Shown: piece after piece, positions 1 to 64,000 of the stretch | Position numbering within the stretch: position 1 is the first letter of the stretch | Layout: every line of letters begins with the position of its first letter | DNA from: Candidatus Yanofskybacteria bacterium | GTDB lineage: Bacteria; Patescibacteriota; Minisyncoccia; 2-02-FULL-40-12; GWA2-44-9 | Length of the DNA: 64,000 nucleotides | Assembly: GCA_903830625.1 (NCBI GenBank) | Contig: CAIKUK010000015.1 | Span: 37-64,036 of the forward strand | Reading direction: 5' to 3' | Made by a program: the position numbers and the translations under genes | The notes under the pieces: generated by a model | Seen by the model: the letters and a program-made list of their open reading frames with translations, nothing else | Told to the model about the DNA's origin: nothing | The model's database searches: none

Positions 1-599
1 TGACGACCGGCCCAGACCTCATTGGAACCTTTGCCAGCCAGTTCTCCGGGTAGACCGTCCGGATGAATGGTGATAATAAATTTGAAAAAGGCTTGGCCGA
101 ATTCCGCTTCCGCTTGGAGAGCCAGCTCGGCGCCATGAGCGCCCGCCCGCTCTTCGGTCGCCAAAACCACAATCATTTTATCTTTCGGATAATTGGTTCT
201 GGAAATTGCGTTCAAACTATCCCGAACAATAGAATAAGGTTCTTTAAAGACCGGCAAGATAACCAGATTATAGACGTCTTGGTGGGCCACAGACGGCAAT
301 TGCGGATTTTCTGCAACTGATGCCAATCGATTAACCCAGTCCACTTTTAAATTTTGGCGCATCTTCATGAATGAAGACCGGATTAACACCGAAAGATAAA
401 CAGTTTTAATGAGCCAGTAGAGGTCAAAAAGGATAATGAAAAAAGTAGCAAAGACAGGTGCTTTAAAAGAGATCAGCACCACTAGAGCTAGGGTGACCCA
501 GGCCAAAAGACCCGGAAAAATTTCCAAAAATCGGTACAACCGGCGATCGCGCGGATTCGACAGGTCAGGAGCATTGCCAACATGAAGATAATCAAGCAT
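1..599 (-). CDS. Glycosyltransferase family 2-like membrane protein. The start codon is near 599 and the 3' end runs off the window start.
   Basis: Open minus-strand frame from the ATG at ~599 to the window edge. Translation MLDYLHVGNAPDLS...LVILPVFKEPYSIVRDSLNAI...KDKMIVVLATEERAG...GLPGELAGKGSNEVWAGR has an N-terminal TM segment followed by a GT2-like P-x-F-K-E-P / GKGSN pattern. It is absent from the ORF track because no stop lies within the window. Confidence 0.4.
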   Translation of the reverse strand, partial: MLDYLHVGNAPDLSNPRDRRLYRFLEIFPGLLAWVTLALVVLISFKAPVFATFFIILFDLYWLIKTVYLSVLIRSSFMKMRQNLKVDWVNRLASVAENPQLPSVAHQDVYNLVILPVFKEPYSIVRDSLNAISRTNYPKDKMIVVLATEERAGAHGAELALQAEAEFGQAFFKFIITIHPDGLPGELAGKGSNEVWAGR

Positions 600-645
600 A
601 GAGGCGTAATTAAAACACAAATATCAGCTTAATGCAACTCTTTAA

Positions 646-1596
646 CTAACCCAAGGCAAGACTGAAGAGGCCATCTTCCAGGTCGCGTTTGCCTTGCTTT
701 GTCCCCTGTTCGAGATCAATAACTTCCTGATAGAGATGCTTGATGTTCGCCAAGGAAAGATGAGCCGTGGCCGAAAGCATTTTCTTAACGACAAACGGAT
801 GAATGCCGGCTTTCTGGGCAATTTGAGACGAAGAAATGTTTCGGTCGGCAAAATCTTTGACCATGAGCATATTTCGGAACTGATAAATCACCATCGAAAG
901 CAAATAATACGGGTCTCGGCCATAGGCCAGCTCCCCGCAAAGCAGTGAGAACGCTTGGGCCCGACGGCCCGAACCTAGAGCGTCAATAAATTCAAAAACG
1001 TTCGGCTCGGTCTCGGTTTTAATAAGCTCGTCAACGCTGGCTAGCGTGATAACGCCCTGGGCATAATTAGCCAGCTTGTCGAGATTGTGAACCCGAGCCC
1101 AACTATCTGTCCCGGCCACAGTGACAAATCTGACTAACGCTCCCGGCGCAAATGATGCCCCCCGAGCCGAAGTTTCTTTTTTGAGCCATGTCTGTAGTTG
1201 TGTGCCTTCCAGATAAGTAAAATTACGAACTAGATTTTTAGAATCCGAGAGAAAAGTGAATAATTCTTTGGGTTTAGCTTGAGCATTAGTTCCGGAATGA
1301 GTAGCTAGAACAACAATCCCCTTGTCGGTTGCGATCTGATACTTCGTGAAAAGTTCGTGCAAAATTTCCGCCGTCTGTAAATTACTGAATATATTATTAA
1401 CCAGAATCAATTTAACCTCGCTAAAAAGCGAAATACTTTTGACCGCTTCGGTTACTTCGGCCACAGCCGAAGGGGCAGTGCCGTCAAGGCGAAACAAATT
1501 AAAACCGCTGCCATGTTTGGCTTGGTAGCTGCGGATTATCGATTCACGGTTGTCGCGCAACCGATAAGTGTCCTCGCCCGAAAGAAAGATAATCAT
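646..1596 (-). CDS. holA: DNA polymerase III delta subunit
   Basis: 316 aa. N-terminal MIIFLSGEDTYRL and overall delta-subunit (HolA) architecture. Overlaps the upstream gene stop by 4 nt. Confidence 0.7.
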   Translation of the reverse strand: MIIFLSGEDTYRLRDNRESIIRSYQAKHGSGFNLFRLDGTAPSAVAEVTEAVKSISLFSEVKLILVNNIFSNLQTAEILHELFTKYQIATDKGIVVLATHSGTNAQAKPKELFTFLSDSKNLVRNFTYLEGTQLQTWLKKETSARGASFAPGALVRFVTVAGTDSWARVHNLDKLANYAQGVITLASVDELIKTETEPNVFEFIDALGSGRRAQAFSLLCGELAYGRDPYYLLSMVIYQFRNMLMVKDFADRNISSSQIAQKAGIHPFVVKKMLSATAHLSLANIKHLYQEVIDLEQGTKQGKRDLEDGLFSLALG

Positions 1597-2603
1597 TGCC
1601 AGGTGGGGTTAACTTCAATCCAAATTTGGCCCGGTGTGAATTTGATTTCATCGCCGGCAGCATTATAAAAATACAACTTGGAATCAAGCCGGGCTGGATC
1701 TTTCTTCCAAGTGCCGGTAATTTTAATACCGTCCTGATAGATTTCGGCGTTCCCCTTTCCGGTGGTGTTAACCACGATGTATTGATCGCCCTCATACAAA
1801 ACATGCGAAGTCGTATCCATTACCGCAATGATGCTCGCTGTTACTTGTTTGTTGGTATTCTTGTCTATTTCCGGCGCTCCGCCTCGGGAACGGGAATATA
1901 AATTAGTGTTCTGATTGTAAATCCACGAAACATTATAGGGAGCTGGGTAATTAAGAATTACCTTTGTGGCGATATTGGAAATGTTTTTGGTCGGTGTGTC
2001 ATCGGCGTGAGGATAGCCGTCGAAGTCTTTAGTTAAGCTGTAACCAAAAGTTTTTGCCTGTTGGAACAACAAATCAAGATTAGAGAATCCATTATGCGGC
2101 GGCTTGATACCCGACTTCCGGTAAAAAATCGTGCCGTCGAATTGAAGGGCATCAATATTGTCCATGATATGACTATTGAGTTGAGCGAGTGCGACATGTT
2201 CCCCGCCCCAATGGGCATAGATAGCATCGAACCCGACCGCTAATGGAATAAAATCTTCTCGGGCGGAACGGATGGAACCGATTTCTTTCGGTGTCTGACA
2301 TTGGAAGATGGCCATAAACCTGGTCACACCATTAGGCGTGACCGGCATTTCGATAACCAGGTCAGCCGCGCCAATACCCGACAAAGGGCGAGCTTCGGGG
2401 TCGGAGGCCATCATTGCCGCCATCGGCCGACGTTGGGCCGTTTCGCAATTCAAACCGGCGATGGAGCTTGGTCTTTTGGGTGTTCCGTCCGAATTAAAAC
2501 TAACCGTAAAACTGCGGCCCGAACCAAAAATCCAGAATAATAATCCGGATAACAAAACGATACCGCCAACAACAAAAATTTTTCTACGATAAGCGCGATA
2601 CAT
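1593..2603 (-). CDS. DUF3048 (YerB-like) membrane-anchored protein
   Basis: 336 aa. N-terminal TM anchor followed by LSGIGAADLVIEMPV..GVTRFMAIF, consistent with the DUF3048/YerB lipoprotein family. Confidence 0.45.
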   Translation of the reverse strand: MYRAYRRKIFVVGGIVLLSGLLFWIFGSGRSFTVSFNSDGTPKRPSSIAGLNCETAQRRPMAAMMASDPEARPLSGIGAADLVIEMPVTPNGVTRFMAIFQCQTPKEIGSIRSAREDFIPLAVGFDAIYAHWGGEHVALAQLNSHIMDNIDALQFDGTIFYRKSGIKPPHNGFSNLDLLFQQAKTFGYSLTKDFDGYPHADDTPTKNISNIATKVILNYPAPYNVSWIYNQNTNLYSRSRGGAPEIDKNTNKQVTASIIAVMDTTSHVLYEGDQYIVVNTTGKGNAEIYQDGIKITGTWKKDPARLDSKLYFYNAAGDEIKFTPGQIWIEVNPTWQ

Positions 2604-2613
2604 GACTATATTT

Positions 2614-3492
2614 TTATTTTAGCACTTGATGAACGGAACAAAAATGGGCCGACCGACCGGCCAGTATAATACATCTTATCACTCCCCCGTCCTTCCGACT
2701 GCATTTTTCTCCCGTCTTCTGATAGGCCTTATGGAGATTTTGAAAATCACCTTTTGTCCCCGAAGGTGTCCGGTAGTCATTCATACTTGAACCTTTATGT
2801 TTTATTGCCAGTTTCAAAATATCCCACATCGCTTTGTAAATGCTTTTTAAATCTTTATCGTCCAAATGTTCCACTCGTGATGTCGGATGCAAATTCGCCC
2901 GCCACAAAATCTCATCGGCATAAATATTTCCGATACCGGCTATGAAATGCGGGTCCATCAGAACCTGTTTGATTCTCCCCTTTTTCTTGATAAAAAGCTT
3001 TTTAAATTCTGGAGATGAGATTTCTAACGGTTCCGGCCCAAGCTCATGGATTTCTTTTAAATCATTGACTTTATCATCATCAACCAGAACAATTTTGCCA
3101 AAGCGCCGTAAGTCGGATAAGGCCAATTGATAACCATTGCTCAAACCCATCACCACGCGGATATACTGATTGTTCCGATCGTCATTCAACGGCCCCTTAA
3201 TCTGGCTCTGCCATTTGCCATCCACTAGTTTCCATTTGCCATATAACAAATGGCCAGACATCTTTTGGTGAATAAAGATGGTCTTTTTACCTTCGATATC
3301 CAAAACAATGTATTTGGCCCGGCGCCGAACGCTTAATATCTTTTTATTCTTTATCTCTTTTTTAAAATGAGCCAATCCTCCGGCTTGGCGCAAAGTCTTG
3401 GCCCAATCTACCCAAACATTACGAAAACGCAGATTGATTAGGTCTTTGCGTAATTCCCTGACGATTGTCTCGACTTCTGGTAATTCCGGCAT
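2614..3492 (-). CDS. mutM: Formamidopyrimidine-DNA glycosylase (Fpg/Nei family)
   Basis: N-terminus MPELPEVETIVREL, the hallmark catalytic P2/E3 start. The H2TH region and C-terminal Cys/His zinc-finger-like tail (GRSAHFCSVHQ) are present, but the finger is a variant. Confidence 0.75.
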   Translation of the reverse strand: MPELPEVETIVRELRKDLINLRFRNVWVDWAKTLRQAGGLAHFKKEIKNKKILSVRRRAKYIVLDIEGKKTIFIHQKMSGHLLYGKWKLVDGKWQSQIKGPLNDDRNNQYIRVVMGLSNGYQLALSDLRRFGKIVLVDDDKVNDLKEIHELGPEPLEISSPEFKKLFIKKKGRIKQVLMDPHFIAGIGNIYADEILWRANLHPTSRVEHLDDKDLKSIYKAMWDILKLAIKHKGSSMNDYRTPSGTKGDFQNLHKAYQKTGEKCSRKDGGVIRCIILAGRSAHFCSVHQVLK

Positions 3493-3547
3493 GGGATGAT
3501 TCTCAACGAAGCAAGCGGATGCGACGCTGAGTTGTTAGAATCTTGCC

Positions 3548-3584
3548 ACCCGCCTAAATTTTTAGAATAAAAACTTAGGCGGGT
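3548..3584. repeat. Palindromic hairpin repeat, family A, copy 1 (ACCCGCCTAAATTTTTAG-aata-AAAAACTTAGGCGGGT)
   Basis: 15-bp near-perfect inverted arms. Lies just downstream of the polA stop. The same element recurs at 17228, 28711 and 62120. Confidence 0.8.
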
Positions 3585-3611
3585 TTCGCGCTATTGTCGA
3601 CTAGACTATGC

Positions 3612-6260
3612 CTACTCGACAACGCTCATTTCGGCCCAATTGTCGCCGGATTTGGCGTCAACAACTATGGGAACACCGAAGTGATGAGCCGATTCCATTA
3701 TTTCTTTTATTTCTCTCGAAACATCCCCGACCATATCGTGCTTCACCTCAAAAAGCAATTCATCGTGGACCTGAAGAAGCATTCGAACCTTATCGCTATA
3801 TTTTTTATCGATAAGCTTCTGAACACCAATCATGGCCAGTTTAATCAGGTCGGCCGATGTACCTTGAATGGGCATATTGATGGCCATGCGTTCCGCCCCG
3901 GCGCGAAGCATGGGCATGGTGGAAAGGATTTCCGGAATCGGCCGACGGCGCCCAAAAAGCGTGGCCACATAACCGTCCTTCCGGGCTTGTTCTTTTACCT
4001 TTTCCAAATACTTCGCCAAGCCGGCAAATTCTTTGTTGTAGTTATCAATAAAAGCCCTGGCCTCATCCCGACTGACACCGGCCGCTCTCTGAAATCCCAA
4101 AAGACCCATGCCATAAAGAACGCCGAAATTCAAAACTTTGGCCTGTCGGCGCATGTTCGGCGTGACTTTATCCGGCACCACGTGAAATACGCCTGCCGCC
4201 GTCCGGGTGTGAATATCCTCGCCCTTTTTGAACGCGCCAGACATGGCCGGATCGCCCGAAAGATGGGCGGCCATGCGCAAATCAAGCTGGGAATAGTCGC
4301 AGGATAGTAAAACAAAATCTTTTTCGGCGATAAAGGCCTTGCGGAATTCTTGGCCGACTTCGGTCCGAATGGGAATGTTCTGTAAATTCGGGTCCTGGCT
4401 CGATAATCGACCCGTGGTCGTGCCGGTCTGGTTATAAGTAGTATGGACTCGGCCACCAGAATCAATCAACGACGGAAATGGCTCAATATAGGTTGTTTTT
4501 AGTTTCTGGAGTTCCCGGTATTTTAAAATTAAGTCAACAATGGGATGTTCGTGAGCCAGTTTTTCCAGTTCGCTATGCGCCGTCGAAAGGGCACCTTTAC
4601 CGGTCTTGCGAACCTTGCTCTTTAAATCCAATTTATCAAACAAAACTACCGATAACTGCTTGGGTGAATTGATATTAAATTCGCCGCCCGCCATTTCGGC
4701 AATCTTTTTTTCAAGGCTATCGATTTCTTTAGTGATTATAGCATCTAGTTTGCGCAATCCTTGGACATCCACCTTGATTCCTGCCCGTTCCATTCGAGCC
4801 AGGATGGGACTTAATGGCAATTCAATAGTGTTCAAAACTTTTTTCAATTCAAATTCTTCCAACTTCGGCTCATAACGTTCTTTAAGCATGGCAATATAGG
4901 CCGGCCGTTTTAAAGGTTCCGGATCCATATCTTCGCTGAACTCCGCAAAGTATAATCTTTCCAGAAGAAAATCTTTAACCTCCGAATTTAGAACGTAAGC
5001 CGCCAGTTTGGTATCAAACGTGAATCCGGCTGGCGCTATCCCTCGCTCCAACGCCCAGCGGGTAATCATCTTAATATCGTGGCCAGTCTTTTTAATTCTG
5101 GAATCAGCCAAAATCTTCCCGAACCGAGCCGAAAGGTTACCATTTTTTAACATTGTCTCCGGGAATCCGAATGACTCGTGTCTGTTTAAGCCCAGCATAA
5201 CCACGCCATCGTGAACATCGATTACAAACTCGCCGGCGGAATCAATCTGGCCCAATATTTTTTCCAATTCTGCCACCGAACCAACGAGAGTGGTTTTAAT
5301 GCCGTCCTTTGAAGTTTTCGGCACATTGGGGGCATCAAATAAACTGGCCGGTTCAGAGGCACTGCCGTCAATCTCGCCCAGACGCTTTATAATACTGTAC
5401 AGGGCCAAATCTTTGAGCAGTTTCTCCAAGGCTGGTTTATCCAAATGTTCCCGCCACTCGGTCTGACCCAAATCAAAATCAATATCGACATCTCGGATAA
5501 TGGTCGACAAATACTTGGAAAAAATTGCTTGGTCTTTGTTGGTTGTTAATCGTTCCACTAGCTTGGGTGTCAGAAGTTTGGGTTGTTTGCCTTTTTTATC
5601 CAGCGCTTCGTAAAGTTTTTCAAGACTGCCAAAATGCTGAATTAAAGCCGAAGCGGTCTTGTCCCCTATCCCTGGCACGCCCGGAATATTGTCGGACGGA
5701 TCGCCTTTCAATCCCTTGTAATCAATGAGCTGATTCGGATTCAAACCATAGCGAGCCACGACTTCTTTTTCGTTATATATCACGGTATCGGTTATGCCTT
5801 TCCGCATCGTAAATACAACCACTTTGTCTTTTTCTACCAGTTGTAAGGTATCCAAATCTCCGGTCATGATAATAACTTGCAAGTCATCAGTGGTCTTGGC
5901 TTGTTCCGCCAGAGCGCCAATCAGGTCGTCGGCTTCAAAACCAGGCTTTTCAAAAATCGGAATGCCGAACTTGGTCAAAATTTCTTTAATATAAGGAATT
6001 TGGAGATAAAGTTCGTCCGGCGCTTTGACGCGATGACTCTTGTATTCGGCGAATTCTTCATGCCGGAAAGTCGCCCCAGGCAAATCGAAAGTGGCGGCGA
6101 TATAATCGGGCTTCAAGTCCTTAATCATTCTAATCATGACCGACATAAAACCAAAGATGGCATTCGTCGGAACGCCGGTGGCAGTATTGAGCGTCGGCGG
6201 CAGGGCATGAAAGGCCCGATGAACCAGCGCGTTGGAATCAATGAGAACAAGTTTTTTCAT
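3612..6260 (-). CDS. polA: DNA polymerase I with 5'-3' exonuclease domain
   Basis: The ORF track runs 3612..6362. The probable true start is the internal MKKLVLIDSNALVHRAFHALPP (5'-nuclease N-terminus) at ~6260, which overlaps the tsaE stop in an ATGA arrangement. Pol I family A motifs are present through the C-terminus. Confidence 0.85.
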   Translation of the reverse strand: MKKLVLIDSNALVHRAFHALPPTLNTATGVPTNAIFGFMSVMIRMIKDLKPDYIAATFDLPGATFRHEEFAEYKSHRVKAPDELYLQIPYIKEILTKFGIPIFEKPGFEADDLIGALAEQAKTTDDLQVIIMTGDLDTLQLVEKDKVVVFTMRKGITDTVIYNEKEVVARYGLNPNQLIDYKGLKGDPSDNIPGVPGIGDKTASALIQHFGSLEKLYEALDKKGKQPKLLTPKLVERLTTNKDQAIFSKYLSTIIRDVDIDFDLGQTEWREHLDKPALEKLLKDLALYSIIKRLGEIDGSASEPASLFDAPNVPKTSKDGIKTTLVGSVAELEKILGQIDSAGEFVIDVHDGVVMLGLNRHESFGFPETMLKNGNLSARFGKILADSRIKKTGHDIKMITRWALERGIAPAGFTFDTKLAAYVLNSEVKDFLLERLYFAEFSEDMDPEPLKRPAYIAMLKERYEPKLEEFELKKVLNTIELPLSPILARMERAGIKVDVQGLRKLDAIITKEIDSLEKKIAEMAGGEFNINSPKQLSVVLFDKLDLKSKVRKTGKGALSTAHSELEKLAHEHPIVDLILKYRELQKLKTTYIEPFPSLIDSGGRVHTTYNQTGTTTGRLSSQDPNLQNIPIRTEVGQEFRKAFIAEKDFVLLSCDYSQLDLRMAAHLSGDPAMSGAFKKGEDIHTRTAAGVFHVVPDKVTPNMRRQAKVLNFGVLYGMGLLGFQRAAGVSRDEARAFIDNYNKEFAGLAKYLEKVKEQARKDGYVATLFGRRRPIPEILSTMPMLRAGAERMAINMPIQGTSADLIKLAMIGVQKLIDKKYSDKVRMLLQVHDELLFEVKHDMVGDVSREIKEIMESAHHFGVPIVVDAKSGDNWAEMSVVE

Positions 6261-6742
6261 TCGTGTTTTGTAATTGATATGTTTCGCTCCTGTTCCGCTA
6301 TATGGTCTACATGGATTACCCAATGGTTTCGGGGCAGAATATCGGCCACTCGTTCGGCCCACTCAATCAAAATAATCGTGCCCGGAAGATGAATAATGTC
6401 TTTTCCAAAAAATGAAAGCAAATCAACTGAGCTACTTAATCGATAACAATCGATATGATAGAGCATATGATACTTTGGAACATTGTTAAGGTGATAATGT
6501 TTCATCAAAACAAAGGTCGGACTTTTCAAGTGTTCTTCTACACCCAGCGCTTCGGCAAAAGCCTGAATGAAAGTGGTTTTGCCTGCGCCCAGTTCCCCTT
6601 CCAAAGCCACGATGATAGGCTGACCCTGGCCTTCGCGCGTCAATACCAACGCCTGTTCTCTGGCGAATTTTTGAGTCTCTTCTGGGCTATGAGAAACATA
6701 TAACATCTTGCTCATAGTAGCTTTTTTGGCTTCTTTTTTCAA
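6257..6742 (-). CDS. tsaE: tRNA threonylcarbamoyladenosine biosynthesis protein TsaE
   Basis: P-loop GELGAGKTTFIQAFA and YjeE/TsaE family length. The track start is a TTG. An ATG (MSKMLYV...) 27 nt downstream is an alternative start. Confidence 0.7.
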   Translation of the reverse strand: MKKEAKKATMSKMLYVSHSPEETQKFAREQALVLTREGQGQPIIVALEGELGAGKTTFIQAFAEALGVEEHLKSPTFVLMKHYHLNNVPKYHMLYHIDCYRLSSSVDLLSFFGKDIIHLPGTIILIEWAERVADILPRNHWVIHVDHIAEQERNISITKHE

Positions 6743-6746
6743 ATGA

Positions 6747-6820
6747 AAAACCGCACTCTTTCGACAACCCTATGAAAGGGATGATTGAGTGCGGTCGCGG
6801 CGAGGCCAAAGGCCTCGCCG
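6747..6820 (-). terminator. Tandem GC-rich hairpins followed by a T-run (read on the minus strand). They terminate the high-GC two-gene operon just upstream of the tsaE start.
   Basis: CGGCGAGGCC-aaa-GGCCTCGCCG perfect 10-bp stem, then CCGCACTC...GAGTGCGG followed by TTTTT on the minus strand. Confidence 0.5.
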
Positions 6821-6826
6821 GAATAA

Positions 6827-7177
6827 CTAGCGGTTTCTCGGATCGTCCCACATAGACCCTTCTGTGAGGACGGAAACCGGAGTAGGTGTTGGTGGAGGAA
6901 CTGTTGGCGGTGGTGTCTGTTGGACCTGGATCACCACTGGGACCGGCTGTGCAACCGCCACTGACGCTGGTTGTACATTCCGAGTCTGACCAAAGACCCC
7001 ACCCAGAATCAGCCACGGAACAATGATGAGAAGTAGTCCTAGTGGAATCACCCACCAGGAATACCTTACCCACCAGGAACCTTCGAACGGACCGAGTCTC
7101 CAATCTCGGTCCGTTCCGATTACCATCGAGCGATTTCCTTGAACCACTCGACGCTGAACATCGAAGCGCTGAGCCAT
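6827..7177 (-). CDS. Hypothetical proline-rich membrane protein (high-GC island gene 2)
   Basis: 116 aa with one TM segment (WWVIPLGLLLIIVPWLILGGVF) and a Pro/Thr-rich tail. Its ATG overlaps the upstream gene stop. GC content is far above the window average. Confidence 0.45.
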   Translation of the reverse strand: MAQRFDVQRRVVQGNRSMVIGTDRDWRLGPFEGSWWVRYSWWVIPLGLLLIIVPWLILGGVFGQTRNVQPASVAVAQPVPVVIQVQQTPPPTVPPPTPTPVSVLTEGSMWDDPRNR

Positions 7178-7965
7178 CAGAGTTCTCCTTTGATTGGGTT
7201 AAAGAACACCCAACCGGAATGATATGGCAGCTCACGCTGGCCCAATTCCTGAGTAGGAACTTGTCGATTCCCTTTCCAGGCCATGACTTCTGCCCAGACT
7301 TGCGAATTGCTGGGAAGTTGTTTTGAAACCTCCCCGCCGGCGGGAATCGAGATATACTCCTCGGGATTATCGCCAACGATATGGACCCGAACCTCCAGAT
7401 CCTCGAATCGGTTTCTGAAGATTCTCCACTCCAGTGGGACGGTTTGAACTGTTTGCACCGTACTGGCCGGCTGTGGTTGTGGTGGCGGTTGATAGCCGCC
7501 ATACACGGGTACAGGATACGCGACGGGCTGGCTCATCGCCATGGCAGCGTTCATTTGCTGTCTCATGACAAGTGACTCTACCAGTCCGACACCCATTCCG
7601 ACGCCGACGCCCATCAGTAGGCTTCGGCCGATGCCGGGATAATGGCCGCTGTATAATCCACCTGAACGGCGCCAACTGTAATCCCCGCCCATCCGCCGAA
7701 CGTCATTCTGGAGTCCGCGGATGACTCTGCCGACTTCGTCACGATTCTCGGAACGAGCGGCTGCCGGCTGGCCCGATGTGGACCGGCCGACATTCCGCCA
7801 CGAGCGATCCGTGCGGATGATCGGCAGTGTCGCTCTTCCATCCGCAGGACGCGTTGCGACCGCTGACCGACCCGAAGCGGGGCGGCCGTTGGCACGTTGT
7901 GCAGACGCCGGAACCGCCGACAGCACGAGACCGATAACGACGAACAACATAAACATCTTTTTCAT
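7177..7965 (-). CDS. Hypothetical secreted Gly/Met/Pro-rich protein (high-GC island gene 1)
   Basis: Start placed at MKKMFMLFVVIGLVLSAVPASA (signal-peptide-like), 9 nt after an AGGAG ribosome-binding site. The track ORF extends further upstream without support. Composition is ~55-60% GC. Confidence 0.5.
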   Translation of the reverse strand: MKKMFMLFVVIGLVLSAVPASAQRANGRPASGRSAVATRPADGRATLPIIRTDRSWRNVGRSTSGQPAAARSENRDEVGRVIRGLQNDVRRMGGDYSWRRSGGLYSGHYPGIGRSLLMGVGVGMGVGLVESLVMRQQMNAAMAMSQPVAYPVPVYGGYQPPPQPQPASTVQTVQTVPLEWRIFRNRFEDLEVRVHIVGDNPEEYISIPAGGEVSKQLPSNSQVWAEVMAWKGNRQVPTQELGQRELPYHSGWVFFNPIKGEL

Positions 7966-8070
7966 GAGCTGTCTCCTAAGCCCCGACGCGGTTTGCGTGA
8001 GGCTAAAACGAATTGATATTGAGTTTTCGAGGTACATTCCCCCCGCTCCTAATACCTACATTATACCACA

Positions 8071-8108
8071 AATGTCACCAATTTGTCTAGTGACAGATGT
8101 CACCACTA
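8071..8108. promoter_or_regulatory. Cluster of three TGTCACC/GGTGACA heptamers upstream of the high-GC secreted-protein gene
   Basis: aaTGTCACCaatttgtctaGTGACAgaTGTCACCact. The same heptamer is massively repeated at 11965-12156. Confidence 0.45.
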
Positions 8109-8130
8109 AAATAGCCCGAAATTTGGCCTT

Positions 8131-8502
8131 TTAATCAATGTTTTTATAATGTCTGATTTTTGCCACTCCCCGCTCCTTATCAAAGGCGACAGAAACAATG
8201 TCCATCTGCCAGGGTTGGTTTTCAGAATAGTGTTGATCGGATAAATAGGTCCGAGCGATACGGACCATGCGATGACGCTTGTCAGCATTAACCCGAAGCT
8301 CAGGTTCAAAACCAGGAATGTCTTTCTTGCTGGCTTTAACCTCAACGAAAATGACTATCCCCTCCTTCTCGGCAATAACATCAATCTCGCCCCAGGGTTT
8401 GCGGTAATTATGGCCCAGAATTTTGTATTTTTTGGATTTTAAATATTCGGCCGCATAATGCTCGGCAAAAAATCCTAATTCGCTTGTTCCGCGAACAGTC
8501 AT
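8131..8502 (-). CDS. yraN: YraN family (UPF0102) endonuclease-like protein
   Basis: 123 aa. FAEHYAAEYLKSKKYKILGHNYR...GEIDVIAEKEGIVIFVEVK pattern typical of YraN. Confidence 0.65.
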   Translation of the reverse strand: MTVRGTSELGFFAEHYAAEYLKSKKYKILGHNYRKPWGEIDVIAEKEGIVIFVEVKASKKDIPGFEPELRVNADKRHRMVRIARTYLSDQHYSENQPWQMDIVSVAFDKERGVAKIRHYKNID

Positions 8503-8724
8503 GAGTAAAACTTAGCATCTTTTTATATCAACACCAATGGTTGACCCGCAGGGTAGGTTTGTGGTACCTTCAATGTACATTCTCGCAAGAGAATTTTCCC
8601 GTTTATAAAGCCTCTTAGCCCCAATCTAATTAAGACCACCCTCACAAATTTAGTTCGCCGGATTCAAACGGCTTTTCGGCCTTTTTCATCTAATTTTGAA
8701 GTTTTTCTCAAGTCTGAAAAATCC

Positions 8725-9780
8725 ATGATAACAACCACTTTAGTGGTTGTTATCATGTTAATCGCGATTAAAGGGCCCACTGGAGACCAACCCGGTATCG
8801 TGGGGAGTGTTGTGCGACACTACACAGAGGAAACATCGGCTTCCATCATCCCTACCGAAACCAAACTCCAGCTGACCGACATTAGTAGTCTTATGGGGAA
8901 TAATGTTCCGGCCACTAACCGAGGTCAAGGAGGCTCTGAAGATTACATTTCTTCAACCGTTTATCTTATCCAAGATGATTCTGTACAAGCGGTCAATTCG
9001 GTGTCAGTGAATTATCTGGACGACATCAAACCGAACAAAATTACCAATTACACAGTCTTACCGGGTGACGCTCTGTCGTTCATTGCTTCAGACTTCGGCG
9101 TCAGTACTGAATCCATTATTTGGGCCAATAAACTCACTGATATCAATAACATTTCCCCAGGCCAAATTCTAAGAATACCCCCAATCTCGGGGGTTATCCA
9201 TTCGGTTCAAAAAGGCGATTCAGTTTCCTCTATTGCTAAAAAATATAACGCCGACAGCGCTAGAATTATAGCTTTTAACGAACTCGGCGATGATTCAAAA
9301 CTTGTTTCAGGAACTGATCTAGTGATACCTGATGGCGAGATGACAAAAGCCACGGCCGGAAGTAAAACTAGCGTTAAATACGGGGCCACATCAAGTGTCG
9401 CCAAAAAATTCGCGTATCTTCCGGACATGGGAGATTATTTCGGAATACCTGCAACTGGTTTTGACTGGGGGATTGTCCACGGCCGCAATAGTGTAGACGT
9501 TGCCAATGCTTGCGGGACGCCAATTAAGGCCTCGGCTAACGGAACAGTGGTCATTGCCTTAAGTTCCGGTTGGAACGGTGGATTCGGCAAGTATATTAAA
9601 CTGGTCCATTCAAATGGCACCGAAACTCTTTACGGGCATTTGAGCAAACTTCTCATTACCGAGGGTGAAGTTGCGGCCAAAGGCCAAGAAATTGGTCTCA
9701 TGGGTACAACGGGTAATTCGACGGGTTGCCATCTCCATTTTGAAGTTCACGGCGCCCGCAATATTCTAGCCAAATACTAA
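8725..9780 (+). CDS. LysM-domain M23 family metallopeptidase
   Basis: Two LysM repeats (GDALSFIASDFGVSTESIIWANKL and GDSVSSIAKKYNADSARIIAFNEL) and a C-terminal M23 core (HGHLS...GTTGNSTGCHLHFEV). The first 33 nt of the ORF form a perfect 14-bp hairpin. Confidence 0.8.
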   Translation: MITTTLVVVIMLIAIKGPTGDQPGIVGSVVRHYTEETSASIIPTETKLQLTDISSLMGNNVPATNRGQGGSEDYISSTVYLIQDDSVQAVNSVSVNYLDDIKPNKITNYTVLPGDALSFIASDFGVSTESIIWANKLTDINNISPGQILRIPPISGVIHSVQKGDSVSSIAKKYNADSARIIAFNELGDDSKLVSGTDLVIPDGEMTKATAGSKTSVKYGATSSVAKKFAYLPDMGDYFGIPATGFDWGIVHGRNSVDVANACGTPIKASANGTVVIALSSGWNGGFGKYIKLVHSNGTETLYGHLSKLLITEGEVAAKGQEIGLMGTTGNSTGCHLHFEVHGARNILAKY

Positions 9781-9801
9781 AGTTAATAAACGCCACCAAA
9801 T

Positions 9802-9828
9802 AAAAAATCGCCTAGGGCGAATTTTTTA
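9802..9828. terminator. Bidirectional rho-independent terminator between the M23 peptidase gene and comM
   Basis: AAAAAATCGCC-tag-GGCGAATTTTTT hairpin flanked by A- and T-runs. Confidence 0.55.
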
Positions 9829-9860
9829 TTTCGAATGAAACAATCTTAATGAATTAGGCC

Positions 9861-11399
9861 TCAGTTGCCTTCCCCAAGTAATTTTTCATTGATTTTTAGA
9901 CTAATAGCTTCAGCGACATGCTGGGGTTTTATTAATTCTGACGATTCAAGATCAGCGATTGTTCGGCTAAGTTTCTTGATTTTATGATAGGCCCGAAAAG
10001 ACAGGGATTTAGAAGCGACTGCACTTTGAAGAAGTTTTTCGGCTTCTGGTTCCAATTGGCACCATTTATCTATGTTCCGATATGAAATCTCGGCATTGGT
10101 AAATATTTTGGAATTTTTAAATCTAGCCAGCTGAATAGCCCGGGCACTGGCTATTTTTTCTCTTATTTCATTGAATTTTTTAACCGACATAGGTTCATGA
10201 GTAGTGGTCGCTGTTTCTCTCGGAACATTAATTTGAATATCAATCCGATCCAAAAGGGGACCGGATATTTTCTTACGATAATGAATAATATTCATCGGCG
10301 AGCAAACACAATTCGCTCTTGGCTCGCCATAATTACCGCATGGGCAAGGATTCATAGCACCCACAAGCGTAAATTTAGCCGGTAAACGAATGGACCCAGC
10401 GGCCCTAGAGACAGTGATTACTCCTTCTTCAAGCGGTTCCCGCAGGCTTTCAAGAACATGACGGGGAAATTCGGGTAACTCGTCCAAAAACAATATTCCC
10501 CGATGAGAAAGGCTGATTTCTCCTGGTTTAGGATTAGTTCCGCCACCGACCATGGCCGGAGCTGAAGTAGTATGGTGCGGACTCCGAAATGGACGTTCAG
10601 ACATAAGAGAAGAACCATTTACAAGGCCCATCGAACTGTAAATTCGCGTCACTTCGATTGCTTCTGGGAATGAGAGGTCGGGCATTAAATCCGCTAAAGC
10701 CTTGGCTAAAAGAGTTTTCCCGGAACCAGGCGGACCGCTCATTAGAATATTATGCCCGCCGGCAGCGGCGACCATAAGAGCGTGCTTAGCTGTTTCTTGG
10801 CCTTTGATAAGACGAAAGGCCTCACCATCATCTTTAGAAACAGTGGGGCCGGGGATTTTATATTTAACAGGCTTTAGTGGTCTAATGCCACTAAGATGTT
10901 CTATTAGTTCAGTGATAGTGCTTACACCAAACACTTTGATATCTCCAACAATTGATGCTTCCCCAGTATTTGCCGTAGGTATAAAAATCTCTTTAAGACC
11001 CAGATTTTTGGACAATATCGCAGCCGAAAGGACGCCATTGACCGGTTTTATGGCCCCATTCAAGGATAATTCCCCTAGAAAGATTTTATCTTCGGTATTA
11101 AATTTAACCTGCCCAGTTTCTAGGAGATACCCGACAGCAATCGGTAAATCATAGGCTGGACCTTCTTTACGGATATCAGCCGGAGCGAGATTGATAATGA
11201 TTTTCTTGTGTTTCGCGCTGGGTGGAATAAGCCCGTTAGACCGAATAGCCGAAGCAATTCTTTCCTTAGATTCTTGAACGGCCTTATCTGGCAAACCGAC
11301 AATATTAAAAGCATGCAAACCAGGCGTAGAATCAACTTCAACTTCGATCAGTTGAGCATCAATGCCATTTATTGAAGCCGAGAATAGACGGACAGACAC
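9861..11399 (-). CDS. comM: YifB/ComM family Mg-chelatase-like AAA+ ATPase
   Basis: 512 aa. N-terminal Lon-like domain, Walker A GPPGSGKT, and overall ComM/YifB architecture. Confidence 0.8.
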   Translation of the reverse strand: MSVRLFSASINGIDAQLIEVEVDSTPGLHAFNIVGLPDKAVQESKERIASAIRSNGLIPPSAKHKKIIINLAPADIRKEGPAYDLPIAVGYLLETGQVKFNTEDKIFLGELSLNGAIKPVNGVLSAAILSKNLGLKEIFIPTANTGEASIVGDIKVFGVSTITELIEHLSGIRPLKPVKYKIPGPTVSKDDGEAFRLIKGQETAKHALMVAAAGGHNILMSGPPGSGKTLLAKALADLMPDLSFPEAIEVTRIYSSMGLVNGSSLMSERPFRSPHHTTSAPAMVGGGTNPKPGEISLSHRGILFLDELPEFPRHVLESLREPLEEGVITVSRAAGSIRLPAKFTLVGAMNPCPCGNYGEPRANCVCSPMNIIHYRKKISGPLLDRIDIQINVPRETATTTHEPMSVKKFNEIREKIASARAIQLARFKNSKIFTNAEISYRNIDKWCQLEPEAEKLLQSAVASKSLSFRAYHKIKKLSRTIADLESSELIKPQHVAEAISLKINEKLLGEGN

Positions 11400-11411
11400 A
11401 AGGATAAAGTG

Positions 11412-11768
11412 TTATTCGGCGTGTTTAATACAAAATGGAGACATAGGCAGTTCCGTAAGACGTTCCATGGAAATATCCTCGCCACACTTCTCACAAACAC
11501 CATAGGTTCCATTTTTGACCTTCTCTTTGGCCTCCAGAATGGCTTCTAGATGATGTTTAAGCTCTTGTTCAATAGCGGTGTTGGTTTCAGTGGTTGTGGC
11601 TTCGCGGGCAATGTCATCTTCTCGGACGTCGCCCTCATAATCAGCCGGCTTAGGCTGAAAACCGCCTGAAGCTGGGTCTTTAACCGCCACTTCCTCTAGG
11701 TCTTTGCGGACAAGAGCTTCTTCTTCCGACAACAAGTGGTCAAATTTTTGTAGGTCTTGCGGGGTCAT
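11412..11768 (-). CDS. DksA/TraR family C4-type zinc-finger protein
   Basis: C-terminal CEKCGEDISMERLTELPMSPFCIKHAE (CxxC-x17-C) and a coiled-coil N-region. The start is taken at MTPQDLQKF. The track ORF extends to 11852 through unlikely N-terminal sequence. Confidence 0.6.
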   Translation of the reverse strand: MTPQDLQKFDHLLSEEEALVRKDLEEVAVKDPASGGFQPKPADYEGDVREDDIAREATTTETNTAIEQELKHHLEAILEAKEKVKNGTYGVCEKCGEDISMERLTELPMSPFCIKHAE

Positions 11769-11964
11769 ATGAGTTTCATGGTATCCGAATACAAAATAAA
11801 AGTAAACTAAAAGGCGCGGATGCCTCGTTAAAGATGATTGCGAGTGTGACACCGCGCCTTAAGACCAAATTTTGCCAACAGTCAGTGACTGTTACAAAAC
11901 TGCCAGCAACTTTCAAGGAACATTACTGAAACAACTTGCCCTTACTCGTTCAGTATAGTCCCTT

Positions 11965-12156
11965 GGTGACACTAGTGTCAATTTTTAAAAGTTGATAAGT
12001 GTCACCATGTCACTAGTGTCACCATGTTTAAACAAATGGCTTTAACAAAAGCTTTTCAATGGTGACACTGGTGACATTTGTTAGTGTCACCATGCTCCCA
12101 AATGTCACCTAGTCACAGGTTATAAACAATGTCACCCGCAGATGTGGGTGACATTG
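11965..12156. repeat. Array of at least 10 GGTGACA/TGTCACC heptamers, including an 18-bp perfect palindrome and an 11-bp inverted repeat
   Basis: GGTGACACTAGTGTCA at 11965, AGTGTCACCATG three times, GGTGACACTGGTGACA, and CAATGTCACCC-gcagatgt-GGGTGACATTG at 12127-12156. The array lies in the 330-bp region upstream of the dksA-like gene. Confidence 0.7.
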
Positions 12157-12180
12157 AAAAAACTATATCGAATTAAACGT

Positions 12181-13563
12181 TTATCTGACTGGAACAGTGA
12201 AGGCATCAATAACAGCGAACATGGCTTCCCGAGAACCGGCTATAACCATAAAGGTTTTACCGCCAGATAATACAAAGGCGTAATCTATAGAATGATCAGG
12301 GTAAGAGAAATTCTTGAAGCGAACTGACACACCATTGTAACTGGTAGATATAAATGAGCCGGTATTTTTAGATGGCGTAATAGACATCACTCCGGACAAA
12401 TTGGCACTCATGGTCGGTTCCCAGCCTTGAAGAATACCGACCGAAGAACTGGCCACTTCGCTAATCATCACTAGCCGAGAACCTGGAACAACACCAGTGG
12501 CTAATCGGCCTTTGTTGTCAAAAGACTCTTTTTGGCCATACAGTAAAAACTTATAATACTGGCCGAACGATGCCGGAAGCGACGACGGATATGCCACTAC
12601 GAAACGGTTTAATAAACCGGAAATCGTAAGCACTTGAGCGCTATCGGAAGCCCCGCTAGCAATATTGATTGCCGTTAGAGTCCCTGCGGTTATATTAGGC
12701 TGAGCACTGATGCCATTCTTAAATGCCATGGCCGGGTCTCCCGCCGATGGAAGCATAATAGTTCCGCCCTGGATCGTAAATATTGTGGAAAGTACGTCTG
12801 GATTGGGAGTGGCCGTCGGAACAAACGTAGCTGTAGGAGTAGGAGTTTCTTCAGCCACTTGGCTAGGACTCTGGATAAAGAAATACCAGTAAAGACCGCC
12901 GAAAACCACTATCACGGCCGCGATAATGATAAAGAAAAGATTTCTGGAACTGGCTGGTTTGGTTTCGGCGGCGGGCGGAACATAGAACTGATTCTTCTGG
13001 TCAGATTTCATTTCAGGAGTCTTGGATGCTTGGGGCATTGTGGGCATAACTGGACGGGGGATAGGTGTAGAAACAGGAGGTTTTGGAGCCTGATTCGGTG
13101 TCGATGGCATTGGAGCTGATTTTGTAGCTGAGGGCATGCTTACGGTCGGGCCTAGTTTAGACGGAGCGGGGGCAGAAGTTACGGGCGGAACAACTGGTTT
13201 GACTGGAACCGGAGTATTATCGATTTTCCTAGGAATATTAACCCCCTGAGGCTGTTGGCCGGCTTTAAGCTTGGATAAATCATCACTCATGGTCCGAATA
13301 GAAGATTGGTATTCTTTGGGAACTGAAGGAACAACCGGAGTCGCTGGAGCGGGATTTGGTCTGGGAGGCAGAGGAACCGAATTTGAAGCTATGGGTGGCG
13401 GACCCATGGGTCGAGGCGGAGGCATGGGTGTTGGTTGGGATATTGAACTTTGAGTCGAAGGAGAAGCTGGGCTTGGCGGGGAACCTTGGGGACGACTTAG
13501 TTCTTTAACTAAATCATCGATGTTTGATTGAGAAGCTGATGAGTTTGGACTTTTGTCGTCCAT
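12181..13563 (-). CDS. Hypothetical proline-rich single-pass membrane protein
   Basis: 460 aa. The N-terminal ~200 aa is Pro/Ser/Thr-rich, followed by one TM (FFIIIAAVIVVFGGLYWYFFI) and a ~230 aa C-terminal domain of unknown function. Confidence 0.5.
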   Translation of the reverse strand: MDDKSPNSSASQSNIDDLVKELSRPQGSPPSPASPSTQSSISQPTPMPPPRPMGPPPIASNSVPLPPRPNPAPATPVVPSVPKEYQSSIRTMSDDLSKLKAGQQPQGVNIPRKIDNTPVPVKPVVPPVTSAPAPSKLGPTVSMPSATKSAPMPSTPNQAPKPPVSTPIPRPVMPTMPQASKTPEMKSDQKNQFYVPPAAETKPASSRNLFFIIIAAVIVVFGGLYWYFFIQSPSQVAEETPTPTATFVPTATPNPDVLSTIFTIQGGTIMLPSAGDPAMAFKNGISAQPNITAGTLTAINIASGASDSAQVLTISGLLNRFVVAYPSSLPASFGQYYKFLLYGQKESFDNKGRLATGVVPGSRLVMISEVASSSVGILQGWEPTMSANLSGVMSITPSKNTGSFISTSYNGVSVRFKNFSYPDHSIDYAFVLSGGKTFMVIAGSREAMFAVIDAFTVPVR

Positions 13564-13751
13564 GGTAATGAGGATTAATTTATTATCTTAAGTCTATCAC
13601 AACAAAAGAAAATGTTGTGCACAGAATTACAAATCCGTTAAAGAATGTCAAAATACGCCCGAGTTCAAGGCGCGCTTGAGTACTAAATTGAGACATGGTA
13701 ACTGCTATGGCGAAAGAGGAACGGAAAGCGCAACGCAGAAATCGGGTGTGT

Positions 13752-15866
13752 TTAGGCGTTCTTTCTTTCCTTCATGGTGAGATTGAGTCTGCCTTGGTCA
13801 TCAATATTCTTGACCCAGACATGAACTTTCTGGCCAGGCTTCACAATATCGCTCGGATGATTAACCCGTTCATTGCTCATCTCGGAAACATGAACTAAAC
13901 CATCGATGCCCGGCAAGATTTCGACGAAAGCGCCAAAATCAAGGATCTTGACGACGGTGCCATCGAATTCATCGCCCGGTTCTGGCTCATAGGTCATTTG
14001 TTTAATCAATTTCAAAGCCTTGTCCATGCCTTCGGCCGTGACCGAAGTCACGAAGACCGAACCGTCGTCTTCAATATCAATCTCGGCGCCGGTCTGTTCA
14101 ATAATGCCATTGATATTCTTGCCGCCCGGCCCAATCAGAGCGCCGATCTTGGCCGGATTAATCTTGATAGTCTGGACGCGAGGCGCATGTGGAGATAAAT
14201 CTTGGCGGTGAGTACCGATGGCAGTAGTAATGACTTTGAGAATTTCCAAACGAGCCTTAAGGGCTTGGGCCAAAGTCTCGGCCACGATCTGCGGAGTAAT
14301 GCCTTCAATTTTTACGTCCATCTGCATACCGGTGACGCCTTCAGCCGTACCAGCCACTTTCAAATCCATATCGCCGTGATGGTCTTCCGGACCTTGGATA
14401 TCGGTCAGAATCTTGTATTTTTCGCCTTTGGAATCCATCATCAAGCCCATGGCAATGCCGGCGGCCGGCGCTTTGATGGGCACACCACCATCCATCAAGG
14501 CTAAACTGGAACCGCAGACCGAAGCCATGGATGAGGAACCGTTGGATGAAAGGATTTCTGAAACCAAGCGGATGGTGTACGGAAAATCGGCTTTGTCGGG
14601 GATAATTGGCTCAAGCGAACGCTCGGCTAAATAGCCATGACCAATCTCGCGTCGGCCCGTCGCCCCTAAACGACCGACTTCACCGACGCTGTATGGAGGA
14701 AAGCCATAGTGATGGAAGAATCTTTTCTTGGTTAGATCAACTTCCATAGACTCCAGCCATTGTTCCATGCCCGGCGCGCCAAGTGTGAGAATGGATAAAG
14801 CTTGGGTCGTGCCTCGATTAAACAAACCCGACCCATGAGTGCGGGGGAGAATGGCTGTTTCGGCGGAAAGCGCGCGCAATTCATCCATTTTACGGCCATC
14901 GGGACGCTTTTCTTCTTCAATAATATTTTTGTGGACGATACGGTCAATTTCTTCTTCGTAAATCGAGCCGGCTTCGTCTAGTTTCTTGTCTAAGTCATCG
15001 GTCTCTTTGTATTTGAGTTTAATCTCGGTCATCAGTTCTTCTTTGATTTGACCAAGACCCTCGTAGAATTCGGATTTGGCCTTGCCCGGCGCGTAAAGCG
15101 CGGCTTGGAGCTTTACTTCCGAGAAACTACGGACTACATTGGCCAGTTCGGCGTCTTGAGTAAAGACGGCCAGTTCTTTTTTCTTTTTGCCGATTTCGGC
15201 GGCAATCTTTTCTTGAAGCTCAATCAAACCTTTGAAGGCCTCAAAGCCCGCAGTAATGGCACCGGTCATGTCTTTTTCGGGAACAATCTTAGCGCCGGCT
15301 TCAATCATGTTTATTTTGCCGGCCGTGCCCGCCACAACAATATCAAAGTCGCTCGTAGCTCGTTCTTGGTAAGTCGGATTGAGAATTAATTTTCCATCTA
15401 CGCGCCCAACACGAAGACCGGCAATCGGGCCGTTGAAGGGGATATCGGAAATCATTAGCGCCAAAGATGCCCCGAACAACGCCGGCATGTCCGGATCGTT
15501 GATACCGTCAAATGACAAGACTGTGGCAATAACTTGAATTTCGTTGCGGATGTTGTGGTTGAAGCGGGGACGAATAGCCCGATCAATTAGCCGGCTCGTG
15601 AGAATGGCGTCTTCGGTCGGACGGCCTTCGCGCTTAATCCATTTGGAACCTTTAATCTTGCCGGCGGCGTAATACTTTTCTTCGTATTCCACCTGCAACG
15701 GCATGTAGTCCACGGCTTTTAATTGAGCCGACATGGTAGCGTTGACCATGACCGTTGTTTCGCCGTACTGAACCACACAAACACCGTTGGCTTGGCCGCC
15801 AAAACGCCCTATTTCCACCGAGAGCGGTTTACCCGCGAACTCGGTCTGGTATTTCTTTACTGCCAT
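13752..15866 (-). CDS. pnp: Polynucleotide phosphorylase
   Basis: 704 aa. Two RNase PH domains, a KH domain and a C-terminal S1 domain, with an N-terminus typical of PNPase. Confidence 0.9.
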   Translation of the reverse strand: MAVKKYQTEFAGKPLSVEIGRFGGQANGVCVVQYGETTVMVNATMSAQLKAVDYMPLQVEYEEKYYAAGKIKGSKWIKREGRPTEDAILTSRLIDRAIRPRFNHNIRNEIQVIATVLSFDGINDPDMPALFGASLALMISDIPFNGPIAGLRVGRVDGKLILNPTYQERATSDFDIVVAGTAGKINMIEAGAKIVPEKDMTGAITAGFEAFKGLIELQEKIAAEIGKKKKELAVFTQDAELANVVRSFSEVKLQAALYAPGKAKSEFYEGLGQIKEELMTEIKLKYKETDDLDKKLDEAGSIYEEEIDRIVHKNIIEEEKRPDGRKMDELRALSAETAILPRTHGSGLFNRGTTQALSILTLGAPGMEQWLESMEVDLTKKRFFHHYGFPPYSVGEVGRLGATGRREIGHGYLAERSLEPIIPDKADFPYTIRLVSEILSSNGSSSMASVCGSSLALMDGGVPIKAPAAGIAMGLMMDSKGEKYKILTDIQGPEDHHGDMDLKVAGTAEGVTGMQMDVKIEGITPQIVAETLAQALKARLEILKVITTAIGTHRQDLSPHAPRVQTIKINPAKIGALIGPGGKNINGIIEQTGAEIDIEDDGSVFVTSVTAEGMDKALKLIKQMTYEPEPGDEFDGTVVKILDFGAFVEILPGIDGLVHVSEMSNERVNHPSDIVKPGQKVHVWVKNIDDQGRLNLTMKERKNA

Positions 15867-16060
15867 ATAGTTTCACCGACGAATTGAGAGAGAGGCAATA
15901 CTGGCCGCAGATTTCGATATTATCAAAAGCTATGGCCAAAATTGAGCCCCATCATTTTGCATCTGTTTCAATCTCTATCGGTTGTTAATTAACTTCGTCA
16001 AAATATACCATAAGTTTCTTATAAAAACAATGAGCCCGCGATGAGCTCATCGCGGGCAGT

Positions 16061-16273
16061 TCAGAAACCTATTTTGTCGCAAAAACGAAAGAAAGCGGCA
16101 CGATACTTGGGTTCACGTTCAGCCCAGCATAGCTCACATTCTGAACCGGCGCCAACAAGTATCCACGCCACACATAGTTTTACAGCCCAGTGTTCGAACC
16201 GAAAGAGCAGAAATAAACCAACTACCAACAACACGACGACCGTACTCCAATCGTGTTCGTAAGCCACTTTCAT
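16061..16273 (-). CDS. Small hydrophobic membrane protein (70 aa)
   Basis: A strong GGAGGTG ribosome-binding site sits 5 nt upstream of the ATG, and there are two predicted TM segments. It lies between pnp and the NYN gene. Confidence 0.45.
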   Translation of the reverse strand: MKVAYEHDWSTVVVLLVVGLFLLFRFEHWAVKLCVAWILVGAGSECELCWAEREPKYRAAFFRFCDKIGF

Positions 16274-16290
16274 TTATCACCTCCCCCACG

Positions 16291-16314
16291 AAAATACCGC
16301 CTTCCGGCGGTATC
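16291..16314 (-). terminator. Rho-independent terminator downstream of the NYN-domain gene
   Basis: TACCGCC-ggaa-GGCGGTA hairpin followed by TTTTCG on the minus strand. Confidence 0.5.
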
Positions 16315-16321
16315 GTCAACG

Positions 16322-16834
16322 TTATTTCAGTAGCACTTTGTCTTTCACTTCTTCTAAATCTAGATAATTGTTGGTGGCTTCGATGAGACGAGCCGAGGTA
16401 GAACGATGGAAACCGGCGACTTCCACGATAGTGCCGTTGAATTTCAAATAATCAACGAGCGGCTCGTAATCGCCGTCGCCCGAAACAATCACGATGACGT
16501 CTACGAGCTTGGAAAGAGTGATGGCATCAATGGCAATAGCCACGTCCCAGTCGCCCTTTTTCATCCCGCCCGGAAAAACTTGAAGGTCTTTGGATTTCAA
16601 TTCAAAACCGGCTTTTTCTAGCGCGCCGAAGAAAGCTTTTTCTTCATCGGTATCGGATTTGACGACGTAGGCGATGGCTCGGACCAGTTCTCGATTGGCA
16701 GTAGTGAGTTTTAAAAGCTCACCGAAATTAACTCGAGCCTTATAGAGATTCTTGGCCGAGTGATACATATTGGAAACATCGACTAATATGCCCACTCTAT
16801 GGTTTTTCCGCTGAGGAACAGTATTCTTATGCAT
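16322..16834 (-). CDS. NYN-domain (LabA-like, PIN-like) protein
   Basis: 170 aa. GILVDVSNMYHSAKN...VIVSGDGDYEPLV, the NYN/LabA signature. Confidence 0.6.
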   Translation of the reverse strand: MHKNTVPQRKNHRVGILVDVSNMYHSAKNLYKARVNFGELLKLTTANRELVRAIAYVVKSDTDEEKAFFGALEKAGFELKSKDLQVFPGGMKKGDWDVAIAIDAITLSKLVDVIVIVSGDGDYEPLVDYLKFNGTIVEVAGFHRSTSARLIEATNNYLDLEEVKDKVLLK

Positions 16835-16888
16835 AAAAAATGAGGTACTAGGGAGTATAAAAAACTGCAGGAGAACCTCGATTAAAAA

Positions 16889-17152
16889 TTATAAACCTAA
16901 CTTCTTGGAGAGAGCGGCGTGGCGCTTGGGATTATCGCGCTTCAAAAAATCCATCAGCCGTTTGCGCTTGGCCACCATTTTCAAAAGACCGAGACGCGAA
17001 CTGTTGTCTTTGTTGTGCTTTTTTAAATGCTTGGCCAACGATTCAATTTCCTTGGTAAACAAAGCCACCTGGGCTTCGGCCGAACCGGTATCTTTGTCGT
17101 GAATGCGAACCTGATCTAAAACTTTTACTTTTTGCTGAGGGGTTAAAGCCAT
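16889..17152 (-). CDS. rpsO: 30S ribosomal protein S15
   Basis: 87 aa. MALTPQQK...TGSAEAQVALFTKEI...HLKKHNKDNSSRLGLLKMVAKRKRLMDFLKR. Confidence 0.9.
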   Translation of the reverse strand: MALTPQQKVKVLDQVRIHDKDTGSAEAQVALFTKEIESLAKHLKKHNKDNSSRLGLLKMVAKRKRLMDFLKRDNPKRHAALSKKLGL

Positions 17153-17227
17153 GGATATATAAATTGCTAACCTCTAATATTAAACCCGAACTTGAATGTA
17201 TTGTAGCATACAAAAAAGCTCTTTGCA

Positions 17228-17295
17228 ACCCGCCTAAATTTTTAGAATTTTTACGAAAAATGTCTGAAAGACATTGTTCTAAAAACTTAGGCGGG
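17228..17295. repeat. Palindromic hairpin repeat, family A, copy 2, with a nested inner hairpin inserted in the loop
   Basis: ACCCGCCTAAATTTTTAGAA ... TTCTAAAAACTTAGGCGGG. The inner AATGTCT-gaa-AGACATT lies in the divergent rpsO/xerC intergenic region. Confidence 0.75.
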
Positions 17296-17343
17296 CAACT
17301 GGCTTCGCTTTGTGTCGCATAACGTTATATAATGCAGATAATG

Positions 17344-17403
17344 GACCAGGTAGTGAAAGTCCGACTGGGTTTGAGAAGCGACGAATAATCACTATTACTG
17401 GTC
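17344..17403. repeat. Inverted-repeat element, family B, copy a (GGTAGTGAAAGTCCGAC ... CACTATTACTGG)
   Basis: Shares its 5' and 3' arms with the copies at 27183 and 35823. This copy is the most diverged. Confidence 0.5.
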
Positions 17404-17458
17404 AATGTACATAACAAGAAATTCGATAGTGCGTGTTTAGGTCTCAAACCTAAGGAGC

Positions 17459-18391
17459 ATGTCGGACTTCTACTACCTGGTGGACTTGAAAACGCTCAAA
17501 ATTCAATACTTGGAACACCTGGAAATCGAAAAGAACCGTTCACCTAAAACGCTCGAGAACTACAACCGGTACTTAGATCGGTTTCTGCAATTTGCTAAAG
17601 TAACTAAGCCGCATGATCTCGATGGTGAGAGGATAAGGCAGTACCGGCTGCACTTGAATCGTCTCACTGATAATTACGGACAGCCCCTGATGAAAGTTAC
17701 CCAGAATTATCACATTATTGCCCTCCGAAATTTTTTGAAATACCTGGCCAAGAGGGGAGTGAAAAGCGTCTCGGCAGAAACCATTGAACTGGGCCGGGCC
17801 GAGGACCGCCACGTCACTTTTCTGGAGCACAGCGAGCTGGACCGGTTGCTCAATGCCCCGGAAGGTTCGGATCTAAACGCCCTGCGCGACCGAGCTATAT
17901 TGCGAATGCTGTTTTCAACGGGCATGCGCGTCTCCGAACTTTGTTCCATGGACCGCAGTAAGATTGACTTGAAGCGAGGTGAGCTTTCAGTGCTCGGCAA
18001 AGGCCGAAAAATCAGATTGGTTTTCTTGTCGGAAGACGCTAAGGACCAAATCGGCCAATATATCGCCAAGCGGACCGACGTGGACGAAGCCTTATTTATC
18101 CGCATTCCGAAAAGCAAGAAATTTTCCAAAGATTCCGACTTGCGCCTCACGCCCCGTTCAATCCAGCGCATCGTCCAAAAATACGCTATTAAAGCCGGCA
18201 TCATCGGCAAACATGTTTCGCCTCACACCTTGCGTCATAGTTATGCCACCGATCTACTCCGCAACGGCGCCGACATCCGTTCCGTCCAAGCCATGCTCGG
18301 CCATTCTTCGGTCACGACCACTCAAATCTACACCCACGTCACCGATACCCAGCTCCGCGAAATCCATAAAAAGTTTCATGATAAGAAATAA
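17459..18391 (+). CDS. xerC: Tyrosine recombinase XerC/XerD family
   Basis: 310 aa. N-terminal core-binding domain and C-terminal catalytic RHRY region (HTLRHSYATDLL...LGHSSVTTTQIYTHV). Confidence 0.8.
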   Translation: MSDFYYLVDLKTLKIQYLEHLEIEKNRSPKTLENYNRYLDRFLQFAKVTKPHDLDGERIRQYRLHLNRLTDNYGQPLMKVTQNYHIIALRNFLKYLAKRGVKSVSAETIELGRAEDRHVTFLEHSELDRLLNAPEGSDLNALRDRAILRMLFSTGMRVSELCSMDRSKIDLKRGELSVLGKGRKIRLVFLSEDAKDQIGQYIAKRTDVDEALFIRIPKSKKFSKDSDLRLTPRSIQRIVQKYAIKAGIIGKHVSPHTLRHSYATDLLRNGADIRSVQAMLGHSSVTTTQIYTHVTDTQLREIHKKFHDKK

Positions 18392-18392
18392 C

Positions 18393-18420
18393 TAAAATCC
18401 GCCGATGAGGCGGATTTTAG
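18393..18420. terminator. Bidirectional terminator hairpin between xerC and the convergent small gene
   Basis: AAAATCCGCC-gatg-AGGCGGATTTTA. Confidence 0.55.
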
Positions 18421-18479
18421 GGCGCGCCAAACGCGCTTCAATTAGTATTGTAAGAATTTACCGGGTCATTCTAGCCAGA

Positions 18480-18731
18480 CTATTCGGCTTCGACTTTAAG
18501 AACAATCGCTCCTTCTCTGACCTTACTGCCCACCTTCAGGCCGACCACGTCGCCCTTTTTGGCGCTGTCCACGTTTTCATGGTCCACCTGCAAAGAGTCG
18601 ACTGTCTGCTCAAAATCAGAGCCATGACCCTCAAATTTTATTTTGTCACCCACTTTGAGGGGAGCGACGAGGTCAACAATGGCGACCTCGCTTTTCCCAT
18701 AATAATGGGTAACTTTTCCGACCGGTTTCAT
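18480..18731 (-). CDS. Hypothetical small beta-rich protein (EF-Tu domain-2-like?)
   Basis: 83 aa: KVTHYYGKSEVAIVDLVAPLKVGDKIKF...GDVVGLKVG. The family is uncertain. A TATAAT sits immediately upstream of the start. Confidence 0.35.
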   Translation of the reverse strand: MKPVGKVTHYYGKSEVAIVDLVAPLKVGDKIKFEGHGSDFEQTVDSLQVDHENVDSAKKGDVVGLKVGSKVREGAIVLKVEAE

Positions 18732-18795
18732 GAGGTTAATTATATAAAAGGGGATTATCTAATGCAAGACCACCTTTTATGGTAATATAAATTTC

Positions 18796-19221
18796 ATGAA
18801 ATGGTATTTTGCCTCTCGAGTAAGACATCAAAACAAGATCATAGAGATTACAGAATTTCTCAAACATAAAGGGCAAGATGTTCTGTCTAACTGGGTCTAT
18901 GAAAGTGCTCTCAAGCCATACCACGAGAACATAGATAAAGTTCAAAAACTGGCAACCGAGGTAACCGCTTCTTTGTTGGCAACTGATATTTTTGTGCTCG
19001 TTAGCGACCCCGAGGGAACCGATATGTTTATTGAGCTCGGCGTTTGTTTGGCCAAGAGCACGACTTCTCCGCGAGATATTAAAATATACATAATCGGTGA
19101 GTATTCGAAGCGATCATTAATGCAACTACATCCATCAATTACGCATTTAAAAACACTGCGTGAAGTATTCGAAAGGGAAGGGATTGATTCCAGTGATTTT
19201 ATTATTCCTTCTTTAGATTGA
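18796..19221 (+). CDS. Nucleoside 2-deoxyribosyltransferase-like (Rossmann/SLOG-like) protein
   Basis: 141 aa. KWYFASRVRH N-terminus and DIFVLVSDPEGTDMFIELGVCLAK resemble the NDT-family conserved blocks. Assigned by motif memory only. Confidence 0.35.
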   Translation: MKWYFASRVRHQNKIIEITEFLKHKGQDVLSNWVYESALKPYHENIDKVQKLATEVTASLLATDIFVLVSDPEGTDMFIELGVCLAKSTTSPRDIKIYIIGEYSKRSLMQLHPSITHLKTLREVFEREGIDSSDFIIPSLD

Positions 19222-19254
19222 AAAAATTCCTCTTACGAGGAATTTTTTCTTTTG

Positions 19255-19338
19255 TGCCCAGGGCCGGACTCGAACCGGCAAGCCCTTGCGAGCGAGACAT
19301 TTTAAGTGTCTTGCGGTTACCAATTTCGCCACCTGGGC
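19255..19338 (-). tRNA. tRNA-Leu (anticodon TAA)
   Basis: Class II cloverleaf on the minus strand: acceptor GCCCAGG/CCTGGGC, anticodon loop CTTAAAA, long variable arm, T-loop TTCGAGT, discriminator A. Confidence 0.75.
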
Positions 19339-19349
19339 AATACCAACGG

Positions 19350-19422
19350 AGGCCACGGTGGGGATCGCACCCACAAATAGCGGTTTTGCAGACCGCCGCG
19401 TTTACTAATTCGCCACGTGGCC
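19350..19422 (-). tRNA. tRNA-Cys (anticodon GCA)
   Basis: 73 nt. Acceptor GGCCACG/CGTGGCC, anticodon loop CTGCAAA, T-loop TGCGATC (G at position 55 is unusual). Confidence 0.65.
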
Positions 19423-20157
19423 AATTTTTTTTAGAACTGTTTCGGTATTCTTATCAATCCTACTAGGACGTAAGCAGAAATAAGCCTTGAAAATATCAAA
19501 TTTTCTCTGCAAATACAAACCATGACTGTCTCCATACATAAAAGAAAATAGTCTTATTGTATCCCTTGTATTATACCGTAAACGATAAGCCCTATTCCCA
19601 TTATAAACTTTGCCTAGACTAACCCCTAGAGTTTTTTCTAATTTTTCTCTAAGGCCAGTTAGAAAATCTTCACTACCAGAAGTAAAAATTACCGAAAGTC
19701 TTTTTAGAATACTCCTTTGAATAAGCCCTTTGCCTCTTTCTAGATACACGCAACCATCCCCATCAAAGTACCCTCGAACAAAATGGGGGAGGACACTAGA
19801 AGGAATACTAGGGAATTTAACTGTCAAAGATTTATCTGGATACATCCCCAAACCAAGCAAGTCATCGTATAAAGCCCTATTACCGATTCTCAAGGAGTAA
19901 GCGGTCCTAGTTTTATAACTTCTGTTTTGATGTTTAAAATGCACAAGTCTTGGTTTTCTTTCTACCACTCTATGCTCTGACCTTAACAGCACCTTTATCT
20001 TTTCGACTGTAGATTTGTCAACGCTCGTGACATTAATATAACTACCTCTCTCGGACTTATACATGCTCCCGTCCGCAAATAAGTAACCCAAAATATAGGC
20101 CATTTCTGGTGTCCAACTCTGGAAAAACTTTTCATCGATTTTATATTTGATACCCAC
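19405..20157 (-). CDS. LAGLIDADG family homing endonuclease (two-motif, free-standing)
   Basis: Motifs LGYLFADGS and VRGYFDGDGCV. The N-terminus KYKIDEKFF resembles I-CreI-like starts. The last 6 codons overlap the 5' end of tRNA-Cys. The GTG start lies inside a 9-bp perfect palindrome. Confidence 0.7.
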   Translation of the reverse strand: MGIKYKIDEKFFQSWTPEMAYILGYLFADGSMYKSERGSYINVTSVDKSTVEKIKVLLRSEHRVVERKPRLVHFKHQNRSYKTRTAYSLRIGNRALYDDLLGLGMYPDKSLTVKFPSIPSSVLPHFVRGYFDGDGCVYLERGKGLIQRSILKRLSVIFTSGSEDFLTGLREKLEKTLGVSLGKVYNGNRAYRLRYNTRDTIRLFSFMYGDSHGLYLQRKFDIFKAYFCLRPSRIDKNTETVLKKIGHVAN

Positions 20158-20222
20158 TTATATAATTATAAGTGGTAAATAATGTTACTGCAAGATTTTA
20201 ATGTACAACGAGATTAAAACTC

Positions 20223-21752
20223 CTAGAGTGTCCGAGCAATACTTTCCTCCTGATAGATTTCTAAGGTGTCCCCGACCTGAATATCGATTGCCGTCTTCGG
20301 GTCAATAATATCAATCCGCATGCCCGTTTCCAAGCCTTCAGCTACTTCAGGCACATCTTGCTTAGCTTGCTGAACCTGGCCGACCTTGGCAATCATGATG
20401 CTTTTGCCGTCGCGCGTCACATCACAGAAAGCGCCACGGACCAATTTGCCCGACAAGACCCGACCACCAATAACTTGGGCTCGAGCGTCTTTTTTAAAGA
20501 GAGCGAGAATTTTGACCTTGCCCAATATTTCCCGGCGAATCTCGGCCACCAATAAAGCGGCCATCTGTTTGCGGATATATTCAATCAGTTCATAAATAAC
20601 ATCAAACGTGGCCAGATTAACATGATCTTTTTCGGCTAATTTGCGGGCGGAAGTTTCTACGGGCACTCGGAAACCGATCACCGAACCGCCACCAGCCGCT
20701 GCAGTGCGCACATCAGAATCGGAGATAGCTCCGATATCATAACTCAACACCGTATAAACGACTTCTTCGGATTTAATCTGCTTAAGCGCCATTTCAATAG
20801 CTTCCAGAGAACTGGAGACATCAGTTTTGATGACTAACTTTAAATATTTCTTGAGCGGATCCAGTTGGGTATGGCTGGTTCTAAGGAAACAGAAGAGGGG
20901 AGTGAGATTAACATTGGCCGCCATGATGTCTTGGGCTGAATCTTTGGTTAAAGCAGTCGTAAACTCACGGCCAATTTCCGGCGGATTCGTCCAGCCCGTG
21001 ATCAAGACCGGCTGAGAGGGTATCGCTGTTTCAAGCCGATTGCCCGTAAAATCTTCCATTGATTTCACTTTACCGATGGCGGTCCCGGCCACGATCCAAT
21101 CGCCGATAGACAAGACTCCTTTGTGAATCAAAGCTGTGGCCACATAACCTCGGTGCTTATCCAGATTGGATTCAATAATGATACCGGTCGCCGGCAAGGA
21201 ACGGTCATCTTTAAGGTCTTCCAATTCGGCTACCAAAAGCACCATGTCCAATAACTCACTGATGCCACGATTTTCTTTGGCGGAAATCTCCACCACCGGC
21301 ACAGTTCCGCCCCAATCTTCCACCAGAATCTCTTCGCCGGCCAAATCTTGTTTCACTTTTTGAACATTGGCCCCAGGTTTATCGGTTTTACTGATAGCCA
21401 CCACGACCGGAATTTTTTCTTCTTTAATAATATGGATGGCTTCCTGGGTTTGAGGCTTGACGCTTTCATCGGCCGCCACCACTAGAATCGCCACGTCGGC
21501 CACCTTGGTTCCGCGAGAACGGATGGCCGTGAAAGCTTCATGGCCCGGCGTATCCAAGAAAGTAATCATCTTGCCTTGAGCGACGGCTTGATAGGCGCCG
21601 ATATGCTGGGTAATACTTCCGGATTCTCCACCGGCTATATTGGCCTTGCGAATAACATCCAATAAACTAGTTTTGCCATGATCGACATGACCAAGCACGA
21701 CTACGATTGGTGGCCGGTTCTCGGAAGCTGATTTTATAGTCGTATTAGCCAT
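20223..21752 (-). CDS. infB: Translation initiation factor IF-2 (short form)
   Basis: 509 aa. G-domain [16 protein letters not shown] plus the IF-2 beta-barrel and C-terminal domains. It lacks the long N-terminal extension. Confidence 0.85.
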
Positions 21753-21858
21753 ATTGGTTCGGTAATTTTACCATTTAAAAACCGTTTAGTCAAAAGAAAT
21801 ATGGCTTTAATAAAGCCATATTTCTGCGAAGAAACAAGGTTTTATTGGCCGCTAAATC

Positions 21859-22167
21859 TTAGACATTTTTTCTTTCGTTGAATTGCCGTTCAATTTCGGT
21901 AGCCACGATAAAATCTCGGTCGGTGACTTTGCCGCCGATGTCAAATCTCTGGAGCTCGAACAAAACTTTGCTGTAAAAAATATGAATATCCGGGTGATGG
22001 TCCATGGATTCAAAGAAAGAAACCAGACCGCTCACGAACCCGAAAGAATCCAAAAAATCTTTGAACTCATATTGCTTGCTGATTTTATCATTGGCAAATT
22101 CCCAGCCCGGCAAGGCCTTAAGTTTCTCACGTATCTCCTCTTCGGTTAAGATAACGGGTTTATCCAT
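21859..22167 (-). CDS. Pterin-4-alpha-carbinolamine dehydratase
   Basis: 102 aa. E-x-H-H-P-x5-Y-x2-V pattern (MDHHPDIHIFYSKVLFEL). Confidence 0.6.
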   Translation of the reverse strand: MDKPVILTEEEIREKLKALPGWEFANDKISKQYEFKDFLDSFGFVSGLVSFFESMDHHPDIHIFYSKVLFELQRFDIGGKVTDRDFIVATEIERQFNERKNV

Positions 22168-22194
22168 ATGGTTAAGCTATGATAGATTATAGTC

Positions 22195-22986
22195 ATGCAA
22201 CCTGATAAAAATCAACCGATTGGCGTTTTTGACTCTGGCCTGGGCGGTTTAAGCATTCTCCGGGAACTTAGGGAGCTTCTTCCGCACGAAAACTTCATTT
22301 TCCTGGCCGATCAGGCTTATGTTCCTTACGGCGAGAAAACTCCGGCCGAACTGATTGACCGCTGCCTAAAAATCGGTGAATTCTTAAAAAACCAGGATAT
22401 TAAATTGATGGTGGTCGCCTGCAATACAGCTACGTGCTATGCCCTTCCCGCATTGCGCCAGAAATATGCCCTGCTTATAGTCGGCACGGTGCCGGCCATA
22501 AAACCGGCATCCGAGAAAACAAAAACGGGCGTTATTGGAATTATCTCCACCGAAGCGACTTCAAAAAGCAAAACATTGGCTGATTTGATAACAGCTCATG
22601 CCCGCGATAAACAAGTTATAAATATTGGCTGTCCTAATCTTGAAGACACAGTTGAAGCTGGGGGATTGGATTCTACCGATACCAATGCTCTGCTTGAAAA
22701 ATATCTTGAACCAATCAAACAATCTTCAGCCGACTGTTTGGTTTTAGGTTGTACTCATTATCCATTCTTAAAACCAGCTATTGTCCAAGTGATGGAACGA
22801 GAAATAGAAATAATAGACTCAGGCGAGGCCATCGCCAAGCGGGTAAAAACATTGTTGGCTAATAACGAAACCTCTGCATCCGAAGGCGCAGTCAAGTATT
22901 TCACCACCAGCGAACCGGACCAATTTAATAACATCGCTTCAAAGCTCCTTAAAGAAAAGATTAAGGCTAAAACTGTTCAAATTTAG
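22195..22986 (+). CDS. murI: Glutamate racemase
   Basis: IGVFDSGLGGLSIL ... VVACNTAT ... LGCTHYP, the hallmark MurI motifs. Confidence 0.85.
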   Translation: MQPDKNQPIGVFDSGLGGLSILRELRELLPHENFIFLADQAYVPYGEKTPAELIDRCLKIGEFLKNQDIKLMVVACNTATCYALPALRQKYALLIVGTVPAIKPASEKTKTGVIGIISTEATSKSKTLADLITAHARDKQVINIGCPNLEDTVEAGGLDSTDTNALLEKYLEPIKQSSADCLVLGCTHYPFLKPAIVQVMEREIEIIDSGEAIAKRVKTLLANNETSASEGAVKYFTTSEPDQFNNIASKLLKEKIKAKTVQI

Positions 22987-23001
22987 GTGCGACTAATAAT
23001 G

Positions 23002-23090
23002 CGGAGAAGGAGGGATTCGAACCCTCGAGGGGGTTTAAGCCCCCTACATCTTTAGCAAAGATGCTCGATAGACCACTCCGACACTTCTCC
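23002..23090 (-). tRNA. tRNA-Ser (anticodon GCT)
   Basis: 89 nt class II: acceptor GGAGAAG/CTTCTCC, anticodon loop TTGCTAA, long variable arm, T-loop TTCGAAT, discriminator G. Confidence 0.75.
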
Positions 23091-23110
23091 CAAAGTTTCA
23101 AAATTATAGC

Positions 23111-24112
23111 TTAATTGTAGTACTTCTTCAAATGTTTTGGATTATGCGAACCAATCATTTTAAAATATCTTTCGACATCTTGCTTACTATTTAATCTAAT
23201 GTGTATACCCGACACAGAAGGGGACATACCTAAATCTCTTAAAATACCAAGCACAGATTCTCTGAGAGGTGCAGAAGCACTGGCAAAATCAATCTTTTTA
23301 TAGGAATACCATTTATTATTTACTTTGTATTTGTTAGTGAATATACAACCATCAGTGTCTACGAGTCCTCGAATACATGCTCTTGAAAATTTAGTATTAC
23401 TTTTTATCCATGATGGTATATCAAATTGTTGCCATACTTTATTGCCAATAACTATCCCGAGGGAGTGCAGATACTTGACCAGGTTACTTCGAGAGATAAG
23501 TAATGTGTTTGTAGACGATTTTATTCTATGGGTAACGCTTGGCTCAACGCCAAATAGCTTCTTCATTAGTTTCTTAACAAAATAACTGTACTCGAGATCA
23601 TCAACATGATGTAATGTTATCGAAATTTGTCTCTCTGTTGTTCCTCCGTCACCCATTAAAACTCCAAAGAATTCTGATAACGCCACTGAAGGCTTGGGTT
23701 TTCGGAAGAGGAGTGGAATTAAAATAGCATTCAGATTAAATTTACCTTCTTTATTCCACCATTTTTGCCAACGCTTTTTTCTATATTCAGGATTAACGGG
23801 AAATTTACCGTATTTTCGCATCACTGTTGCCGCTCCTTTTTTCCCTCCTTCGTAGGTGTACCAGTATCTACCCTTTATTTCTATGTCTTTCGGAAGAGGG
23901 ATAGACGACTTTCTCGAGAGATATTGAGCGACGGCCAGGGGCATAGAACCTTTTTCTTTCTTCCAGTATTCGATGGTCTTTCGATCTACTCCGAATATTT
24001 TAATAAGATTTTGCGAACCAATGCCTAGTTTATTTTCTACGGAATTAATAAATGAGGTCTGTTTACCTTTTTTAAACACTATTCGTTTACTAGAATTAAA
24101 CCGCTCTATCAT
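23111..24112 (-). CDS. LAGLIDADG family homing endonuclease (two-motif) with N-terminal extension
   Basis: Motifs FFGVLMGDGG and IRGLVDTDGCI. 333 aa. The gene sits between two Ser-type tRNA genes. Confidence 0.65.
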   Translation of the reverse strand: MIERFNSSKRIVFKKGKQTSFINSVENKLGIGSQNLIKIFGVDRKTIEYWKKEKGSMPLAVAQYLSRKSSIPLPKDIEIKGRYWYTYEGGKKGAATVMRKYGKFPVNPEYRKKRWQKWWNKEGKFNLNAILIPLLFRKPKPSVALSEFFGVLMGDGGTTERQISITLHHVDDLEYSYFVKKLMKKLFGVEPSVTHRIKSSTNTLLISRSNLVKYLHSLGIVIGNKVWQQFDIPSWIKSNTKFSRACIRGLVDTDGCIFTNKYKVNNKWYSYKKIDFASASAPLRESVLGILRDLGMSPSVSGIHIRLNSKQDVERYFKMIGSHNPKHLKKYYN

Positions 24113-24188
24113 ACTCCCATTTTACCACAAAAAGTGGCTGGTATTATCCACATGGAAATGCTATAATACCTAATAAACCAAGAGTTTT

Positions 24189-24279
24189 GGAGGAGTGCGT
24201 GAGTGGATAAAAACGAGCAGTTTACTAAACTGCCAAGCTCGCAAGAGCTTCGTGGGTTCGAATCCCACCTCCTCCGCCA
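24189..24279 (+). tRNA. Class II Ser-like tRNA with apparent ACT anticodon (atypical)
   Basis: 91 nt including an encoded CCA. Acceptor GGAGGAG/CTCCTCC, 3-bp D-stem, anticodon stem GCAGT/ACTGC with loop TTACTAA, long variable arm, T-loop TTCGAAT, G73. It differs from the neighbouring tRNA-Ser(GCT) loop by G34 to A. Confidence 0.5.
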
Positions 24280-24339
24280 AAACAATGATTTAATTCTTAA
24301 AGGTCGAGTACTTGATTAACTTAATCTAACTATAAAACT

Positions 24340-24495
24340 ATGGTAAAAGGAAACTTTATTGGTGCGGCAATTGTTGCAATCATCTACACGGTCTATATTG
24401 TATGGAACCCCCTTCCAACGAAATCGCAAACAGCGTTAATATTGGTGATTCTTAACGCTTTAACTATCGTATTGTTGTCTTTTGCGTTCAAATAA
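24340..24495 (+). CDS. Possible 51-aa small membrane protein
   Basis: MVKGNFIGAAIVAIIYTVYIVWNPLPTKSQTALILVILNALTIVLLSFAFK has two hydrophobic helices. It ends 6 nt before the next membrane-protein gene. No clear ribosome-binding site. Confidence 0.25.
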   Translation: MVKGNFIGAAIVAIIYTVYIVWNPLPTKSQTALILVILNALTIVLLSFAFK

Positions 24496-24501
24496 CACTA
24501 A

Positions 24502-25179
24502 GTGAAAATTCATTCCTGGCATTTTATTACTAGTTCAATAGTCTTATTTCTGCTAGATTTTTTAATTTTAGCTAATAAGACAATTTTCCCGAGCCAAGAT
24601 CTAGGAGGGGTTCAAAAAGTTATCGCCATTATTTGCGCCTTAGTTTTTATCGTAGGAATTGTATGGGCTATATTTGAACCGTTTTCGAAAACAACGACGC
24701 AGTCAGAGGCACGGGGAAGCCGACTTGCTTTGACCACATTGGAGATTGTTTTTAACCGACTTTTTGCATTTTTGCTGGTTTTATCCACTCTCCCACTTTT
24801 CTTAAATATACTAACCCTCCCGACAATTATTATCTTTGCCATATTTGCTTCTTTTATTTGGTTCGGTAAAAAATATCACCCTATCACCAATATTATTTTT
24901 CTAATCGTCGCTCTGGGTGTTTATTTTGTCCCGATTACACTCATCGACTGGGGGATTTTCCGTGTTTTAAAGGAATTCCGGATTGGCGGCTTTAATTTTA
25001 ATCAATTTTCCCTGCTCTTTTGCATTGCACCGCTTATCTTTATCTCTTTTTCAATCAGAAATGTTTTGGGTAACATTTTGACTTACTTTAAAATCGGTGC
25101 CCGACGCAATATTTATTTTTTTATTTCCTTGGTTATTGCGCTGATAGCGCCTTGGATTTATCCGCTTTTGAGTAGATAG
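24502..25179 (+). CDS. Hypothetical polytopic membrane protein
   Basis: 225 aa, GTG start, ~6 predicted TM segments. No recognisable family. Confidence 0.45.
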   Translation: MKIHSWHFITSSIVLFLLDFLILANKTIFPSQDLGGVQKVIAIICALVFIVGIVWAIFEPFSKTTTQSEARGSRLALTTLEIVFNRLFAFLLVLSTLPLFLNILTLPTIIIFAIFASFIWFGKKYHPITNIIFLIVALGVYFVPITLIDWGIFRVLKEFRIGGFNFNQFSLLFCIAPLIFISFSIRNVLGNILTYFKIGARRNIYFFISLVIALIAPWIYPLLSR

Positions 25180-25196
25180 AGCTGTGCTTATCTTTT

Positions 25197-25904
25197 TTAT
25201 CCTCTCGCAATTGCCAGAGCCATGACCGATACTGCGCCCGCGTTTTTTAAAATGCGGGCGCATTCGTTCAAGGTTGCGCCGGTGGTGCAAACATCGTCCA
25301 CCAAGATAATGGCCCGACCGCGAAAAGTTTCGGGATTGAGACAAATGTAAAGACCTTGAACATTTGAAAGACGTTCAGGCCGGTCTTTCAAATCCGCTTG
25401 AGGCGTACCATGAACGGAGCGAATTAATCCTTCGCCGACATCTAAACGATAATGACGAGCAATCAACTGGGCCAGAAGTTCAGCCTGATTAAATCCGCGC
25501 CAATATTCCCGAGTTTTGAAAAGAGGCACCGGAACCAAAAGGGGATTACCTCGCACGATTGAGAAATAGTCACGCTTGGCCAGATGGTCAAGATGTTTGA
25601 AAGCCAGTTGGCTAAGCGGCTGGGCCAAATTCGGCAAAAAACGGTATTTGAAAAGTTTGATGGCTGACGCCACGTTGCGGTCTTTAAAATCACTAGCCAC
25701 GAACAATTGGTCAACGGCATAAGCTTCCCGGCAAAAGACACAAGTCTTACCCAAAGGCGTCGGCCGTTGGCAACCGATGCATTCATTTTGTTTTTTGACC
25801 GGCAAAGCATTGAAACAAGACTGACAAAGATATTCCTTGTTCAAGTATTTACCACAAACGATGCACCGATAGGGAAAAATGATATCAATAAGCCAGTTCA
25901 ACAT
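25197..25904 (-). CDS. comFC: ComF family competence protein (phosphoribosyltransferase domain)
   Basis: N-terminal Cys4 zinc finger (CIVCGKYL...CQSC...CIGC...CVFC) and C-terminal PRTase motif AIILVDDVCTTGATL. Confidence 0.8.
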   Translation of the reverse strand: MLNWLIDIIFPYRCIVCGKYLNKEYLCQSCFNALPVKKQNECIGCQRPTPLGKTCVFCREAYAVDQLFVASDFKDRNVASAIKLFKYRFLPNLAQPLSQLAFKHLDHLAKRDYFSIVRGNPLLVPVPLFKTREYWRGFNQAELLAQLIARHYRLDVGEGLIRSVHGTPQADLKDRPERLSNVQGLYICLNPETFRGRAIILVDDVCTTGATLNECARILKNAGAVSVMALAIARG

Positions 25905-25926
25905 ATGATGGGGATAAAGTATGGTA

Positions 25927-25952
25927 TTGACAGACAGTTCCTGTGATATAAT
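25927..25952 (+). promoter_or_regulatory. Candidate sigma70-type promoter for the pilM operon
   Basis: TTGACA followed by a 14-nt spacer and TGaTATAAT. The spacer is short, but the extended -10 TG is present. Confidence 0.35.
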
Positions 25953-26051
25953 TCAAATGCTCCTACAAATTACTAATCCTTACAAATATACCAATAAAAT
26001 CAGTTTCGGTTATTTGTACATTCGTGCCAATTCGTAATTAGTAGTAACTAT

Positions 26052-27101
26052 ATGTTCAATCTTTTTGGATCGAAAAGCAAACTCGGCATTGATATCGGCA
26101 CGGCTTCAATTAAAGTTGTCGAACTGGAGAACAATAACAACCGCTTCGCGCTCAAAAACTACGGTCTCTTTGAGATGAAGAGCGACAAGAACACTCCTGC
26201 TGGCGAACAAAGCATCCTTAAACTTCCAGACAGCGAGATTATTTGGGGCATTAAAGAAGTGCTTAAGAAATCAAAAATCTCCGGCCGAGAGGTGATTGCT
26301 TCTATTCCGGCCTTTTCTACTTTTGCCACCGTTATCAAAATGCCCTACCTCTCCGAAGACGAATTGGCTAAAGCCATTCCATTTGAAGCCCGCAAATATG
26401 TGCCTATACCACTGGAGGAAGTGGTGCTGGATTGGTCTATTATCGGTGTGGTCGGCGAAGGCGCCCGACCGACAGTGGAAATATTCCTCGCCGCCGTTCC
26501 CAAAGACGAAACTGCTCGTTATCAAAGCATCATGGCCGGTGCGGGATTAAATCTAAAAGCTCTGGAATTGGAAAACTCCGCACTTATCCGCGCGCTTCTG
26601 GGAAATGATCTTGCGCCGACGGCCATCGTTAATATCGGCGGCCGCAGCACGTCCATTGTCGTCGTCAGTAAGGGTTACGAACGCCTTTCGCACAATTATG
26701 AAGTGGGCGGATTTGAAATTACCAAGAGCATTTCCCGCTCATTGAACATCAGCCTGGATAAAGCCGATGACCTCAAAAAGTGCCTGGGGATGAAGCAAGC
26801 CGACGAAAACATTATCAATGAAGCCATGAGCACTTTGATTGATATGATGGCTTTTGAAACTAAAAAGACCATCAGTTCATTTGAAAATTCCCAAAACGAA
26901 AAAGTGGCTCGTATTTTGCTGGTCGGGGGCATGGTTAATATGCCCAACTTCTTGAATTATTTTAAACAGAAACTGGGCCAAGAAGTTTTCGCCGGCAATG
27001 CTTTCGCCCGCATTGTCTATCCACAGGGTCTGGCCCCGGCCATCGGGGAACTGGCCAGTACTTTTGCCGTCGCCGCCGGTCTGGCTATGCGAGATATATA
27101 G
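26052..27101 (+). CDS. pilM: Type IV pilus assembly protein PilM
   Basis: Actin-like ATPase fold with N-terminal GIDIGTASIKVVEL. First gene of the pilus operon. Confidence 0.8.
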   Translation: MFNLFGSKSKLGIDIGTASIKVVELENNNNRFALKNYGLFEMKSDKNTPAGEQSILKLPDSEIIWGIKEVLKKSKISGREVIASIPAFSTFATVIKMPYLSEDELAKAIPFEARKYVPIPLEEVVLDWSIIGVVGEGARPTVEIFLAAVPKDETARYQSIMAGAGLNLKALELENSALIRALLGNDLAPTAIVNIGGRSTSIVVVSKGYERLSHNYEVGGFEITKSISRSLNISLDKADDLKKCLGMKQADENIINEAMSTLIDMMAFETKKTISSFENSQNEKVARILLVGGMVNMPNFLNYFKQKLGQEVFAGNAFARIVYPQGLAPAIGELASTFAVAAGLAMRDI

Positions 27102-27182
27102 AGCCGTGTTGATAATATAAGACGTTAAAGTGGAGTAATGAGATATAATGTAGTAGTGAGAGTCGGTTTACTTTTTAATAAT

Positions 27183-27318
27183 GGCCGGGTAGTGAAAATT
27201 CGACTGGTTTTCTTTAGCGCCATTCGTAACATCACATCTGGCTATAACAATTTAGAGATTCGTAAGCTGTGGCTCACCTAAGAAAACGGTGGTGCAGGTC
27301 GAATTTCTACTATCCCGG
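27183..27318. repeat. Inverted-repeat element, family B, copy b (CCGGGTAGTGAAAATTCGAC ... GTCGAATTTCTACTATCCCGG)
   Basis: ~20-bp terminal inverted repeats enclose ~95 nt. The 3' arm abuts the GTG start of pilN. Confidence 0.6.
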
Positions 27319-27875
27319 TGGCTGATAAAGGCGGAATACAATTACTCCCTGAGAACAGAAAGAGGATTGACGTTAAGATTCCAGGAGAGAACAGGCTGAT
27401 TTACACAGGCGCTATTCTTATTGTGCTGGTGTTGGTTTTGGCGGGAGGATTATGGATTTATAGCGGAAGTTTGACCAATCAAATTAAGGCCGATGATGAC
27501 CAAATAACGGCTCTGGAAAAACAACGCGACGCCAAAGCGGAACAGAATTTAATTACTTTGGCCAAACAGCTCAGTATTACCAGTCAGATTCTCAAAAACC
27601 ATACCTACTGGTCGGTCGGACTTTCTAAAATAGAATCCGCGCTCCAAAGCAATGTTCAATTTAAATCATTTTCAGCTACCTTGGGCGAAAACAGTCTTCA
27701 TATCCGGGCCACGAGCGATAATTACACCACGATTGCCAAACAATTAGCCGCCTTTGTGGCCGATGATGCGATTAAAGACATCTCTCTCGACGGGGTTAAT
27801 GCTCTTACCTCCGGCAAGCTTGATTTCAATATTAGAGTTGGATTTGACCCCGCAAAATTCTTAACAAACCAATGA
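27318..27875 (+). CDS. pilN: Type IV pilus assembly protein PilN-like
   Basis: GTG start. IQLLPENRK (PilN INLLP-type motif), followed by a single TM and a periplasmic coiled coil. Confidence 0.55.
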   Translation: MADKGGIQLLPENRKRIDVKIPGENRLIYTGAILIVLVLVLAGGLWIYSGSLTNQIKADDDQITALEKQRDAKAEQNLITLAKQLSITSQILKNHTYWSVGLSKIESALQSNVQFKSFSATLGENSLHIRATSDNYTTIAKQLAAFVADDAIKDISLDGVNALTSGKLDFNIRVGFDPAKFLTNQ

Positions 27876-28399
27876 GTTTACCCCGCACCTATATCGGAGC
27901 CTTTCTTATAGCTATAGCCGGAATCATTTTCTGGACATTTTTGTTGCCAACCTATGACAATGTCATGGACCAACGCAATGCCTTAACTGAACGAGCCACT
28001 CTTCTAAACGACCGCCAGGCCATAATCAATAAAATTAATGACATGGCCAAAGAATATGCAACCAGGGCCACCGACATAACCCGTTTCACGTCTATCATCC
28101 CGGCTAAAAAAAGTGCGCCGGAACTGGTCTCATCCATTCAAGCTCTGGCTACTCAAAACGGCCTCCAACTCACAACTATTACTTTGAGCGGAAATTCAAA
28201 CCCAGAGGCCAACACCTACCAAAGACAACCCGTTGATCTCGGACTCAGTGGCAGTTATCTGGCCTTCAAATCTTTCTTAATGGCTCTGGAGAGAAATATC
28301 CGTCTGATTGATATTGTTTCTATAGACGCCAGTCCGACGGCTGAAAATTCTCCCATCATCGGTTTCCAGATTAAAGGCAACGCTTATTATATAAAATGA
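27872..28399 (+). CDS. pilO: Type IV pilus assembly protein PilO-like
   Basis: 175 aa with an N-terminal TM and a PilO-like C-terminal domain (VDLGLSGSYLAFKSFLMALERNIRL). The start overlaps the pilN stop. Confidence 0.55.
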   Translation: MSLPRTYIGAFLIAIAGIIFWTFLLPTYDNVMDQRNALTERATLLNDRQAIINKINDMAKEYATRATDITRFTSIIPAKKSAPELVSSIQALATQNGLQLTTITLSGNSNPEANTYQRQPVDLGLSGSYLAFKSFLMALERNIRLIDIVSIDASPTAENSPIIGFQIKGNAYYIK

Positions 28400-28671
28400 C
28401 GACCTCGCCATCATCTTCAAAACTTTATGTCGCCCTTATTGTCTTGGCCGGCTTAGTCGGCGGATATATCGCATACAGCCAATGGATTAAACCGTTCGAG
28501 GTCTCAACCCCGGCGCCTCTTATCAGTAACAAGGACGGTTTATCGGCTTTTAAAAACTTAAAAATAGATTTTAAAGTTTTGGACGACCCAGCTTACAAGA
28601 GTCTCATTACTTCCGGTGAATCGCCGGTCAACCCTGGCGTCACTGGCAAGAAAGATTTGTTTGCCCAGTAA
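28396..28671 (+). CDS. Small membrane-anchored pilus-operon protein (PilP-like?)
   Basis: 91 aa with an N-terminal TM. Translationally coupled to pilO (ATGA overlap). Confidence 0.4.
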   Translation: MTTSPSSSKLYVALIVLAGLVGGYIAYSQWIKPFEVSTPAPLISNKDGLSAFKNLKIDFKVLDDPAYKSLITSGESPVNPGVTGKKDLFAQ

Positions 28672-28710
28672 GCTTTTGTCCAGGAGTGTAGCGATTGGTT
28701 ACAAAAGCTT

Positions 28711-28747
28711 ACCCGCCTAAGTTTTACTTCGTAAAATTTGGGCGGGT
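28711..28747. repeat. Palindromic hairpin repeat, family A, copy 3 (ACCCGCCTAAGTTTTA-cttcg-TAAAATTTGGGCGGGT)
   Basis: Lies between the pilO-operon segment and pilB. May act as an internal terminator or attenuator. Confidence 0.75.
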
Positions 28748-28807
28748 GACAAGTTTCTAGCAACTCAGCGTCGCTATCAGATAGCTAGCTTCGTTGGGAA
28801 ACATCTC

Positions 28808-30562
28808 ATGCCCCAGCAAATACCCACCACCCTATTTCAGGAACTGATTAAGGCTAAAATTATTACGCCCGAACAGGGCGCTGGCATAGAAGCCACGGTC
28901 AAGAAAGAGGGGAAGGACTTGGGACGAATTTTAATCGAGCAAGGCATCATTTCCGATGATGATCTGGCCACGCTTAAATCAAAGCTCTATCGATTGCCAG
29001 TCATGCATCTGGCGGAAATTGAGCTTAGCCACGAAGCTCTCAAAGACGTCAGTGAAAGCGTGGTCAATTTTTACAAAATCACGCCTTTCGGCAAGGAAAA
29101 CTCAATCCTTAGGATTGGCATTATCAACCCGGAAGACGTTGAGGCTCTGGAAGCTCTGAAGTTCGTCGCCACGGACAAAGGCCTCACTCTTGAGAAATAT
29201 GTCATTAATTACAAAGATTTTGATGCTATCGTTCAAAACTACCGAACTCTTTCAGGAGAAGTAGGCCAGGCTATAGAATCTCTAAACGATGAGTTTGATA
29301 AAAAAGTTACCGCTGCACCAGGTCAAAGCCTAGAAGAAATTACCGCCGAAGCGCCGGTGACCAAGATTGTCGCCGTTATTATCAGGCACGCCGTCGATTC
29401 GCGAGCTTCAGATATTCATATTGAACCCTTTGAAGACCGGGTCCGCGTTAGATTTCGTATTGATGGCATTCTGGTTATTGCCCTCACCCTTCCCAAGAAC
29501 TTAGCCCCGGCAGTAGTGACGCGCATTAAGATTCTTTCCGACTTAAAAATAGATGAAACTCGTCTGGCCCAAGACGGCCGTTTCTCCACCCGCCTCAATG
29601 AACGCAAAGTGGACTTTCGTGTTTCGACGTTCCCGACCAAAAACGGAGAAAAAGTGGTCATGCGTATTTTGGACCCGTTGTCAGGTTCAATCGAATTACC
29701 TGATCTTGGCTTGGATGGCAGAAATTTGGAAGTGATCGTCCGGGCTATGGCCAAACCATTCGGTTCAATTCTGATTACCGGCCCGACCGGTTCCGGAAAA
29801 TCAACTACCTTGGCCGGCATGCTTAAGCGTATTAATACCGACGACCTGAACATCGTTACCCTGGAAGATCCGATTGAATATTATGTCGACGGCGTGAACC
29901 AATCTCAAATCCACGAAGAAATCGGCTATACGTTCGCTTCTGGGTTGCGCCATATTCTCCGCCAAGACCCTGACGTGATTATGGTCGGAGAAATTCGAGA
30001 CAAAGAAACAGCCTCTTTGGCCACTCAAGCCGCTTTAACCGGCCACATCGTGCTTTCCACTCTTCACACCAATGATGCCATCGGCGTGGTACCCCGTCTC
30101 GTGGATATGGGCGTAGAAAATTATCTTATTCCATCAACCTTAAATGTCGCTGCTGCTCAGCGTTTGCTCCGCCGATTATGCGCCGATTGCAAGCTTCAAA
30201 CCAAAGCCAATCCGGCCGAGACGGTGATTATTGAAACCGCCTTAAAAGACATGCCCATTTCTTATCAAAAAGAGTTTCTGTCTAAAGACGGCTACACTAT
30301 CTATAAACCCAACCTGGAAAACCCGTGCAAACAATGCGGCGGCAAGGCCTTTAAGGGCCGGCTCGGTATTTTTGAAATGCTTGAAATGACGACAGAATTC
30401 GAAAAAATAATTCTGGGTAATATATCCGAATCAGCGATGCGGGAAGAAGCCAAGCGTCAAGAGATGATTACCATGTATCAGGACGGTATCTTAAAAGTCT
30501 TAAGGGGGATTGTCTCGCTGGAAGAATTATTGGAAGTGGCCCAAGCCGGGGAGAGCGCTTAA
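28808..30562 (+). CDS. pilB: Type IV pilus assembly ATPase PilB (GspE family)
   Basis: 584 aa. Walker A ITGPTGSGKSTTL, the GspE N-terminal domain and a C-terminal tetracysteine motif. Confidence 0.85.
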   Translation: MPQQIPTTLFQELIKAKIITPEQGAGIEATVKKEGKDLGRILIEQGIISDDDLATLKSKLYRLPVMHLAEIELSHEALKDVSESVVNFYKITPFGKENSILRIGIINPEDVEALEALKFVATDKGLTLEKYVINYKDFDAIVQNYRTLSGEVGQAIESLNDEFDKKVTAAPGQSLEEITAEAPVTKIVAVIIRHAVDSRASDIHIEPFEDRVRVRFRIDGILVIALTLPKNLAPAVVTRIKILSDLKIDETRLAQDGRFSTRLNERKVDFRVSTFPTKNGEKVVMRILDPLSGSIELPDLGLDGRNLEVIVRAMAKPFGSILITGPTGSGKSTTLAGMLKRINTDDLNIVTLEDPIEYYVDGVNQSQIHEEIGYTFASGLRHILRQDPDVIMVGEIRDKETASLATQAALTGHIVLSTLHTNDAIGVVPRLVDMGVENYLIPSTLNVAAAQRLLRRLCADCKLQTKANPAETVIIETALKDMPISYQKEFLSKDGYTIYKPNLENPCKQCGGKAFKGRLGIFEMLEMTTEFEKIILGNISESAMREEAKRQEMITMYQDGILKVLRGIVSLEELLEVAQAGESA

Positions 30563-30575
30563 CCGAATCTGTATT

Positions 30576-31646
30576 ATGGAAAATCCTCAAAAATATATCG
30601 AAGAACTCCTCACTGTGGCTGCCCAAAACGGCGCTTCAGATTTGCATCTTTCTCCATCAGCTTATCCGACACTTCGCGTAGACAGCCGGTTAGTGCCTCT
30701 TATAAACTACGGCATTTTGAGTACAGAAACACTAAAAGAAGTCATTTCTACCATTCTTGGCCCTGAACGCCAGACCCGCTTCCTTTCGGAAAAAGAAGTC
30801 GACTTCTCGATTGAAATTAACGGGAGCCGATATCGCGCCAATGTTTACCAGTCCCGAGGCTCGTACGCGGCCACACTCCGGCTTATTCCAGAACAGATTA
30901 AAACCTTGGCTGAACTCAACCTGCCGCCGATACTGAATATTTTTACCAAACTTTCACAAGGGTTTGTGCTAGTGGTCGGGCCTAATGGCCAAGGCAAATC
31001 AACCACTTTGGCCAGCCTTTTAAACACCGTCAACAGAGAACGGGGCGAGAAGATTATTACGATCGAAGACCCGATTGAGTATATCTTCACGCCGGAAAAA
31101 AGCATTGTTGACCAACGGGAAGTTTATCAAGACACGCTTTCTTTCAGTAAGGCCATCCGCTCTTCGCTTCGGGAAAATGTCAACGTGTTAATGATCGGCG
31201 ACATGAGAGATTATGAAACTATGAGCGCCGCCGCCACCGCCGCCGAGACCGGCCACTTGGTCTTCTCTAGTCTTCACACTAACAGCGCTTCTCAAACCAT
31301 TGAACGGATTATCGATGCTTTCCCACCCAGCCAGCAACCCCAGATCCGCAACCAGCTCGCCTCGACTATTTCCGGTATTATTTCCCAGCGCCTGGTGCCT
31401 CGGATTCAGGGCGGTCTCGTCCCGGCGGTAGAAATTCTGATCGCCACTGCCGCCGTCCGGGCTCTTATCCGGGATAATAAACCCAGACAACTCGATCAGA
31501 CCATTGAGACTAATCAGAATATTGGTATGATATCTATGGATAAATCATTAGCCGATTTAGTCAGACGAAAAGAAATCAGCCTTGAGCGAGCCGAATTTTA
31601 CTCGATAAACCCGGATAATTTACGTAATCACAATCATGGAATATAA
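30576..31646 (+). CDS. pilT: Twitching motility ATPase PilT
   Basis: Start at MENPQKYIEELL. Walker A VVGPNGQGKSTTL. ~357 aa, PilT-sized. Confidence 0.8.
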   Translation: MENPQKYIEELLTVAAQNGASDLHLSPSAYPTLRVDSRLVPLINYGILSTETLKEVISTILGPERQTRFLSEKEVDFSIEINGSRYRANVYQSRGSYAATLRLIPEQIKTLAELNLPPILNIFTKLSQGFVLVVGPNGQGKSTTLASLLNTVNRERGEKIITIEDPIEYIFTPEKSIVDQREVYQDTLSFSKAIRSSLRENVNVLMIGDMRDYETMSAAATAAETGHLVFSSLHTNSASQTIERIIDAFPPSQQPQIRNQLASTISGIISQRLVPRIQGGLVPAVEILIATAAVRALIRDNKPRQLDQTIETNQNIGMISMDKSLADLVRRKEISLERAEFYSINPDNLRNHNHGI

Positions 31647-32844
31647 ATATCAAGCTAAAAATACCGTCAACCAGATTGTGGAGGGGATAATAGACGCTCC
31701 TTCTCAAGATGAAGCTGTTTCAATCCTCCACAATAAACAGCTGGTGGTTTTATCACTAACGATTCTTAAGAAAGATGTGCTTTCCAAAGACCTGAACCAA
31801 GTTCTTTCAAGAATAAAAACAAAAGATATTGTTGTCTTTACGCGCCAGCTTTCCACTCTCATTGAAGCCGACATGCCTCTGGCCGAAGGTCTGCGCACCC
31901 TGGCTCAACAAACCGAGAAACCTGGATTAAAGAAAATCGTCATGGACGTCGCTCAAAGCGTCGAAGGCGGATCATCGCTTTCGGCGGCCCTGGGCGATCA
32001 CCCCAAAGTATTCACCACCTTTTTTGTTAAACTTGTCCAAGCAGGAGAAGCTTCGGGTAAACTCCAAGGTTCATTATCTTATCTCGCCGATTATCTGGAA
32101 CGCAGCCAGAGTATTAACTCCAAAATCCGGGGGGCATTGGTTTATCCGGCTTTCGTGGTTTCCGCGCTGATTATTGTCGCGCTGATTATGGGTATTTATG
32201 TCTTGCCTCAATTACTCAGCGTTTTCGAAGATTCGGGTGTCACTAATTTACCTTTTACCACCCGCATGCTTATGGCTGGAACAGCCTTTCTTAATGATTA
32301 CCTCTATTATATCTTGGCAGTTTTGATTATTGGCGGATTCCTTATCACTCGATTTTTGAGAACACCCCGAGGCAAGATCTGGCGGGATAACTTTTTGGTT
32401 AACATGCCTTCTCTCGGAAAAGTTGTTCAGAATCTTTATCTGGCCCGCATGGCCGAAAGCCTGTCCACGCTCATTAAATCTGGATTGCCGATTCTCGACG
32501 CTTTGAGAATAACGGCCGACCTGGTCGGCAACGAGAATTACCGAGTAATCATTCTGGCCTCTGAAGAAAATGTCCGCAGTGGGGGCAGTATCTCCGAAAT
32601 TCTTAGTCAGCATAAAGAAATGCCGGCATTATTCAGCTCGATGGTGGCCATCGGGGAGCGGACCGGCAAACTCGACTACATGCTCGAGCATATTTCTAAG
32701 TTTTATAAATCCGAATCGGAAACGGCTATCGGCAGTATCACTCAGCTTATTGAACCGATTTTGGTGTTGGTTCTCGGATTTGCGGTGGCTATTCTTGTTT
32801 CAAGCATCCTTTTGCCGATTTACAGTCTGGTCGGATCCGGCTAA
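31636..32844 (+). CDS. pilC: Type IV pilus inner-membrane platform protein PilC (GspF family)
   Basis: 402 aa with two GspF repeats and three TM segments. Confidence 0.8.
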   Translation: MEYKYQAKNTVNQIVEGIIDAPSQDEAVSILHNKQLVVLSLTILKKDVLSKDLNQVLSRIKTKDIVVFTRQLSTLIEADMPLAEGLRTLAQQTEKPGLKKIVMDVAQSVEGGSSLSAALGDHPKVFTTFFVKLVQAGEASGKLQGSLSYLADYLERSQSINSKIRGALVYPAFVVSALIIVALIMGIYVLPQLLSVFEDSGVTNLPFTTRMLMAGTAFLNDYLYYILAVLIIGGFLITRFLRTPRGKIWRDNFLVNMPSLGKVVQNLYLARMAESLSTLIKSGLPILDALRITADLVGNENYRVIILASEENVRSGGSISEILSQHKEMPALFSSMVAIGERTGKLDYMLEHISKFYKSESETAIGSITQLIEPILVLVLGFAVAILVSSILLPIYSLVGSG

Positions 32845-32927
32845 GACCAATCTTAGTGTTGATATCTAAGCTTGTACTCTTTGAAACGTGTCATATAATG
32901 AAGGCAATAAATTAAGCAAACTCATCC

Positions 32928-33461
32928 GTGTTTACTAAAAAATCGTTTCGTCTCTCCCGAGGTTTTACCTTGGTTGAGTTGCTCGTGGTTATCGCCATTA
33001 TCGGTGTTCTAGCCACTTTGCTCCTCTTACAGCTCAACGTGGCCCGTCAGCGCGCTCGCGATGCCAAACGTATTGCTGATGTTAACCAAATCCGAACTTC
33101 AGCCGAACTCTATTTCGATGATAATGGACACTACCCAGCTGAAAGCATGGCCGTCATGAAAACAGATGTTAAGGTTGTGCCAAGATATTTAGTTCATATG
33201 CCAGTAGACCCACTCAGTGGCAGCGACTATGGATACGACTATTCGGGAACTGATTTGACTAAGCCGACAAAATTCCAAGTCTGGGCCAAACTTGAGCAGG
33301 GAGCACAAGCCTTAAAATCTGACAGTGATATTAATTCGACTGGCTGGAGCGGAGTCCTGCCTAGTAGCAATGGCGGGCTTGATACCGGTGTTGATAATGA
33401 CGGTGCCGGTTGTCCGACTGTTACTCCTTCTGACTGTATTTACGACCAGGGTCAACAATAA
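32928..33461 (+). CDS. pilA: Type IV pilin (probable major pilin)
   Basis: GTG start. Leader [12 protein letters not shown] followed by [21 protein letters not shown] (class III signal with E5). Followed by a strong terminator. Confidence 0.75.
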
Positions 33462-33473
33462 ATCATATTCTAA

Positions 33474-33503
33474 AAACCCCCGCGGAAGCGGGGGTTTTGT
33501 GTT
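33474..33503 (+). terminator. Rho-independent terminator after the pilin gene
   Basis: AAAAACCCCCGC-ggaa-GCGGGGGTTTTGTG. Confidence 0.7.
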
Positions 33504-33516
33504 AAGATAGATATTA

Positions 33517-34269
33517 ATGAATTCGGCAATCATTCTTTCTGTTATTGGCGGATTGATTTGGGGCAGTTTTTTAAACGTGCTCCTGTGGCGCTTGCCCGAA
33601 GAGAAGAGTATCGGCGGACGATCCCATTGCCGGGATTGCCACCATCTTCTGGCTTGGTACGACCTAATCCCAGTCTTAAGTTTTATCGTCCTTAAAGGCC
33701 GATGCCGGTATTGCCATACTCCAATTCATATTAGATACCCAGTAGTTGAAATCAGTACCGCTACTGTGCTGGCCCTTTTTTTCGCCGTTCGCCAGCCATT
33801 ATTAGGCCTTGAAGTAGTCATGACTGTGTTCGCACTCCTGATTTTAACTAGCCTGTTCTTTTTTGACTTATTCTATTTAGTTCTCCCTGATGTATTAATT
33901 TTCCCGGCCATTATAGTTTATGCGATTTACGACCTGATTAAAGCTGTCAACCCGTTTTCATACTTCTTAACCGCATTACTTTCGGCCGGTCTTTTTGCTA
34001 TACTTTACACAGTATCCCGTGGCAAAAAAATGGGCTTTGGCGATGTAAAATTGGCAATTTTAATAGGCTTGATTCTGGGATATCCATTTGGATTCTTGGC
34101 CATTGTCGGAGGTGTGTGGCTAGCGGCCATTGTCTCTATCATTCTTCTGGCCCTGAAAAAGGCCGCGCTTCAAGATGCCATTCCATTAGGTTCGTTTCTT
34201 GCTCTGGCCACCATTCTTTCTATTATTTTTTATCATGAAATACTTCCATTGGCTAAATTTTTCCAATAG
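33517..34269 (+). CDS. pilD: Prepilin peptidase PilD (A24 family)
   Basis: N-terminal Zn-binding CRDCHH...CRYCH and the catalytic region GFGDVKLAILIGLILG. Confidence 0.8.
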   Translation: MNSAIILSVIGGLIWGSFLNVLLWRLPEEKSIGGRSHCRDCHHLLAWYDLIPVLSFIVLKGRCRYCHTPIHIRYPVVEISTATVLALFFAVRQPLLGLEVVMTVFALLILTSLFFFDLFYLVLPDVLIFPAIIVYAIYDLIKAVNPFSYFLTALLSAGLFAILYTVSRGKKMGFGDVKLAILIGLILGYPFGFLAIVGGVWLAAIVSIILLALKKAALQDAIPLGSFLALATILSIIFYHEILPLAKFFQ

Positions 34270-34813
34270 TTCCAGCCTGCATAGGCAGACGGGATTTACA
34301 CTGGTCGAAATGAGTGTGGTCGCGGCAATTATTGGATTTTTAAGTACGGCACTCATTATTAATTTTTCCCGGACCAGAATTGATATCGACCAGAGCGCCA
34401 ATTTGATTATGGCGGCTGTTCGCGAAGCCCAGACCAAAGCTGTTTCTAGTACTCTCTATGCCGGTTATAATCCTTGTGGTTACGGCCTTCATTATGTTTC
34501 ACCGACTCAATTTATCATCTATGTCGGCCAAGACGCATCGACCGTGGTCTGTTCGAGTATTGCCAATAAAAATTATCAAGCCGGAAGAGACGCCCTACTC
34601 GGAATCCAATCATTCAGTGACCCTAATATACAATTCACCGCGCCATTCAACGATATTTTCTTTCTGCCCCCTAATCCAAAAACGTACCTGAACAACAACG
34701 CCTCGCTCAATCAACCCCCAATTACTATCCAAATCAGATCCATCGGCGGAGTTTGCCCTCAAAATTGCCGGACAGTCTATGTTTATCCGTCAGGGAAAAT
34801 TGAAGTCCAATAA
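34235..34813 (+). CDS. Pseudopilin / minor pilin 1
   Basis: GFTLVEMSVVAAIIGFLSTALII class III signal. The start is taken at MKYFH and overlaps the pilD end. Confidence 0.6.
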   Translation: MKYFHWLNFSNSSSLHRQTGFTLVEMSVVAAIIGFLSTALIINFSRTRIDIDQSANLIMAAVREAQTKAVSSTLYAGYNPCGYGLHYVSPTQFIIYVGQDASTVVCSSIANKNYQAGRDALLGIQSFSDPNIQFTAPFNDIFFLPPNPKTYLNNNASLNQPPITIQIRSIGGVCPQNCRTVYVYPSGKIEVQ

Positions 34814-35298
34814 TGTTTAAATTTTTAAATAATCAAAAGGGATTTACTCTAGTCGAGACACTTGTCTCGCTAGTTATTTTAACTGTGGCTCTTATTCCGA
34901 TTCTTAATCTTTCCACCAGCGCCGCCAGGGTCAGCGCAACAGTTCAAGATAACCTGGTGGCCTCCGGGCTGGCTCAGGAGGGGATAGAGGTTATCCGGGC
35001 GGTGCGCGACACCAATTGGTTCAATAACCGGGCTTTCGATTTTGGTTTAAGTAACGGCGATTACCGAGTGGAGTGGAATTCGACAGTCTTGCTTTCGCTT
35101 GGCAGCAATCCTGCCCTTAATCTAAATAACGGACAATATACTTACTCGGGCGGGACACCCTCTAAATTCAGCCGGACCATCACGATTACAAAAGTTAATG
35201 CGGGCGAATTAAAGGTTGTCAGTCAAATCAATTGGCTGGGACGGTCTAACGATGCCAAGTCCATCACGGCCGAAGATCATTTGTTTAATTGGAGATAA
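34813..35298 (+). CDS. Pseudopilin / minor pilin 2 (PilV/GspI-like)
   Basis: MFKFLNNQKG followed by FTLVETLVSLVILTVAL. Confidence 0.65.
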   Translation: MFKFLNNQKGFTLVETLVSLVILTVALIPILNLSTSAARVSATVQDNLVASGLAQEGIEVIRAVRDTNWFNNRAFDFGLSNGDYRVEWNSTVLLSLGSNPALNLNNGQYTYSGGTPSKFSRTITITKVNAGELKVVSQINWLGRSNDAKSITAEDHLFNWR

Positions 35299-35796
35299 TG
35301 TCTAGAAATTTAAATTCCCAAAAAGGATTCACTTTGGTCGAGGTTATCATATCGGCTTTTGTTTTTTCTATCATCGCTATTGTCGTAAGCGGATTGTTCG
35401 TCCAAATTTTAGCCCTGGAACGCCGAGCTTTTGCCTCCCAAAAAATTCAAGAGAACGGTCTTTTTATCATGGAACTGATGTCGCGCGAAATTCGCGTCAG
35501 CCAAATCCAAAATCAAGATTCTTTGAATTGCACTGCCACTTCACTGTCCATTATTCACCCCGTTAACGGCCCAGTGGTCTACTCGTTGAACAATGGCGTT
35601 CTCCAACGCACCGCGGAAGGCGTGGTTACCGATCTAAGTTCATCTACGGTCGCATTTTCACGATTGAATTTCTGTGTTATGGGTTCGGGACCAGCTGATG
35701 CCCAGCAGGCCAGAGTAGCTATTCTGGCTTCTATTCAAAATAAAACCGGCCGAGAAATATTAACCACTAGTTTTGAGACCACAGTCTCTTCCCGCG

Positions 35797-35816
<20 letters not shown>
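35298..35816 (+). CDS. Pseudopilin / minor pilin 3 (PilW/GspJ-like)
   Basis: MSRNLNSQKG followed by FTLVEVIISAFVFSIIAIV. Confidence 0.65.
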
Positions 35817-38236
<2,420 letters not shown>

Positions 38237-38254
38237 TCATGCTAATTTAATCAG

Positions 38255-38557
38255 ATGCTATCCGATAAAGAACTGGACCATATTGCTAAACTGGCGAGAG
38301 TAAACGTGGCCCCTGAGAAAAGAGAAACGCTGAAGAAAGACCTTTCGGCGATTTTGGATTACATGGAAAAACTGAACAAAGTTGACACCAGTTCTGTGGA
38401 ACCGCTTTATCAGACGACGGGATTGGTAAACGCCACTCGAAGCGATGAACCGCGCCAAGAATTTCCGATGACCGAAAAATTGGAAGAATTATTGATCGGC
38501 CAAGCGCCGGCTCGCAAAGAAAGATTTGTGAAAGTTAAATCCATTCTTAAGAAATGA
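38255..38557 (+). CDS. gatC: Glutamyl/aspartyl-tRNA amidotransferase subunit C
   Basis: 100 aa. [15 protein letters not shown]...[13 protein letters not shown], typical of GatC. Confidence 0.8.
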
Positions 38558-39966
38558 TCCCCGAAAACCTGACTATTGTAAAAGCCCGAGCCGGCCTCAA
38601 CCGAGGCGATTTTTCGGCGGAAGAATTATTTTCCCATTACCATAAAAAGATCCAGGAAAAGAACGAAGAGATTTTTGCTTACTTAACTCCTTTTAATGAA
38701 CCGGGTCCGATAACCAAAGAGGGGGCTTTAGCTGGCATACCCTGCGCTATCAAAGATAATATGCTCATTGAAGGCACCCGCACGACTGCCGGTTCTAAAA
38801 TTCTGGAAAATTATATCGCTTCCTATACCGCCACCGCCGTCACTAAATTAAAAAAGGCCGGCGCTCTGATTTTGGGCAAAACAAACCTGGACGAATTCGC
38901 CATGGGCAGTTCCACTGAGAATTCGGCTTACGGCCCGACCAAAAATCCGCTGGATACTACCCGTATCCCGGGCGGTTCTTCCGGCGGTTCGGCCGCGGCT
39001 GTGGCCGGGGATTTAGCTGTCTTTGCTTTAGGTTCCGATACTGGCGGTTCTATCCGCCAGCCGGCGGCGATGTGCGGTATTGTCGGACTAAAACCAACTT
39101 ATGGCCGAGTTTCGCGACACGGTTTGATTGCTATGGCTTCATCGTTTGATCAGATTGGCCCGCTAACCAAAACCGTGGAAGATGCGGCTATTGTTTTAAA
39201 CGAGCTCTGTGACCACGATATTTTTGATTCCACGACGGTCAACAATGAAGTGCCAGATTTTACCACCACTCTTAATGATTCCATCAAAGGTTTGACCGTC
39301 GGCGTGCCGAAAGAATTTTTCGGCACCGGACTTTCAGCCGAAGTTGAAGAGCGAGTAAAATCAGGCATTGCTAAACTAAAGGAGCTCGGCTGTAAAATTA
39401 AAGAAATATCTCTGCCGAACTTTGAATACGCTCTGGCCGCTTATTATATTGCCGTGCCCAGTGAAATCTCGGCTAACTTGGCGCGCTTTGACGGTATCCG
39501 TTATGGCCATTCGGTTCAAAATGGCGAAAACCTGATTGACACCTATTTTAAATCCCGCACCGAGGGTCTGGGGCCAGAACCGGTTCGCCGGATTATGCTC
39601 GGCGCTTATGCCTTATCATCCGGTTACTATGACACTTATTATTTGAAAGCCCAAAAAGTCCGCGCGCTTATTAAAAAAGATTTTGATGAGGCGTTTAAAA
39701 AAGTTGATGTTATTGTCGGACCGACAGCACCCCACACCGCTTTCAAGATAGGGGAGAAGGTTTCCGACCCATTAGCGTTATACTTAGAGGATATTTATAC
39801 CGTGCCCTTGAATCTGGCCGGACTGCCAGGCATCTCGATTCCTTGTGGTTTAGGTTCAGTCAGTAAAATGCCAGTTGGATTACAGATTATCGGCAAACCA
39901 TTTGATGAATCCACCCTATTACGTGTCGCGCATCAACTTGAACAAGCTTTGAAATCCCGCACATAA
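38554..39966 (+). CDS. gatA: Glutamyl/aspartyl-tRNA amidotransferase subunit A (amidase)
   Basis: Amidase signature [12 protein letters not shown] and Ser-cisSer-Lys region. 470 aa. Confidence 0.85.
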
Positions 39967-39975
39967 ACGCTATAT

Positions 39976-40161
39976 ATGTTCCATGTATATGTGTTAAAGA
40001 GTGTAAAATTTGATAAGCTATACATCGGGATTACGGATAATATTCGACGAAGGGTATTGGAACATAACTCAGGCGTCTCTAAATCTACGAAGAAGTATAC
40101 GCCGTGGAGATTGGTGTACTACGAAACTTACTTGTCAGAAAAAGATGCACGAAATAGATAA
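39976..40161 (+). CDS. GIY-YIG nuclease family protein (short, 61 aa)
   Basis: FHVYVLKS...KLYIGITDNIRRRVLEHNSG contains the GIY, YIG, R and EHN motifs. It terminates earlier than typical ~90 aa members. Confidence 0.6.
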   Translation: MFHVYVLKSVKFDKLYIGITDNIRRRVLEHNSGVSKSTKKYTPWRLVYYETYLSEKDARNR

Positions 40162-40235
40162 TTAAAGTTAAAACACTATGGACAGACTTTTCGACGTCTC
40201 AAGGAACGCTTGACGGAAAGCCTGGGATAGCGTTT

Positions 40236-40823
40236 ATGTGCGGGATGGACCAAATCTATAACCAATTTCTATTCGCGCTCTATCAATGGACTTCTGGTCA
40301 AGTCGGTAGTTTTAATATGGCCGATATCGCTGTTAATTTCCAGAATGCCTTTCTAGATTCTCCATTAGTTCATTTTATTGAAGTTTTCTCGGCGATTATC
40401 ACGATTGTTTTTGGCGCTGCCGCCGTTTACTTAGTGATTAAGCGCAAAGAATTTGATGAAAAAATAGCCAGCCAAGAAGTCGTACCGGCTCAAGCCGTCG
40501 GCGGTAGTCCGTTGAAAGACCAGTGGAATGATATTCTGCGCCATATTGATTCTATCCATGAAGGCGAATGGAAGTTTGCCGTGATTGAAGCCGACACCAT
40601 CGTGGATAATGTTTTAAAAAATTATTTCCCGGGCGACACGATGGGGGATCGCCTGATGAATATCGATAAAACCAAACTCCTGTCCATTGATGACCTCTGG
40701 GAAGCTCACAAGATCCGCAACCATTTGGCTCACGATCCCAATTATTTTCTCCGCCATGCCGAAGCTCTCCGCGCAGTCCGCCTTTTTGAATCCACTCTCA
40801 AAGAACTCGGGATATTAGAGTAA
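40236..40823 (+). CDS. Hypothetical membrane-anchored protein with HEPN-like R-x4-H motif
   Basis: One TM (VHFIEVFSAIITIVFGAAAVYLVI). The C-terminal helical domain contains KIRNHLAHDPNYF. Family uncertain. Confidence 0.35.
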   Translation: MCGMDQIYNQFLFALYQWTSGQVGSFNMADIAVNFQNAFLDSPLVHFIEVFSAIITIVFGAAAVYLVIKRKEFDEKIASQEVVPAQAVGGSPLKDQWNDILRHIDSIHEGEWKFAVIEADTIVDNVLKNYFPGDTMGDRLMNIDKTKLLSIDDLWEAHKIRNHLAHDPNYFLRHAEALRAVRLFESTLKELGILE

Positions 40824-40829
40824 GATAAA

Positions 40830-40880
40830 ACGCCAGCAGTTGTACCGGGTAGGGCAACTGGCTGGCGTTTTCCGGAATTT
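40830..40880. terminator. Convergent-gene terminator hairpin
   Basis: AAAACGCCAGC...GCTGGCGTTTT with an inner stem, between the 40236 (+) and 40912 (-) genes. Confidence 0.45.
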
Positions 40881-40911
40881 CTTCCGGGAAAGGATTGGGA
40901 CATTGGGCCTC

Positions 40912-41154
40912 CTATGATTGGACGTCAGGATCTATCCCAGGAAAGTGTTCGAAAAGCTCGATTTCCATTGCCATTACTGCATCCGCAAGTTCCGGATTCT
41001 CGAGTTCGCGCCGGTAAGCAGTCATCTCCCGGACTAGTTGCTCGGCTTCCCGATTACTTTCGTCGGATGGCCTGCGCCTCAGGAGCACGTTCTTACGATT
41101 GCGAAGACTTACAAGCTCATCCGATCTCGGTGATACTTTCAAGGTGGGCTTCAT
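40912..41154 (-). CDS. Hypothetical 80-aa protein (higher GC than surroundings)
   Basis: A strong GGAAGGAGG ribosome-binding site sits 6 nt upstream of the ATG. The protein is charged and Arg-rich. ~52% GC. Confidence 0.45.
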   Translation of the reverse strand: MKPTLKVSPRSDELVSLRNRKNVLLRRRPSDESNREAEQLVREMTAYRRELENPELADAVMAMEIELFEHFPGIDPDVQS

Positions 41155-41254
41155 GGCTTTTCCTCCTTCCTTTGAATGTGCCCACTAGATTAGGGACACG
41201 GGAACTGGCCCGATTTTAGAGGATGTTTTAGTCTATGTCAAGTAATGGTGGCGG

Positions 41255-41959
41255 CTATTTGCCGAAACGGCGTTTTTCTTGGCCGTAAGATTCTAATGCG
41301 GATTTGAATTCCTTAACCGAGAAATCAGGCCACAGGGTTTCTGTAAAAAATAACTTGGCGTCGGCTACGTCCCACATTAAGAAACCGCTTGACCAATGAG
41401 GGGCGCCGCCGGTTCGAATTACCAAATCAACCGGAGGTAAATCTTTAGTCCAAAGATTATTTTTAACTGTTTGGTCGGTAATTTTTAGGCTAGGATTCTG
41501 GATTTTTTGTTTGGTTATATTTTGTATGGCCTCTTTCATTTCATCCAAACCGTCATAAGCCATTAAAAGCGTTAGGTGATGGCGTTTATAGGAAGCGGTT
41601 TTATCAACGACCTCGCGGATTATTTTTTTTAGCCGTTCGGGAAAGAATTCTGACCAGCGGCCCAAAACATGGACTCTTACTTGGTAATCATCCACGGTGC
41701 TATCCTTAAGTAATCTCTTAAAATGATTTTCAAAAACTGAATATAAATATTTAACTTCCACGGCTGGACGTTTTTTAATATTACCCAACGATGAACCCCA
41801 CATGGTCAGATAGGGGATTTTAAGTTCCAACGCCGATTTTAAAATTCCCTCGCTTGTTTCGGCGCCGGCATCATGGCCAAAAAAGGCCCTGAGATTTTGT
41901 TTCCGGGCCCAGCGTCTGTTGCCATCGGGAATAATTGCTACATGTTTCGGTAATCTCAT
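41255..41959 (-). CDS. uppS: Undecaprenyl diphosphate synthase (isoprenyl transferase)
   Basis: HVAIIPDGNRRWA N-terminal motif and a C-terminal RFG. 234 aa. Confidence 0.85.
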   Translation of the reverse strand: MRLPKHVAIIPDGNRRWARKQNLRAFFGHDAGAETSEGILKSALELKIPYLTMWGSSLGNIKKRPAVEVKYLYSVFENHFKRLLKDSTVDDYQVRVHVLGRWSEFFPERLKKIIREVVDKTASYKRHHLTLLMAYDGLDEMKEAIQNITKQKIQNPSLKITDQTVKNNLWTKDLPPVDLVIRTGGAPHWSSGFLMWDVADAKLFFTETLWPDFSVKEFKSALESYGQEKRRFGK

Positions 41960-41960
41960 T

Positions 41961-42036
41961 TGGTGGACCGTAGCGGGCTCGAACCGCTGACCTCTTCGAT
42001 GCCATCGAAGCGCTCTACCAGCTGAGCTAACGGCCC
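41961..42036 (-). tRNA. tRNA-Ala (anticodon GGC)
   Basis: 76 nt with CCA. G3:U70 identity pair, D-arm GCTCAGCTGGTAGAGC, anticodon loop ATGGCAT, T-loop TTCGAGC. Confidence 0.75.
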
Positions 42037-42038
42037 AT

Positions 42039-42704
42039 CTATTTACTCATCATTTTGCCCAATGTAAGTAAATCGTGAAATATGCTTGCTGAGAAGTAAT
42101 CTATCACACATACTCCCTTGTAGTCTAATTTTTTAGACGGTTTACCAATAGTTCTTGCATCAACTCTTGCTTTGTAAAATTGTTTTTTATCAATACCGGT
42201 TGTTCGAACCCAAAATTTATCTAGGGCTTTTATGTCCTGGTCGGCACGACATAAAACCGTAATCCTGAATTTTGCTTCATCGATAACATAACAGGATCGC
42301 AATAACTTTAGAAAAAGTTTGATGATTCCCGGATCTGAATTGCCCAGTCGCAAACTTCCTCTCATACTTTTTGTCCCTTCGCCCAGATACAGAGCCACCA
42401 AAACCAATTTGGCAGCTTCTTTATTATTATTTAACAGATTAATAAAATCTAAATTATCATTCTCTATATTATCAAAATATTTTTTTCTTTTGTTCTTTTG
42501 CACCAAGATGGACTGAATACGCGCTTTTATTAATTTTTTATTTACATTTCGGGATAATTTTTCTTTTTGTTTTTGGGACAATTCTAAGTTGCTCAACCAG
42601 TAGGAGAGCGTGCTTTTTGAAACTCTGGGGAGCAAAGACCCGATTTCTGAATATGTTTTCCCTTGTTTTCTCAAAACCACTGCTTTATTACGAAAATCAT
42701 GCAT
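42039..42704 (-). CDS. LAGLIDADG-like endonuclease with N-terminal HTH domain (single motif)
   Basis: LVLVALYLGEGTKS motif and N-terminal HTH-like LRKQGKTYSEIGSLL. The stop lies 2 nt from tRNA-Ala. Confidence 0.4.
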   Translation of the reverse strand: MHDFRNKAVVLRKQGKTYSEIGSLLPRVSKSTLSYWLSNLELSQKQKEKLSRNVNKKLIKARIQSILVQKNKRKKYFDNIENDNLDFINLLNNNKEAAKLVLVALYLGEGTKSMRGSLRLGNSDPGIIKLFLKLLRSCYVIDEAKFRITVLCRADQDIKALDKFWVRTTGIDKKQFYKARVDARTIGKPSKKLDYKGVCVIDYFSASIFHDLLTLGKMMSK

Positions 42705-42893
42705 ATCAGTATTGTACTATAGACCTTATCTATGTTCAACTGCATTAAGTTGATAATCCTTGAGATTAGATGGTATTTATGGCATGATAGAGGACAAGTT
42801 TAAAAATAACTTGCCCTCGTCGTTCAACGGATAGGACAGGAATTTCCTAAATTTCAAATCTAAGTTCGACTCTTAGCGGGGGCACAAACATTT

Positions 42894-44345
42894 ATGCGAC
42901 TACCGTCGGAAATAAAATCTATTCTTACAACCTTCCAAAAAGAGGGTCTGGAAGCTTACGCCGTAGGCGGCTGCGTCCGCGATTTGATGCTCAATAAAGA
43001 ACCGAAGGATTGGGATGTCACCACTAACGCCGCGCCGGAGAAAATTCAGGCCCTGTTTCCGGAACATGTTTATGAAAACACCTTCGGCACGGTGGCCATC
43101 AAGACCGGTTCTCAAGATCCGGCCTTGGCGCTGGTGGAAGTGACGCCTTACCGCATTGAAGGCAAATACACCGACAAACGCCATCCTGACAGCGTGAAAT
43201 TTGCCGACAAACTGGAAGACGATCTTTCGCGCCGGGACTTTACCATCAATGCCATAGCCATGAGTCTTGAGGGCGATATCGTTGATCCGTTCCAAGGGCA
43301 GAAAGATAATCAAAATAAAATCATCCGAGCTGTTGGCGACGCCGAAAAAAGATTTGATGAAGACGCTTTGCGTCTGCTTCGGGCTGTCCGCTTTGCCGCC
43401 ACGCTGGGATTTGAAATTGAAGCCAAGACCAAAGAGGCGATTGTAAAAAATGCCGAATGGTTGCGGGCGATTTCCAAAGAACGCATCCGCGACGAGTTTG
43501 TAAAAATAATCGAAGCCGATAATGCCTATGCCGGCATGCTTCTTTTGGAAGAAACCGGCCTTTTGAAATATATCATCCCTGAATTAGTGGAAGGAGTGGG
43601 TGTGGATCAGAACTTGCATCATATCTACAACGTCTGGGAACATGCTACTCAAGCTCTTAAATACACCGCCGAAAAGAAATATTCTTTGGCGGTCCGCTTG
43701 GCCGCGTTATTTCACGATATCGGCAAACCGCGCTCCAAACGGGGCGAGACCCATGAAAACTCCACCTTCTACGGCCATGAGGTAATTGGCGCTCGTATGG
43801 TGGCCGAGATTATGGACCGGCTTAAATTCTCCAAAGACATTTCCGAAAAGGTCATCAAGCTGGTTCGGTATCATATGTTTTACTACAGCGTGGACGAAGT
43901 CACCGAATCATCGGTCCGCCGGCTTTTGGTGAACGTCGGCCAGGAAAATGTGGAAGACCTGCTCAAAATCCGCGAGGCTGATCGCGTTGGTTCGGGCCGG
44001 CCCAAAGCCATTCCCTACAAACTGCGCCACCTTAAATACATCATTGATAAGGTTTCCCGCGACCCGATTTCGGTTAAAATGCTCAAGATTAACGGCGAAG
44101 ATGTCATGAAAGAACTTGCCATAACCGGCAGTCCCAAGGTAGGATTAATCCTCAATTCGCTGTTAGCCGAAGTTTTGGACGATCCGGCCAAGAATACCCA
44201 GGAATACTTGACCCAGAGAATCCACGAATTGAATAAGTTAACCGCCGACGATTTGCAAAAAGCCCTGGACCGAATAGAAAAGGCCCGGGAAGCCGAAGAT
44301 AAAGAAATGATGCAAAAATACCATGTCCAAAAAGATTCAGATTAA
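42894..44345 (+). CDS. cca: CCA-adding tRNA nucleotidyltransferase with HD domain
   Basis: Polymerase-beta head GGCVRD...D-x-D plus an HD domain (HDIGK). 483 aa. Confidence 0.8.
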   Translation: MRLPSEIKSILTTFQKEGLEAYAVGGCVRDLMLNKEPKDWDVTTNAAPEKIQALFPEHVYENTFGTVAIKTGSQDPALALVEVTPYRIEGKYTDKRHPDSVKFADKLEDDLSRRDFTINAIAMSLEGDIVDPFQGQKDNQNKIIRAVGDAEKRFDEDALRLLRAVRFAATLGFEIEAKTKEAIVKNAEWLRAISKERIRDEFVKIIEADNAYAGMLLLEETGLLKYIIPELVEGVGVDQNLHHIYNVWEHATQALKYTAEKKYSLAVRLAALFHDIGKPRSKRGETHENSTFYGHEVIGARMVAEIMDRLKFSKDISEKVIKLVRYHMFYYSVDEVTESSVRRLLVNVGQENVEDLLKIREADRVGSGRPKAIPYKLRHLKYIIDKVSRDPISVKMLKINGEDVMKELAITGSPKVGLILNSLLAEVLDDPAKNTQEYLTQRIHELNKLTADDLQKALDRIEKAREAEDKEMMQKYHVQKDSD

Positions 44346-44760
44346 GCGGTTTGACAAGTCATTGCCTCTGCCAGAATACAAAACCAAAGGGGCGGCCGCT
44401 TTCGACCTGGCGGCCAGAGAAGAGATAACTATTGCACCGAATACTATTGGTTATATTCCCCTGAACGTGGCCATTGAGACGCCGAAAGATCATCTGCTTT
44501 TAGTGGCGGCAAGAAGCTCGACCCACAAGCTCGGCCTGATGCCCATTCATGGTGTCGGCATCGGCGATTCGGATTATCGGGGCGACGAAGACGAATACAA
44601 AATGCCGGCGTATAATTTTACAAAGAAGTCGGTCACCATCGAGAAAGGAACGCGCGTCGCTCAGGGGATACTGGTCAAGTTCACCCGCGCCAATTGGAAG
44701 GAAGTGAAAAAGTTGACCAGCCAGACCCGCGGGGGATTCGGAAGCACAGGACATAAATAA
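44323..44760 (+). CDS. dut: dUTP diphosphatase
   Basis: 145 aa with dUTPase motifs, including a C-terminal GGFGSTG. Confidence 0.8.
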   Translation: MSKKIQIKRFDKSLPLPEYKTKGAAAFDLAAREEITIAPNTIGYIPLNVAIETPKDHLLLVAARSSTHKLGLMPIHGVGIGDSDYRGDEDEYKMPAYNFTKKSVTIEKGTRVAQGILVKFTRANWKEVKKLTSQTRGGFGSTGHK

Positions 44761-44881
44761 AAGCTAGCAAAAACCTTAAAAATCTGATAAAATAGATAAT
44801 GAAAACGGGCTATGGTGTAGCAGTAGCACGCACCGTTCGGGTCGGTGTAGCTCCGATGCAATTTCGGATAGCCCGACATAT

Positions 44882-45772
44882 ATGAGAGATCGTGTCAATG
44901 TCAAATGCCGGAACTGCGGGAAAGTATTCCCAAAATACTACGTTCACGTTCGAGAGAACAAAGAATTGGGTCACAATTTTTATTGTTCTCCAGAATGTTT
45001 GTCTAAATTTAAAAAGACAGGAAAGTGGTTGATCTGTGGAAACAAGAACTGTAATAATAAATTCTATCGTGTTAAACACGCCGTCCTAGATCATAATTTT
45101 TGTTCTAAATCTTGTGCTGCCATTATAAATAACCAAAAATATCCAAAATATCCATTGAGACCATGCAAGAATCCAACTTGTACAAAAATGCACCGAAGAA
45201 CAGGGTCTTTCTATTGTTCTCTAGAATGTTCTCGGTCATTCGCGTACAAAGAAAGATTCACCTATACAAAAGAGGAGATTATTCTCGCTATTCAAAAGGC
45301 CACAAAAGAGTTAGGGAGACCGCCAGCAAAGAGAGAGTTAAAACATATATCTGATAAATGCGCAGGCATGTTTGGCTCTTGGAATAATGCCGTCCTCGCC
45401 GCAGGCCTGGAACCTCATCGTTCAGATGATCATCGTATGTACAAACGAACTCGAACCAAGGCCCATGACGGTCATATTTGTGATTCTGTATCCGAAGCAA
45501 TTATCGACAACTGGCTTAGTAAAAATAATATCTCTCACACACGAAACGCAAAATATCCAAGCACTAACCACAAAGCTGACTGGGGAATAGGGGATGGAAA
45601 AATATTTGTAGAATATTTTGGTCTCGCAAAAGACAGCCCTCGATATGACAGAGAAGTAAAAGTTAAGAAGAATATTTGTCGAAAACATAGAATTAAATTA
45701 GTTGAAATTTATCCGTCCGACCTGTATCCTATAATGGCTCTGGATAGAAAGTTCAGGACGATAACCCTCTAG
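44882..45772 (+). CDS. Zinc-ribbon-rich protein with C-terminal DUF559/Vsr-like PD-(D/E)xK endonuclease domain
   Basis: N-terminal CxxC/CxxC repeats (CRNCGK...CSPEC...CGNKNC...CSKSC...CKNPTC...CSLEC), a middle helical repeat (EEIILAIQKATKELGRP), and a C-terminal ADWGIGDGKIFVEYFGL...REVKVKKNICRKHRIKLVEI resembling DUF559. Confidence 0.4.
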   Translation: MRDRVNVKCRNCGKVFPKYYVHVRENKELGHNFYCSPECLSKFKKTGKWLICGNKNCNNKFYRVKHAVLDHNFCSKSCAAIINNQKYPKYPLRPCKNPTCTKMHRRTGSFYCSLECSRSFAYKERFTYTKEEIILAIQKATKELGRPPAKRELKHISDKCAGMFGSWNNAVLAAGLEPHRSDDHRMYKRTRTKAHDGHICDSVSEAIIDNWLSKNNISHTRNAKYPSTNHKADWGIGDGKIFVEYFGLAKDSPRYDREVKVKKNICRKHRIKLVEIYPSDLYPIMALDRKFRTITL

Positions 45773-45774
45773 TC

Positions 45775-46452
45775 ATGCGCGTTGCCATCGTCGGTAACAA
45801 TAAAGCCGAAGCGGAAAAGCTGGCGGAGAAAGCGGGCTTCACTTTAGCGGACGACAAACTGGATTTCGTCATCAGTTACGGCGGAGACGGCACGTTGATG
45901 AAAGCCGAATTTCAGTATCCCGGCATTCCGAAAATAGTTTTGAAAGACAGTTTGATCTGCAAAGTTTGTTCAGCACTTCCCAATGAGGCTGTTCTTGAAA
46001 AAGTAGTGCAAGGAAGCTATGAAATAAAGCAGTTAATTAAAATTGAGGCGACAATAGACGGCAAAACCATCACGGGTATGAACGACGTTATCGTCCATAA
46101 CGCCAATCCGCGCCATGGCATCCGCTATCAGCTCTGGATTGATGACCGACAGCTAGGCGATACCATCATCGGTGACGGTATCGTGGTGTCCACGCCTCTG
46201 GGCTCAACAGCCTATTACCGGAGCATTACCGACAGCACTTTCGAAACCGGTATCGGCCTAGCCTTCAACAACAGTACCGAGCAGATGGACCACATGGTTC
46301 TTGATGATCAGAAAACCATCAAATTGAAACTGACCCGCGGTCCAGCGGTTGTCTATGCCGATAATCAAGATATATTCTTTGAACTGAAAGAGGGGGACGA
46401 AATAGTTATTAAAAAATCGCCATCCATTACCCAATGGGTGATTGTGGAATAA
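45775..46452 (+). CDS. nadK: NAD+ kinase
   Basis: GGDGT motif and DGIVVSTPLGSTAYYRS. Confidence 0.75.
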   Translation: MRVAIVGNNKAEAEKLAEKAGFTLADDKLDFVISYGGDGTLMKAEFQYPGIPKIVLKDSLICKVCSALPNEAVLEKVVQGSYEIKQLIKIEATIDGKTITGMNDVIVHNANPRHGIRYQLWIDDRQLGDTIIGDGIVVSTPLGSTAYYRSITDSTFETGIGLAFNNSTEQMDHMVLDDQKTIKLKLTRGPAVVYADNQDIFFELKEGDEIVIKKSPSITQWVIVE

Positions 46453-46526
46453 GGGCCCATAGTAAAACGGTATTACGCGGCATTCGCATTGCCGAGGTCC
46501 GAGTTCGATTCTCGGTGGGTCCACCA
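46453..46526 (+). tRNA. tRNA-Ala (anticodon CGC)
   Basis: 74 nt with CCA. G3:U70, anticodon loop TTCGCAT, T-loop TTCGATT. Confidence 0.7.
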
Positions 46527-46566
46527 ACAGGAATTTTGCAAATTGGTTTCGTGATACAATAGGCAC

Positions 46567-48618
46567 GTGCCAATGACTAATCCTATACTCAAGGGGTTGA
46601 ACGAGAAGCAAATTGAGGCCGTCAAGACTATTGAGGGCGCGGTTTTGGTTATTTCTGGGCCAGGTTCAGGCAAGACCAAATGCTTGACCCATCGGGTGGC
46701 TTGGATGATTCACAAAGGCATTGACCCGGTCAATATCCTAGCGATTACTTTTACCAACAAAGCGTCTGGGGAGATGAAGGAGCGCATCCAGAAATTGTTG
46801 GGGGCGAATAAAAAATCAAAAACCGAAATGATGCCGACCATCGGCACCTTCCATGCTTTAGGCTTGCGGATCCTGCGCAAAGAAATCCATGTTCTGGGCT
46901 ACCAATCCAATTTCAATATCTGCGATTCGGATGAACAGCTTTCCATGATGAAACGGATTATGGGCAATCTGGAGATTGACCCCAAGCGTTACAACCCCCG
47001 AAGCATGCTCGCCAAGATTTCTAAACTTAAAACCTCGCTCATCTGGCCGGACGATTATGCGCCCCATGAATTCATGGAAAAGCTAATCGCTAAATTGTAT
47101 GGCCATTACCAGAACGGCTTGAGAGAAATGAATGCGCTGGATTTTGACGATTTAATCGTGCTGACGGTCAAAATATTCAAAGAAAACCCCGAAATACTCA
47201 AAAAATATCAAAATTGGTGGAAATATATCATGGTGGACGAGTATCAGGACACCAGCCACGACCAGTACCAGTTCGTTCAGCTTCTGGCCGGCAAATACAA
47301 GAACATTTTTGCCATCGGCGACGATGCCCAATCCATTTATGCTTTCCGCGAAGCCGACATCCGCAACATTCTGAATTTCCAGAAAGATTACCCGAAAGCC
47401 AAGATCATTATGCTGGAACAAAATTACCGTTCCACCCAGACTATTCTTGCCGCCGCCCAGAATATTATTTCCAACAATAAGAATCAATTCCCGAAAACTC
47501 TTTGGACCGACAACGAAGCGGGGGAGAAGATATTGGTCAAAGAAACGCTCAATGAGCGGACCGAAGCCAATTTTATTATTTCTCAAATCGTAAAATACAT
47601 GCGCAAGGGCTATGGCTTGAATTCATTTACGGTTTTGTACCGCACTCACGCTCAATCCCGTTCCATGGAAGAAGCGCTCATCAGCCACGGCTTGCCGTAC
47701 CAGATCGTCGGCGGTCTGAAGTTCTATGAACGCAAAGAAATTAAAGACATCATGGCCTATTTGAAGTTAATCCAAAATCCAGCCGATATTTTAAGTTTGG
47801 AACGCATCTACAATGTACCGTCGCGAGGTATCGGCCACTCCACTTACCAAAAAATTATCGCTGTCGGCAAAAAACCTGCCCGAACGGCTCCAGCCCGACA
47901 AAGTCATTCTGGCGAGGAAGTCGTTCAGTCGGGCGGGGATTTATTTGAAAGCTTGGCTGAATTAGTGGCCAAGGAAGGCGAATCCAAAAAAGGCACGGCT
48001 CTGAAAAATTTCCACAAACTTCTGACCGATCTCCGTAAATTCGCCGAAAGCCACACCTTAACCAAAACGTTAAAGCACATCGTGGAAACCATTAATTACG
48101 AAGCCTATCTTCGCGCTCAAGCCTTGGCCAAAAACGCCAAAGCTGATGATGTGGAATCGCGTCTGGAAAACATTTCCGAATTATTCACCGTCGCCCGCGG
48201 TTATGATGTCCTGGAACCGGAAGCCGGCCGTGGTAGATTCTTGGAAGAAATCGCGCTTCTTCAGCAGGCCGATGCCATCAAAGATAACGCTATCCGGATT
48301 ACCTTAATGACCATGCATTCCTCCAAGGGCCTGGAGTTCCCGGTGGTGTTCATCATCGGTATGGAAGAAGGCCTTTTCCCGCATGCCCGTACGCTTTATG
48401 CGCCCCATGAGATGGAAGAAGAGCGCCGTCTCTGCTATGTTGGTATTACCCGAGCCAAAGAACGGCTGATTCTGACCCATGCCAAATACCGCAATATTTT
48501 CGGCACCACCGAAGTCAATCTGCCGTCCAGATTCTTAAATGAAATATCACAGAACTTATTGGACCGCCAGTTTGCCGACCCGATGAGCGATTACGAAGAA
48601 AAAATTTCCTACGACTAA
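46567..48618 (+). CDS. pcrA: ATP-dependent DNA helicase PcrA/UvrD family
   Basis: 683 aa. Walker A ISGPGSGKTKCL and SF1 helicase motifs throughout. Confidence 0.85.
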   Translation: MPMTNPILKGLNEKQIEAVKTIEGAVLVISGPGSGKTKCLTHRVAWMIHKGIDPVNILAITFTNKASGEMKERIQKLLGANKKSKTEMMPTIGTFHALGLRILRKEIHVLGYQSNFNICDSDEQLSMMKRIMGNLEIDPKRYNPRSMLAKISKLKTSLIWPDDYAPHEFMEKLIAKLYGHYQNGLREMNALDFDDLIVLTVKIFKENPEILKKYQNWWKYIMVDEYQDTSHDQYQFVQLLAGKYKNIFAIGDDAQSIYAFREADIRNILNFQKDYPKAKIIMLEQNYRSTQTILAAAQNIISNNKNQFPKTLWTDNEAGEKILVKETLNERTEANFIISQIVKYMRKGYGLNSFTVLYRTHAQSRSMEEALISHGLPYQIVGGLKFYERKEIKDIMAYLKLIQNPADILSLERIYNVPSRGIGHSTYQKIIAVGKKPARTAPARQSHSGEEVVQSGGDLFESLAELVAKEGESKKGTALKNFHKLLTDLRKFAESHTLTKTLKHIVETINYEAYLRAQALAKNAKADDVESRLENISELFTVARGYDVLEPEAGRGRFLEEIALLQQADAIKDNAIRITLMTMHSSKGLEFPVVFIIGMEEGLFPHARTLYAPHEMEEERRLCYVGITRAKERLILTHAKYRNIFGTTEVNLPSRFLNEISQNLLDRQFADPMSDYEEKISYD

Positions 48619-48619
48619 A

Positions 48620-49405
48620 ATGGAAAAAATTATCGCCAAAAAATCTCTCGGCCAAAACTTTCTCGTCAACGAAGGTATTATTGCCAAAATTGTAAAAGCA
48701 GCCGAACTGACGGCCGAAGACACGGTATTGGAAGTTGGACCGGGCACAGGCAATCTCACCCGAGCGCTATTAGAAACTGGCGCCAGAGTGATTGCCGTGG
48801 AAAAAGATCATCGCGTCATTGAAGATTTAAACGCGGAATTCAGCTGCGCTCAAATTGAAATCATGGAAGGCGATATTTTGAATTTTAAACCGGATGAGCA
48901 TGGCCTCACGGAAGGGGAGTACAAAATCGTGGCCAATCTGCCGTACTACATTACTTCGCATTTTATCCGGACCGTTTTTGAAGAATGGCCACAGCCAGCA
49001 TTAATGATTTTGATGGTTCAAAAAGAAGTGGCTAAACGCATCGTGGCCAGACCGCCGGACATGAACCTCTTAGCTTTGTCCGTGCAGTACTACGCCAAGC
49101 CGGAAATTATCACCCCCGTCAGCCGAGGCAGTTTCCGGCCGTCGCCAACTGTGGATTCGGCGGTCATCAGGCTTATTCCGCGAACCGAATATTATCTGAC
49201 CGCCGAAAAAGAAGAATTATTTTTTGCCATTCTTAAATCGGCTTTTGGCGGAAAAAGAAAACAGCTCATCAATACGCTGCCGACAATCATCAGTAAAAAC
49301 AAGCAGGGCACCGCTGAACTCCTGAATCAAGTCGGCCTTAGTCCCGAAACCCGCCCCGAAACTGTCGACATCGCCAGCTGGCTCATTCTCGTAAATAGCC
49401 TATAA
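48620..49405 (+). CDS. rsmA: 16S rRNA (adenine1518/1519-N6)-dimethyltransferase
   Basis: SLGQNFLVNEGIIAKIV...VLEVGPGTGNLT SAM motif. KsgA family. Confidence 0.85.
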   Translation: MEKIIAKKSLGQNFLVNEGIIAKIVKAAELTAEDTVLEVGPGTGNLTRALLETGARVIAVEKDHRVIEDLNAEFSCAQIEIMEGDILNFKPDEHGLTEGEYKIVANLPYYITSHFIRTVFEEWPQPALMILMVQKEVAKRIVARPPDMNLLALSVQYYAKPEIITPVSRGSFRPSPTVDSAVIRLIPRTEYYLTAEKEELFFAILKSAFGGKRKQLINTLPTIISKNKQGTAELLNQVGLSPETRPETVDIASWLILVNSL

Positions 49406-49776
49406 TGGGGACTGTGAAAAGACTTCTTCTTGTGTTATTAATATCCCTACTAATACTCGGCGGTTTCCCCGTTTTTACTAATGCGTTAAGCCTAGGTTAT
49501 CCTTTTGGTGGAAAAATCAAAAGCGTTACAATATGCACTTGTCCCGCTTCTTTTGGTTGGCAAATAACAGTAGGACCACCACGGCCTGGCATATTTATGT
49601 ATAGTCCGTTTTTTTCTAGATTATTTTCTTATTATAAAATAATGACCCCAGGGTCATATGTTCTGGGTGTTGCTTCGGGATACATGGCTTGTCTTCCAAT
49701 AAGTACCACTGGGTGTGGTGCCCCAATCGGTCCTGGCGGACCCCTTATCCGATTTGTCGGTACATCTGTTCGGTAA
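49405..49776 (+). CDS. Small secreted Cys/Gly-rich protein
   Basis: 123 aa with a signal peptide (MGTVKRLLLVLLISLLILGGFPVFTNA) and 6 Cys. First gene of the putative secretion block. Confidence 0.45.
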   Translation: MGTVKRLLLVLLISLLILGGFPVFTNALSLGYPFGGKIKSVTICTCPASFGWQITVGPPRPGIFMYSPFFSRLFSYYKIMTPGSYVLGVASGYMACLPISTTGCGAPIGPGGPLIRFVGTSVR

Positions 49777-49893
49777 TCAGGATAGGACTCAAAAGTATCA
49801 ACATCTTGTAGTCAGCTTATACACTTAAATGGTGCTATAATTGCATTAGGCAAAAGCCCACGATTTTTGCGTAAAATAACGCAAAAAATTATC

Positions 49894-50808
49894 ATGCCAA
49901 ACAAAATTAAGATCACCTTAACTATTGTGGCTATAGTAGCTGTGTTTTCGGTTTATGAACTAGCCCAATATGTTCACACTATAGCGAACGGGAATTCTAC
50001 CCTCCAACAAGGTTCTCCTTTACCAAACCCCGATGATGATCCCGACCATGACGGACTTAACAACCAGCAAGAGGTAATTTGGGGGACTGACCCATTTAGT
50101 CCCGATAGCGACGGTGATGGCTTTAAAGACGGCGAAGAAGTAAATTCAGGCCATAATCCGCTTATCCCCGGACCAGATGATTTAATTAATGCTGACAATC
50201 TTACTCAGCAATTTTCTGAATTGACGGCATCGGGCCTTTATTCAGGCGACTTAAAACCGGAGAGTGAAAATTATGCTCAAGCACTTTCCGATATTACGAC
50301 AACGGTTGCTGATTCTGGAAAATACTTATTTACAGAGAAGCCAACTCCAACTGGATTTATCATTATCAATGGGGGGGCACAAAATGATATTCAGTATCTA
50401 AAAAATGTAACCCCTCTTATCAATGAATTTCAGGGATTATTGGCCGAACAATATGAAGGCCTTATCTCGACTCTAAATATTATTGGGGACCAAGGATTTG
50501 GCGATCCGTCGATTAAATCTTTTTTTTCCGCTCAAACATCTTCTTACGCTAATATTTTTCAGCAAGCTTCGGGCTTGAAAATACCGAAAGATTTTGAAAA
50601 AAATCATTCTCATTTTTTAAGTCTGCTTGAGCAAATGCATGACATCAGTGACGCAATTAGTAAGGGTGACACTGATCCGGTCAAGGCTTCAACCGCTCTT
50701 GGCGCTCTTGGCGATATATATCAAAATTACACTGGTTTCTTAACCGATTACCAAAAAATAATCGAAGCTCGGGGTCTTGATTTAAATTCCATCTCAAGCT
50801 CTCAATGA
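49894..50808 (+). CDS. Membrane-anchored protein with thrombospondin type-3-like Ca-binding repeats
   Basis: Start at MPNKIKITL. DPDHDGLNNQQE...DPFSPDSDGDGFKDGEE repeats. Preceded by a TGcTATAAT extended -10 and a hairpin. Confidence 0.45.
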   Translation: MPNKIKITLTIVAIVAVFSVYELAQYVHTIANGNSTLQQGSPLPNPDDDPDHDGLNNQQEVIWGTDPFSPDSDGDGFKDGEEVNSGHNPLIPGPDDLINADNLTQQFSELTASGLYSGDLKPESENYAQALSDITTTVADSGKYLFTEKPTPTGFIIINGGAQNDIQYLKNVTPLINEFQGLLAEQYEGLISTLNIIGDQGFGDPSIKSFFSAQTSSYANIFQQASGLKIPKDFEKNHSHFLSLLEQMHDISDAISKGDTDPVKASTALGALGDIYQNYTGFLTDYQKIIEARGLDLNSISSSQ

Positions 50809-52712
50809 TTAAAAAAATCTTTTCTATTGTTTTAGTGGTTGGTATTATATCGAATTGTTTTACTTTTTTATTGATACCGAACCCAGTCCGAGCTAGTGTT
50901 ACATCCAGTACTGCAAAATTCTCTGGTTGCGCAACCGGGAACATTGCCGGAACATATCTCTCAAATCAACTCGCGAATGCAGTCGCGAAATTAAAGAAAA
51001 AGATTACTAGTGTTGCCGGCAAGTTATCCAAAGTACCGGTTGACGACTCAACCACCCAAAGCAATATTGACACCACAAACATTCAATATATCACCAAAGA
51101 ATACGTCACTGATGTCATTGCTCGATGCGCAGCCCGAGTAATCCTAAACGCAATCGTCGGAAATACTTATAACATCATGCGTACGAACGGCCGGGACGGA
51201 GGAGTCACTTTTGTGCGAAATTGGGCTAATCTTCAAACGGCGGCTCAGTATCGCGGCGAAAATATTTTTCGAGCCGAATTAAGCACCGCTAAACTTTGCG
51301 GCTATCTCGCAAATGATATAAAAAAGGCCTTCGGAGTAGACCCCAAAAAACAAACGCCACTAGGTAGTAAACAGAACACCAGAACTGATTCTTTGCAAAC
51401 TTTTGGTTTGGCAGTGAACTGTACCATGCCTGCCGATTTTACCACTCAAAAATATCAACAAGATTTCGCCGGTAATGGTGGATGGGATACTTGGGCCCTA
51501 ATGATGGAGCCCCAGAACAATCCTTACGGAGTAGCTCTTCTTTCAAAAGATGAGATCCAAAAACAAAGAACGCTGCAACAAAGCGCAGATACCAATCAGG
51601 CCCTTGCGGGCAGGGGATATATTGGCACGAGTGGCAAAGGAACAACGGGAAGCTGCGCGGTTAAAAGTCCTAATAGCGCAAGTTGTATTGTCTATAATGA
51701 TATTAAAACCACCGGTAGCTATATCGCTGACAGTATGGCCGCCAGTATAAACGCCGAGTTAAGCTGGATTACTAGCGCTCAAGGTCTTGGCTCAATCATT
51801 GCGAATGCCACCGAAGTGCTTCTTAATCGTCTCCTAGATCAAGGTAACCCTGATGAAGGAAGCTATCGAGAACCCGGAGATCCTGGTATTGACTTTAGTG
51901 TTCCCAGTTCCGAAATTCCGCCATCAGAAGAATTGTGCGTAACAGATCCCCAGAAATCTACTTTAACTGATATTATCACACAGGCTCTAATAGTCCGTGA
52001 TTTAAACATAGGAGATTTTGAAGACACGTTTGGTGTAGATCGTGGAAAATTCAAGAGAGATGCAACCGCCGCTATTCTTAATAAAACATATACCGACTTG
52101 TATGACTTTGAAAAAACCATTACCGATCCGACCCAGAATGAAATTAAAAATCTCATCCAGTCGTGGGAAACAATTATTAGAGGAGCAGCCGAATCAATTA
52201 AAGGGATGCAGTGGAACACTCAAGTTGAAAAAACTGATATTGACCGTCAACTTACTGAAATCAAGAAATCTATTTCCACAATTAAGACCCAGGCTGACAG
52301 CCTCATCATATGTGGTTCGACTATCCCGCCTGATGGAGGTGGTGAACCGGCTGTTCCACCCCCCGCTGATGCCGGTAAGCATGGCGACCATACGGTTGAG
52401 GTGGCCGCGGCAAGAGATGAGCTAATCGCAGAAGGTAAACAATTCCCTGATCCTAGTGCATCTGATGAATGTTATCGTTTTGAGATTGTTAAAAGAGCGG
52501 TTCCAAAGATAGGTGACGGGGCAGGTTATCTTGGTGGCAAAAAACCGGGCCAAAATAATTGCGGTGGTTTTGCTGTTGATATCATCGCTTTCCCTGATGG
52601 ATATATTTACGATGTATTGATAGGAGATAAGAGTATGCCCGGGTGGAATCCTACTGGATGCGGAACTGTTGCAACCAATGGCACGTGCCCGGATCTTTAT
52701 CGGGCGCCTTAA
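50805..52712 (+). CDS. Large secreted protein of unknown function (635 aa)
   Basis: Signal peptide followed by a Ser/Thr/Gly-rich mature region. No recognisable catalytic motif. Confidence 0.5.
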   Translation: MIKKIFSIVLVVGIISNCFTFLLIPNPVRASVTSSTAKFSGCATGNIAGTYLSNQLANAVAKLKKKITSVAGKLSKVPVDDSTTQSNIDTTNIQYITKEYVTDVIARCAARVILNAIVGNTYNIMRTNGRDGGVTFVRNWANLQTAAQYRGENIFRAELSTAKLCGYLANDIKKAFGVDPKKQTPLGSKQNTRTDSLQTFGLAVNCTMPADFTTQKYQQDFAGNGGWDTWALMMEPQNNPYGVALLSKDEIQKQRTLQQSADTNQALAGRGYIGTSGKGTTGSCAVKSPNSASCIVYNDIKTTGSYIADSMAASINAELSWITSAQGLGSIIANATEVLLNRLLDQGNPDEGSYREPGDPGIDFSVPSSEIPPSEELCVTDPQKSTLTDIITQALIVRDLNIGDFEDTFGVDRGKFKRDATAAILNKTYTDLYDFEKTITDPTQNEIKNLIQSWETIIRGAAESIKGMQWNTQVEKTDIDRQLTEIKKSISTIKTQADSLIICGSTIPPDGGGEPAVPPPADAGKHGDHTVEVAAARDELIAEGKQFPDPSASDECYRFEIVKRAVPKIGDGAGYLGGKKPGQNNCGGFAVDIIAFPDGYIYDVLIGDKSMPGWNPTGCGTVATNGTCPDLYRAP

Positions 52713-52721
52713 ACTGAATGC

Positions 52722-54779
52722 ATGCAACTTAAACAAAGACATAAAATCATCAGCATAGTCACTCTTCTGACGTTTTTGTCTTTCTTTTTACCGACTCAAT
52801 TTGTCCATGCCGGGTGGTTCTCTCTCGTATCATCAAGTCTCTCGGATGTCATTATGTACATTTTCGCGGAGGTGTTTTTTGTAATTGGTCAACTGACAGC
52901 CATTGCCGCCAAGGCTTTGAACATGGCGGTATTTGTCCGGCCGGGGAGCAATCTTCTTGTCGTTGAGACGACTTGGAAAATCTTGCGTGATTTTTCGAAC
53001 ATGATTTTTATTGTTCTTCTAATCTATATGGCCTTTGCAACCATATTTGACCAGGGAAAATATACCTTCAAAGATATGATTGTTCGGTTTGTGATTGTCG
53101 CCGTTCTTATCAATTTCAGCTTGGTCATTGGTAATATTATTATCGATGCAGGCCAAGTTTTGACTAATATTTTCTTAGGCAGTATCGGCAATCTCGGCGA
53201 CCGGCTCGGAACATATTTAAATCCGAGCCTTCTTTTGCCGGGCGTAACAAATACGAGCAGTGCTACCTTGGCCCAATTAACAGACCTGGGGGGCGGGGGA
53301 TTTATTTCGCTTATCTTTGCGATTATTCTTTCTTTGATATTTCTTTTTAGCTTATTGGTCGCACTGGTCTTTGCGATTATCCGCACCCCGATTATATGGG
53401 CCTTGCTTATTGTTTCACCTTTAGCCTGGATGAGTCACATTCTCCCTAGTTCCAATGTTTGGTGGAAAAAGTGGTGGGGTCAATTCTGGGGCTGGAACCT
53501 GTTTCTGCCGGTTTATTTATTCTTTATGTATTTAGGTTTGGTATTTCTAAGCCAGCGCGATGTGATTATAAACGCGGTTATCCAAGCCCAAACAGCAAGT
53601 GGAACTAACCCGGCCAATGCTCCTCTCCTTGAAGGCTTAGGGAATTCACTTTCTTTTAATCTTGTCTTTTTCTATCTTTTTGCCGCTTTCGTGATGGTTG
53701 GCGGCACCTGGGCCGCCAACAAAACCACCAGTCTTATGGGTACCGGTTTTGACAAAGGCCTCGGCTGGGCCAAATGGGCGGTTAAACGTGCACCATTACC
53801 ATATATAGGAAACCTGCAAGCTGCAGAAGATGCGAGTAAGGCTCGGCGTGATCAATTTAAAAAAGAAGGTTTCAAGAATCCTTGGCTTAATAAGGTATAC
53901 GGTGGTGCTGATGCCCAATCCCGAAAATTAGCAAGAACTTCGGATAGATTTGGGGTTAGCGAAAGAAATGCAGTTGAGAAACAAGAGGCAGCGGAAATCG
54001 GAACACAGAAAGCCAAGATGAGAAACGTTAACACTAACGAGTTGAGATCAAGAATGAATTCAGGTTCAAAAACTCAGCAACTAGCAGTCAGAGAATTACT
54101 TAAAGAGCGAAACCAATTGAGTGGAGATGAAATTATTTCAACTTATCATATGTATGGTGGAGACCGCAACGAGAACGGTAGAAAGTTTATTGGCAGTGTT
54201 GATTACGGTAAATTGTCCAGCATGGAACGAGAGGCGATATTTGGAGAGAGTACAGATCCTCAAGTTCAGCAAAAAATTGCAATCGTTATGGCAGAAAAGG
54301 GGAACATGGGTGCCAATCCAGCTGACTGGCTCGAACGAATGGCAACAAACCTTTACGCTCAAAGCTCTGAAAGAATAGAATTTATCCAAAAAGCAGAAAA
54401 AGAAGACTTCATGTCAACCATAGAAGCCAAATCAAGATTGGCAAGAGCTGGTAAAATTGAAATTAAAGATGGAGGAGGAGCGATTATCACTACTGCCCCC
54501 CAGATACTTGAGGCTAGGGTAAATAAAATGAAAGCCGATGTTTTGGCTGAAGTAGATAAAAAAACATGGAATCCTGCTCTCAATCCCAACTTCCTAGCGG
54601 CAGTGCAGACGAAAGTCAACGCTTTGCAAGCATCGCAGGCCCCACAACCGGGAGGTATCGGTCCGGGTGGTGTTCCAATACCTCCAAAACCGGGCGGAGG
54701 TGAAGTTTTCAAGAATAATATATTAAAAGAGATTACTGATCCTACAAAACTTGGATTTGTAAATCAAATAGTAATCTGA
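52722..54779 (+). CDS. VirB6/TrbL-like polytopic membrane protein with a long hydrophilic C-terminal tail
   Basis: 685 aa. At least 6 TM segments in the first ~330 aa (W-rich LLIVSPLAWMSHIL, WWKKWWGQFWGWNLF), followed by a charged ~350-aa tail. Confidence 0.4.
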   Translation: MQLKQRHKIISIVTLLTFLSFFLPTQFVHAGWFSLVSSSLSDVIMYIFAEVFFVIGQLTAIAAKALNMAVFVRPGSNLLVVETTWKILRDFSNMIFIVLLIYMAFATIFDQGKYTFKDMIVRFVIVAVLINFSLVIGNIIIDAGQVLTNIFLGSIGNLGDRLGTYLNPSLLLPGVTNTSSATLAQLTDLGGGGFISLIFAIILSLIFLFSLLVALVFAIIRTPIIWALLIVSPLAWMSHILPSSNVWWKKWWGQFWGWNLFLPVYLFFMYLGLVFLSQRDVIINAVIQAQTASGTNPANAPLLEGLGNSLSFNLVFFYLFAAFVMVGGTWAANKTTSLMGTGFDKGLGWAKWAVKRAPLPYIGNLQAAEDASKARRDQFKKEGFKNPWLNKVYGGADAQSRKLARTSDRFGVSERNAVEKQEAAEIGTQKAKMRNVNTNELRSRMNSGSKTQQLAVRELLKERNQLSGDEIISTYHMYGGDRNENGRKFIGSVDYGKLSSMEREAIFGESTDPQVQQKIAIVMAEKGNMGANPADWLERMATNLYAQSSERIEFIQKAEKEDFMSTIEAKSRLARAGKIEIKDGGGAIITTAPQILEARVNKMKADVLAEVDKKTWNPALNPNFLAAVQTKVNALQASQAPQPGGIGPGGVPIPPKPGGGEVFKNNILKEITDPTKLGFVNQIVI

Positions 54780-55273
54780 TGAAAATTATCACGCCATATA
54801 ATATTGATTTGGATATCCTTTCGGCAGATGAGACTCTTTGGTCTTCTTTCGCAAAAAAATTCGTCATCTTACCTAAAGACGTGAAAGACATCCTCCTTTT
54901 AGACAATACCACGGCTTTCCTTCTAGATATCTCCCATCAGTTAACTTTGAACGAGGAGCAAACAAAAGAATTAACCAGAATAATCAGAGACGTCCTTCTG
55001 GGAGACATATTTATCAATGACATGTCCGCGACCATTTCCCAAAAACTAAACGCTGACCAACAAACAGCCCAACAAATTCGAGACAAGATTGTAAAAGAAT
55101 TGTTCGCCTCCGCTATCGAAGATATCAAAAAAATACAACAAGACAAGTTCCCGGACCGAGTTGGGCAGGGAAGTGTAAGTACAATGCCTCAACCGCCAGC
55201 TCCGCCACAAATGAAGAATGTGCCGCCAGTTAATCAGAGCAATGTTATCGATCTAAGAAACCAACCACAATAA
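54779..55273 (+). CDS. Hypothetical protein in the secretion block
   Basis: 164 aa, soluble, with a PQPPAPPQ tail. Confidence 0.4.
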   Translation: MKIITPYNIDLDILSADETLWSSFAKKFVILPKDVKDILLLDNTTAFLLDISHQLTLNEEQTKELTRIIRDVLLGDIFINDMSATISQKLNADQQTAQQIRDKIVKELFASAIEDIKKIQQDKFPDRVGQGSVSTMPQPPAPPQMKNVPPVNQSNVIDLRNQPQ

Positions 55274-55279
55274 ATAATC

Positions 55280-55603
55280 ATGAGATTCCAACTGCCACAA
55301 TTTATTGAGACGGAGATAAAGATTGTTGGGCCATTTACACTCAAGCAATTCTTGTGGGTAGTGGCGGGGGCGGTGTTTATCTTTTTGGATTTCAGTTTGT
55401 TGACCGGGATTGTCGCCATTATCATCGCTGTGCCAATTGTGGGCCTTGCCGGAGCGTTTGCGTTTCTAAGAATTGACGATATGCCGTTGATTAATTATTT
55501 CGCCAACATGCTTTCCTACTCATTCGGCTCAAAAAAATATCTTTACAGAGACGAAGGCCCTACTAATTACAAATCGGGACCGAATATACAAATGAAGAAC
55601 TGA
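55280..55603 (+). CDS. PrgI/VirB3-like small two-TM protein
   Basis: 107 aa with two hydrophobic helices after an N-terminal ~25 aa. Position and size match Gram-positive T4SS PrgI. Confidence 0.35.
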   Translation: MRFQLPQFIETEIKIVGPFTLKQFLWVVAGAVFIFLDFSLLTGIVAIIIAVPIVGLAGAFAFLRIDDMPLINYFANMLSYSFGSKKYLYRDEGPTNYKSGPNIQMKN

Positions 55604-55652
55604 CTGATTTTATTCGTATATTAGTAAGGATTAGTAATTGGTAGTGTATAAT
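55559..55652 (+). repeat. Direct repeat copy A (~90 bp), containing the AAGGATTAGTAATTGGTAGT motif and a TATAAT
   Basis: ~85% identical to 56318-56405. Spans the last 15 codons of the PrgI-like gene plus the leader of the next gene. Confidence 0.7.
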
Positions 55653-55662
55653 CTATAGAAGT

Positions 55663-56310
55663 ATGGCTAATCAATCCACCAAAGAACTCGTCGCCGTCGC
55701 CGATATCAAAGACAGTATTATCTTGCTGAAGAACGGCTCCTTGCGAGCCATGATTGAAGTTTCGGCGGTTAACTTTGAATTGCGTTCTGAAGAAGAACAA
55801 ACAGGCATTTTGCAGAACTTCCAGCGCTTTTTGAATTCGGTGGATTTTCCGCTGCAGATGATTGTCAATTCGCGCCAGCTGAACATGGACGAGTATCTCA
55901 AAACTGTTGATGCGGTCGCCGAATCGGCCACTAATGAGCTTCTTAAAATCCAGGCCATTGAATACAGCAAGTTCGTCAAAGAATTGCTGGAGCTTTCCAA
56001 TATCATGACCAAGCATTTCTATGTTGTTCTGCCGTTCTATGTCTATGAAACACCGACCAGTACCGGACTTCTGGAAACGGCCAAAAGTATTTTCAAAAAA
56101 TCCCAGACCGTCGTCCAAATCAAACCCGAACAGCTTGAAACTTATCGCACCCAGCTCATGCAACGGGCAGAATTAATCCTGGACGGACTGATCGGCATTG
56201 GTCTTAAGGCCCACCTGATGGAAGGCCAGGAAATTAATAATTTGTATTACAGTTTATATAATCCGGGCGAAAAAATGACCACCGCGGCACCTGACAAACT
56301 ACCAACTTAA
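55663..56310 (+). CDS. VirB4/TrbE-family N-terminal domain (stand-alone ORF)
   Basis: SIILLKNGSLRAMIEVSAVNFELRSEEEQ matches the conserved N-terminal block of VirB4/CagE/TrbE ATPases. 215 aa. Confidence 0.5.
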   Translation: MANQSTKELVAVADIKDSIILLKNGSLRAMIEVSAVNFELRSEEEQTGILQNFQRFLNSVDFPLQMIVNSRQLNMDEYLKTVDAVAESATNELLKIQAIEYSKFVKELLELSNIMTKHFYVVLPFYVYETPTSTGLLETAKSIFKKSQTVVQIKPEQLETYRTQLMQRAELILDGLIGIGLKAHLMEGQEINNLYYSLYNPGEKMTTAAPDKLPT

Positions 56311-56317
56311 TAAGTTT

Positions 56318-56405
56318 CCTACCAATTACAAATCCCGCGCGAATATACGAATGGGGAACTAACCGATTTTATTTGTATATTAGTAAAGATTAGTAATTAG
56401 TAGTC
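56318..56405 (+). repeat. Direct repeat copy B (~90 bp), lying between the two VirB4-derived ORFs
   Basis: Carries stop codons at its 5' end and supplies the ATG for the downstream ATPase ORF. Confidence 0.7.
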
Positions 56406-56410
56406 CAATT

Positions 56411-58162
56411 ATGCCTGACGTAACCCCACAACCCCAGACCCTACCCGAAATGCTTGCCCCGGCGGCGATGTCGGTCTCTTCGAATTATATCCAAATCGGG
56501 CCTAAATTCGCCCGGACAATTTTTCTGGCCACTTATCCGAGGTATTTAAACACGAATTGGCTTTCGCCGATTATCAATCTTGACCGCGCTTTTGATGCCG
56601 CCATATTTGTTCATCCCAAGAGTACGTCTGAAATTTTAAAACAATTGCGCGACCAGCTGGCTCGTTTGCAAGCCCAAGCGATGGAAGAAGCTTCCAAGGG
56701 CAAGGTCCGCGATCCGATTCTGGAAACAGCCATGGCCGATATTGAAGTTCTGCGCGACCAGCTTCAACAGGGAACCGATAAATTCTTTGAGCTCGGCGTT
56801 TATATCACGATTTACGAGAACAGCGTCAAAGAATTAAACGACACCGAAGGCAAGATCAAAGGCCTTTTGGAGTATCAGCTTATCTTTGCCAAGCCGGCGA
56901 CTTTCCGCATGATGGAGGGTTTTAATTCCACCCTGCCAACAGACGACGATCAACTCAATGTCCACACCTCGCTCAATACCGAACCTTTATCTTCGCTCTT
57001 CCCGTTTATTTCTTTCGACCTCACTTCCAATTCGGGTATTCTCTACGGCATCAACACTCACAATAACTCTCTGGTGTTGTTTGACCGATTTAAACTAGAA
57101 AATTACAACTCGGTCGTGTTCGGCAAATCCGGCGGCGGCAAAAGCTACACTATCAAGCTTGAGATTCTGCGCAGTCTTGTTTTTGGCACTCAAGTTTTGA
57201 TTATCGACCCGGAAGATGAATATAAATATCTGGCCGATACGGTTGGCGGATCGGCGGTTAAGATTTCCATTAATTCCGACCAACATGTTAACCCGTTTGA
57301 TTTACCGGCCCCCAAAGAAGGGGAACTCGGCGCCGATGTCTTCCGTTCGCATATTCTTGATCTTTCGGGTCTGATGAAATTGATTTTGGGCGAGCTTACC
57401 CCAGAAGAATCGGCTATTCTGGACGAAGCCCTCATTCAAACTTACGCCATTAAGGATATATCGCCCGAATCAGACTTCACTAAGCTGCCTCCGCCTGTTC
57501 TGGGCGACCTCCAGAGTATCCTGGAAGGCCTGACCGGCGCCGAATCAATGGCGACACGCCTTAAGAAGTATACTTCCGGCACGTTTGCGGGATTCTTGAA
57601 CCAGCCGACTAACGTTCCACTAGATAATCAAATGATTGTTTTCGGCATCCGCGACATGGAAGAAGAATTGCGCCCGATTGCCATGTACCTGATTTTGAAT
57701 TTCATCTGGGTCAAAGTCCGGCGCGATATTAAACAGCGCATTATTCTGGTGGACGAAGCCTGGGTGCTGATGAAGTACGAAGTCGGCGCCAACTTCTTGT
57801 CTAATATCGCCAAGCGCTGTCGTAAATATTTTACCGGCCTAACTACTATTTCCCAAGATATTCCTGATTTCCTGGCCAGTCCGCAAGGCAAAACCATTCT
57901 CACTAATTCCTCAATTCAAATTTTGATGAAGCAGTCGCCAGCGGCGATTGATATCGTTCAGCAGACTTTCAACCTCACCGATGCCGAAAAATTCTACATC
58001 CTGGAAGCCCGCGTCGGCTTTGGTCTGTTCTTCCTGGGCCAAAATCACATCGGCATCCGCATCGTTGCTTCCTACGCCGAAGACCAAATCATTACTTCCG
58101 ACCCGCGCCAAATCCTGGAAATTGAAAAAGCCAAAGAAGAATGGGCTAACATGCAAAAATAG
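56411..58162 (+). CDS. VirB4-like conjugal-transfer-type ATPase (C-terminal ATPase portion)
   Basis: Walker A VVFGKSGGGKSYT, Walker B RIILVDEAWVLM. 583 aa. Together with the upstream 215-aa ORF it totals ~800 aa, the usual VirB4 length. Confidence 0.65.
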   Translation: MPDVTPQPQTLPEMLAPAAMSVSSNYIQIGPKFARTIFLATYPRYLNTNWLSPIINLDRAFDAAIFVHPKSTSEILKQLRDQLARLQAQAMEEASKGKVRDPILETAMADIEVLRDQLQQGTDKFFELGVYITIYENSVKELNDTEGKIKGLLEYQLIFAKPATFRMMEGFNSTLPTDDDQLNVHTSLNTEPLSSLFPFISFDLTSNSGILYGINTHNNSLVLFDRFKLENYNSVVFGKSGGGKSYTIKLEILRSLVFGTQVLIIDPEDEYKYLADTVGGSAVKISINSDQHVNPFDLPAPKEGELGADVFRSHILDLSGLMKLILGELTPEESAILDEALIQTYAIKDISPESDFTKLPPPVLGDLQSILEGLTGAESMATRLKKYTSGTFAGFLNQPTNVPLDNQMIVFGIRDMEEELRPIAMYLILNFIWVKVRRDIKQRIILVDEAWVLMKYEVGANFLSNIAKRCRKYFTGLTTISQDIPDFLASPQGKTILTNSSIQILMKQSPAAIDIVQQTFNLTDAEKFYILEARVGFGLFFLGQNHIGIRIVASYAEDQIITSDPRQILEIEKAKEEWANMQK

Positions 58163-58164
58163 CC

Positions 58165-58695
58165 ATGGCCATGGAAGAAGATGGAATAAAGCACAACGAG
58201 GAAGTGCTTCGAAGTAAGAACAGGGTACCAACCGTTAATGAGCACAACGAGGAAGTGCTTAAACTTAAACTTGACCAAGAACGAACCGAGTATAATCAGC
58301 GGCTGGCTACAGAGCAGGAGGAACGAGAGCCATACTCAACAAAACCAGCAGAAAAGATGGGCTTGTTATTTTTTATTTTTGCCATGTTCTTTTGTGTTAT
58401 CGGCGATTTAATAGATTTTTTTACGGGTGGCACTATCGGTTGGCTGATTGGTTTGTTTATTGACGGTATTCTGGCCCTTATGTTTGGCTTGTCCAAAGCG
58501 GGCCGAAAACAATTTAAACGGATGGCAGTCGGTTTAATCGGCGAAAGTTTTCCGATTATTGCGACCTTGCCACTAAGAACTATTTTTTTAATCTGGTCTT
58601 TTGTCAGTTCACATAGTAAGATGGCCAGGAAAGCTGGGGATAAACTTGAACGTCAAACTAGTAAGGCGGAGCCAATCCTTAGTGTCACTGGATAA
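58165..58695 (+). CDS. Hypothetical membrane protein
   Basis: 176 aa with a charged N-terminus and three TM segments. The N-terminus contains a duplicated 19-nt segment. Confidence 0.4.
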   Translation: MAMEEDGIKHNEEVLRSKNRVPTVNEHNEEVLKLKLDQERTEYNQRLATEQEEREPYSTKPAEKMGLLFFIFAMFFCVIGDLIDFFTGGTIGWLIGLFIDGILALMFGLSKAGRKQFKRMAVGLIGESFPIIATLPLRTIFLIWSFVSSHSKMARKAGDKLERQTSKAEPILSVTG

Positions 58696-58700
58696 ATCAT

Positions 58701-59786
58701 ATGGAAGGTAGCCAAAAACAACTTCTTATCCTGATAGTAATCACGGCTTCGCTGACCTCTTTTTTGGCGGGCTATCTTTTAACCCAGCCGGCTGGACAAA
58801 GCGCCGATGTTATTCAGCAACAGCGGGGTGCTTTAATTGACCGCTTTAGCGATATTCCCGGCAATACCACCCCCACACCATTGCCTCCAGGACTGCTTCA
58901 GGCCACTGCCGAATCTTCTCTTTCAGCCACCAACTCTCCTGACAGCAACGCCGTCTTGTATTACCACCCGATCAATGGTTTTGTGTCTAAACTTGACCTT
59001 GAAACTCGTAAAAATACTATCATTTCCACCACTCAATTAAACAGCTTGACCAATGTCATCTGGTCGCCAAACAAAAACCGCGTGATTACGGTCTCCAGAA
59101 GTTCGGCTGGGCCAACATATAAATATTTTGATTATACTACCCGAGAAAATGGCTTGTTGGGCGCCAATATTAAAGATGCTGTTTTTTCTCCCGATAGCCA
59201 AAGTATAGCTTTGGTCCGTTCGGCTGGAGGCGATAGTAATATAGAGATTACCGATTTTAAAGGCAAGAACTCACAGACAATTCTAAAAACTCGACTCACT
59301 GGTATTCGTCTTTTCTGGCCAAGTAATAATATTCTGTCGTTTATCGCCAATGACGCCAATATGGGCACTCAGAGCCTTTATATTGTCACAGAAAACGGCG
59401 ACCTCAGTCAGCTTCTGGGAGGGGAGTATGGTCTGACTGTACACTGGTCTCCTGATGGATCGAAGTTATTATACTCAGTCCGAGAAAATGAGAAGGTAGT
59501 ATTGCAACTTTTTGATGTTGCTTCCAAACAATCCCAAATCTTGCCGGTACAGACCAGCGCCACAACCTGCGCTTGGCCTTTGAACCAACACTCAATAATC
59601 TGCGCCGCCGAAACCGAAGGTGAAACTTCAATCACTCAAATAAACTTGACCGACAATTCAACAAAAATATTATTTTCTAATCTGATTATCTCACCCAAGG
59701 ACGTTTTCATGTCTCACTTGGAAGACTTCGTTGTCATCACCAGCGCCGGCGACCAAAGCATCTGGGAATTGAAGCTAGCCCAATAA
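58701..59786 (+). CDS. Membrane-anchored beta-propeller-like (TolB/PD40-like) protein
   Basis: 361 aa with an N-terminal TM and repeated ...SPD(G/S)...L...motifs suggestive of PD40/WD40-like blades. Confidence 0.4.
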   Translation: MEGSQKQLLILIVITASLTSFLAGYLLTQPAGQSADVIQQQRGALIDRFSDIPGNTTPTPLPPGLLQATAESSLSATNSPDSNAVLYYHPINGFVSKLDLETRKNTIISTTQLNSLTNVIWSPNKNRVITVSRSSAGPTYKYFDYTTRENGLLGANIKDAVFSPDSQSIALVRSAGGDSNIEITDFKGKNSQTILKTRLTGIRLFWPSNNILSFIANDANMGTQSLYIVTENGDLSQLLGGEYGLTVHWSPDGSKLLYSVRENEKVVLQLFDVASKQSQILPVQTSATTCAWPLNQHSIICAAETEGETSITQINLTDNSTKILFSNLIISPKDVFMSHLEDFVVITSAGDQSIWELKLAQ

Positions 59787-59787
59787 T

Positions 59788-59817
59788 TAAAAACACCCTC
59801 TATGGAGGGTGTTTTTA
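59788..59817. terminator. Bidirectional rho-independent terminator
   Basis: AAAAACACCCTC-tatg-GAGGGTGTTTTT. Confidence 0.7.
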
Positions 59818-59839
59818 ATTTATAGTTCCATAAGAGTTA

Positions 59840-60211
59840 TCAGGGCCCAACCAAAATAGCCCAGTATAAGAAAGAAGAAAATGTAACTACTGGGATAAAA
59901 TATACGAAAAATATTCCCACTCTATTTTGATTTTGCTGCCATAGGGGAGCTAGAGAGATTAAAGAAAGAACAACCCAAAGAAAAGTCGAAATTCCTCCCA
60001 AAAATCCAAATATCATAAATCCCCAGGGAATAAATAAATTGTAGGCAAAAAAGATGAGGCAAAAAACTATTGAAAAGATTAACCACCTTGAAACTTTTGA
60101 ACCAAAGAGTTTGTCGCGTCTAAATAAAAAAATAGACCATAAGCTTAAAATTACAGGAAAACCAAAAAGGATTATTATTACCAGCCATGAAATTATCTGA
60201 TCAATTGTCAT
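59840..60211 (-). CDS. Hypothetical membrane protein
   Basis: 123 aa with four hydrophobic helices. Downstream of jag. Confidence 0.4.
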   Translation of the reverse strand: MTIDQIISWLVIIILFGFPVILSLWSIFLFRRDKLFGSKVSRWLIFSIVFCLIFFAYNLFIPWGFMIFGFLGGISTFLWVVLSLISLAPLWQQNQNRVGIFFVYFIPVVTFSSFLYWAILVGP

Positions 60212-60220
60212 TTAACAAAA

Positions 60221-60697
60221 TTAAGACCGGTAAGGCTTCACCACGATGCGGCGCTGTGGTTCTTGGCCGATACTCTCGGTAGTAACATCGGAGATGGCGG
60301 CCAGCTCCATGTGAACAATACGGCGTTCGTAGGGGGACATGGGGACAAGGGCTTCAGCTCGTTGAGTATTACGGACGCGCTGGACTGCTTCTTTGGCCAA
60401 CGTGGCGACATAGGTCGCTCGGGATTTTTTATAATCATTCACATCCACAAACAAAGTCAGTCCCTCGGTTTGTTTCAAGAACAGGCTGCGCATGACATGT
60501 TCCAGAGCCTGAAGATTTTGGCCGTTTTTACCAATCAAGAATTTGGCATCTTCGGGCGCGGAAATCGAAGCAAAGACAATCTCTTTGTCGCCGACTTTTT
60601 CTTCCCGAACAACTACTTCACACGCCACATTCATGGGTGTAATGATCCGTTTGATAGTTTCGGTGATATTATTCTTTTGTTCAGGGGTAAGGCTCAT
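60221..60697 (-). CDS. jag: Jag/KhpB-type KH and R3H domain RNA-binding protein
   Basis: 158 aa with KH (LIGKNGQNLQALEHV) and R3H (YERRIVHMEL) signatures. Canonical position after yidC. Confidence 0.75.
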   Translation of the reverse strand: MSLTPEQKNNITETIKRIITPMNVACEVVVREEKVGDKEIVFASISAPEDAKFLIGKNGQNLQALEHVMRSLFLKQTEGLTLFVDVNDYKKSRATYVATLAKEAVQRVRNTQRAEALVPMSPYERRIVHMELAAISDVTTESIGQEPQRRIVVKPYRS

Positions 60698-60811
60698 CCC
60701 GTTAGAAGTAATTTAAACAGCCGATACGGTTTAACAAAGGGCTGATTTGTTTTACTTTGATTATCATATTAATTTATTAGCGGACCCATTGTGGGTTACT
60801 TCTAACGGGAC

Positions 60812-61513
60812 TCATTTGGCGGTTCTTAAGTAAAGTTGCTCTCCGATTGAAAAGGTGGTTGTGGTTATCCAGTATAGTATCAGACCCGCCTGAATATTCC
60901 AACCGATAATCACAATCATGATTGGGAAGAAATAAAGCATCTGAGTATTCAAAGCGGCCATCTGAGGGTTAGCGCCGCCGGCTTTCATGTAGGCCATACT
61001 CTGTTTAGCTTGAATAAATTGCAAAACACCGGCCAAAATAGCCAGAATAATATTCCGACCGGAAATACTAATCAAGCCCAGGAATAGGGGGTTGATAGAA
61101 CCCGGGTTTTGGACAAACGGATACAACATCCCCAAGCTTTGTGGATTTAGGCCAGCGATAAAAACCTGATAGAGCGCTATGAGAATGGGGAGCTGAATCA
61201 ATAAAGGCAAACAACCAGCCAAAGGATTGACGTTGTGTTCTTTGTAGAGTTGCATCATCGCCGCGCCTTGAGCAGCTTGGTCGTGTTTGTGTTTCTCTTT
61301 AATAGCCTGGATGTGAGGATTGATGGCATTTAAAGCCCGCTGGGAACGCTGGGCTTTTATCGAAAGAGGTAAGAAGATAAAACGAATAACAATGGTCAGA
61401 GCGATAATGCCCAGGCCCAAGTCATGATTGGGCATAAAATTAGAAAGAAAAATCAGCGCATTAAAGAGTGGGATATAGATAACAATTTTAAAAAATGAAA
61501 ATATGGAACTCAT
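60812..61513 (-). CDS. yidC: Membrane protein insertase YidC (short form)
   Basis: 233 aa with 5 TM segments. Conserved LYKEHNVNPLAGCLPLLIQLPI region. Confidence 0.8.
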   Translation of the reverse strand: MSSIFSFFKIVIYIPLFNALIFLSNFMPNHDLGLGIIALTIVIRFIFLPLSIKAQRSQRALNAINPHIQAIKEKHKHDQAAQGAAMMQLYKEHNVNPLAGCLPLLIQLPILIALYQVFIAGLNPQSLGMLYPFVQNPGSINPLFLGLISISGRNIILAILAGVLQFIQAKQSMAYMKAGGANPQMAALNTQMLYFFPIMIVIIGWNIQAGLILYWITTTTFSIGEQLYLRTAK

Positions 61514-61740
61514 GATGGATAATCAACACCTCCCGAAGTTAACGGATTACAGCGTATGATGCGACCCAAAGCTTTCCAGGAACCCCTAATGGCGCCGTGT
61601 TTGTGGACAGCTATTTCGGCATATTCGGAACAGGAGGGATAAAACTTACAGGGCGTATAGACCAGGCCTGGCACTTGAGCCAAACGAAGCCATGATGCCA
61701 CTTGGCGATAAAAGCGAATAAAAAATAGGATAGGATTCAT
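61510..61740 (-). CDS. yidD: Membrane protein insertion efficiency factor YidD
   Basis: Start at MNPILFFIRFYRQ. CKFYPSCSEYA motif. The track ORF has an unsupported N-terminal extension that overlaps rnpA. Confidence 0.75.
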   Translation of the reverse strand: MNPILFFIRFYRQVASWLRLAQVPGLVYTPCKFYPSCSEYAEIAVHKHGAIRGSWKALGRIIRCNPLTSGGVDYPS

Positions 61741-62075
61741 ATAAATTTGGCTTGACGCAAGACAGCCACAAAATCGTCCCGAATAACTGATGTTTCCGTC
61801 GGGATTTTCTTCGTGACCACTACTACGGTATCGCATGATGGCATATTGGGCAAGCGTTCGGGCCAAACAACATCGGCCAGGAGCCGCCGAACCTTGTTTC
61901 GGAGTACCGCTTTCGGGGCAAACTTGGCCGCGACAATAAAACCGAAGCGCGGATAACCCAGAGAAGACGATAGAAACTTCATGAATAAAAAGGTGCCATT
62001 TAAAGCCTTTCCTTTTTTGAAAACTAAATCAAACTCCTTCTTTTTTTTGAGACGATTCTTGGTAGGGAGAGCCAT
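61737..62075 (-). CDS. rnpA: Ribonuclease P protein component
   Basis: ALPTKNRLKKKKEFDLVFKKGK...RNKVRRLL, typical RnpA. The start is taken at the second Met. Confidence 0.75.
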   Translation of the reverse strand: MALPTKNRLKKKKEFDLVFKKGKALNGTFLFMKFLSSSLGYPRFGFIVAAKFAPKAVLRNKVRRLLADVVWPERLPNMPSCDTVVVVTKKIPTETSVIRDDFVAVLRQAKFI

Positions 62076-62119
62076 GCGATTATAGCCCACGAGTGAAACG
62101 AGTGGCTGCTATAATCAGC

Positions 62120-62156
62120 ACCCGCCTAAGTTTTGCTTCGCAAAATTTAGGCGGGT
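62120..62156. repeat. Palindromic hairpin repeat, family A, copy 4 (ACCCGCCTAAGTTTTG-cttcg-CAAAATTTAGGCGGGT)
   Basis: Lies between rpmH and rnpA. Confidence 0.8.
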
Positions 62157-62195
62157 AAATATTTGCAACCAATCGCTTTGCTCTTGGGCAACTAT

Positions 62196-62342
62196 TTAGA
62201 CAGTCAAACTTTTGCGACCCTTGCGGCGTCGGCGGGCCAGGACAGTTCGACCATTCTTGGTGTGCATGCGGGACAAAAAACCATGTTTTCTTTTGCGCTT
62301 TGCTTTTTTAGGTTTATAGGTGAGAGCGATGGACTTGGACAT
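62196..62342 (-). CDS. rpmH: 50S ribosomal protein L34
   Basis: Not in the ORF track because it is under 60 aa. The minus-strand translation [48 protein letters not shown] matches L34. Confidence 0.8.
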
Positions 62343-62626
62343 AGATAAGCTTATTTAGTTTATTCCAGTATAGCTAAAAAATGGCCCCGGGTCAATTTTA
62401 CCACTGAATCTTTGTGATTAAAAAATAAGTTTGACAATAAAACAAACAACAATACCTTGCTCACAGCACTTCAATGGCATGGTCAATATTTACTATTTTT
62501 TTACACTTGCTATACCCAAAGGAGTGGATTTGATAACTGCGACGACTTATGAACACCATATCCACTGTTCAACGTTTCATAAAAATTTTATTCAGTATAA
62601 TGAACCTGTAATTATCCCACCAATCA
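62343..62626. promoter_or_regulatory. Candidate oriC / dnaA promoter region
   Basis: AT-rich 284-bp region between rpmH and dnaA with DnaA-box-like 9-mers (TTATCCCAC, ATATCCACT, and GTGGATTTG on the opposite strand). Confidence 0.5.
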
Positions 62627-64000
62627 ATGACGAACGAAGAATTATGGAAGGCGGTACTTGGTGAAATGGAGCTCTCTCTGACTCGGGCGAACTTTATTAC
62701 CTGGTTCAAAAACACCACTATCGTCGCCCGAGACCATAGTTCTATTGTCGTTAGTGTTCCCAATGGATTTATCAAAGAATGGCTCGAAAACAAGTTCAAT
62801 AAGAAAATTCTTCAATCTATCCGGGGTCTGACACCGGAGATCAGAGAGGTAAAATACTCCATCGGCAAACCCAAAGCGGAATTGGTACGGCAGGATATAT
62901 CGCGGATTATCCTCGAAAAAGAGCTGGAAGAGAAAACAAATGTTGTCCAAACTGATACTGATGTCGACAATCTCACCAACCTTAACAAGCGCTATTCTTT
63001 TGATTCGTTTGTGGCCGGCTCCAGTAACGATATGGCCCATGCCGCTTGTTTAGCCGTCACTAAAAACTTGGGGAAGGTTTACAACCCACTTTTTATCTAC
63101 GGTAATGTCGGCTTAGGTAAGACCCACTTGATCCAGGCGGTAGGGAATCGGGTCGCAGAAAACAAAGAACGAAAAGTTTTATACCTCCAAGCCGAACGCT
63201 TTGCGGCCCAAATCGTCGAAGCGATTATGAATCGAACTATTGAGGACTTGAAAGGGCAGTACGCCCGGCTCGACCTCCTTATTCTTGACGATGTTCAGTT
63301 TATTGCCGGCAAAGTAAAGGCCCAAGAAATTGTTTTTTCCACTTTTAATGAACTCTATGGAAAGAATAAGCAAATCATTTTATCGTCGGACCGGCCACCG
63401 GCGGCTATTCCAACTTTAGAAGAACGCCTCCGATCACGCTTTGAAGGCGGGATGATTGCTGATGTCGGCGTGCCCGACCTGGAGACTCGTTTAGCCATCT
63501 TGAAACAGAAGCTGATTGGTAAAAATGTAGATTTAAATGAAGAAATACTTTCTTATATCGCCACCCATATGCAGAAAAATATTCGCGAATTGGAAGGCGC
63601 TCTTAACCGAGTGGTAGCTTTCACTCAGATCTACAACAAGGTGCCGGAAATTAAAGAAGTCAAAAATATTCTCAACACTTACCTCAGTACGCCATACCGA
63701 AAAACTTCACCTCAAGTTATACTGAAGGCGGTGGCTGATTTTTATAACATTTCCGCCGCTGACCTTATTAAAAGGAGCCGTAAAAAAGAAGTGGTTCGAC
63801 CCAGACAGGTGGCCATGTTCTTATTGCGCGATGAAACAAAGCTTTCATTTCCCGAGATTGGCCAAAAACTTGGCGGCAGAGATCACTCCACAGTTATTCA
63901 TGCTTGTGAAAAAATAAGAAACGAATCAACAATTGATGAGCCTCTTAAACAAGAACTGACTTTAATCAAAGAACGTGTGTATAACTCTTTTGATAAGTAG
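62627..64000 (+). CDS. dnaA: Chromosomal replication initiator protein DnaA
   Basis: 457 aa. AAA+ Walker A GNVGLGKTHL and a C-terminal DnaA-box-binding HTH (DHSTVIHACEKI). The stop codon is the last triplet of the window. Confidence 0.9.
   Translation: MTNEELWKAVLGEMELSLTRANFITWFKNTTIVARDHSSIVVSVPNGFIKEWLENKFNKKILQSIRGLTPEIREVKYSIGKPKAELVRQDISRIILEKELEEKTNVVQTDTDVDNLTNLNKRYSFDSFVAGSSNDMAHAACLAVTKNLGKVYNPLFIYGNVGLGKTHLIQAVGNRVAENKERKVLYLQAERFAAQIVEAIMNRTIEDLKGQYARLDLLILDDVQFIAGKVKAQEIVFSTFNELYGKNKQIILSSDRPPAAIPTLEERLRSRFEGGMIADVGVPDLETRLAILKQKLIGKNVDLNEEILSYIATHMQKNIRELEGALNRVVAFTQIYNKVPEIKEVKNILNTYLSTPYRKTSPQVILKAVADFYNISAADLIKRSRKKEVVRPRQVAMFLLRDETKLSFPEIGQKLGGRDHSTVIHACEKIRNESTIDEPLKQELTLIKERVYNSFDK

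Follow-up and report, generated by a model that had tools for sequence, protein, structure and literature searches.

The window analysed here, a 64,000-nt stretch of DNA, belongs to a Yanofskybacteria-like (Parcubacteria/CPR) genome, and a Yanofskybacteria protein shares 91% identity with its PilB. The four near-identical hairpins (Family A) described in the original prediction were confirmed at their positions. Copy 1 (3548-3584, minus strand, core CCCGCC...GGCGGG at 3549-3583) is located 27 nt 3' of the polA stop codon and 55 nt 5' of the fpg ATG. Copy 2 (17228-17296, minus strand) occupies the divergent spacer between rpsO and an xerC-like gene, copy 3 (28711-28747, plus strand) separates orf91 (91 aa) from pilB, and copy 4 (62120-62156, plus strand) lies between rpmH (62196-62342, minus strand) and rnpA (ATG at 62075, minus strand). 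The gene neighbours named earlier hold, with orf91 placed between pilO and copy 3. The 9-mer CCCGCCTAA occurs seven times on the two window strands versus 0.47 expected, and none of 100 shuffles reached this number. The 15-mer arm with up to two mismatches gave nine matches versus 0.5 expected, eight of which are arms of the four hairpins, and a relaxed hairpin search found no fifth copy in the window (also none in 30 shuffles). Copy 2 shares its arms and first loop bases (TAGAA) with copy 1 and carries approximately 30 inserted nucleotides at the loop apex, which include the nested inner hairpin recognised previously (AATGTCTGAAAGACATT). It adjoins a promoter-like TTGCAA-17-TACAAT sequence with a TG motif (17228-17200, minus strand).

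RNA folding, which had been proposed as a check, revealed stable stems of 17-20 bp with 3-nt loops in all four copies (-18 to -35 kcal/mol, z-scores of -2.6 to -7.1). The weakest z-scores (-2.6 to -3.5) belong to the A·C strands of copies 1 and 3, whereas the other six folds range from -4.8 to -7.1. In copy 1, the strand with the G·U pair and the UUC loop is the minus strand, the sense strand for polA and fpg (-25.1 kcal/mol, z -5.3). Copy 3 has two G·U pairs on the plus (sense) strand (-27.8 kcal/mol, z -7.0), and the G·U/UUC strand of copy 4 is the plus strand, antisense to the rpmH-rnpA operon. The loop had been drawn too large, as the stem reaches 2-3 bp into it. All four copies lack a T-tract, and a terminator scan that detected canonical terminators elsewhere in the same window called none of them. 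The four window copies are ORF-less elements located in operon spacers and are not intrinsic terminators.

Three copies are accompanied by a second stem-loop. A conserved module (UUCUAACAACUCAGCGUCGC..GCUUGCUUCGUUGAGAA; 3493-3547, minus strand) between copy 1 and the fpg ATG forms an approximately 100-nt composite with the copy 1 hairpin, and the same module is found between copy 3 and the pilB ATG (28748-28807, plus strand) as well as in three other stretches (L078, L105 and L200). A variant (GAUUAUAGC..CCAC..GUGG..GCUAUAAUC; 62076-62119, minus strand) lies between copy 4 and the rnpA ATG, and a similar flank is present in L053. Copies 1, 3 and 4 share one fixed order: a stop codon, then the hairpin, the second stem-loop and an ATG. 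This layout, together with the very stable folds, would fit a host-functional intercistronic RNA hairpin serving as a 3'-end stabiliser, an RNase III-type processing site or a U-tract-independent attenuator, which would set the relative expression of the adjoining cistrons through a conserved RNA-binding protein reading the stem. RNase III-type processing sites are found in rRNA operons and rpsO-pnp-type leaders.

Family A extends far beyond the window, as had been anticipated: the hairpin is present in at least 117 stretches from at least 81 species-level CPR assemblies. All securely labelled stretches among the matches listed represent Parcubacteria-group lineages, and a scan of 2.9 million viral contigs gave no matches. 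The family-wide tallies below refer to 125 copies among the matches listed. The unit has a core of approximately 35 bp, CCCGCCYAARTTTT-(NN-TTC-NN)-AAAAYTTRGGCGGG, with two 14-bp terminal inverted repeats folding into a single hairpin of 16-19 bp. An alignment of 74 copies with 7-nt loops showed covarying loop-proximal pairs, namely GC (41), AU (11), UA (10) and CG (6), with four unpaired; the closing pair also covaries, and the observed score was unmatched in 500 shuffles. Compensated arm variants (CCCTCC/GGAGGG) occur as well. The hairpin is under constraint, with compensatory changes preserving the pairing. The loop does vary, as proposed, but it is not alone, since the arms differ at Y (position 8), R (position 11) and the closing base. 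Selfish repeats do not usually keep a 14-nt arm sequence over so deep a radiation; this hints that a conserved trans-acting factor reads the arms or that the element serves the host.

The R:Y pair is G·T or A·C in 92 of the 125 copies among the matches listed and G-C in only three (approximately 19 expected). With the pair oriented as G·T, TTC is the loop triplet in 23 copies of the same set and GAA in four. Thus, Family A has an intrinsic polarity defined by the G·T pair and the TTC loop, and retention of G·U rather than G-C would suit an RNA signal. In contrast to the covarying pairs, the Y:R position varies independently in the two arms (TA 57, CA 27, TG 27 and CG 14). This independence and the conservation of the arm beyond pairing alone suggest half-sites for a dimeric DNA-binding protein, or a type IV pilus/competence uptake signal with inverted pairs arising as in Neisseria uptake sequences; all members of the group have pilus and competence genes, as does the window. 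However, single arms are essentially absent (251 arms in hairpins versus 16 exact arms outside, among the matches listed), and most inspected outside arms with up to one mismatch are part of slightly diverged hairpins. The spacer between the arms (5 to 45 nt) is itself base-paired, as expected of a folded hairpin rather than of a B-DNA operator. With signs of insertion (below) also opposing an accumulation of point mutations, we regard a DNA-level protein-binding palindrome or uptake signal as very improbable.

All four window copies are intergenic, in agreement with the original prediction, but this does not hold for the family. Copies occur between genes in tight operons (for example, gatC and gatA), and 28 of the 125 (approximately 22%) lie deep within ORFs of at least 100 aa, as called by a crude longest-ORF rule among the matches listed. 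All 25 translated long-ORF copies are in frame, encoding (A/T)R(P/L)(N/S)FxxxNLGG or PPKFxxxKLGRA. Loops of PolA, UvrB and KsgA are lengthened by approximately 13 residues, and the extra residues are absent from homologues of PolA, ComF-like and RecG-like proteins and a helicase, although a KsgA pair differs by only about three residues. In L036 and L087 one and the same site is occupied, but the element is read in different frames. Still others make up, or lie beside, variable helices in 16S and 23S rRNA. In L084 the 16S V1 helix is a Family A copy, with another located approximately 10 nt 5' of the 16S 5' end, L057 has several copies within and adjoining the 23S gene, and copies flank the 23S gene in L060, L063 and L035. 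A run of at least four T on either side was found in 24 of the 125 copies, leaving 81% without one (among the matches listed). Across the family, most copies lack a T-run and many lie within tight operons, coding genes or rRNA genes, so the predicted terminator or attenuator role is not supported.

Several observations are compatible with selection at the RNA level. Among the matches listed, 20 of 31 oriented copies in co-directional spacers have the G·U strand as sense (11 as antisense) versus 6 of 22 in coding sequences, where the weaker A·C strand is sense in 16 (Fisher p = 0.012). Loci next to or inside rRNA operons are enriched (7 of 117 among the matches listed), the hairpin is 100% identical across three loci with diverged flanks, and some hairpin is present in the orf91-pilB spacer of nearly all relatives. 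Like this last feature, the fixed layout and the strand bias would fit a host signal. Conversely, the same 35 nt occur in frame within essential genes, where an RNA signal would harm, the orientation to transcription is mixed (copy 4 being antisense), T-tracts are lacking, and none of 4227 Rfam families matched at the gathering score. At the orthologous orf91-pilB site close relatives have unrelated sequence or nothing. L200 (PilB identity 91%) has identical flanks with a different hairpin instead of Family A, L201 a mini-hairpin (CCCGCCTAAGGCGGG), and L205 lacks the spacer. Thus, Family A undergoes turnover at this site. These data, and evidence of insertion rather than evolution in situ, make a host-functional RNA hairpin an unlikely, albeit credible, primary explanation.

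The evidence of insertion is a perfect 4-nt direct repeat exactly outside the CCCGCC…GGCGGG core in 20 of the 125 copies, versus 1.2 expected from permuted partners (among the matches listed). The 4-mers are diverse, and other offsets gave at most two exact matches. The repeat is a target-site duplication, and the 35-nt core plus the 4-nt repeat gives 39 nt, or 13 codons. It is kept by only 16% of copies among the matches listed and is absent at all four window copies. No filled allele could be paired exactly with an empty one holding a single 4-mer. Nested copies were found in L110 and L077, and copy 2 corresponds to copy 1 with a loop insertion. Hairpins and loop apices thus appear to be targets, which is also consistent with a REP/RAYT system, in which a domesticated Y1 (HUH) transposase, whose gene lies elsewhere in the genome, moves hairpins as single-stranded DNA. 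HUH enzymes use imperfect palindromes and hairpin strand polarity, and Family A is a short, multicopy imperfect palindrome whose conserved mismatch creates such polarity. We nevertheless consider this system highly unlikely: neither a GTAG/CGTC tag nor any other conserved flank was found around the copies, a 4-bp target-site duplication is unexpected for IS200/IS605-type single-strand transposition, copies reside within genes, the sequence is common to the whole radiation instead of being species-specific, and a Pfam scan of ten recurrent neighbour clusters revealed no Y1 transposase in them.

The window also contains a related long hairpin element (39954-40246, plus strand) with perfect 20-bp inverted repeats (ATCCCGCACATAAACGCTAT) around a UPF0213-type GIY-YIG nuclease ORF (39976-40224). 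An in-frame stop interrupts this ORF, which is probably decaying, and the left arm of the element includes the gatA stop codon. Family A-type arms surround GIY-YIG ORFs in L057, L118-L122, L124 and L127, and significant inverted repeats bracket 41 of 68 related GIY-YIG ORFs, versus none of the 68 in shuffles. No long elements other than these GIY-YIG ones share the Family A arms in the DNA examined, nor was any insertion sequence with matching ends and a DDE transposase, or other classical transposase partner, found there. A consistent target-site duplication was not seen in the ORF-bearing elements. To our knowledge, GIY-YIG nucleases do not act as transposases.

On balance, we favour the interpretation that Family A is probably a miniature mobile element of palindromic structure that is endemic to CPR (Patescibacteria) of the Parcubacteria type, similar to MITEs or Rickettsia palindromic elements (RPEs) and, as an ultra-small selfish element of this kind, apparently undescribed so far. 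We infer that it is actively transposed by a moving enzyme. Insertion would create the 4-bp target-site duplication, and since a standard copy would add 39 nt (13 codons), copies could survive in spacers, in frame in protein surface loops and at variable rRNA helix tips. Hairpin loop apices may be favoured targets, which would give rise to nested copies and loop insertions. In the long versions, the same arms enclose a loop with a small UPF0213-type GIY-YIG gene and its own promoter-like sequence, and the short hairpins most likely represent either non-autonomous forms related to these elements or landing pads colonised by them. A side effect of the hairpins on RNA stability or processing is possible, and any such effect on mRNA (a stable 3' hairpin or a processing site) would be a by-product.

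Like Rho-independent terminators, Family A has a G+C-rich stem base and forms a stable hairpin 3' of stop codons, but it has one fixed sequence instead of site-specific ones and no U-tract. The proposed resemblance to REPs stands as a loose analogy: REP/BIME elements are also imperfect palindromes of 20-40 nt repeated in operon intergenic spacers, and have been hypothesised to stabilise mRNA 3' ends (PMC3733652). Family A differs from them in having no GTAG/CGTC tag, in being neither strictly extragenic nor species-specific, and in its target-site duplication, and no RAYT gene was seen in the DNA examined. With bacterial MITEs (for example, Correia/NEMIS, ERIC and RUP) it shares terminal inverted repeats, a target-site duplication, non-coding character, many dispersed copies and RNA hairpins when transcribed. 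However, it is several-fold smaller than MITEs (typically ~50-500 bp), consists essentially of two inverted repeats with a 7-nt spacer, and its sole coding relatives carry a GIY-YIG nuclease.

GC clusters and double-hairpin elements are small mobile hairpins of fungal and chytrid mitochondria, the latter reportedly described in Allomyces by Paquin, Laforest and Lang. Like Family A, they are located in spacers, variable rRNA regions and coding regions and adjoin mobile endonuclease ORFs, including GIY-YIG types; they differ in residing in organelle genomes, in their unrelated sequences and in the double-hairpin unit. The rRNA genes of CPR contain GIY-YIG ORFs in non-intron insertions, as well as many unexplained insertions shorter than 200 bp, in a description that mentions no hairpins, inverted repeats or repeated sequence family (PMC11270868). 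Family A copies in L057, L084, L119, L121 and L122 fit this description, and rRNA intervening sequences (IVS) and CPR rRNA insertions are likewise stem-loops at variable helix tips, some with small ORFs, whereas Family A is not rRNA-specific and has the same sequence across spacers and coding genes. RPEs are palindromic repeats inserted in frame into unrelated housekeeping genes and intergenic DNA, and, like Family A, are non-coding, extend tolerant loops by a short peptide and have no known transposase (PMC10969869). They are ~100-150 bp long and comprise some ten families restricted to Rickettsia, whereas the Family A core measures 35 bp and its single 14-nt arm sequence recurs in at least 81 species-level CPR genomes; Family A also has a 4-bp target-site duplication, copies in rRNA helices and long GIY-YIG versions.

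Four copies of the Family A palindrome, a hairpin of about 35 bp with the core CCCGCC...GGCGGG, were confirmed in the window where the original prediction had placed them. With neighbours assigned by Pfam, copy 1 (3548-3584, oriented on the minus strand) lies between polA and fpg, copy 2 (17228-17296, minus strand) between rpsO and a xerC-like gene, copy 3 (28711-28747, plus strand) between pilO-orf91 and pilB (orf91 being a 91-aa ORF after pilO), and copy 4 (62120-62156, plus strand) between rpmH and rnpA. A consistent replication-strand orientation is ruled out by these strands, since all four copies are on one replichore. The motif CCCGCCTAA occurs seven times on the two strands of the window (0.47 expected), and the 15-nt arm with up to two mismatches gave nine matches (0.5 expected), eight of which are the arms of the four hairpins. 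A relaxed paired-arm search found no additional copy in the window, and none in shuffled sequences either. The terminal inverted repeats are the 14-nt arms CCCGCCYAARTTTT and AAAAYTTRGGCGGG. As RNA, the window copies do fold as anticipated, with stems of 17-20 bp, loops of 3 nt and energies of -18 to -35 kcal/mol; the z-scores were -4.8 to -7.1, except for the A.C strands of copies 1 and 3, where they were -2.6 to -3.5.

The oriented strand of each window copy reads ...TAAGTTTT-NN-TTC-NN-AAAATTTA..., with a G.T (G.U) pair and a TTC loop, and the opposite strand has an A.C mismatch and a GAA loop. Among the matches listed, this polarity position is G.T or A.C in 92 of 125 copies, A-T in 30 and G-C in three, compared with about 19 G-C expected; 7-nt loops in the G.T orientation contain TTC 23 times and GAA four times. 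Among the matches listed, 75 copies have 7-nt loops, and in these the two bases flanking the central triplet on each side are paired 71 and 62 times, through many different base combinations. Across 74 aligned copies, likewise among the matches listed, the first loop-proximal pair is GC in 41, AU in 11, UA in 10 and CG in six, and the closing pair is GC in 23, AU in 17, GU in six and CG in four. The covariation score of this alignment was matched by none of 500 shuffles, and compensated CCCTCC...GGAGGG variants exist; no covariation was seen at the second variable stem position in the 125 copies among the matches listed. Family A is selected as a hairpin. Among the matches listed, its arms were found 251 times in hairpins and 16 times as exact arms outside them, and when outside arms were inspected at up to one mismatch, most proved to be parts of slightly diverged hairpins. 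The near absence of single arms argues against simple half-site operators and against DNA uptake sequences, which would require many unpaired copies of the motif.

The stable G+C-rich stem-loop of Family A is a feature shared with intrinsic (Rho-independent) terminators, the role proposed in the original prediction, but none of the four window copies has a T-tract and a terminator scan called none of them. The same scan called canonical terminators elsewhere in the window (e.g. 16057-16034 and 19220-19249). A run of at least four T within 9 nt on either side accompanies 24 of 125 copies among the matches listed. Nor are transcription-unit ends the rule: copies occur between rpmH and rnpA, in coding sequences and in rRNA, and the short-spacer copies sit between complete genes of conserved operons (gatC-gatA, yidC-jag, murA-mreB and NYN-ftsH). 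Family A is not a terminator, and the four sites in the window should not carry such an annotation. The original observation was confirmed and its interpretation is supported in part, as a hairpin family and not as a terminator. No support was obtained for genes split by the hairpin or for its excision from RNA, as the five short-spacer cases all lie between complete, distinct genes.

The wider family expected from the four copies does exist: the paired-arm pattern, run over species-representative genomes, matched at least 117 stretches in at least 81 different assemblies. All securely labelled assemblies among the matches listed belong to the Parcubacteria group, namely Yanofsky-, Kaiser-, Buchanan-, Nealson-, Colwell-, Vogel-, Lipton-, Taylor-, Taga-, Portnoy-, Nomura- and Uhrbacteria, as well as Paceibacteria. 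Automated third-party assemblies are the source of the labels "Saccharibacteria", "Gammaproteobacteria", "Ignavibacteria" and "Peribacteria", at least some of which appear wrong. Because these outside labels look unreliable (the flanks of comparison locus L061, for example, are orthologous to those of Yanofskybacteria loci), only the Parcubacteria-group distribution is claimed as secure. Judged by protein identity, the source of the window is Yanofskybacteria-like, its PilB being 91% identical to a Yanofskybacteria protein and its PNPase 68% identical to that of locus L046. Phage carriage was not detected, as the pattern had no match among 2.9 million viral contigs, and a literature search with the exact arm sequences and keywords found no description of Family A. 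Rfam searches of the window and of 38 loci at gathering thresholds reported tRNA, rRNA and an L10 leader alone; the hairpins themselves gave no match and have no Rfam family. Three ARAGORN tRNAs of the window (23001-23090, 24189-24279 and 44806-44877) were not reported by the Rfam tRNA model at gathering score; one of them is a tRNA-Ser with the odd anticodon ACT.

Family A bears an insertion signature. Among the matches listed, a perfect 4-nt direct repeat immediately flanks the core in 20 of 125 copies, compared with 1.2 expected from permuted partners, and other offsets gave at most two exact 4-mer matches. The repeated 4-mers in these matches are CTGG/CCAG (seven times), CTTG/CAAG (three), TCAA (three) and others; around the four window copies the repeat is absent. 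In L110 and L077, one copy is nested within the loop of another, and window copy 2 equals copy 1 with about 30 nt inserted at the apex of its loop. The orf91-pilB spacer that harbors copy 3 was compared in relatives whose PilB is 75-92% identical. The spacer is missing from L205 (TAAATG), is occupied by unrelated hairpins in L204, L202 and L199, and holds the mini-hairpin CCCGCCTAAGGCGGG in L201. In L200 the flanks are as in the window, and CCCCCTCACTC...GAGTGAGGGGG stands exactly at the position of the Family A core; the replaced unit coincides with the core as delimited by the 4-nt repeats.

The original prediction that the hairpins are always intergenic holds for the four window copies, but not for the family, as 28 of 125 copies among the matches listed lie deep inside ORFs of at least 100 aa. 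All 25 translated long-ORF copies among the matches listed are read through in frame, encoding (A/T)R(P/L)(N/S)FxxxNLGG or PPKFxxxKLGRA, and the third frame would give TAA. The 35-nt core plus 4 nt makes 39 nt, or 13 codons, and by our own count among the matches listed the 7-nt loop is present in 21 of 24 coding copies versus roughly half of the others. In the PolA 5'-nuclease of L037, the insert falls between EADDIIGT and TGDLD and is absent from window polA and from L092 and L107; insert residues are also absent from homologues of the ComF-like, RecG-like and helicase proteins. A UvrB-like protein is another of the genes with an in-frame copy, and in a KsgA pair the difference is only about three residues. 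In the orthologous proteins of L036 and L087, the element occupies one and the same site but is read in different frames, and hence it is the nucleotide sequence, not the peptide, that is conserved. The possibility that these ORF-internal hairpins really lie in rRNA was rejected for most of them, since PolA and other homologues identify the ORFs as genuine genes.

Ribosomal RNA genes do also contain copies. In the 16S gene of L084 the V1 helix is a Family A element, and a further copy precedes the 5' end of the 16S gene by about 10 nt. In L057, copies occur immediately upstream of the 23S gene and in two variable helices within it; the positions recorded for L057 23S are 3544, 4123 and 2095-2402, where the same site of L060 has no insert. 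In L060, L063 and L035, copies flank the 23S gene. Long A+T-rich hairpins with AAATTC/AAAATC-type repeats fill 16S V1 in two lineages, L029 (1981-2153) and L116 (3837-4182), and a similar hairpin occupies the orf91-pilB spacer of L199 (905-1000), a close relative of the window; these represent another invasive hairpin type.

Family A has GIY-YIG-bearing relatives. In L057, the arms ACCCGCCCAACTTTTT and AAAAAGTTGGGCGGG enclose an 84-aa GIY-YIG ORF, preceded by TATAAT and AGGA, within the 23S gene, and L060 lacks such an insert at that site. A metagenome search with this protein returned 80 loci, in which 41 of 68 testable GIY-YIG ORFs are tightly bracketed by inverted repeats, compared with none of 68 in shuffles. 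The repeats fall into a few arm families, and those of Family A type occur in L118-L122, L124 and L127, three of them in 23S genes and the others not. The proteins are UPF0213/YhbQ-type stand-alone domains. Within the approximately 1 Mb of DNA compared, the only long elements sharing Family A arms are the GIY-YIG-bearing ones of 290-305 bp; no IS-sized partner with these arms was found, nor a transposase-encoding autonomous IS with matching ends. The GIY-YIG gene is confined to the long versions, and the four window copies have no ORF. No consistent target-site duplication was found around the GIY-YIG-bearing elements, and no intron family was detected there, in contrast to homing endonucleases residing in introns or inteins. 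In CPR (candidate phyla radiation) rRNA, GIY-YIG ORFs have been described in non-intron insertions, together with many unexplained short insertions and with no hairpin mentioned (PMC11270868).

The window has a GIY-YIG element of its own, related to the long versions and delimited by perfect 20-bp repeats (39954-39973 and 40227-40246) directly after gatA, whose stop codon is inside the left arm; the ATG of the next ORF abuts the right arm. Its ORF (39976-40224) is probably a pseudogene, as a TAA interrupts its frame after 61 codons. A perfect 15-bp inverted repeat at 60697-60810 (TCCCGTTAGAAGTAA / TTACTTCTAACGGGA, 84-nt loop), between yidC and the next gene, has arms resembling the ACCCCGTTAGAGAT arms around GIY-YIG ORFs in L125-L136 and may be the remnant, lacking an ORF, of a sister family. 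In L016 (3400-3800, minus strand), a GIY-YIG ORF in its own inverted repeat GATTTTTATGAATTCAAAAATG directly follows an apparent tRNA 5' half and adjoins intact tRNAs. It may be a tRNA insertion, for which the group I introns of tRNA genes in Patescibacteria (PMC13011429) offer a comparison.

The window contains further palindromes. A second hairpin family (17345-17481, 27187-27315 and 35823-35886) has arms of about 20 nt (CC.GGTAGTGAAAGTYCGAC / GTCGRACTTCTACTACC.GG) that enclose loops of 95, 93 and 22 nt, and one member overlaps the start of the xerC-like ORF, adjoining Family A copy 2. Overlapping palindromes built from TGGTGACACTAGTGTCACCA cluster at 11956-12077, within the 11852-12181 spacer; an 11/12 promoter-like match lies at 11981-11952, and the cluster resembles an operator array. 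At 8724-8757, a perfect 16-bp palindrome (CATGATAACAACCACT / AGTGGTTGTTATCATG) overlaps the start codon (ATG) of the 8725 ORF as well as promoter-like matches on each of the two strands.

The main alternative to a mobile element, a host-functional RNA hairpin, is kept alive by several observations. On the sense strand of the following gene, copies 1, 3 and 4 are followed by a second stem-loop ending 4-10 nt before the ATG, and this leader of about 55 nt is common to copies 1 and 3 and to L078, L105 and L200. Among the matches listed, 20 of 31 oriented co-directional spacers have the G.U strand as sense, versus 6 of 22 coding copies (Fisher p = 0.012). The arm is also far more conserved across lineages than is usual for selfish repeats. 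Separately, six Yanofskybacteria-type loci (L004, L040, L047, L061, L088 and L092) share a block TTTAGCCGGAAA-hairpin-CAAACGGATGCTAAA (e.g. L047 4660-4725) in surroundings that are not conserved; its outer TTTAGC/GCTAAA could pair, and the block may be a larger structured unit.

The description that fits Family A best is that of an ultra-small palindromic mobile element, MITE/RPE-like (RPE, Rickettsia palindromic element), in Parcubacteria-type CPR bacteria, with a mechanism of movement that we infer. A more speculative proposal, which we consider possible but rather unlikely, is that Family A and its sister hairpins (arms ACCCCGTTAGAGAT, GCCCTGTGAAATA, ACCCCCACACCTAATT, ATCCCGCAC and others) form an unrecognised mobile class. 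Its autonomous form would be a long hairpin with a stand-alone UPF0213-type GIY-YIG gene in the loop, and the 35-bp hairpins would be its non-autonomous miniatures. A nuclease that recognises and cuts hairpin or cruciform DNA would let the elements spread across the CPR, into the apices of loops, the tips of rRNA helices and the loops of genes. If true, this would give a widespread family of orphan nucleases a function and account for many unexplained CPR rRNA and protein insertions.

CPR/Patescibacteria genomes are tiny and streamlined, and their rRNA genes and proteins are full of unexplained insertions. As a mobile element, a single 35-bp hairpin in at least 81 species would explain part of these, because it lands in spacers, in essential enzymes (in frame) and in rRNA helices, and it would rank among the smallest transposable units described. 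Family A could serve as a simple sequence marker for the radiation, as a caution to gene callers and rRNA aligners, and as an entry to the biology of the orphan UPF0213 GIY-YIG nucleases nested in the same hairpins.

In known REP systems, the RAYT gene is typically flanked by REPs. Clustering of 865 ORFs from loci among the matches listed revealed no conserved neighbour such as a transposase, and no Y1 (HUH) RAYT gene was seen by Pfam in the ten recurrent clusters. The families enriched in these matches are LepA/EF-type GTPases (9 of 117 hairpin loci), response regulators and similar genes. One LepA (EF4) protein, in L047 (2-2200, minus strand), has a PD-(D/E)XK nuclease domain (PDDEXK_3) at residues 85-198 within its GTPase domain. 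The original "REP-like" designation fits Family A as a short imperfect palindrome with many dispersed copies, as in REP/BIME-RAYT systems. However, REP sequences carry on one of their ends a conserved tetranucleotide, GTAG or CGTC (PMC3733652), whereas Family A has no such tag and is not strictly extragenic, with copies in ORFs and rRNA. Among the matches listed it has no family-wide conserved flanking motif, only lineage-specific composites, and flanks are conserved in orthologous sets only. Family A is similar to MITEs in its 14-nt terminal inverted repeats and 4-nt target-site duplication, but differs in that no parent autonomous IS was found in the approximately 1 Mb compared. Its extra stem-loops at variable 16S and 23S helices (L084 and L057) are similar to rRNA intervening sequences (IVS). 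Homology to RPEs is implausible on the grounds of size (35 bp versus about 150 bp) and host, rather than of sequence comparison, but like them Family A is a palindromic repeat residing in frame within unrelated protein-coding genes.

What the first reader, a model, noticed from the sequence alone, without database searches (positions are those of the whole stretch)
6743..8110. A ~1.3 kb high-GC island encodes a secreted Gly/Met-rich protein and a Pro-rich membrane protein
GC content jumps from under 45% to roughly 55-60% across 6827-7965. The six-frame track fills with overlapping spurious ORFs, which is typical of compositional outliers. The two real genes (7177-7965 with a signal peptide, 6827-7177 with a TM) are translationally coupled. 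They are bracketed by a double-hairpin terminator and a GGTGACA-box promoter region. This looks like a horizontally acquired cassette, possibly from a high-GC host organism if this bacterium is an epibiont, that encodes surface or secreted proteins.
Basis: partly seen in the sequence, partly recalled or inferred. Interest (0 to 1): 0.5.

Follow-up and report, generated by a model that had tools for sequence, protein, structure and literature searches.

The report
Conserved GC-rich envelope gene pair
The GC-rich island is real, but it was not recently imported from a high-GC host: it is a fast-evolving pair of cell-envelope genes that sits at the same place, and is GC-rich, in every related Yanofskybacteria-like (CPR) genome examined.

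Summary
Positions 6827-7965 are 57.1% GC against a window mean of 45.0%, the highest stretch in the window. They hold two real, translationally coupled minus-strand genes with their own promoter and a double-hairpin terminator. Gene A is a Sec-secreted protein: an Arg-rich disordered region, a Gly/Met zipper, a Pro linker and a confidently predicted beta-sandwich. Gene B is a single-pass membrane protein with a Pro-rich stalk ending in WDDPRNR.

Recent transfer from a high-GC host is not supported. In about 20 related CPR loci the slot between yraN and tsaE holds an equally GC-rich gene for a secreted protein (22 of 23 loci), usually followed by a membrane-protein gene. The island GC is 0.58-0.66 whether the flanks are 0.40 or 0.52. 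Synonymous sites are saturated, and an exhaustive search found only 58 relatives.

The locus is a mosaic. A's C-terminal domain and B's tail switch type together (partial Mantel r=0.85), independently of the other parts and of phylogeny. I infer that A docks on B's tail.

GC enrichment affects all codon positions (Arg replaces Lys, Val replaces Ile, GC3 is +0.2). That points to a force specific to this locus, possibly recombination-linked biased gene conversion. The function has not been tested.

The parts
8060..8089 (-). Sigma-70-type promoter: -35 TAGACA (8089-8084), 18-nt spacer, extended -10 TGgTATAAT (8068-8060)
   Evidence: 11 of 12 consensus matches, TG present; sequence
8068..8105 (-). 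Operator-like GGTGACA boxes. Two direct copies of TGGTGACATYTGT lie at 8093-8105 and 8068-8080. The upstream copy forms the perfect palindrome GTGACA-TC-TGTCAC (8103-8090), which abuts the -35; the downstream copy fills the spacer.
   Evidence: family D4; 9 matches against 1.8 expected; 15 GGTGACA against 4.0 expected. The same motif forms arrays at 11965-12153 and upstream of the A-like gene in L013.
7966..8050 (-). About 85-nt 5' leader with the Shine-Dalgarno AGGAG at 7977-7973. The transcription start is inferred from the -10 element.
   Evidence: Sequence; no Rfam family matches
7177..7965 (-). Gene A: secreted 262-aa protein of a small family restricted to this CPR clade
   Evidence: 58 relatives among 1.84e9 representatives; dN/dS 0.07-0.28
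7900..7965 (-). A residues 1-22: Sec signal peptide with the AXA site ...VPASA|Q. A22 and Q23 are invariant in 24 of 24 relatives.
7636..7899 (-). A residues 23-110: Arg/Gly/Ala/Ser-rich region (19% Arg) predicted to be disordered. It is the GC peak (0.65) and the part least like any relative.
   Evidence: pLDDT below 50; N-terminal similarity 0.06-0.09
7531..7635 (-). A residues 111-145: Gly/Met zipper-like segment GIGRSLLMGVGVGMGVGLVESLVMRQQMNAAMAMS. It aligns with the glycine-zipper region of relatives.
   Evidence: (9 of 24 relatives hit Gly-zipper_YMGG, 6 Gly-zipper_Omp, 3 Rick_17kDa_Anti; the window protein hits none)
7438..7530 (-). A residues 146-176: Pro/Gln-rich linker
7192..7437 (-). 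A residues 177-258: conserved eight-strand beta-sandwich domain (motifs RNRF, PAGG, WAE, LP.HSGWVFFNP)
6827..7177 (-). Gene B: 116-aa single-pass membrane protein. Its start overlaps A's stop (TGATG), and its own AGGAG lies inside A's last codons.
6989..7075 (-). B residues 35-63: transmembrane helix. The Arg-rich N-terminus (residues 1-34) is inferred to be cytoplasmic by the positive-inside rule.
   Evidence: Hydropathy heuristic and the sequence; the topology is inferred
6854..6988 (-). B residues 64-108: Pro/Val/Gln/Thr-rich extracytoplasmic stalk (24% Pro)
6830..6850 (-). B residues 110-116: C-terminal tail WDDPRNR. It is invariant in all five loci whose A carries this beta-sandwich type.
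6746..6820 (-). Double-hairpin intrinsic terminator: hairpin 1 at 6798-6820, hairpin 2 at 6749-6796, then a U5 run
   Evidence: inverted repeat I2; -45 kcal/mol, z -5.9

Best explanation
The island is an ancestral two-gene operon restricted to one lineage. It has its own promoter, operator-like boxes and terminator, and it encodes cell-envelope proteins of a Yanofskybacteria-like CPR bacterium.

Shown:
- The same slot between yraN (UPF0102) and tsaE holds a GC-rich gene for a secreted protein, usually followed by a membrane-protein gene, in essentially all related genomes examined.
- The genes are under purifying selection but are strongly mosaic.
- A's C-terminal beta-sandwich and B's C-terminal tail change type together, independently of A's N-terminal half, of B's N-terminus and transmembrane part, and of host phylogeny.

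Inferred mechanism:
- A is exported by Sec and its signal peptide is cleaved.
- A's beta-sandwich docks on the exposed C-terminal tail (WDDPRNR) that B holds out from the membrane on a Pro-rich stalk. A is therefore displayed on, or retained at, the cell surface.
- A's glycine-zipper segment and basic disordered region would then be free to engage a membrane or cell-wall polymers.
- The pair diversifies by exchange of modules among related lineages.

Inferred cause of the GC-richness:
- It is a property of the locus, not a trace of foreign origin. It affects all codon positions and persists although synonymous sites are saturated.
- The most likely cause is a GC-ward force specific to this locus. 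GC-biased gene conversion linked to frequent recombination is the leading candidate, acting on proteins that tolerate Gly/Ala/Pro/Arg-rich sequence.
For: Synteny.
- The order LysM peptidase, yraN, (extra gene X), A, B, tsaE, polA, fpg is seen in L001, L003, L004, L005 and L088, and partly in L086, L090, L093 and L094.
- Of 23 loci that contain both yraN and tsaE, 22 carry a GC-rich gene for a secreted protein in the gap, and about 18 also carry a downstream membrane-protein gene.
- L006, the closest relative by TsaE identity (76%), lacks yraN on its contig but carries both genes upstream of tsaE.

Composition, 17 loci.
- Flank GC is 0.453 +/- 0.042, A is 0.599 +/- 0.024 and B is 0.611.
- GC3 exceeds the flank value in 16 of 17 loci for each gene (mean +0.20 and +0.16; Wilcoxon p = 3.5e-4 and 6e-4).
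- R/(R+K) is 0.77 in A and 0.72 in B against 0.32 in PolA. V/(V+I) is 0.70 and 0.67 against 0.45. The shift also holds within the folded domain.
- dS is at least 1.4, that is saturated, between all pairs.

Real coding genes. dN/dS is 0.07-0.5, and no alternative frame stays open in all loci.

Co-variation.
- Mantel correlation between A C-domain similarity and B tail similarity is r = 0.86.
- Controlling for yraN similarity gives r = 0.85, p = 2e-4. Using only the last 12 aa of B gives r = 0.89.
- A's N-terminal half against its C-domain gives r = 0.03, not significant.
- L001 and L019 are close relatives (PolA 86% identical). They keep B's N-terminus (similarity 0.95) but differ in both A's C-domain (0.05) and B's tail (0.19).
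- L094 repeats the L019 pairing of domain type and tail type.

Structure and signals.
- The beta-sandwich is predicted at pLDDT 92-97.
- Glycine-zipper models hit 9 of 24 relatives.
- Promoter and terminator.
Against: - No expression, localisation or binding data exist.
- Co-variation could instead reflect toxin-immunity specificity, or joint adaptation of both parts to a third partner.
- L090 and L093 carry an A-like gene with no B gene. L021 and L027 showed no B with a transmembrane segment. B is therefore not always needed.
- In several lineages B has 3-5 transmembrane helices (L010, L013, L015, L020, L028), which looks more like an immunity protein than a stalk.
- The window protein itself misses every glycine-zipper model.
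- Biased gene conversion is not demonstrated. Nothing here excludes selection on GC itself, or repeated import from an unsampled CPR gene pool of higher GC.
- In the window alone, B's GC3 (0.50) is ordinary, and A's (0.59) is only 1.75 sd above the mean.
Confidence: 0.6

Rival explanations
1. Toxin-immunity or effector-protector pair. A would be a Sec-exported, glycine-zipper, membrane-active effector aimed at competitors or at the host cell of this presumed epibiont. B, encoded immediately downstream, would be the cognate membrane-bound immunity protein that sequesters A on the producer. The variable C-domain and the co-varying tail would set the specificity.
For: - The gene order is effector followed by a small membrane protein, and the two are translationally coupled.
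- Glycine-zipper models hit 9 of 24 relatives.
- A variable C-terminal domain that co-varies strongly with the downstream product is the hallmark of polymorphic toxin systems.
- B has 3-5 transmembrane helices in several lineages.
- Published glycine-zipper toxins (CdzC/D, Tse4, TelE, TspA, LXG-T2) have membrane immunity proteins encoded directly downstream (PMC12955049).
Against: - B co-varies with the beta-sandwich, not with the part of A that holds the zipper. A's N-terminal half against B's N-terminus gives r = 0.28, and against B's tail r = 0.22. Immunity to a pore-former would be expected to track the pore-forming part.
- The locus is single-copy, sits at a fixed housekeeping position and is present in nearly every member of the clade. 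No orphan toxin-tip and immunity arrays were seen.
- A's C-domain has no known toxin domain or catalytic motif, and nothing matches PADLOC, PHROGs or Pfam.
- L090 and L093 carry A without B.
Confidence: 0.2
2. One reading: a cassette acquired recently by horizontal transfer from a high-GC organism, such as an actinobacterial host, and not yet adjusted to the recipient's composition.
For: - The island has the highest GC in the window.
- Its amino-acid usage (Arg over Lys, Val over Ile) resembles that of proteins from high-GC genomes.
- A's C-domain is more similar between the window and L001 (dN 0.17) than PolA is (dN 0.37). That fits some lateral movement.
Against: - The slot is occupied and equally GC-rich in 22 of 23 related loci.
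- Synonymous sites are saturated, yet GC3 stays high in every lineage.
- No integrase, tRNA or direct repeats flank the island.
- Only 58 relatives exist among 1.84e9 representatives. All 11 distinct relative loci recovered with flanking genes show CPR neighbours: yraN and/or tsaE in 10, and an adjacent B homologue in L091.
- Scans of the genome and metagenome collections found no relative elsewhere.
Confidence: 0.04
3. The GC-richness merely reflects protein composition: low-complexity Gly/Ala/Pro/Arg-rich envelope proteins. No force acts at the nucleotide level.
For: - In the window, the amino-acid sequence combined with the window's own codon usage predicts GC 0.546 for A (observed 0.578) and 0.559 for B (observed 0.553).
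- Across 17 loci, amino-acid composition accounts for a median 56% (A) and 68% (B) of the GC excess.
Against: - GC3 is raised in 16 of 17 loci for each gene.
- Exchanges that are nearly neutral for function (Lys to Arg, Ile to Val) are shifted even within the folded beta-sandwich.
- A's GC stays within 0.58-0.66 across backgrounds of 0.40-0.52.
Confidence: 0.12
4. The high GC is held in place by a second element encoded in the same DNA, such as an overlapping or antisense gene, a structured RNA, or the target and template repeats of a diversity-generating retroelement.
For: Long ORFs are open in other frames, for example 6687..7502(-) of 271 aa and 7721..8134(+) of 137 aa.
Against: - No alternative frame is free of stops in all five homologous loci.
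- No Rfam family matches the region.
- The window holds no repeat of the island that could serve as a template. No reverse transcriptase was evident: a motif scan of the long ORFs gave one [YF]xDD match, in the PilC (T2SS F) homologue.
Confidence: 0.02

Closest known systems
Glycine-zipper envelope lipoproteins (Pfam Gly-zipper_YMGG, Gly-zipper_Omp, Rick_17kDa_Anti; NCBIfam YiaD family; SlyB/Pcp type)
   Same: Both are small exported proteins with a central GxxxG-repeat segment. Nine of 24 relatives of A hit these models. The profile of the A family weakly matches the zipper region of an OmpA-family protein (6x65_N, E 1e-3) and of TraT.
   Different: - The window protein itself hits none of these models. 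Its segment is a degenerate Gly/Met version.
- It has no lipobox Cys in most members, including the window protein; the signal peptide has a type I AXA cleavage site.
- It has no OmpA-like domain.
- It carries a C-terminal beta-sandwich found in none of those families.
- It is paired with a co-varying membrane protein.
- Its host is a CPR bacterium, for which an outer membrane is not expected (my own knowledge).
pVHL beta domain (peptide-binding beta-sandwich of the von Hippel-Lindau protein)
   Different: - Sequence homology is not supported: hhalign probability is 2.7%, the profile search of PDB sequences returned no pVHL chain at E up to 10, and the Pfam scan of the window protein at E up to 1 returned no VHL model.
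- Foldseek E-values are 0.04-0.2, which is not significant.
- A has no alpha domain or elongin-binding box.
- A is extracytoplasmic and bacterial.
Polymorphic toxin-immunity pairs and glycine-zipper toxins with downstream membrane immunity (CdzC/D, Tse4, TelE, TspA, LXG-T2; PMC12955049)
   Same: Both have a modular protein with a variable C-terminal domain and a small membrane protein encoded directly downstream that co-varies with it. Both show glycine zippers, mosaic evolution and exchange of modules.
   Different: - Export here is by Sec, with no T1SS, T6SS, T7SS or CDI delivery domain.
- The variable module is a small beta-sandwich, not a recognisable toxin.
- The zipper is the more conserved part, and B does not track it.
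- The locus is single-copy and sits in the core genome.
- No toxicity has been tested.
Variable surface-protein loci that diversify by mosaic recombination (general class; my own knowledge)
   Same: Both occupy a fixed chromosomal locus, have highly divergent alleles among close relatives, and reassort domains independently of the species tree.
   Different: - Here two separate polypeptides carry co-varying modules.
- The whole locus keeps a GC content 12-20 points above the genome across a whole clade.
- No silent cassettes or repeats were found.

Membership tests
Recently acquired genomic island from a high-GC donor | Base composition unlike the host genome | tested here: met
   0.571 against 0.450; the highest value in the window
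Recently acquired genomic island from a high-GC donor | Absent from, or patchy in, close relatives at that locus | tested here: not met
   A GC-rich gene for a secreted protein lies in the same yraN-tsaE slot in 22 of 23 related loci. L006, the closest relative by TsaE, lacks yraN on its contig but carries both genes upstream of tsaE.
Recently acquired genomic island from a high-GC donor | Mobility signatures: integrase, tRNA target, flanking direct repeats | tested here: not met
   None lies next to the island. The nearest tRNA is at 19254, and the nearest gene with phage-integrase Pfam domains is 17459..18391.
Recently acquired genomic island from a high-GC donor | Homologues in a plausible donor lineage | tested here: not met
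   Only 58 relatives among 1.84e9 representatives. All 11 distinct relative loci recovered with flanking genes show CPR neighbours. The taxonomy of the remaining hits was not checked.
Recently acquired genomic island from a high-GC donor | Composition still drifting toward that of the host, implying recent arrival | tested here: not met
   dS is at least 1.4 between all pairs, yet GC3 is 0.54-0.71 in each. A's GC is 0.58-0.66 whatever the flank GC.
Glycine-zipper lipoprotein families (Pfam PF13441, PF13488, PF05433) | Significant match to the family model | tested here: not met
   The window protein has no Pfam hit at E up to 1. Nine, six and three of its 24 relatives do hit these models.
Glycine-zipper lipoprotein families (Pfam PF13441, PF13488, PF05433) | Lipoprotein signal peptide with a lipobox Cys | tested here: not met
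   The cleavage region is ...VPASA|QR with no Cys. A22 and Q23 are invariant in 24 of 24 relatives.
pVHL beta domain | Fold similarity | tested here: met
pVHL beta domain | Similarity at sequence or profile level | tested here: not met
   hhalign probability 2.7%; no pVHL chain returned by the PDB profile search at E up to 10; the Pfam scan of the window protein at E up to 1 returned no VHL model
pVHL beta domain | Binding of a peptide along the sandwich | not testable with these tools
   Suggested only by the co-variation of A's C-domain with B's tail
Polymorphic toxin-immunity system | Variable C-terminal module with a co-varying product of the downstream gene | tested here: met
   Partial Mantel r = 0.85, p = 2e-4
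Polymorphic toxin-immunity system | Recognisable toxin domain or dedicated delivery domain | tested here: not met
   No significant hit (E below 1e-3) in Pfam, NCBIfam, PADLOC or PHROGs. The only export signal is a Sec signal peptide.
Polymorphic toxin-immunity system | Toxicity that the cognate partner neutralises | not testable with these tools
   Needs expression experiments
Target of a diversity-generating retroelement | Reverse transcriptase plus a template/variable repeat pair | tested here: not met
   The island has no repeat elsewhere in the window. No reverse transcriptase was evident from a [YF]xDD motif scan of the long ORFs; the one match lies in PilC.

The most novel reading that the evidence does not exclude
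Yanofskybacteria-like CPR bacteria keep, at one fixed core-genome locus, a hypervariable two-protein surface device. A secreted protein with a pVHL-like beta-sandwich plugs onto the C-terminal tail of a Pro-rich membrane stalk. Matched domain and tail modules are swapped among lineages. The device would mediate recognition of, or membrane attack on, the host or partner cell. Its persistent GC-richness, 12-20 points above the genome, would be the footprint of exceptionally frequent recombination through GC-biased gene conversion in otherwise AT-leaning, reduced genomes.
Probability: 0.2. Interest if true: 0.7.

Novelty: new variant of a known kind. Interest (0 to 1): 0.45.

Why it matters
- Method. 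A compositional outlier is a classic cue for horizontal transfer. Here the cue misleads, and the case shows how to recognise that: check synteny in relatives, check whether synonymous sites are saturated, and separate GC3 and Lys/Arg or Ile/Val usage from low-complexity composition.
- Biology of CPR bacteria. Most envelope proteins of CPR/Patescibacteria have no known function, and how these presumed epibionts contact partner cells is an open question. A locus conserved across a clade yet hypervariable, with two co-varying exposed modules, is a concrete and testable candidate for a surface recognition or attack device.
- Genome evolution. An island whose GC stays at about 0.60 in genomes of 0.40-0.52, despite saturated divergence, is a natural test case for biased gene conversion in bacteria.

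Tried and rejected
- First structure prediction, with 5 sequences: pLDDT 41 and unusable. It succeeded only with the 24-sequence alignment.
- Scans of the genome and metagenome collections with peptide patterns from the A alignment: no relative found.
- Scan of the metagenome collection for the back-translated WDDPRNR-stop tail: 36 matches, all by chance, none preceded by an A-type domain.
- Search for homologues of B: only B itself was found. B relatives were recovered through synteny instead.
- The extra secreted gene X of relatives compared with the A profile: only the signal peptides align, so the suspected paralogy is unproven.
- The afdb50 fold library was not available. The viral fold library gave nothing significant.
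- pVHL homology at sequence level: rejected, hhalign probability 2.7%.
- Diversity-generating retroelement, overlapping gene and structured RNA: rejected.
- Phage or defence-system origin: no significant hits.
- The longer 286-aa reading of A starting at 8037: rejected. The extension is not conserved, and relatives start at MRK/MKK directly before the signal peptide.
- The 271-aa ORF 6687..7502(-): rejected as spurious.
- Literature searches for a description of this locus or family in CPR bacteria: nothing found.
Full report

Yes. Positions 6827-7965 have GC 0.571 against 0.450 for the 64-kb window. Windows of the same length average 0.450 with sd 0.030, and the maximum (0.579) lies here. The 300-nt peak is 0.65 at 7600-7899.

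The island carries many overlapping ORFs. Only two are genes:
- Gene A, 7177..7965(-), 262 aa.
- Gene B, 6827..7177(-), 116 aa.

Both are under purifying selection in the annotated frame. dN/dS is 0.07-0.28 for A's C-terminal domain and 0.15-0.5 for B. No alternative frame is free of stops in all five homologous loci.

A's stop and B's start overlap by one base (TGATG), and an AGGAG for B lies inside A's last codons. A has its own AGGAG at 7977-7973.

The unit has its own transcription signals:
- A strong sigma-70-type promoter, TAGACA-18-TGgTATAAT at 8089..8060(-), matching 11 of 12 positions.
- Two stable hairpins after B followed by U5, at -45 kcal/mol and z = -5.9.

The promoter is overlapped by two TGGTGACATYTGT boxes, one of which forms the palindrome GTGACA-TC-TGTCAC. 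GGTGACA occurs 15 times in the window against 4.0 expected.

**2. What organism and what neighbourhood?**

The flanking genes are housekeeping genes: fpg, polA, tsaE on one side and yraN (UPF0102) and a LysM/M23 peptidase on the other.

PolA is 70-78% identical to MAGs labelled Candidatus Yanofskybacteria, Paceibacterota or Patescibacteria. The window therefore comes from a Yanofskybacteria-like CPR bacterium.

**3. What are the proteins?**

The window's A and B hit nothing significant in Pfam, NCBIfam, PHROGs or PADLOC.

Gene A, from N- to C-terminus:
- A Sec signal peptide with an AXA site (...VPASA|Q). A22 and Q23 are invariant in 24 of 24 relatives.
- A disordered region with 19% Arg, which is the GC peak.
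- A Gly/Met zipper-like segment, residues 111-145.
- A Pro/Gln linker.
- A conserved C-terminal domain.

The central segment of relatives matches glycine-zipper models in 9 of 24 cases, and the YiaD family in NCBIfam. The window protein's version is degenerate and matches none.

Gene B has an Arg-rich N-terminus, one transmembrane helix, a 24%-Pro stalk and the C-terminal tail WDDPRNR.

An exhaustive HMMER search of 1.84 billion representatives found only 58 relatives of A. The family is small and restricted to one lineage.

**4. Is it a recent import?**

No.

*Synteny.* Every relative of A that could be placed on a contig lies in the same synteny: LysM peptidase, yraN, sometimes an extra secreted gene X, A, B, tsaE, polA, fpg.

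I then surveyed all PolA-anchored loci that contain both yraN and tsaE. In 22 of 23 the gap holds a GC-rich gene for a secreted protein, and in about 18 a membrane-protein gene follows it. The proteins in the slot are often unrecognisably different from the window's. L006, the closest relative by TsaE, carries both genes upstream of tsaE.

*Composition.* Across 17 loci with usable flanks:
- Flank GC is 0.453 +/- 0.042.
- A is 0.599 +/- 0.024 and B is 0.611.
- GC3 exceeds the flank value in 16 of 17 loci for each gene (mean +0.20 and +0.16; p = 3.5e-4 and 6e-4).

*Age.* Synonymous sites are saturated between all pairs (dS at least 1.4), yet each lineage keeps the high GC3.

*Mobility.* No mobility gene, tRNA or direct repeat brackets the island.

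**5. Why is it GC-rich?**

In the window, the amino-acid sequences combined with the window's own codon usage already predict GC 0.546 for A and 0.559 for B. The observed values are 0.578 and 0.553. Across loci, amino-acid composition accounts for a median 56% (A) and 68% (B) of the excess.

The amino-acid shift itself looks driven by nucleotide content:
- R/(R+K) is 0.77 in A and 0.72 in B against 0.32 in PolA.
- V/(V+I) is 0.70 and 0.67 against 0.45.
- The shift is also present inside the folded beta-sandwich.

The window's B has no Lys at all.

Together with the raised GC3, this points to a GC-ward force specific to the locus that acts on all codon positions. I favour recombination-linked GC-biased gene conversion, which has been proposed to be widespread in bacteria (PMC4450053), because the locus shows abundant mosaicism (section 6). 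This is an inference. It was not tested here.

**6. Mosaic structure and co-variation**

I compared four parts of 20-21 A-B pairs: A's N-terminal half, A's C-terminal domain, B's N-terminus with its transmembrane helix, and B's last 30 aa.

Similarity of A's C-domain tracks similarity of B's tail:
- Mantel r = 0.86.
- Controlling for yraN similarity, r = 0.85, p = 2e-4.
- With only the last 12 aa of B, r = 0.89.
- Controlling for B's N-terminus, r = 0.84.

A's two halves are uncorrelated (r = 0.03).

Concrete cases:
- All five loci with the WKIFRNRFE...SGWVFFNP domain have the WDDPRNR tail.
- L018, L088 and L075 pair a ...GLxLVWR domain with a Cys-bracketed tail.
- L019 and L094 pair a third domain type with ...ELSPEELDRxHTEYL.
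- L086 and L091 pair a fourth type with ...KSGLPPxxW.

L001 and L019 are close relatives (PolA 86% and yraN 96% identical). They keep B's N-terminus (similarity 0.95), yet differ in both the segment before it (A's C-domain, 0.05) and the segment after it (B's tail, 0.19). Simple physical linkage cannot explain that pattern.

The window's closest housekeeping relatives (L006-L010) carry other module types. The window's A C-domain is instead 70-71% identical to that of L001 and L004, whose PolA is only about 58% identical. Its dN of 0.17 compares with 0.35-0.47 for the flanking genes. This fits exchange of modules among lineages, or long-lived allelic types.

**7. Mechanism**

Best-supported model (inferred): A is exported, and its beta-sandwich docks on the tail that B presents on a Pro-rich stalk outside the membrane. 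Cognate modules are co-selected.

Main rival: A is a glycine-zipper, membrane-active effector and B is its immunity protein. Published glycine-zipper toxins have this layout (PMC12955049), and B has 3-5 transmembrane helices in some lineages.

Against the rival:
- B tracks the sandwich, not the half of A that holds the zipper.
- The locus is core and single-copy.
- No toxin domain is recognisable.
- Some genomes carry A without B.

**8. Verdict**

The reading as horizontal transfer from a high-GC host is not supported. What lies here is an uncharacterised envelope gene pair specific to one CPR clade, at a conserved, mosaic and persistently GC-rich locus.

- Novelty: a new variant of known kinds, namely glycine-zipper envelope proteins and variable surface or effector loci.
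- Interest: moderate.
- Function: untested.

Noticed in passing
window 11965-12153: An array of nine GGTGACA/TGTCACC boxes, in both orientations and including palindromes such as TGACAC-TA-GTGTCA, lies within 190 bp. It sits in the spacer upstream of a dksA/traR-like zinc-finger gene (11412..11852, -) and comM. Similar arrays lie upstream of the dksA-like gene in L007 (32-73), upstream of comM in L013 (15-64), directly upstream of the A-like gene in L013 (3470-3693, nine copies) and in the convergent comM/LysM spacer of L028 (1580-1730, 12 copies). It may be an operator array, a centromere-like element or a repeat element. The binding protein is unknown.
   Followed up: partly
window 24189-24279 (+); also 23001-23090 (-) and 44806-44877 (+): ARAGORN calls a tRNA-Ser with the unusual anticodon ACT. 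This call and two other ARAGORN tRNAs, Ser-GCT and Pro-CGG, were not recovered by the Rfam tRNA model at its gathering threshold.
   Followed up: no
window 35773-36234 (+): This is the second most GC-rich gene of the window (GC 0.545, GC3 0.60). It encodes a 153-aa hypothetical protein with one hydrophobic helix. It lies at the end of a type IV pilus cluster: PilB 28808, PilT-like 30510, PilC 31636, and prepilin-type genes 34813 and 35289.
   Followed up: partly
window 12181-13563 (-): A 460-aa single-pass protein has a Pro/Ser-rich N-terminal half and no Pfam match. It lies immediately upstream of the GGTGACA array, in a region of positive GC skew (+0.13).
   Followed up: no
L001:3419-3862, L003:2006-2404, L004:2157-2555, L018:2919-3317, L019:2969-3373, L088:4474-4872, L094:566-961: An extra secreted 131-147-aa protein, X, of ordinary GC (0.41-0.47) lies between yraN and A in one clade and is absent from the window. 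Its C-terminus (...RGWLFFRK) recalls A's ...SGWVFFNP. A profile comparison aligned only the signal peptides.
   Followed up: partly
L090:5001-5762 and L093:3609-4379: These A-like genes share the N-terminal half with L086 and L091 but carry a third C-domain type (...IRNTTGF.ARLYQND...RGWDIVPPKF). They have no B gene. A hairpin and T-run follow directly.
   Followed up: partly
window 7177-7191: The conserved C-terminal residues KGEL of A (window, L001, L004) are encoded by AAAGGAGAACTC, which doubles as the Shine-Dalgarno sequence for B. Conservation of the protein's end may partly reflect this signal.
   Followed up: no
L004:1650-1895 and L088:3944-4144: A small gene (81 and 66 aa) lies between yraN and X in some relatives and is absent from the window. 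The L004 product contains ...LLVSKPTVKRWAQGK..., which to my eye looks like a helix-turn-helix. The L088 product was not translated, and no domain search was run on either.
   Followed up: no
L010:4090-5199, L012:3737-4966, L020:2316-3914, L029:3278-4438: In several relatives the slot also holds a 369-532-aa membrane protein with a shared ...PQDERW..TIFGKY... motif and intermediate GC (0.47-0.55). No domain search was run.
   Followed up: no

Follow-up and report, generated by a model that had tools for sequence, protein, structure and literature searches.

Several described systems resemble the genes reported here. The classical cycle of a homing endonuclease is one of invasion, decay and loss. 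In collaborative homing, reportedly described by Bonocora & Shub and by Zeng et al. in 2009, a free-standing homing-endonuclease gene (HEG) is paired with an ORF-less group I intron in a neighbouring gene. WhiA is a domesticated bacterial LAGLIDADG DNA-binding protein with a C-terminal HTH, which has lost the catalytic acidic residues. Integrases use tRNA 3′ ends as landing sites. SegB, from the lytic phage T4, belongs to the GIY-YIG enzymes and spreads in mixed infections. Its gene is a free-standing HEG located in a tRNA gene cluster and is inherited with the flanking tRNA region (PMC2330249). The retrotransposons Ty3 and TRE5-A land upstream (on the 5′ side) of tRNA genes (PMC5911963, PMC3159450).

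The window, the whole 64,000-nt stretch analysed, is DNA of an ultra-small bacterium (CPR/Patescibacteria) and contains three free-standing ORFs of the LAGLIDADG type, each co-oriented with a partner tRNA gene and located on its 5′ side (Table 1). Our preferred reading, with a probability of roughly 0.55, is that in Patescibacteria such genes form free-standing homing-endonuclease cassettes of the LAGLIDADG type, tied to the 5′ flank of particular tRNA genes. No description of a conserved pairing of stand-alone LAGLIDADG genes with tRNA genes was found in the searchable literature.

Table 1. Genes and candidate signals in the window.
Feature	Positions	Strand	Remarks
Terminator-like hairpin	19220-19249		Follows tRNA-Leu(UAA), which comes second in the Cys-Leu tRNA pair
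tRNA-Leu(UAA)	19254-19338	-	ARAGORN; confirmed by Rfam
tRNA-Cys(GCA)	19348-19422	-	ARAGORN; Rfam 59.7 bits; ORF1 partner
ORF1	19405-20157	-	250 aa, GTG start, double-motif LAGLIDADG, free-standing
Candidate -35 box of tRNA-Cys promoter	19452-19457	-	Within ORF1; TTGATA in conserved 'RIDK' codons
Putative ORF1 promoter	20165-20193	-	TTGCAG, 17 nt, TATAAT; read from sequence
tRNA-Ser(GCU)	23001-23090	-	ARAGORN and local scan; ORF2 partner
Promoter-like site before tRNA-Ser(GCU)	23103-23131	-	TTGAAG, 17 nt, TATAAT; scan, 10/12 matches
ORF2	23111-24112	-	333 aa, N-terminal HTH-like region and double-motif LAGLIDADG core, free-standing
ORF2 -10-like hexamer	24119-24124	-	TAAAAT, ends 6 nt before ATG; leaderless layout
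tRNA-Ser(ACU)	24189-24279	+	ARAGORN and local scan
tRNA-Ala(GGC)	41961-42036	-	ARAGORN; confirmed by Rfam; ORF3 partner
ORF3	42039-42704	-	221 aa, N-terminal HTH and single LAGLIDADG-like domain
ORF3 promoter-like site	42711-42739	-	TTGAAC, 17 nt, TACAAT, 6 nt before ATG; scan; leaderless layout
tRNA-Arg(CCU)	42813-42885	+	ARAGORN; usual neighbour on ORF3 5′ side
tRNA-Pro(CGG)	44806-44877		
ORF4	44882-45772	+	Cys-rich, 'homing endonuclease associated repeat'; Pfam HNH_repeat PF18780 E=1.9e-12

Linkage to tRNA genes across the phylum

The comparison set consisted of the window and 173 related loci, picked as best hits, with 169 distinct family ORFs. A co-oriented tRNA gene lies at -78 to +56 nt in 157 of the 169; contig ends account for six further ORFs, and no more than four intact genes depart from the pattern. 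An intact ORF3 homologue in L132 is unlinked to any tRNA. The comparison established this architecture and its spread throughout the phylum, as well as a tRNA specificity that runs family by family. The ORF1 family has tRNA-Cys directly 3′ of 55 distinct genes and tRNA-Asp as the partner of 22. Eight members of the ORF2 family are paired with tRNA-Ser(GCU), and more distant ORF2-like genes with tRNA-Ser(CGA) (3) or tRNA-Ser(UGA) (1). The sole partner of the ORF3 family is tRNA-Ala(GGC), with 60 distinct genes. Such a gene is almost never found 5′ of the bystander tRNAs of the same loci (Gly, Phe, Lys, Leu(UAG), Val and others). Of all adjacencies, that between the gene and the tRNA is the most stable. 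On the upstream side the neighbour differs between loci: it is infB in 27 of them and comFC or tRNA-Arg(CCU), the latter in either orientation, in others. The ORF1-type genes of Microgenomates keep tRNA-Cys as partner with a different geometry, being placed 3′ of it or divergently. Viral contigs are rich in free-standing distant relatives, of which 79/80 have no tRNA link and 1/80 has one; the link therefore characterises the lineages studied here, not the fold. The pairing is much stronger than the preliminary description could show: it extends throughout the phylum, depends on tRNA identity and involves ORF ends encoded by the tRNA or its promoter.

Tight spacing is common in this gene-dense genome, and an ordinary gene, that of NAD kinase, abuts tRNA-Ala(CGC) with a 0-nt gap, as an adjacency arising by chance would allow. 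However, only four of about 57 gene ends in the window lie ≤20 nt from the 5′ end of a co-oriented tRNA; three of these four belong to LAGLIDADG genes, which number three in the whole window (hypergeometric estimate, P about 1.4e-4). Together with the 157/169 homologues that abut the same kind of tRNA and the viral relatives that do not, this refutes chance adjacency, the probability of which is negligible.

The preliminary description had reported three LAGLIDADG ORFs abutting tRNAs, and the ORF and tRNA calls agree with it; the 18 nt that it found shared between the end of ORF1 and the 5′ end of tRNA-Cys are read directly in the sequence. Its view of the genes as stand-alone is borne out by intact tRNAs, promoter-like sites of their own and the lack of a surrounding intron or intein. 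The HMM search that it proposed gave matches to Pfam LAGLIDADG_3 for ORF1 (E=7e-14) and ORF2 (E=9e-10), and the specific, non-random tRNA link that it suggested holds for the orthologous families.

Architecture of the cassettes

The catalytic acidic residues are retained in these families. The profile of alignment A1 matches I-Tsp061I (2dch) at 3e-7 and also I-DmoI, and D29 and D134 of ORF1 are invariant in it. An assignment of ORF1 to WhiA was rejected, the NCBIfam WhiA model giving 13.2 bits, far below the cut-off of 44.1. The GTG start of ORF1 is favoured because the N-terminal extension MGIKY... is conserved in homologues. Nucleotides 1-18 of tRNA-Cys are the last six codons of ORF1, GGC CAC GTG GCG AAT TAG, stop included. 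An overlap of 18 nt is also the commonest among the tRNA-Cys-linked genes (22 cases), and conserved ORF C-termini, e.g. GHVVK before the stop, are encoded by the tRNA itself. The order HEG, tRNA-Cys, tRNA-Leu(UAA) was found again in most of the loci L001-L047.

ORF1 probably has its own promoter, although the consensus scan made no call there. Its TATAAT ends 7 nt before the GTG, implying a leaderless mRNA; the layout TTGCAG...TTACCACTTATAAT is kept in loci homologous to that of ORF1, and a -10-like hexamer ends 4-10 nt before the start in 30/43 family members. The promoter of tRNA-Cys may tentatively be placed inside ORF1, where the scan again made no call: the TTGATA occupies -35 to -30 relative to tRNA-Cys +1, and many loci have TTGATA or TTGAAC with a TANNNT hexamer about 17 nt further on.

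In ORF2, D155 (GDGG) and D254 (DTDG) are invariant in alignment A2, and some homologues match HTH_3 or HTH_23. The stop codon lies 20 nt from tRNA-Ser(GCU) in the window and 7-18 nt from it in 10/10 fetched ORF2-family loci. A -10-like hexamer is located 4-10 nt (mostly 6) before the ATG in 9/10 ORF2-family genes, compared with 13/54 ordinary genes of the window. The promoter-like site of tRNA-Ser(GCU) spans the last codons of ORF2 (KHLKKYYN and stop) and the spacer, ending 12 nt before the tRNA. This promoter-like layout is shared by the alleles L171 and L172, which lack the HEG, and comparison of the comFC-to-tRNA context places the cassette just 5′ of the -35 box of tRNA-Ser(GCU). The two tRNA-Ser genes of the window scored 53.8 and 49.6 bits in the local scan (gathering score 29).

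The LAGLIDADG-like domain of ORF3 comprises residues ~95-221, with an invariant E109 in LYLGEGSK; the best match of the ORF3 model is I-DmoI. The stop codon of ORF3 is 2 nt from tRNA-Ala(GGC), and the gaps in the 60 distinct genes range from -68 to +42, with peaks at -10, -15 and 0 to +2. The arrangement TTGAAC/TTGCAC...TATGGTACAAT, 6 nt, ATG is kept in 56/61 distinct family members. In relatives, tRNA-Arg(CCU) is found on either strand, as a rule some 57-150 nt away from the start of ORF3; therefore, rearrangements reach the 5′ border of the ORF3 cassette, and the tRNA-Ala junction is kept. Conserved promoters with a leaderless layout are thus found in all three families, and the 3′ end of the ORF enters the tRNA promoter (ORF2) or the tRNA itself (ORF1 and many ORF3 relatives).

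According to the preliminary description, the adjacent tRNAs might be products of intron gain or loss or of duplication; the ORFs would then be relics, formerly intron-encoded, or generators of neighbouring tRNA copies. Patescibacteria are rich in tRNA introns (PMC13011429), and in five loci (L053, L061, L066, L071 and L076) the tRNA-Asp directly 3′ of an ORF1-type gene is split at 35/36 by a group I intron; ORF2 lies between two tRNA-Ser genes in both the window and L161. However, the introns in tRNA-Asp measure about 200 nt and lack an ORF, and they belong to the partner of a sister subfamily; no intron-containing forms of tRNA-Cys, tRNA-Ser or tRNA-Ala were seen in relatives. The window's partner tRNAs are all intact, with no intron detected, the ORFs lie outside them with their own promoters, and no tRNA fragment was seen 5′ of ORF1 in the window sequence. 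As for duplication, many positions distinguish tRNA-Ser(ACU) from tRNA-Ser(GCU), and the former, divergent from ORF2 and 76 nt from its start, is kept both in L161, where ORF2 is present, and in L171, where it is absent. Judged from these loci, tRNA-Ser(ACU) is a neighbour and not a product of the ORF2 cassette. An origin as relics is largely refuted for the window and highly improbable.

Other nuclease-type genes also occur beside tRNAs. ORF4 starts 5 nt 3′ of tRNA-Pro(CGG), and a homologue with 47% identity lies 69 nt 3′ of tRNA-Pro(CGG) in L086 and L087; ORF4 may be a fourth tRNA-adjacent element of the nuclease type, with a geometry other than that of ORF1-3. The position 5′ of tRNA-His and tRNA-Ser(UGA) is taken by unrelated HNH nuclease ORFs.

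Inheritance and mobility

Pairwise identities of the HEGs and of IF-2 correlate (r=0.60, Mantel p≤5e-4), with means of 0.47 and 0.44, respectively, so the two are equally conserved; for ORF3 and the CCA-adding enzyme r=0.92. Judged by these identities, inheritance is mostly vertical, which the preliminary description had not anticipated; a degree of lateral replacement and some empty sites accompany it. L014 and L018 share about 50% nucleotide identity in infB. The value rises to 80-93% some 40 nt ahead of the HEG start, stays there across tRNA-Cys and is lower again beyond; outliers in the comparison of HEG with IF-2 reach z=5.7, 5.0 and 4.0. ORF1 is kept in 3/3 close relatives seen. L161 (IF-2 77%) has ORF2; in the close relatives L171 (IF-2 82%) and L172, both with ORF1, tRNA-Ser(GCU) stands without it. 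HEG-less tRNA-Asp occurs in L062, L064 and L072. The sharp identity steps at cassette borders, the ORF2-less tRNA-Ser(GCU) sites and the HNH genes in the same position lend some support to mobility.

Comparison of HEG-bearing and HEG-less tRNA-Ser(GCU) alleles revealed no consistent sequence difference, and the tRNA promoter is present in both; self-immunity would then be explicable only if the recognition site spans the right border of the cassette. No conservation 5′ of the insertion point was found between the HEG-less alleles. About 3/169 copies appear disrupted (L039, L157 and perhaps L080) among loci picked as best hits, fewer than the classical invasion, decay and loss cycle predicts.

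Such persistence could also mean that the proteins are domesticated host factors for the neighbouring tRNA gene, kept vertically because they are useful. They might be regulators of tRNA transcription that bind specific DNA sequences, repair or gene-conversion factors for single-copy tRNA genes, or maturase-like RNA chaperones. Conservation at the level of IF-2, co-divergence with flanking housekeeping genes, the scarcity of disrupted copies, promoters conserved phylum-wide, the retention of ORF1 in all close relatives and the N-terminal HTH modules of ORF2 and ORF3 agree with this, and the L132 copy, intact but unlinked, points to an action in trans. Yet the catalytic acidic residues are invariant, unlike those of WhiA-type domesticated proteins. 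The proteins are dispensable, since some close relatives lack ORF2 and yet have a promoter-like site for tRNA-Ser(GCU) itself, and tRNA-Asp also occurs without a HEG. Lateral replacement, unrelated HNH nucleases in the same position and partners of only a few tRNA identities, which are hard to square with a general tRNA function, make domestication rather unlikely.

Alternatively, the tRNA 5′ flank may be a mere safe harbour, one of few sites in a very compact genome where a selfish gene of roughly 1 kb is tolerated and transcribed, its nuclease cutting elsewhere or no longer cutting anything, the tRNA specificity reflecting ancient single insertions and vertical descent. Mostly vertical descent and the similarity of the alleles fit this, as do the minimal intergenic space of the genome and the role of tRNA flanks as classical landing sites, e.g. 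for retrotransposons upstream of tRNA genes (PMC3159450, PMC5911963). This explanation is improbable: Microgenomates keep the partner tRNA despite the changed geometry, HEG and tRNA appear to move as a unit (L014/L018), three distantly related LAGLIDADG families and HNH genes converge on one side in one orientation, viral relatives have no tRNA preference, and the 5′ flanks of many other tRNAs at these loci are unoccupied.

Proposed mechanism

In the preferred reading as homing cassettes, each cassette would be self-contained, with its own promoter giving a leaderless mRNA and an intact nuclease ORF. The enzyme would cleave alleles of its own tRNA locus that lack the HEG, where the promoter meets the tRNA 5′ end or close by. 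Double-strand-break repair would then insert a copy of the cassette, a process like the 'intronless homing' known for phage Seg/Mob enzymes. The cassette would split or displace the site, making the cassette-bearing allele immune. Exchange of DNA among relatives may provide empty sites so frequently that selection maintains the nuclease. Clean deletion of a cassette would be hard because the 3′ end of the ORF also serves as promoter or 5′ end of the tRNA, which would help account for the unusual longevity of the cassettes. The mostly vertical descent, few disrupted copies and lack of an allele difference count against homing, as do the unlinked ORF3 homologue in L132 and the unconserved sequence 5′ of the insertion point.

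Comparison with known systems

A text search of the study of CPR rRNA-insertion LAGLIDADG genes, which share the host phylum (Tsurumaki 2024, PMC11270868), found no mention of tRNA. The tRNA-linked genes resemble the CPR and archaeal rRNA-intron enzymes (I-DmoI, I-Tsp061I; PMC11270868) in enzyme family and in lodging in or at a highly conserved RNA gene. The rRNA-linked nuclease genes lie inside the rRNA gene, in an intron or insertion removed from the RNA, whereas the tRNA-linked ones lie outside and are unspliced. Unlike WhiA, the tRNA-linked families have invariant acidic residues and an N-terminal HTH.

As with integrases, Ty3 and TRE5-A, the tRNA flank serves as a conserved, tolerated insertion site, for Ty3 and TRE5-A also on the 5′ side. 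Those elements rely on an integrase, or on retrotransposition directed by Pol III factors; unlike the LAGLIDADG cassettes, they are not nuclease-only and share no coding sequence with the tRNA. The ORF1-type genes directly 5′ of intron-bearing tRNA-Asp show the layout that collaborative homing would require; unlike in that system, most partner tRNAs, including all three in the window, are intron-free. Like SegB and other free-standing Seg/Mob genes, the cassettes stand alone between genes, outside any intron or intein, are inherited with the flanking tRNA region and have their own expression signals. Unlike SegB, they encode LAGLIDADG enzymes on a bacterial chromosome, in a pairing conserved across a phylum and mostly of vertical descent, and the patescibacterial gene is always on the tRNA 5′ side, co-oriented with the tRNA and often overlapping it.

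LAGLIDADG and LAGLIDADG-like genes of the window

Eight tRNA genes were located in the window by ARAGORN, and the relevant ones are supported by Rfam. A default-filter Rfam scan of window positions 1–64000 lists five of the eight, missing both tRNA-Ser genes and tRNA-Pro; in a local Rfam scan the two tRNA-Ser genes lie far over threshold. The three ORFs beside tRNA genes (ORF1–ORF3) have the coordinates given in the preliminary description, and the sharing of 18 nt between ORF1 and tRNA-Cys is also confirmed; each ORF is co-oriented with its tRNA and adjoins the 5′ end (see table).

LAGLIDADG endonucleases are characterised by an α–β–β–α–β–β–α core fold and by site-specific double-strand cleavage at DNA sites of 14–40 bp. 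Of the three ORFs described as LAGLIDADG genes, only ORF1 and ORF2 exceed the Pfam LAGLIDADG_3 cut-off; ORF3, which has a single motif, could not be linked to LAGLIDADG proteins by Pfam, NCBIfam, hhalign or PDB-sequence searches. The motif helix with a conserved acidic residue at its end is present. It reads ...YLFADGS and ...YFDGDGC in ORF1, GDGG and DTDG in ORF2, and LYLGEGTK in ORF3; residues D29 and D134 of ORF1, D155 and D254 of ORF2 and E109 of ORF3 do not vary across 20, 25 and 23 sequences, respectively. The ORFs are not recent copies of one another: phmmer comparisons within the window detected no relation (E>0.5), which indicates three separate families.

All three genes are free-standing. 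They are situated between other genes and have promoter-like sites of their own; no intron or intein domains were found around them in the window, the Rfam Intron_gpI model has no match there, and the partner tRNAs of the window are uninterrupted, unlike those expected for intron-encoded endonucleases. A left-over tRNA 5′ fragment was looked for upstream of ORF1, and none was seen.

A tight gene–tRNA junction alone is not special in this genome, since the NAD kinase gene adjoins tRNA-Ala(CGC) without a gap. A further ORF of the window, ORF4, has a homologue (47% identity) 69 nt 3′ of tRNA-Pro(CGG) in two related loci, L086 and L087, and is possibly another tRNA-linked nuclease-type element, here placed 3′ of the tRNA. 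Apart from tRNA-Arg(ACG), bacterial tRNAs rarely have A34. An unmodified-looking A34 is found in tRNA-Ser(ACU), which is kept in three related genomes, where it accompanies the normal tRNA-Ser(GCU) and is redundant for AGY codons (Rfam 49.6 bits; cloverleaf fold z=−4.2).

Positions of the genes, tRNAs and introns discussed in the text; L numbers denote loci fetched from related genomes
Feature	Locus	Position	Strand	Remarks
ORF1	window	19405–20157	−	Pfam LAGLIDADG_3, two matched stretches, E=7e-14; final 18 nt are nt 1–18 of tRNA-Cys(GCA), same strand, ORF 5′ of tRNA
ORF2	window	23111–24112	−	Pfam LAGLIDADG_3, two matched stretches, E=9e-10; stop codon 20 nt 5′ of tRNA-Ser(GCU), same strand
ORF3	window	42039–42704	−	One LAGLIDADG-like motif, no Pfam LAGLIDADG match; stop codon 2 nt 5′ of tRNA-Ala(GGC), same strand
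tRNA-Ser(ACU)	window	24189–24279	+	
tRNA-Ser(ACU)	L161	2846–2935		
tRNA-Ser(ACU)	L171	6599–6686		
tRNA-Pro(CGG)	window	44806–44877		
ORF4	window	44882–45772	+	296 aa, Cys-rich; Pfam HNH_repeat (‘homing endonuclease associated repeat’), E=2e-12; start 5 nt 3′ of tRNA-Pro(CGG)
NAD kinase gene	window	45775–46452	+	0-nt gap to tRNA-Ala(CGC)
tRNA-Ala(CGC)	window	46453–46526		
Second, distant LAGLIDADG-profile ORF	L048	3678–4346		Between tRNA-Cys and tRNA-Leu(UAA)
Second, distant LAGLIDADG-profile ORF	L062	3696–4493		Between tRNA-Cys and tRNA-Leu(UAA)
HNH-motif ORF	L115	~210–700		
HNH-motif ORF	L144	~1075–1615		
HNH-motif ORF	L131	~3375–3850		
tRNA-Ala(GGC)	L132	1232–1307		No endonuclease gene in front
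ORF3 homologue, intact	L132	2501–3166		Followed directly by ychF, no tRNA
Intron-split tRNA-Asp	L053	~2015–2305		
Intron-split tRNA-Asp	L061	~880–1165		
Intron-split tRNA-Asp	L066	~3705–3975		
Intron-split tRNA-Asp	L071	3640–3910		
Intron-split tRNA-Asp	L076	~630–910		
Group II intron domains D1–D4	L058	6338–6427	−	Rfam, 45.8 bits; Daviesbacteria contig

Spread and partner specificity

The loci fetched from relatives comprise 80 of the ORF1 family from species-representative genomes, 80 of the ORF3 family from metagenome contigs and, via exact-protein look-ups, 10 of the ORF2 family and three of close relatives with ORF1; all are positive for a homing-endonuclease gene (HEG) by selection, so that counts drawn from them give no unbiased prevalence of tRNA alleles with (HEG+) and without (HEG−) such a gene. 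All ORFs of these loci were scanned with three family profiles, and all tRNAs were located. The window itself is Patescibacteria DNA, and named homologues of its proteins belong to the candidate phyla radiation (CPR) without exception; in the species-representative ORF1 set the named hosts are Parcubacteria-type groups, Microgenomates and Berkelbacteria.

The tRNA link seen in the window holds among relatives: of 169 distinct genes of the three families, 157 have their 3′ end no more than 78 nt inside or 56 nt short of a tRNA on the same strand. Six others lie at a contig end, two are front halves of split genes, and only four intact genes lack a tRNA 3′ of them. Three of these, from Microgenomates, are directly preceded by tRNA-Cys or diverge from it; the fourth, in L132, is the one clear unlinked case in the 80 ORF3-family loci, with tRNA-Ala(GGC) ~1.2 kb upstream. 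As a control, 80 viral contigs with distant ORF1 relatives (27–40% identity) were inspected, and 79 have no tRNA within 3 kb; the ORF3 family was searched for on viral contigs and none was found.

Each family has its preferred partner. The ORF1 family is associated with tRNA-Cys (55), tRNA-Asp (22, a more distant subfamily) and tRNA-Leu(UAA) (3; two are second, distant genes and one is an ORF1-type ORF reading through tRNA-Cys), the ORF2 family with tRNA-Ser(GCU) (8), Ser(CGA) (3) and Ser(UGA) (1), and the ORF3 family with tRNA-Ala(GGC) (60), Met (2), Arg(UCU), Arg(CCU) and Phe (one each). The tRNAs for Gly, Lys, Leu(UAG), Val and others in the same loci almost never have an HEG in front. L048 and L062 have a tandem HEG–tRNA–HEG–tRNA layout.

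ORF–tRNA junctions and promoters

The overlap with tRNA-Cys is exactly 18 nt in 22 of 55 cases, and the conserved C-terminus of the ORF1 family, G-H/R/A/P-V-V/A-K-stop, corresponds to in-frame reading of tRNA nt 1–18, the stop codon falling in the D-loop. ORF3 relatives commonly share 10 nt (19 cases) or 15 nt (seven cases) with tRNA-Ala, the tails ...GL-stop, ...GP-stop and ...GPVV-stop being encoded by GGGCC.GTAG.... In ORF2, the codons of the invariant C-terminal KHL(K/R)(K/R)Y contain the hexamer TTGAAG or TTGAGA, which makes up a promoter-like site with a TATAAT-like hexamer 17 nt on; no other strong site of this kind precedes tRNA-Ser(GCU), and the same promoter layout is present in HEG− alleles.

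The comFC-to-tRNA-Ser context is common to L172 (HEG−) and L166 (HEG+). The comFC stop codon of L172 is 6 nt from the −35 box, and the equivalent position in L166 is filled by the cassette. The comparison of occupied and empty flanks suggested earlier thus places the ORF2 cassette before the −35 box but yields no consistent difference in the tRNA: the tRNA-Ser(GCU) 5′ halves of L166 and L172 are nearly identical, and immunity by tRNA sequence change was rejected on the HEG+ and HEG− tRNA-Ser(GCU) alleles. Neither these alleles nor the L166/L172 pair offer an evident basis for self-immunity, and no cleavage target can be deduced from HEG+/HEG− allele comparisons. That the tRNA loci are purely a safe harbour for the genes seems unlikely.

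Each cassette appears self-sufficient: a promoter-like site is conserved in all three families; its −10 hexamer ends ~6 nt before the start codon, which implies leaderless HEG mRNAs. A −10-like hexamer 4–10 nt before the start occurs in 30/43 members of the ORF1 family, 9/10 of the ORF2 family and 56/61 of the ORF3 family, compared with 13/54 ordinary window genes. A Shine–Dalgarno-like motif precedes only 4/54 likely window genes; the scarcity of such motifs and the −10-like hexamer in about a quarter of the genes suggest that leaderless translation is widespread in this organism. Among the partner tRNAs, tRNA-Ser alone has a called site in front in the promoter scan. For promoters embedded before the tRNAs, the position-specific profile of 60 nt is too blurred by variable spacing for proof, and the counts of promoter-like sites show no clear excess over shuffled sequence. 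Promoter capture, in which an ORF inserted at tRNA +1 would have taken over the former tRNA promoter, is unsupported, since the promoters of HEG− tRNA-Ala, Asp, Cys and Ser are unlike the conserved HEG promoters.

Vertical descent and mobility

Descent has been mostly vertical, with occasional replacement, gain or loss. The order infB–HEG–tRNA-Cys–tRNA-Leu is found in 27 fetched loci as well as in the window, L171 and L172. Pairwise HEG identity tracks that of IF-2, the infB product (r=0.60, 29 taxa, Mantel p≤5e-4), and mean identities are 0.47 (HEG) and 0.44 (IF-2), making the HEGs as conserved as an essential translation factor; ORF3 follows the adjacent CCA-adding enzyme with r=0.92 (11 loci). 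Only about three copies look disrupted. This level of conservation would suit a host function equally well, and the proteins might have been domesticated, which we consider rather unlikely. In WhiA, the domesticated counter-example, the motifs are degenerate and without catalytic acidic residues, and the HTH is C-terminal, whereas the present proteins keep the acidic residues invariably and have an N-terminal HTH; the match to the WhiA model TIGR00647 (E=0.04) stays under the cut-off.

Against this mainly vertical background, a few pairs are outliers in the HEG-versus-IF-2 comparison (z=4–5.7). In L014 and L018, IF-2 identity is 54% and HEG identity 83% (z=5.7); nucleotide identity rises from ~50% to 80–93% at ~40 nt ahead of the HEG start, and the high level extends across tRNA-Cys before falling again. 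The pairs L028/L037 and L013/L014 behave similarly, and these few cases may reflect lateral transfer of the HEG with adjoining DNA. Presence and absence also alternate among relatives: the window and L161 (IF-2 77%, ORF2 60% identity) carry ORF2, and tRNA-Ser(GCU) stands without it in L172, L173, L004 and L171, the closest relative of the window (IF-2 82%, ORF1 79%). L171 nonetheless has tRNA-Ser(ACU) beside tRNA-Ser(GCU), and these two tRNA genes show many sequence differences; the earlier proposal of intron loss or duplication as the origin of the neighbouring tRNAs is therefore not supported. The Asp-type HEG is missing at tRNA-Asp in L062, L064 and L072. Among the sampled loci, chosen as HEG-positive, no empty ORF1/tRNA-Cys site was found, and the only empty tRNA-Ala(GGC) site is that of L132.

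Co-oriented ORFs of unrelated HNH nucleases likewise stand 5′ of tRNA-His and tRNA-Ser(UGA). Those of L115, L144 and L131 end 3–16 nt before tRNA-His(GUG) or tRNA-Ser(UGA), with the same geometry as the LAGLIDADG genes.

Introns of tRNA-Asp

Five loci of the Asp subfamily (L053, L061, L066, L071 and L076) only appeared to be tRNA-less: in each, a tRNA-Asp(GUC) split after anticodon position 35, missed by ARAGORN and by the Rfam gathering scan, lies directly 3′ of the ORF1-type LAGLIDADG gene. The introns are ~200 nt long and ORF-less in all five; that of L071 scores 59.8 bits with the Rfam group I intron model RF00028. They represent the 35/36 tRNA intron of Patescibacteria, which was described recently; in that study endonuclease genes were looked for only within the introns, and the introns were taken to be immobile as they lack internal HEGs (PMC13011429). 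A free-standing LAGLIDADG gene beside the split tRNA-Asp makes collaborative homing possible at this locus, judging from gene arrangement, and the adjoining HEGs may lead to a revision of that conclusion. Patescibacteria lack group II introns according to the same survey (PMC13011429); L058 contains a match to group II intron domains.

Instead of selfish passengers, an old, phylum-wide partnership can also be imagined, although we regard it as unlikely, in which each LAGLIDADG protein would act in trans for one single-copy tRNA gene, synthesis of the nuclease would be coupled to tRNA 5′ processing by way of the ORF/tRNA overlap, and the ORF-less group I introns of tRNA-Asp would be mobilised in trans by the adjoining free-standing enzyme. 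In cells that are polyploid or import DNA, the protein might use targeted gene conversion to preserve or homogenise the tRNA gene, or else it might gate tRNA transcription; RNase P cleavage would remove the ORF1-type stop codon, giving non-stop messages.

Nature of the cassettes and comparison with known systems

The genes combine this architecture and specificity for tRNA identity with phylum-wide breadth and retained catalytic residues. They are best read, with a probability of roughly 0.55, as free-standing homing-endonuclease cassettes for which the tRNA locus is the anchor and probable target. Such cassettes could persist because the target is universal and essential, because DNA exchange between relatives possibly supplies empty sites, and because the ORF 3′ end may now be part of the tRNA promoter or 5′ end.

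Genomes of about a megabase retain several nuclease genes of ~0.7–1 kb, each linked to a single tRNA gene, and provide a natural case in which to ask how a selfish gene could persist over the lifetime of a phylum; candidate causes are entanglement with the promoter or 5′ end of an essential gene, recurrent homing via DNA uptake and domestication. They also offer a large set of candidate rare-cutting enzymes with likely targets at tRNA loci. With 4,526 cluster representatives at E≤1e-3, the ORF3 type adds a family of >4,000 sequence clusters for whose nuclease-like domain Pfam offers no model.

Most known free-standing homing endonucleases come from phages and organelles and, to our knowledge, LAGLIDADG genes of CPR bacteria have hitherto been considered solely as cargo carried by rRNA insertions. 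Full-text literature searches found no LAGLIDADG genes at the tRNA 5′ flank in CPR, and a prior mention elsewhere is possible. Among the closest systems are the LAGLIDADG genes that reside in rRNA insertions of CPR bacteria and archaea (PMC11270868) and T4 SegB with other free-standing phage endonucleases, which share with the present genes the intronless, free-standing state (PMC2330249). Unlike known intronless HEGs, the present cassettes are chromosomal, specific for the tRNA 5′ flank, overlapping with the tRNA and conserved throughout the phylum.
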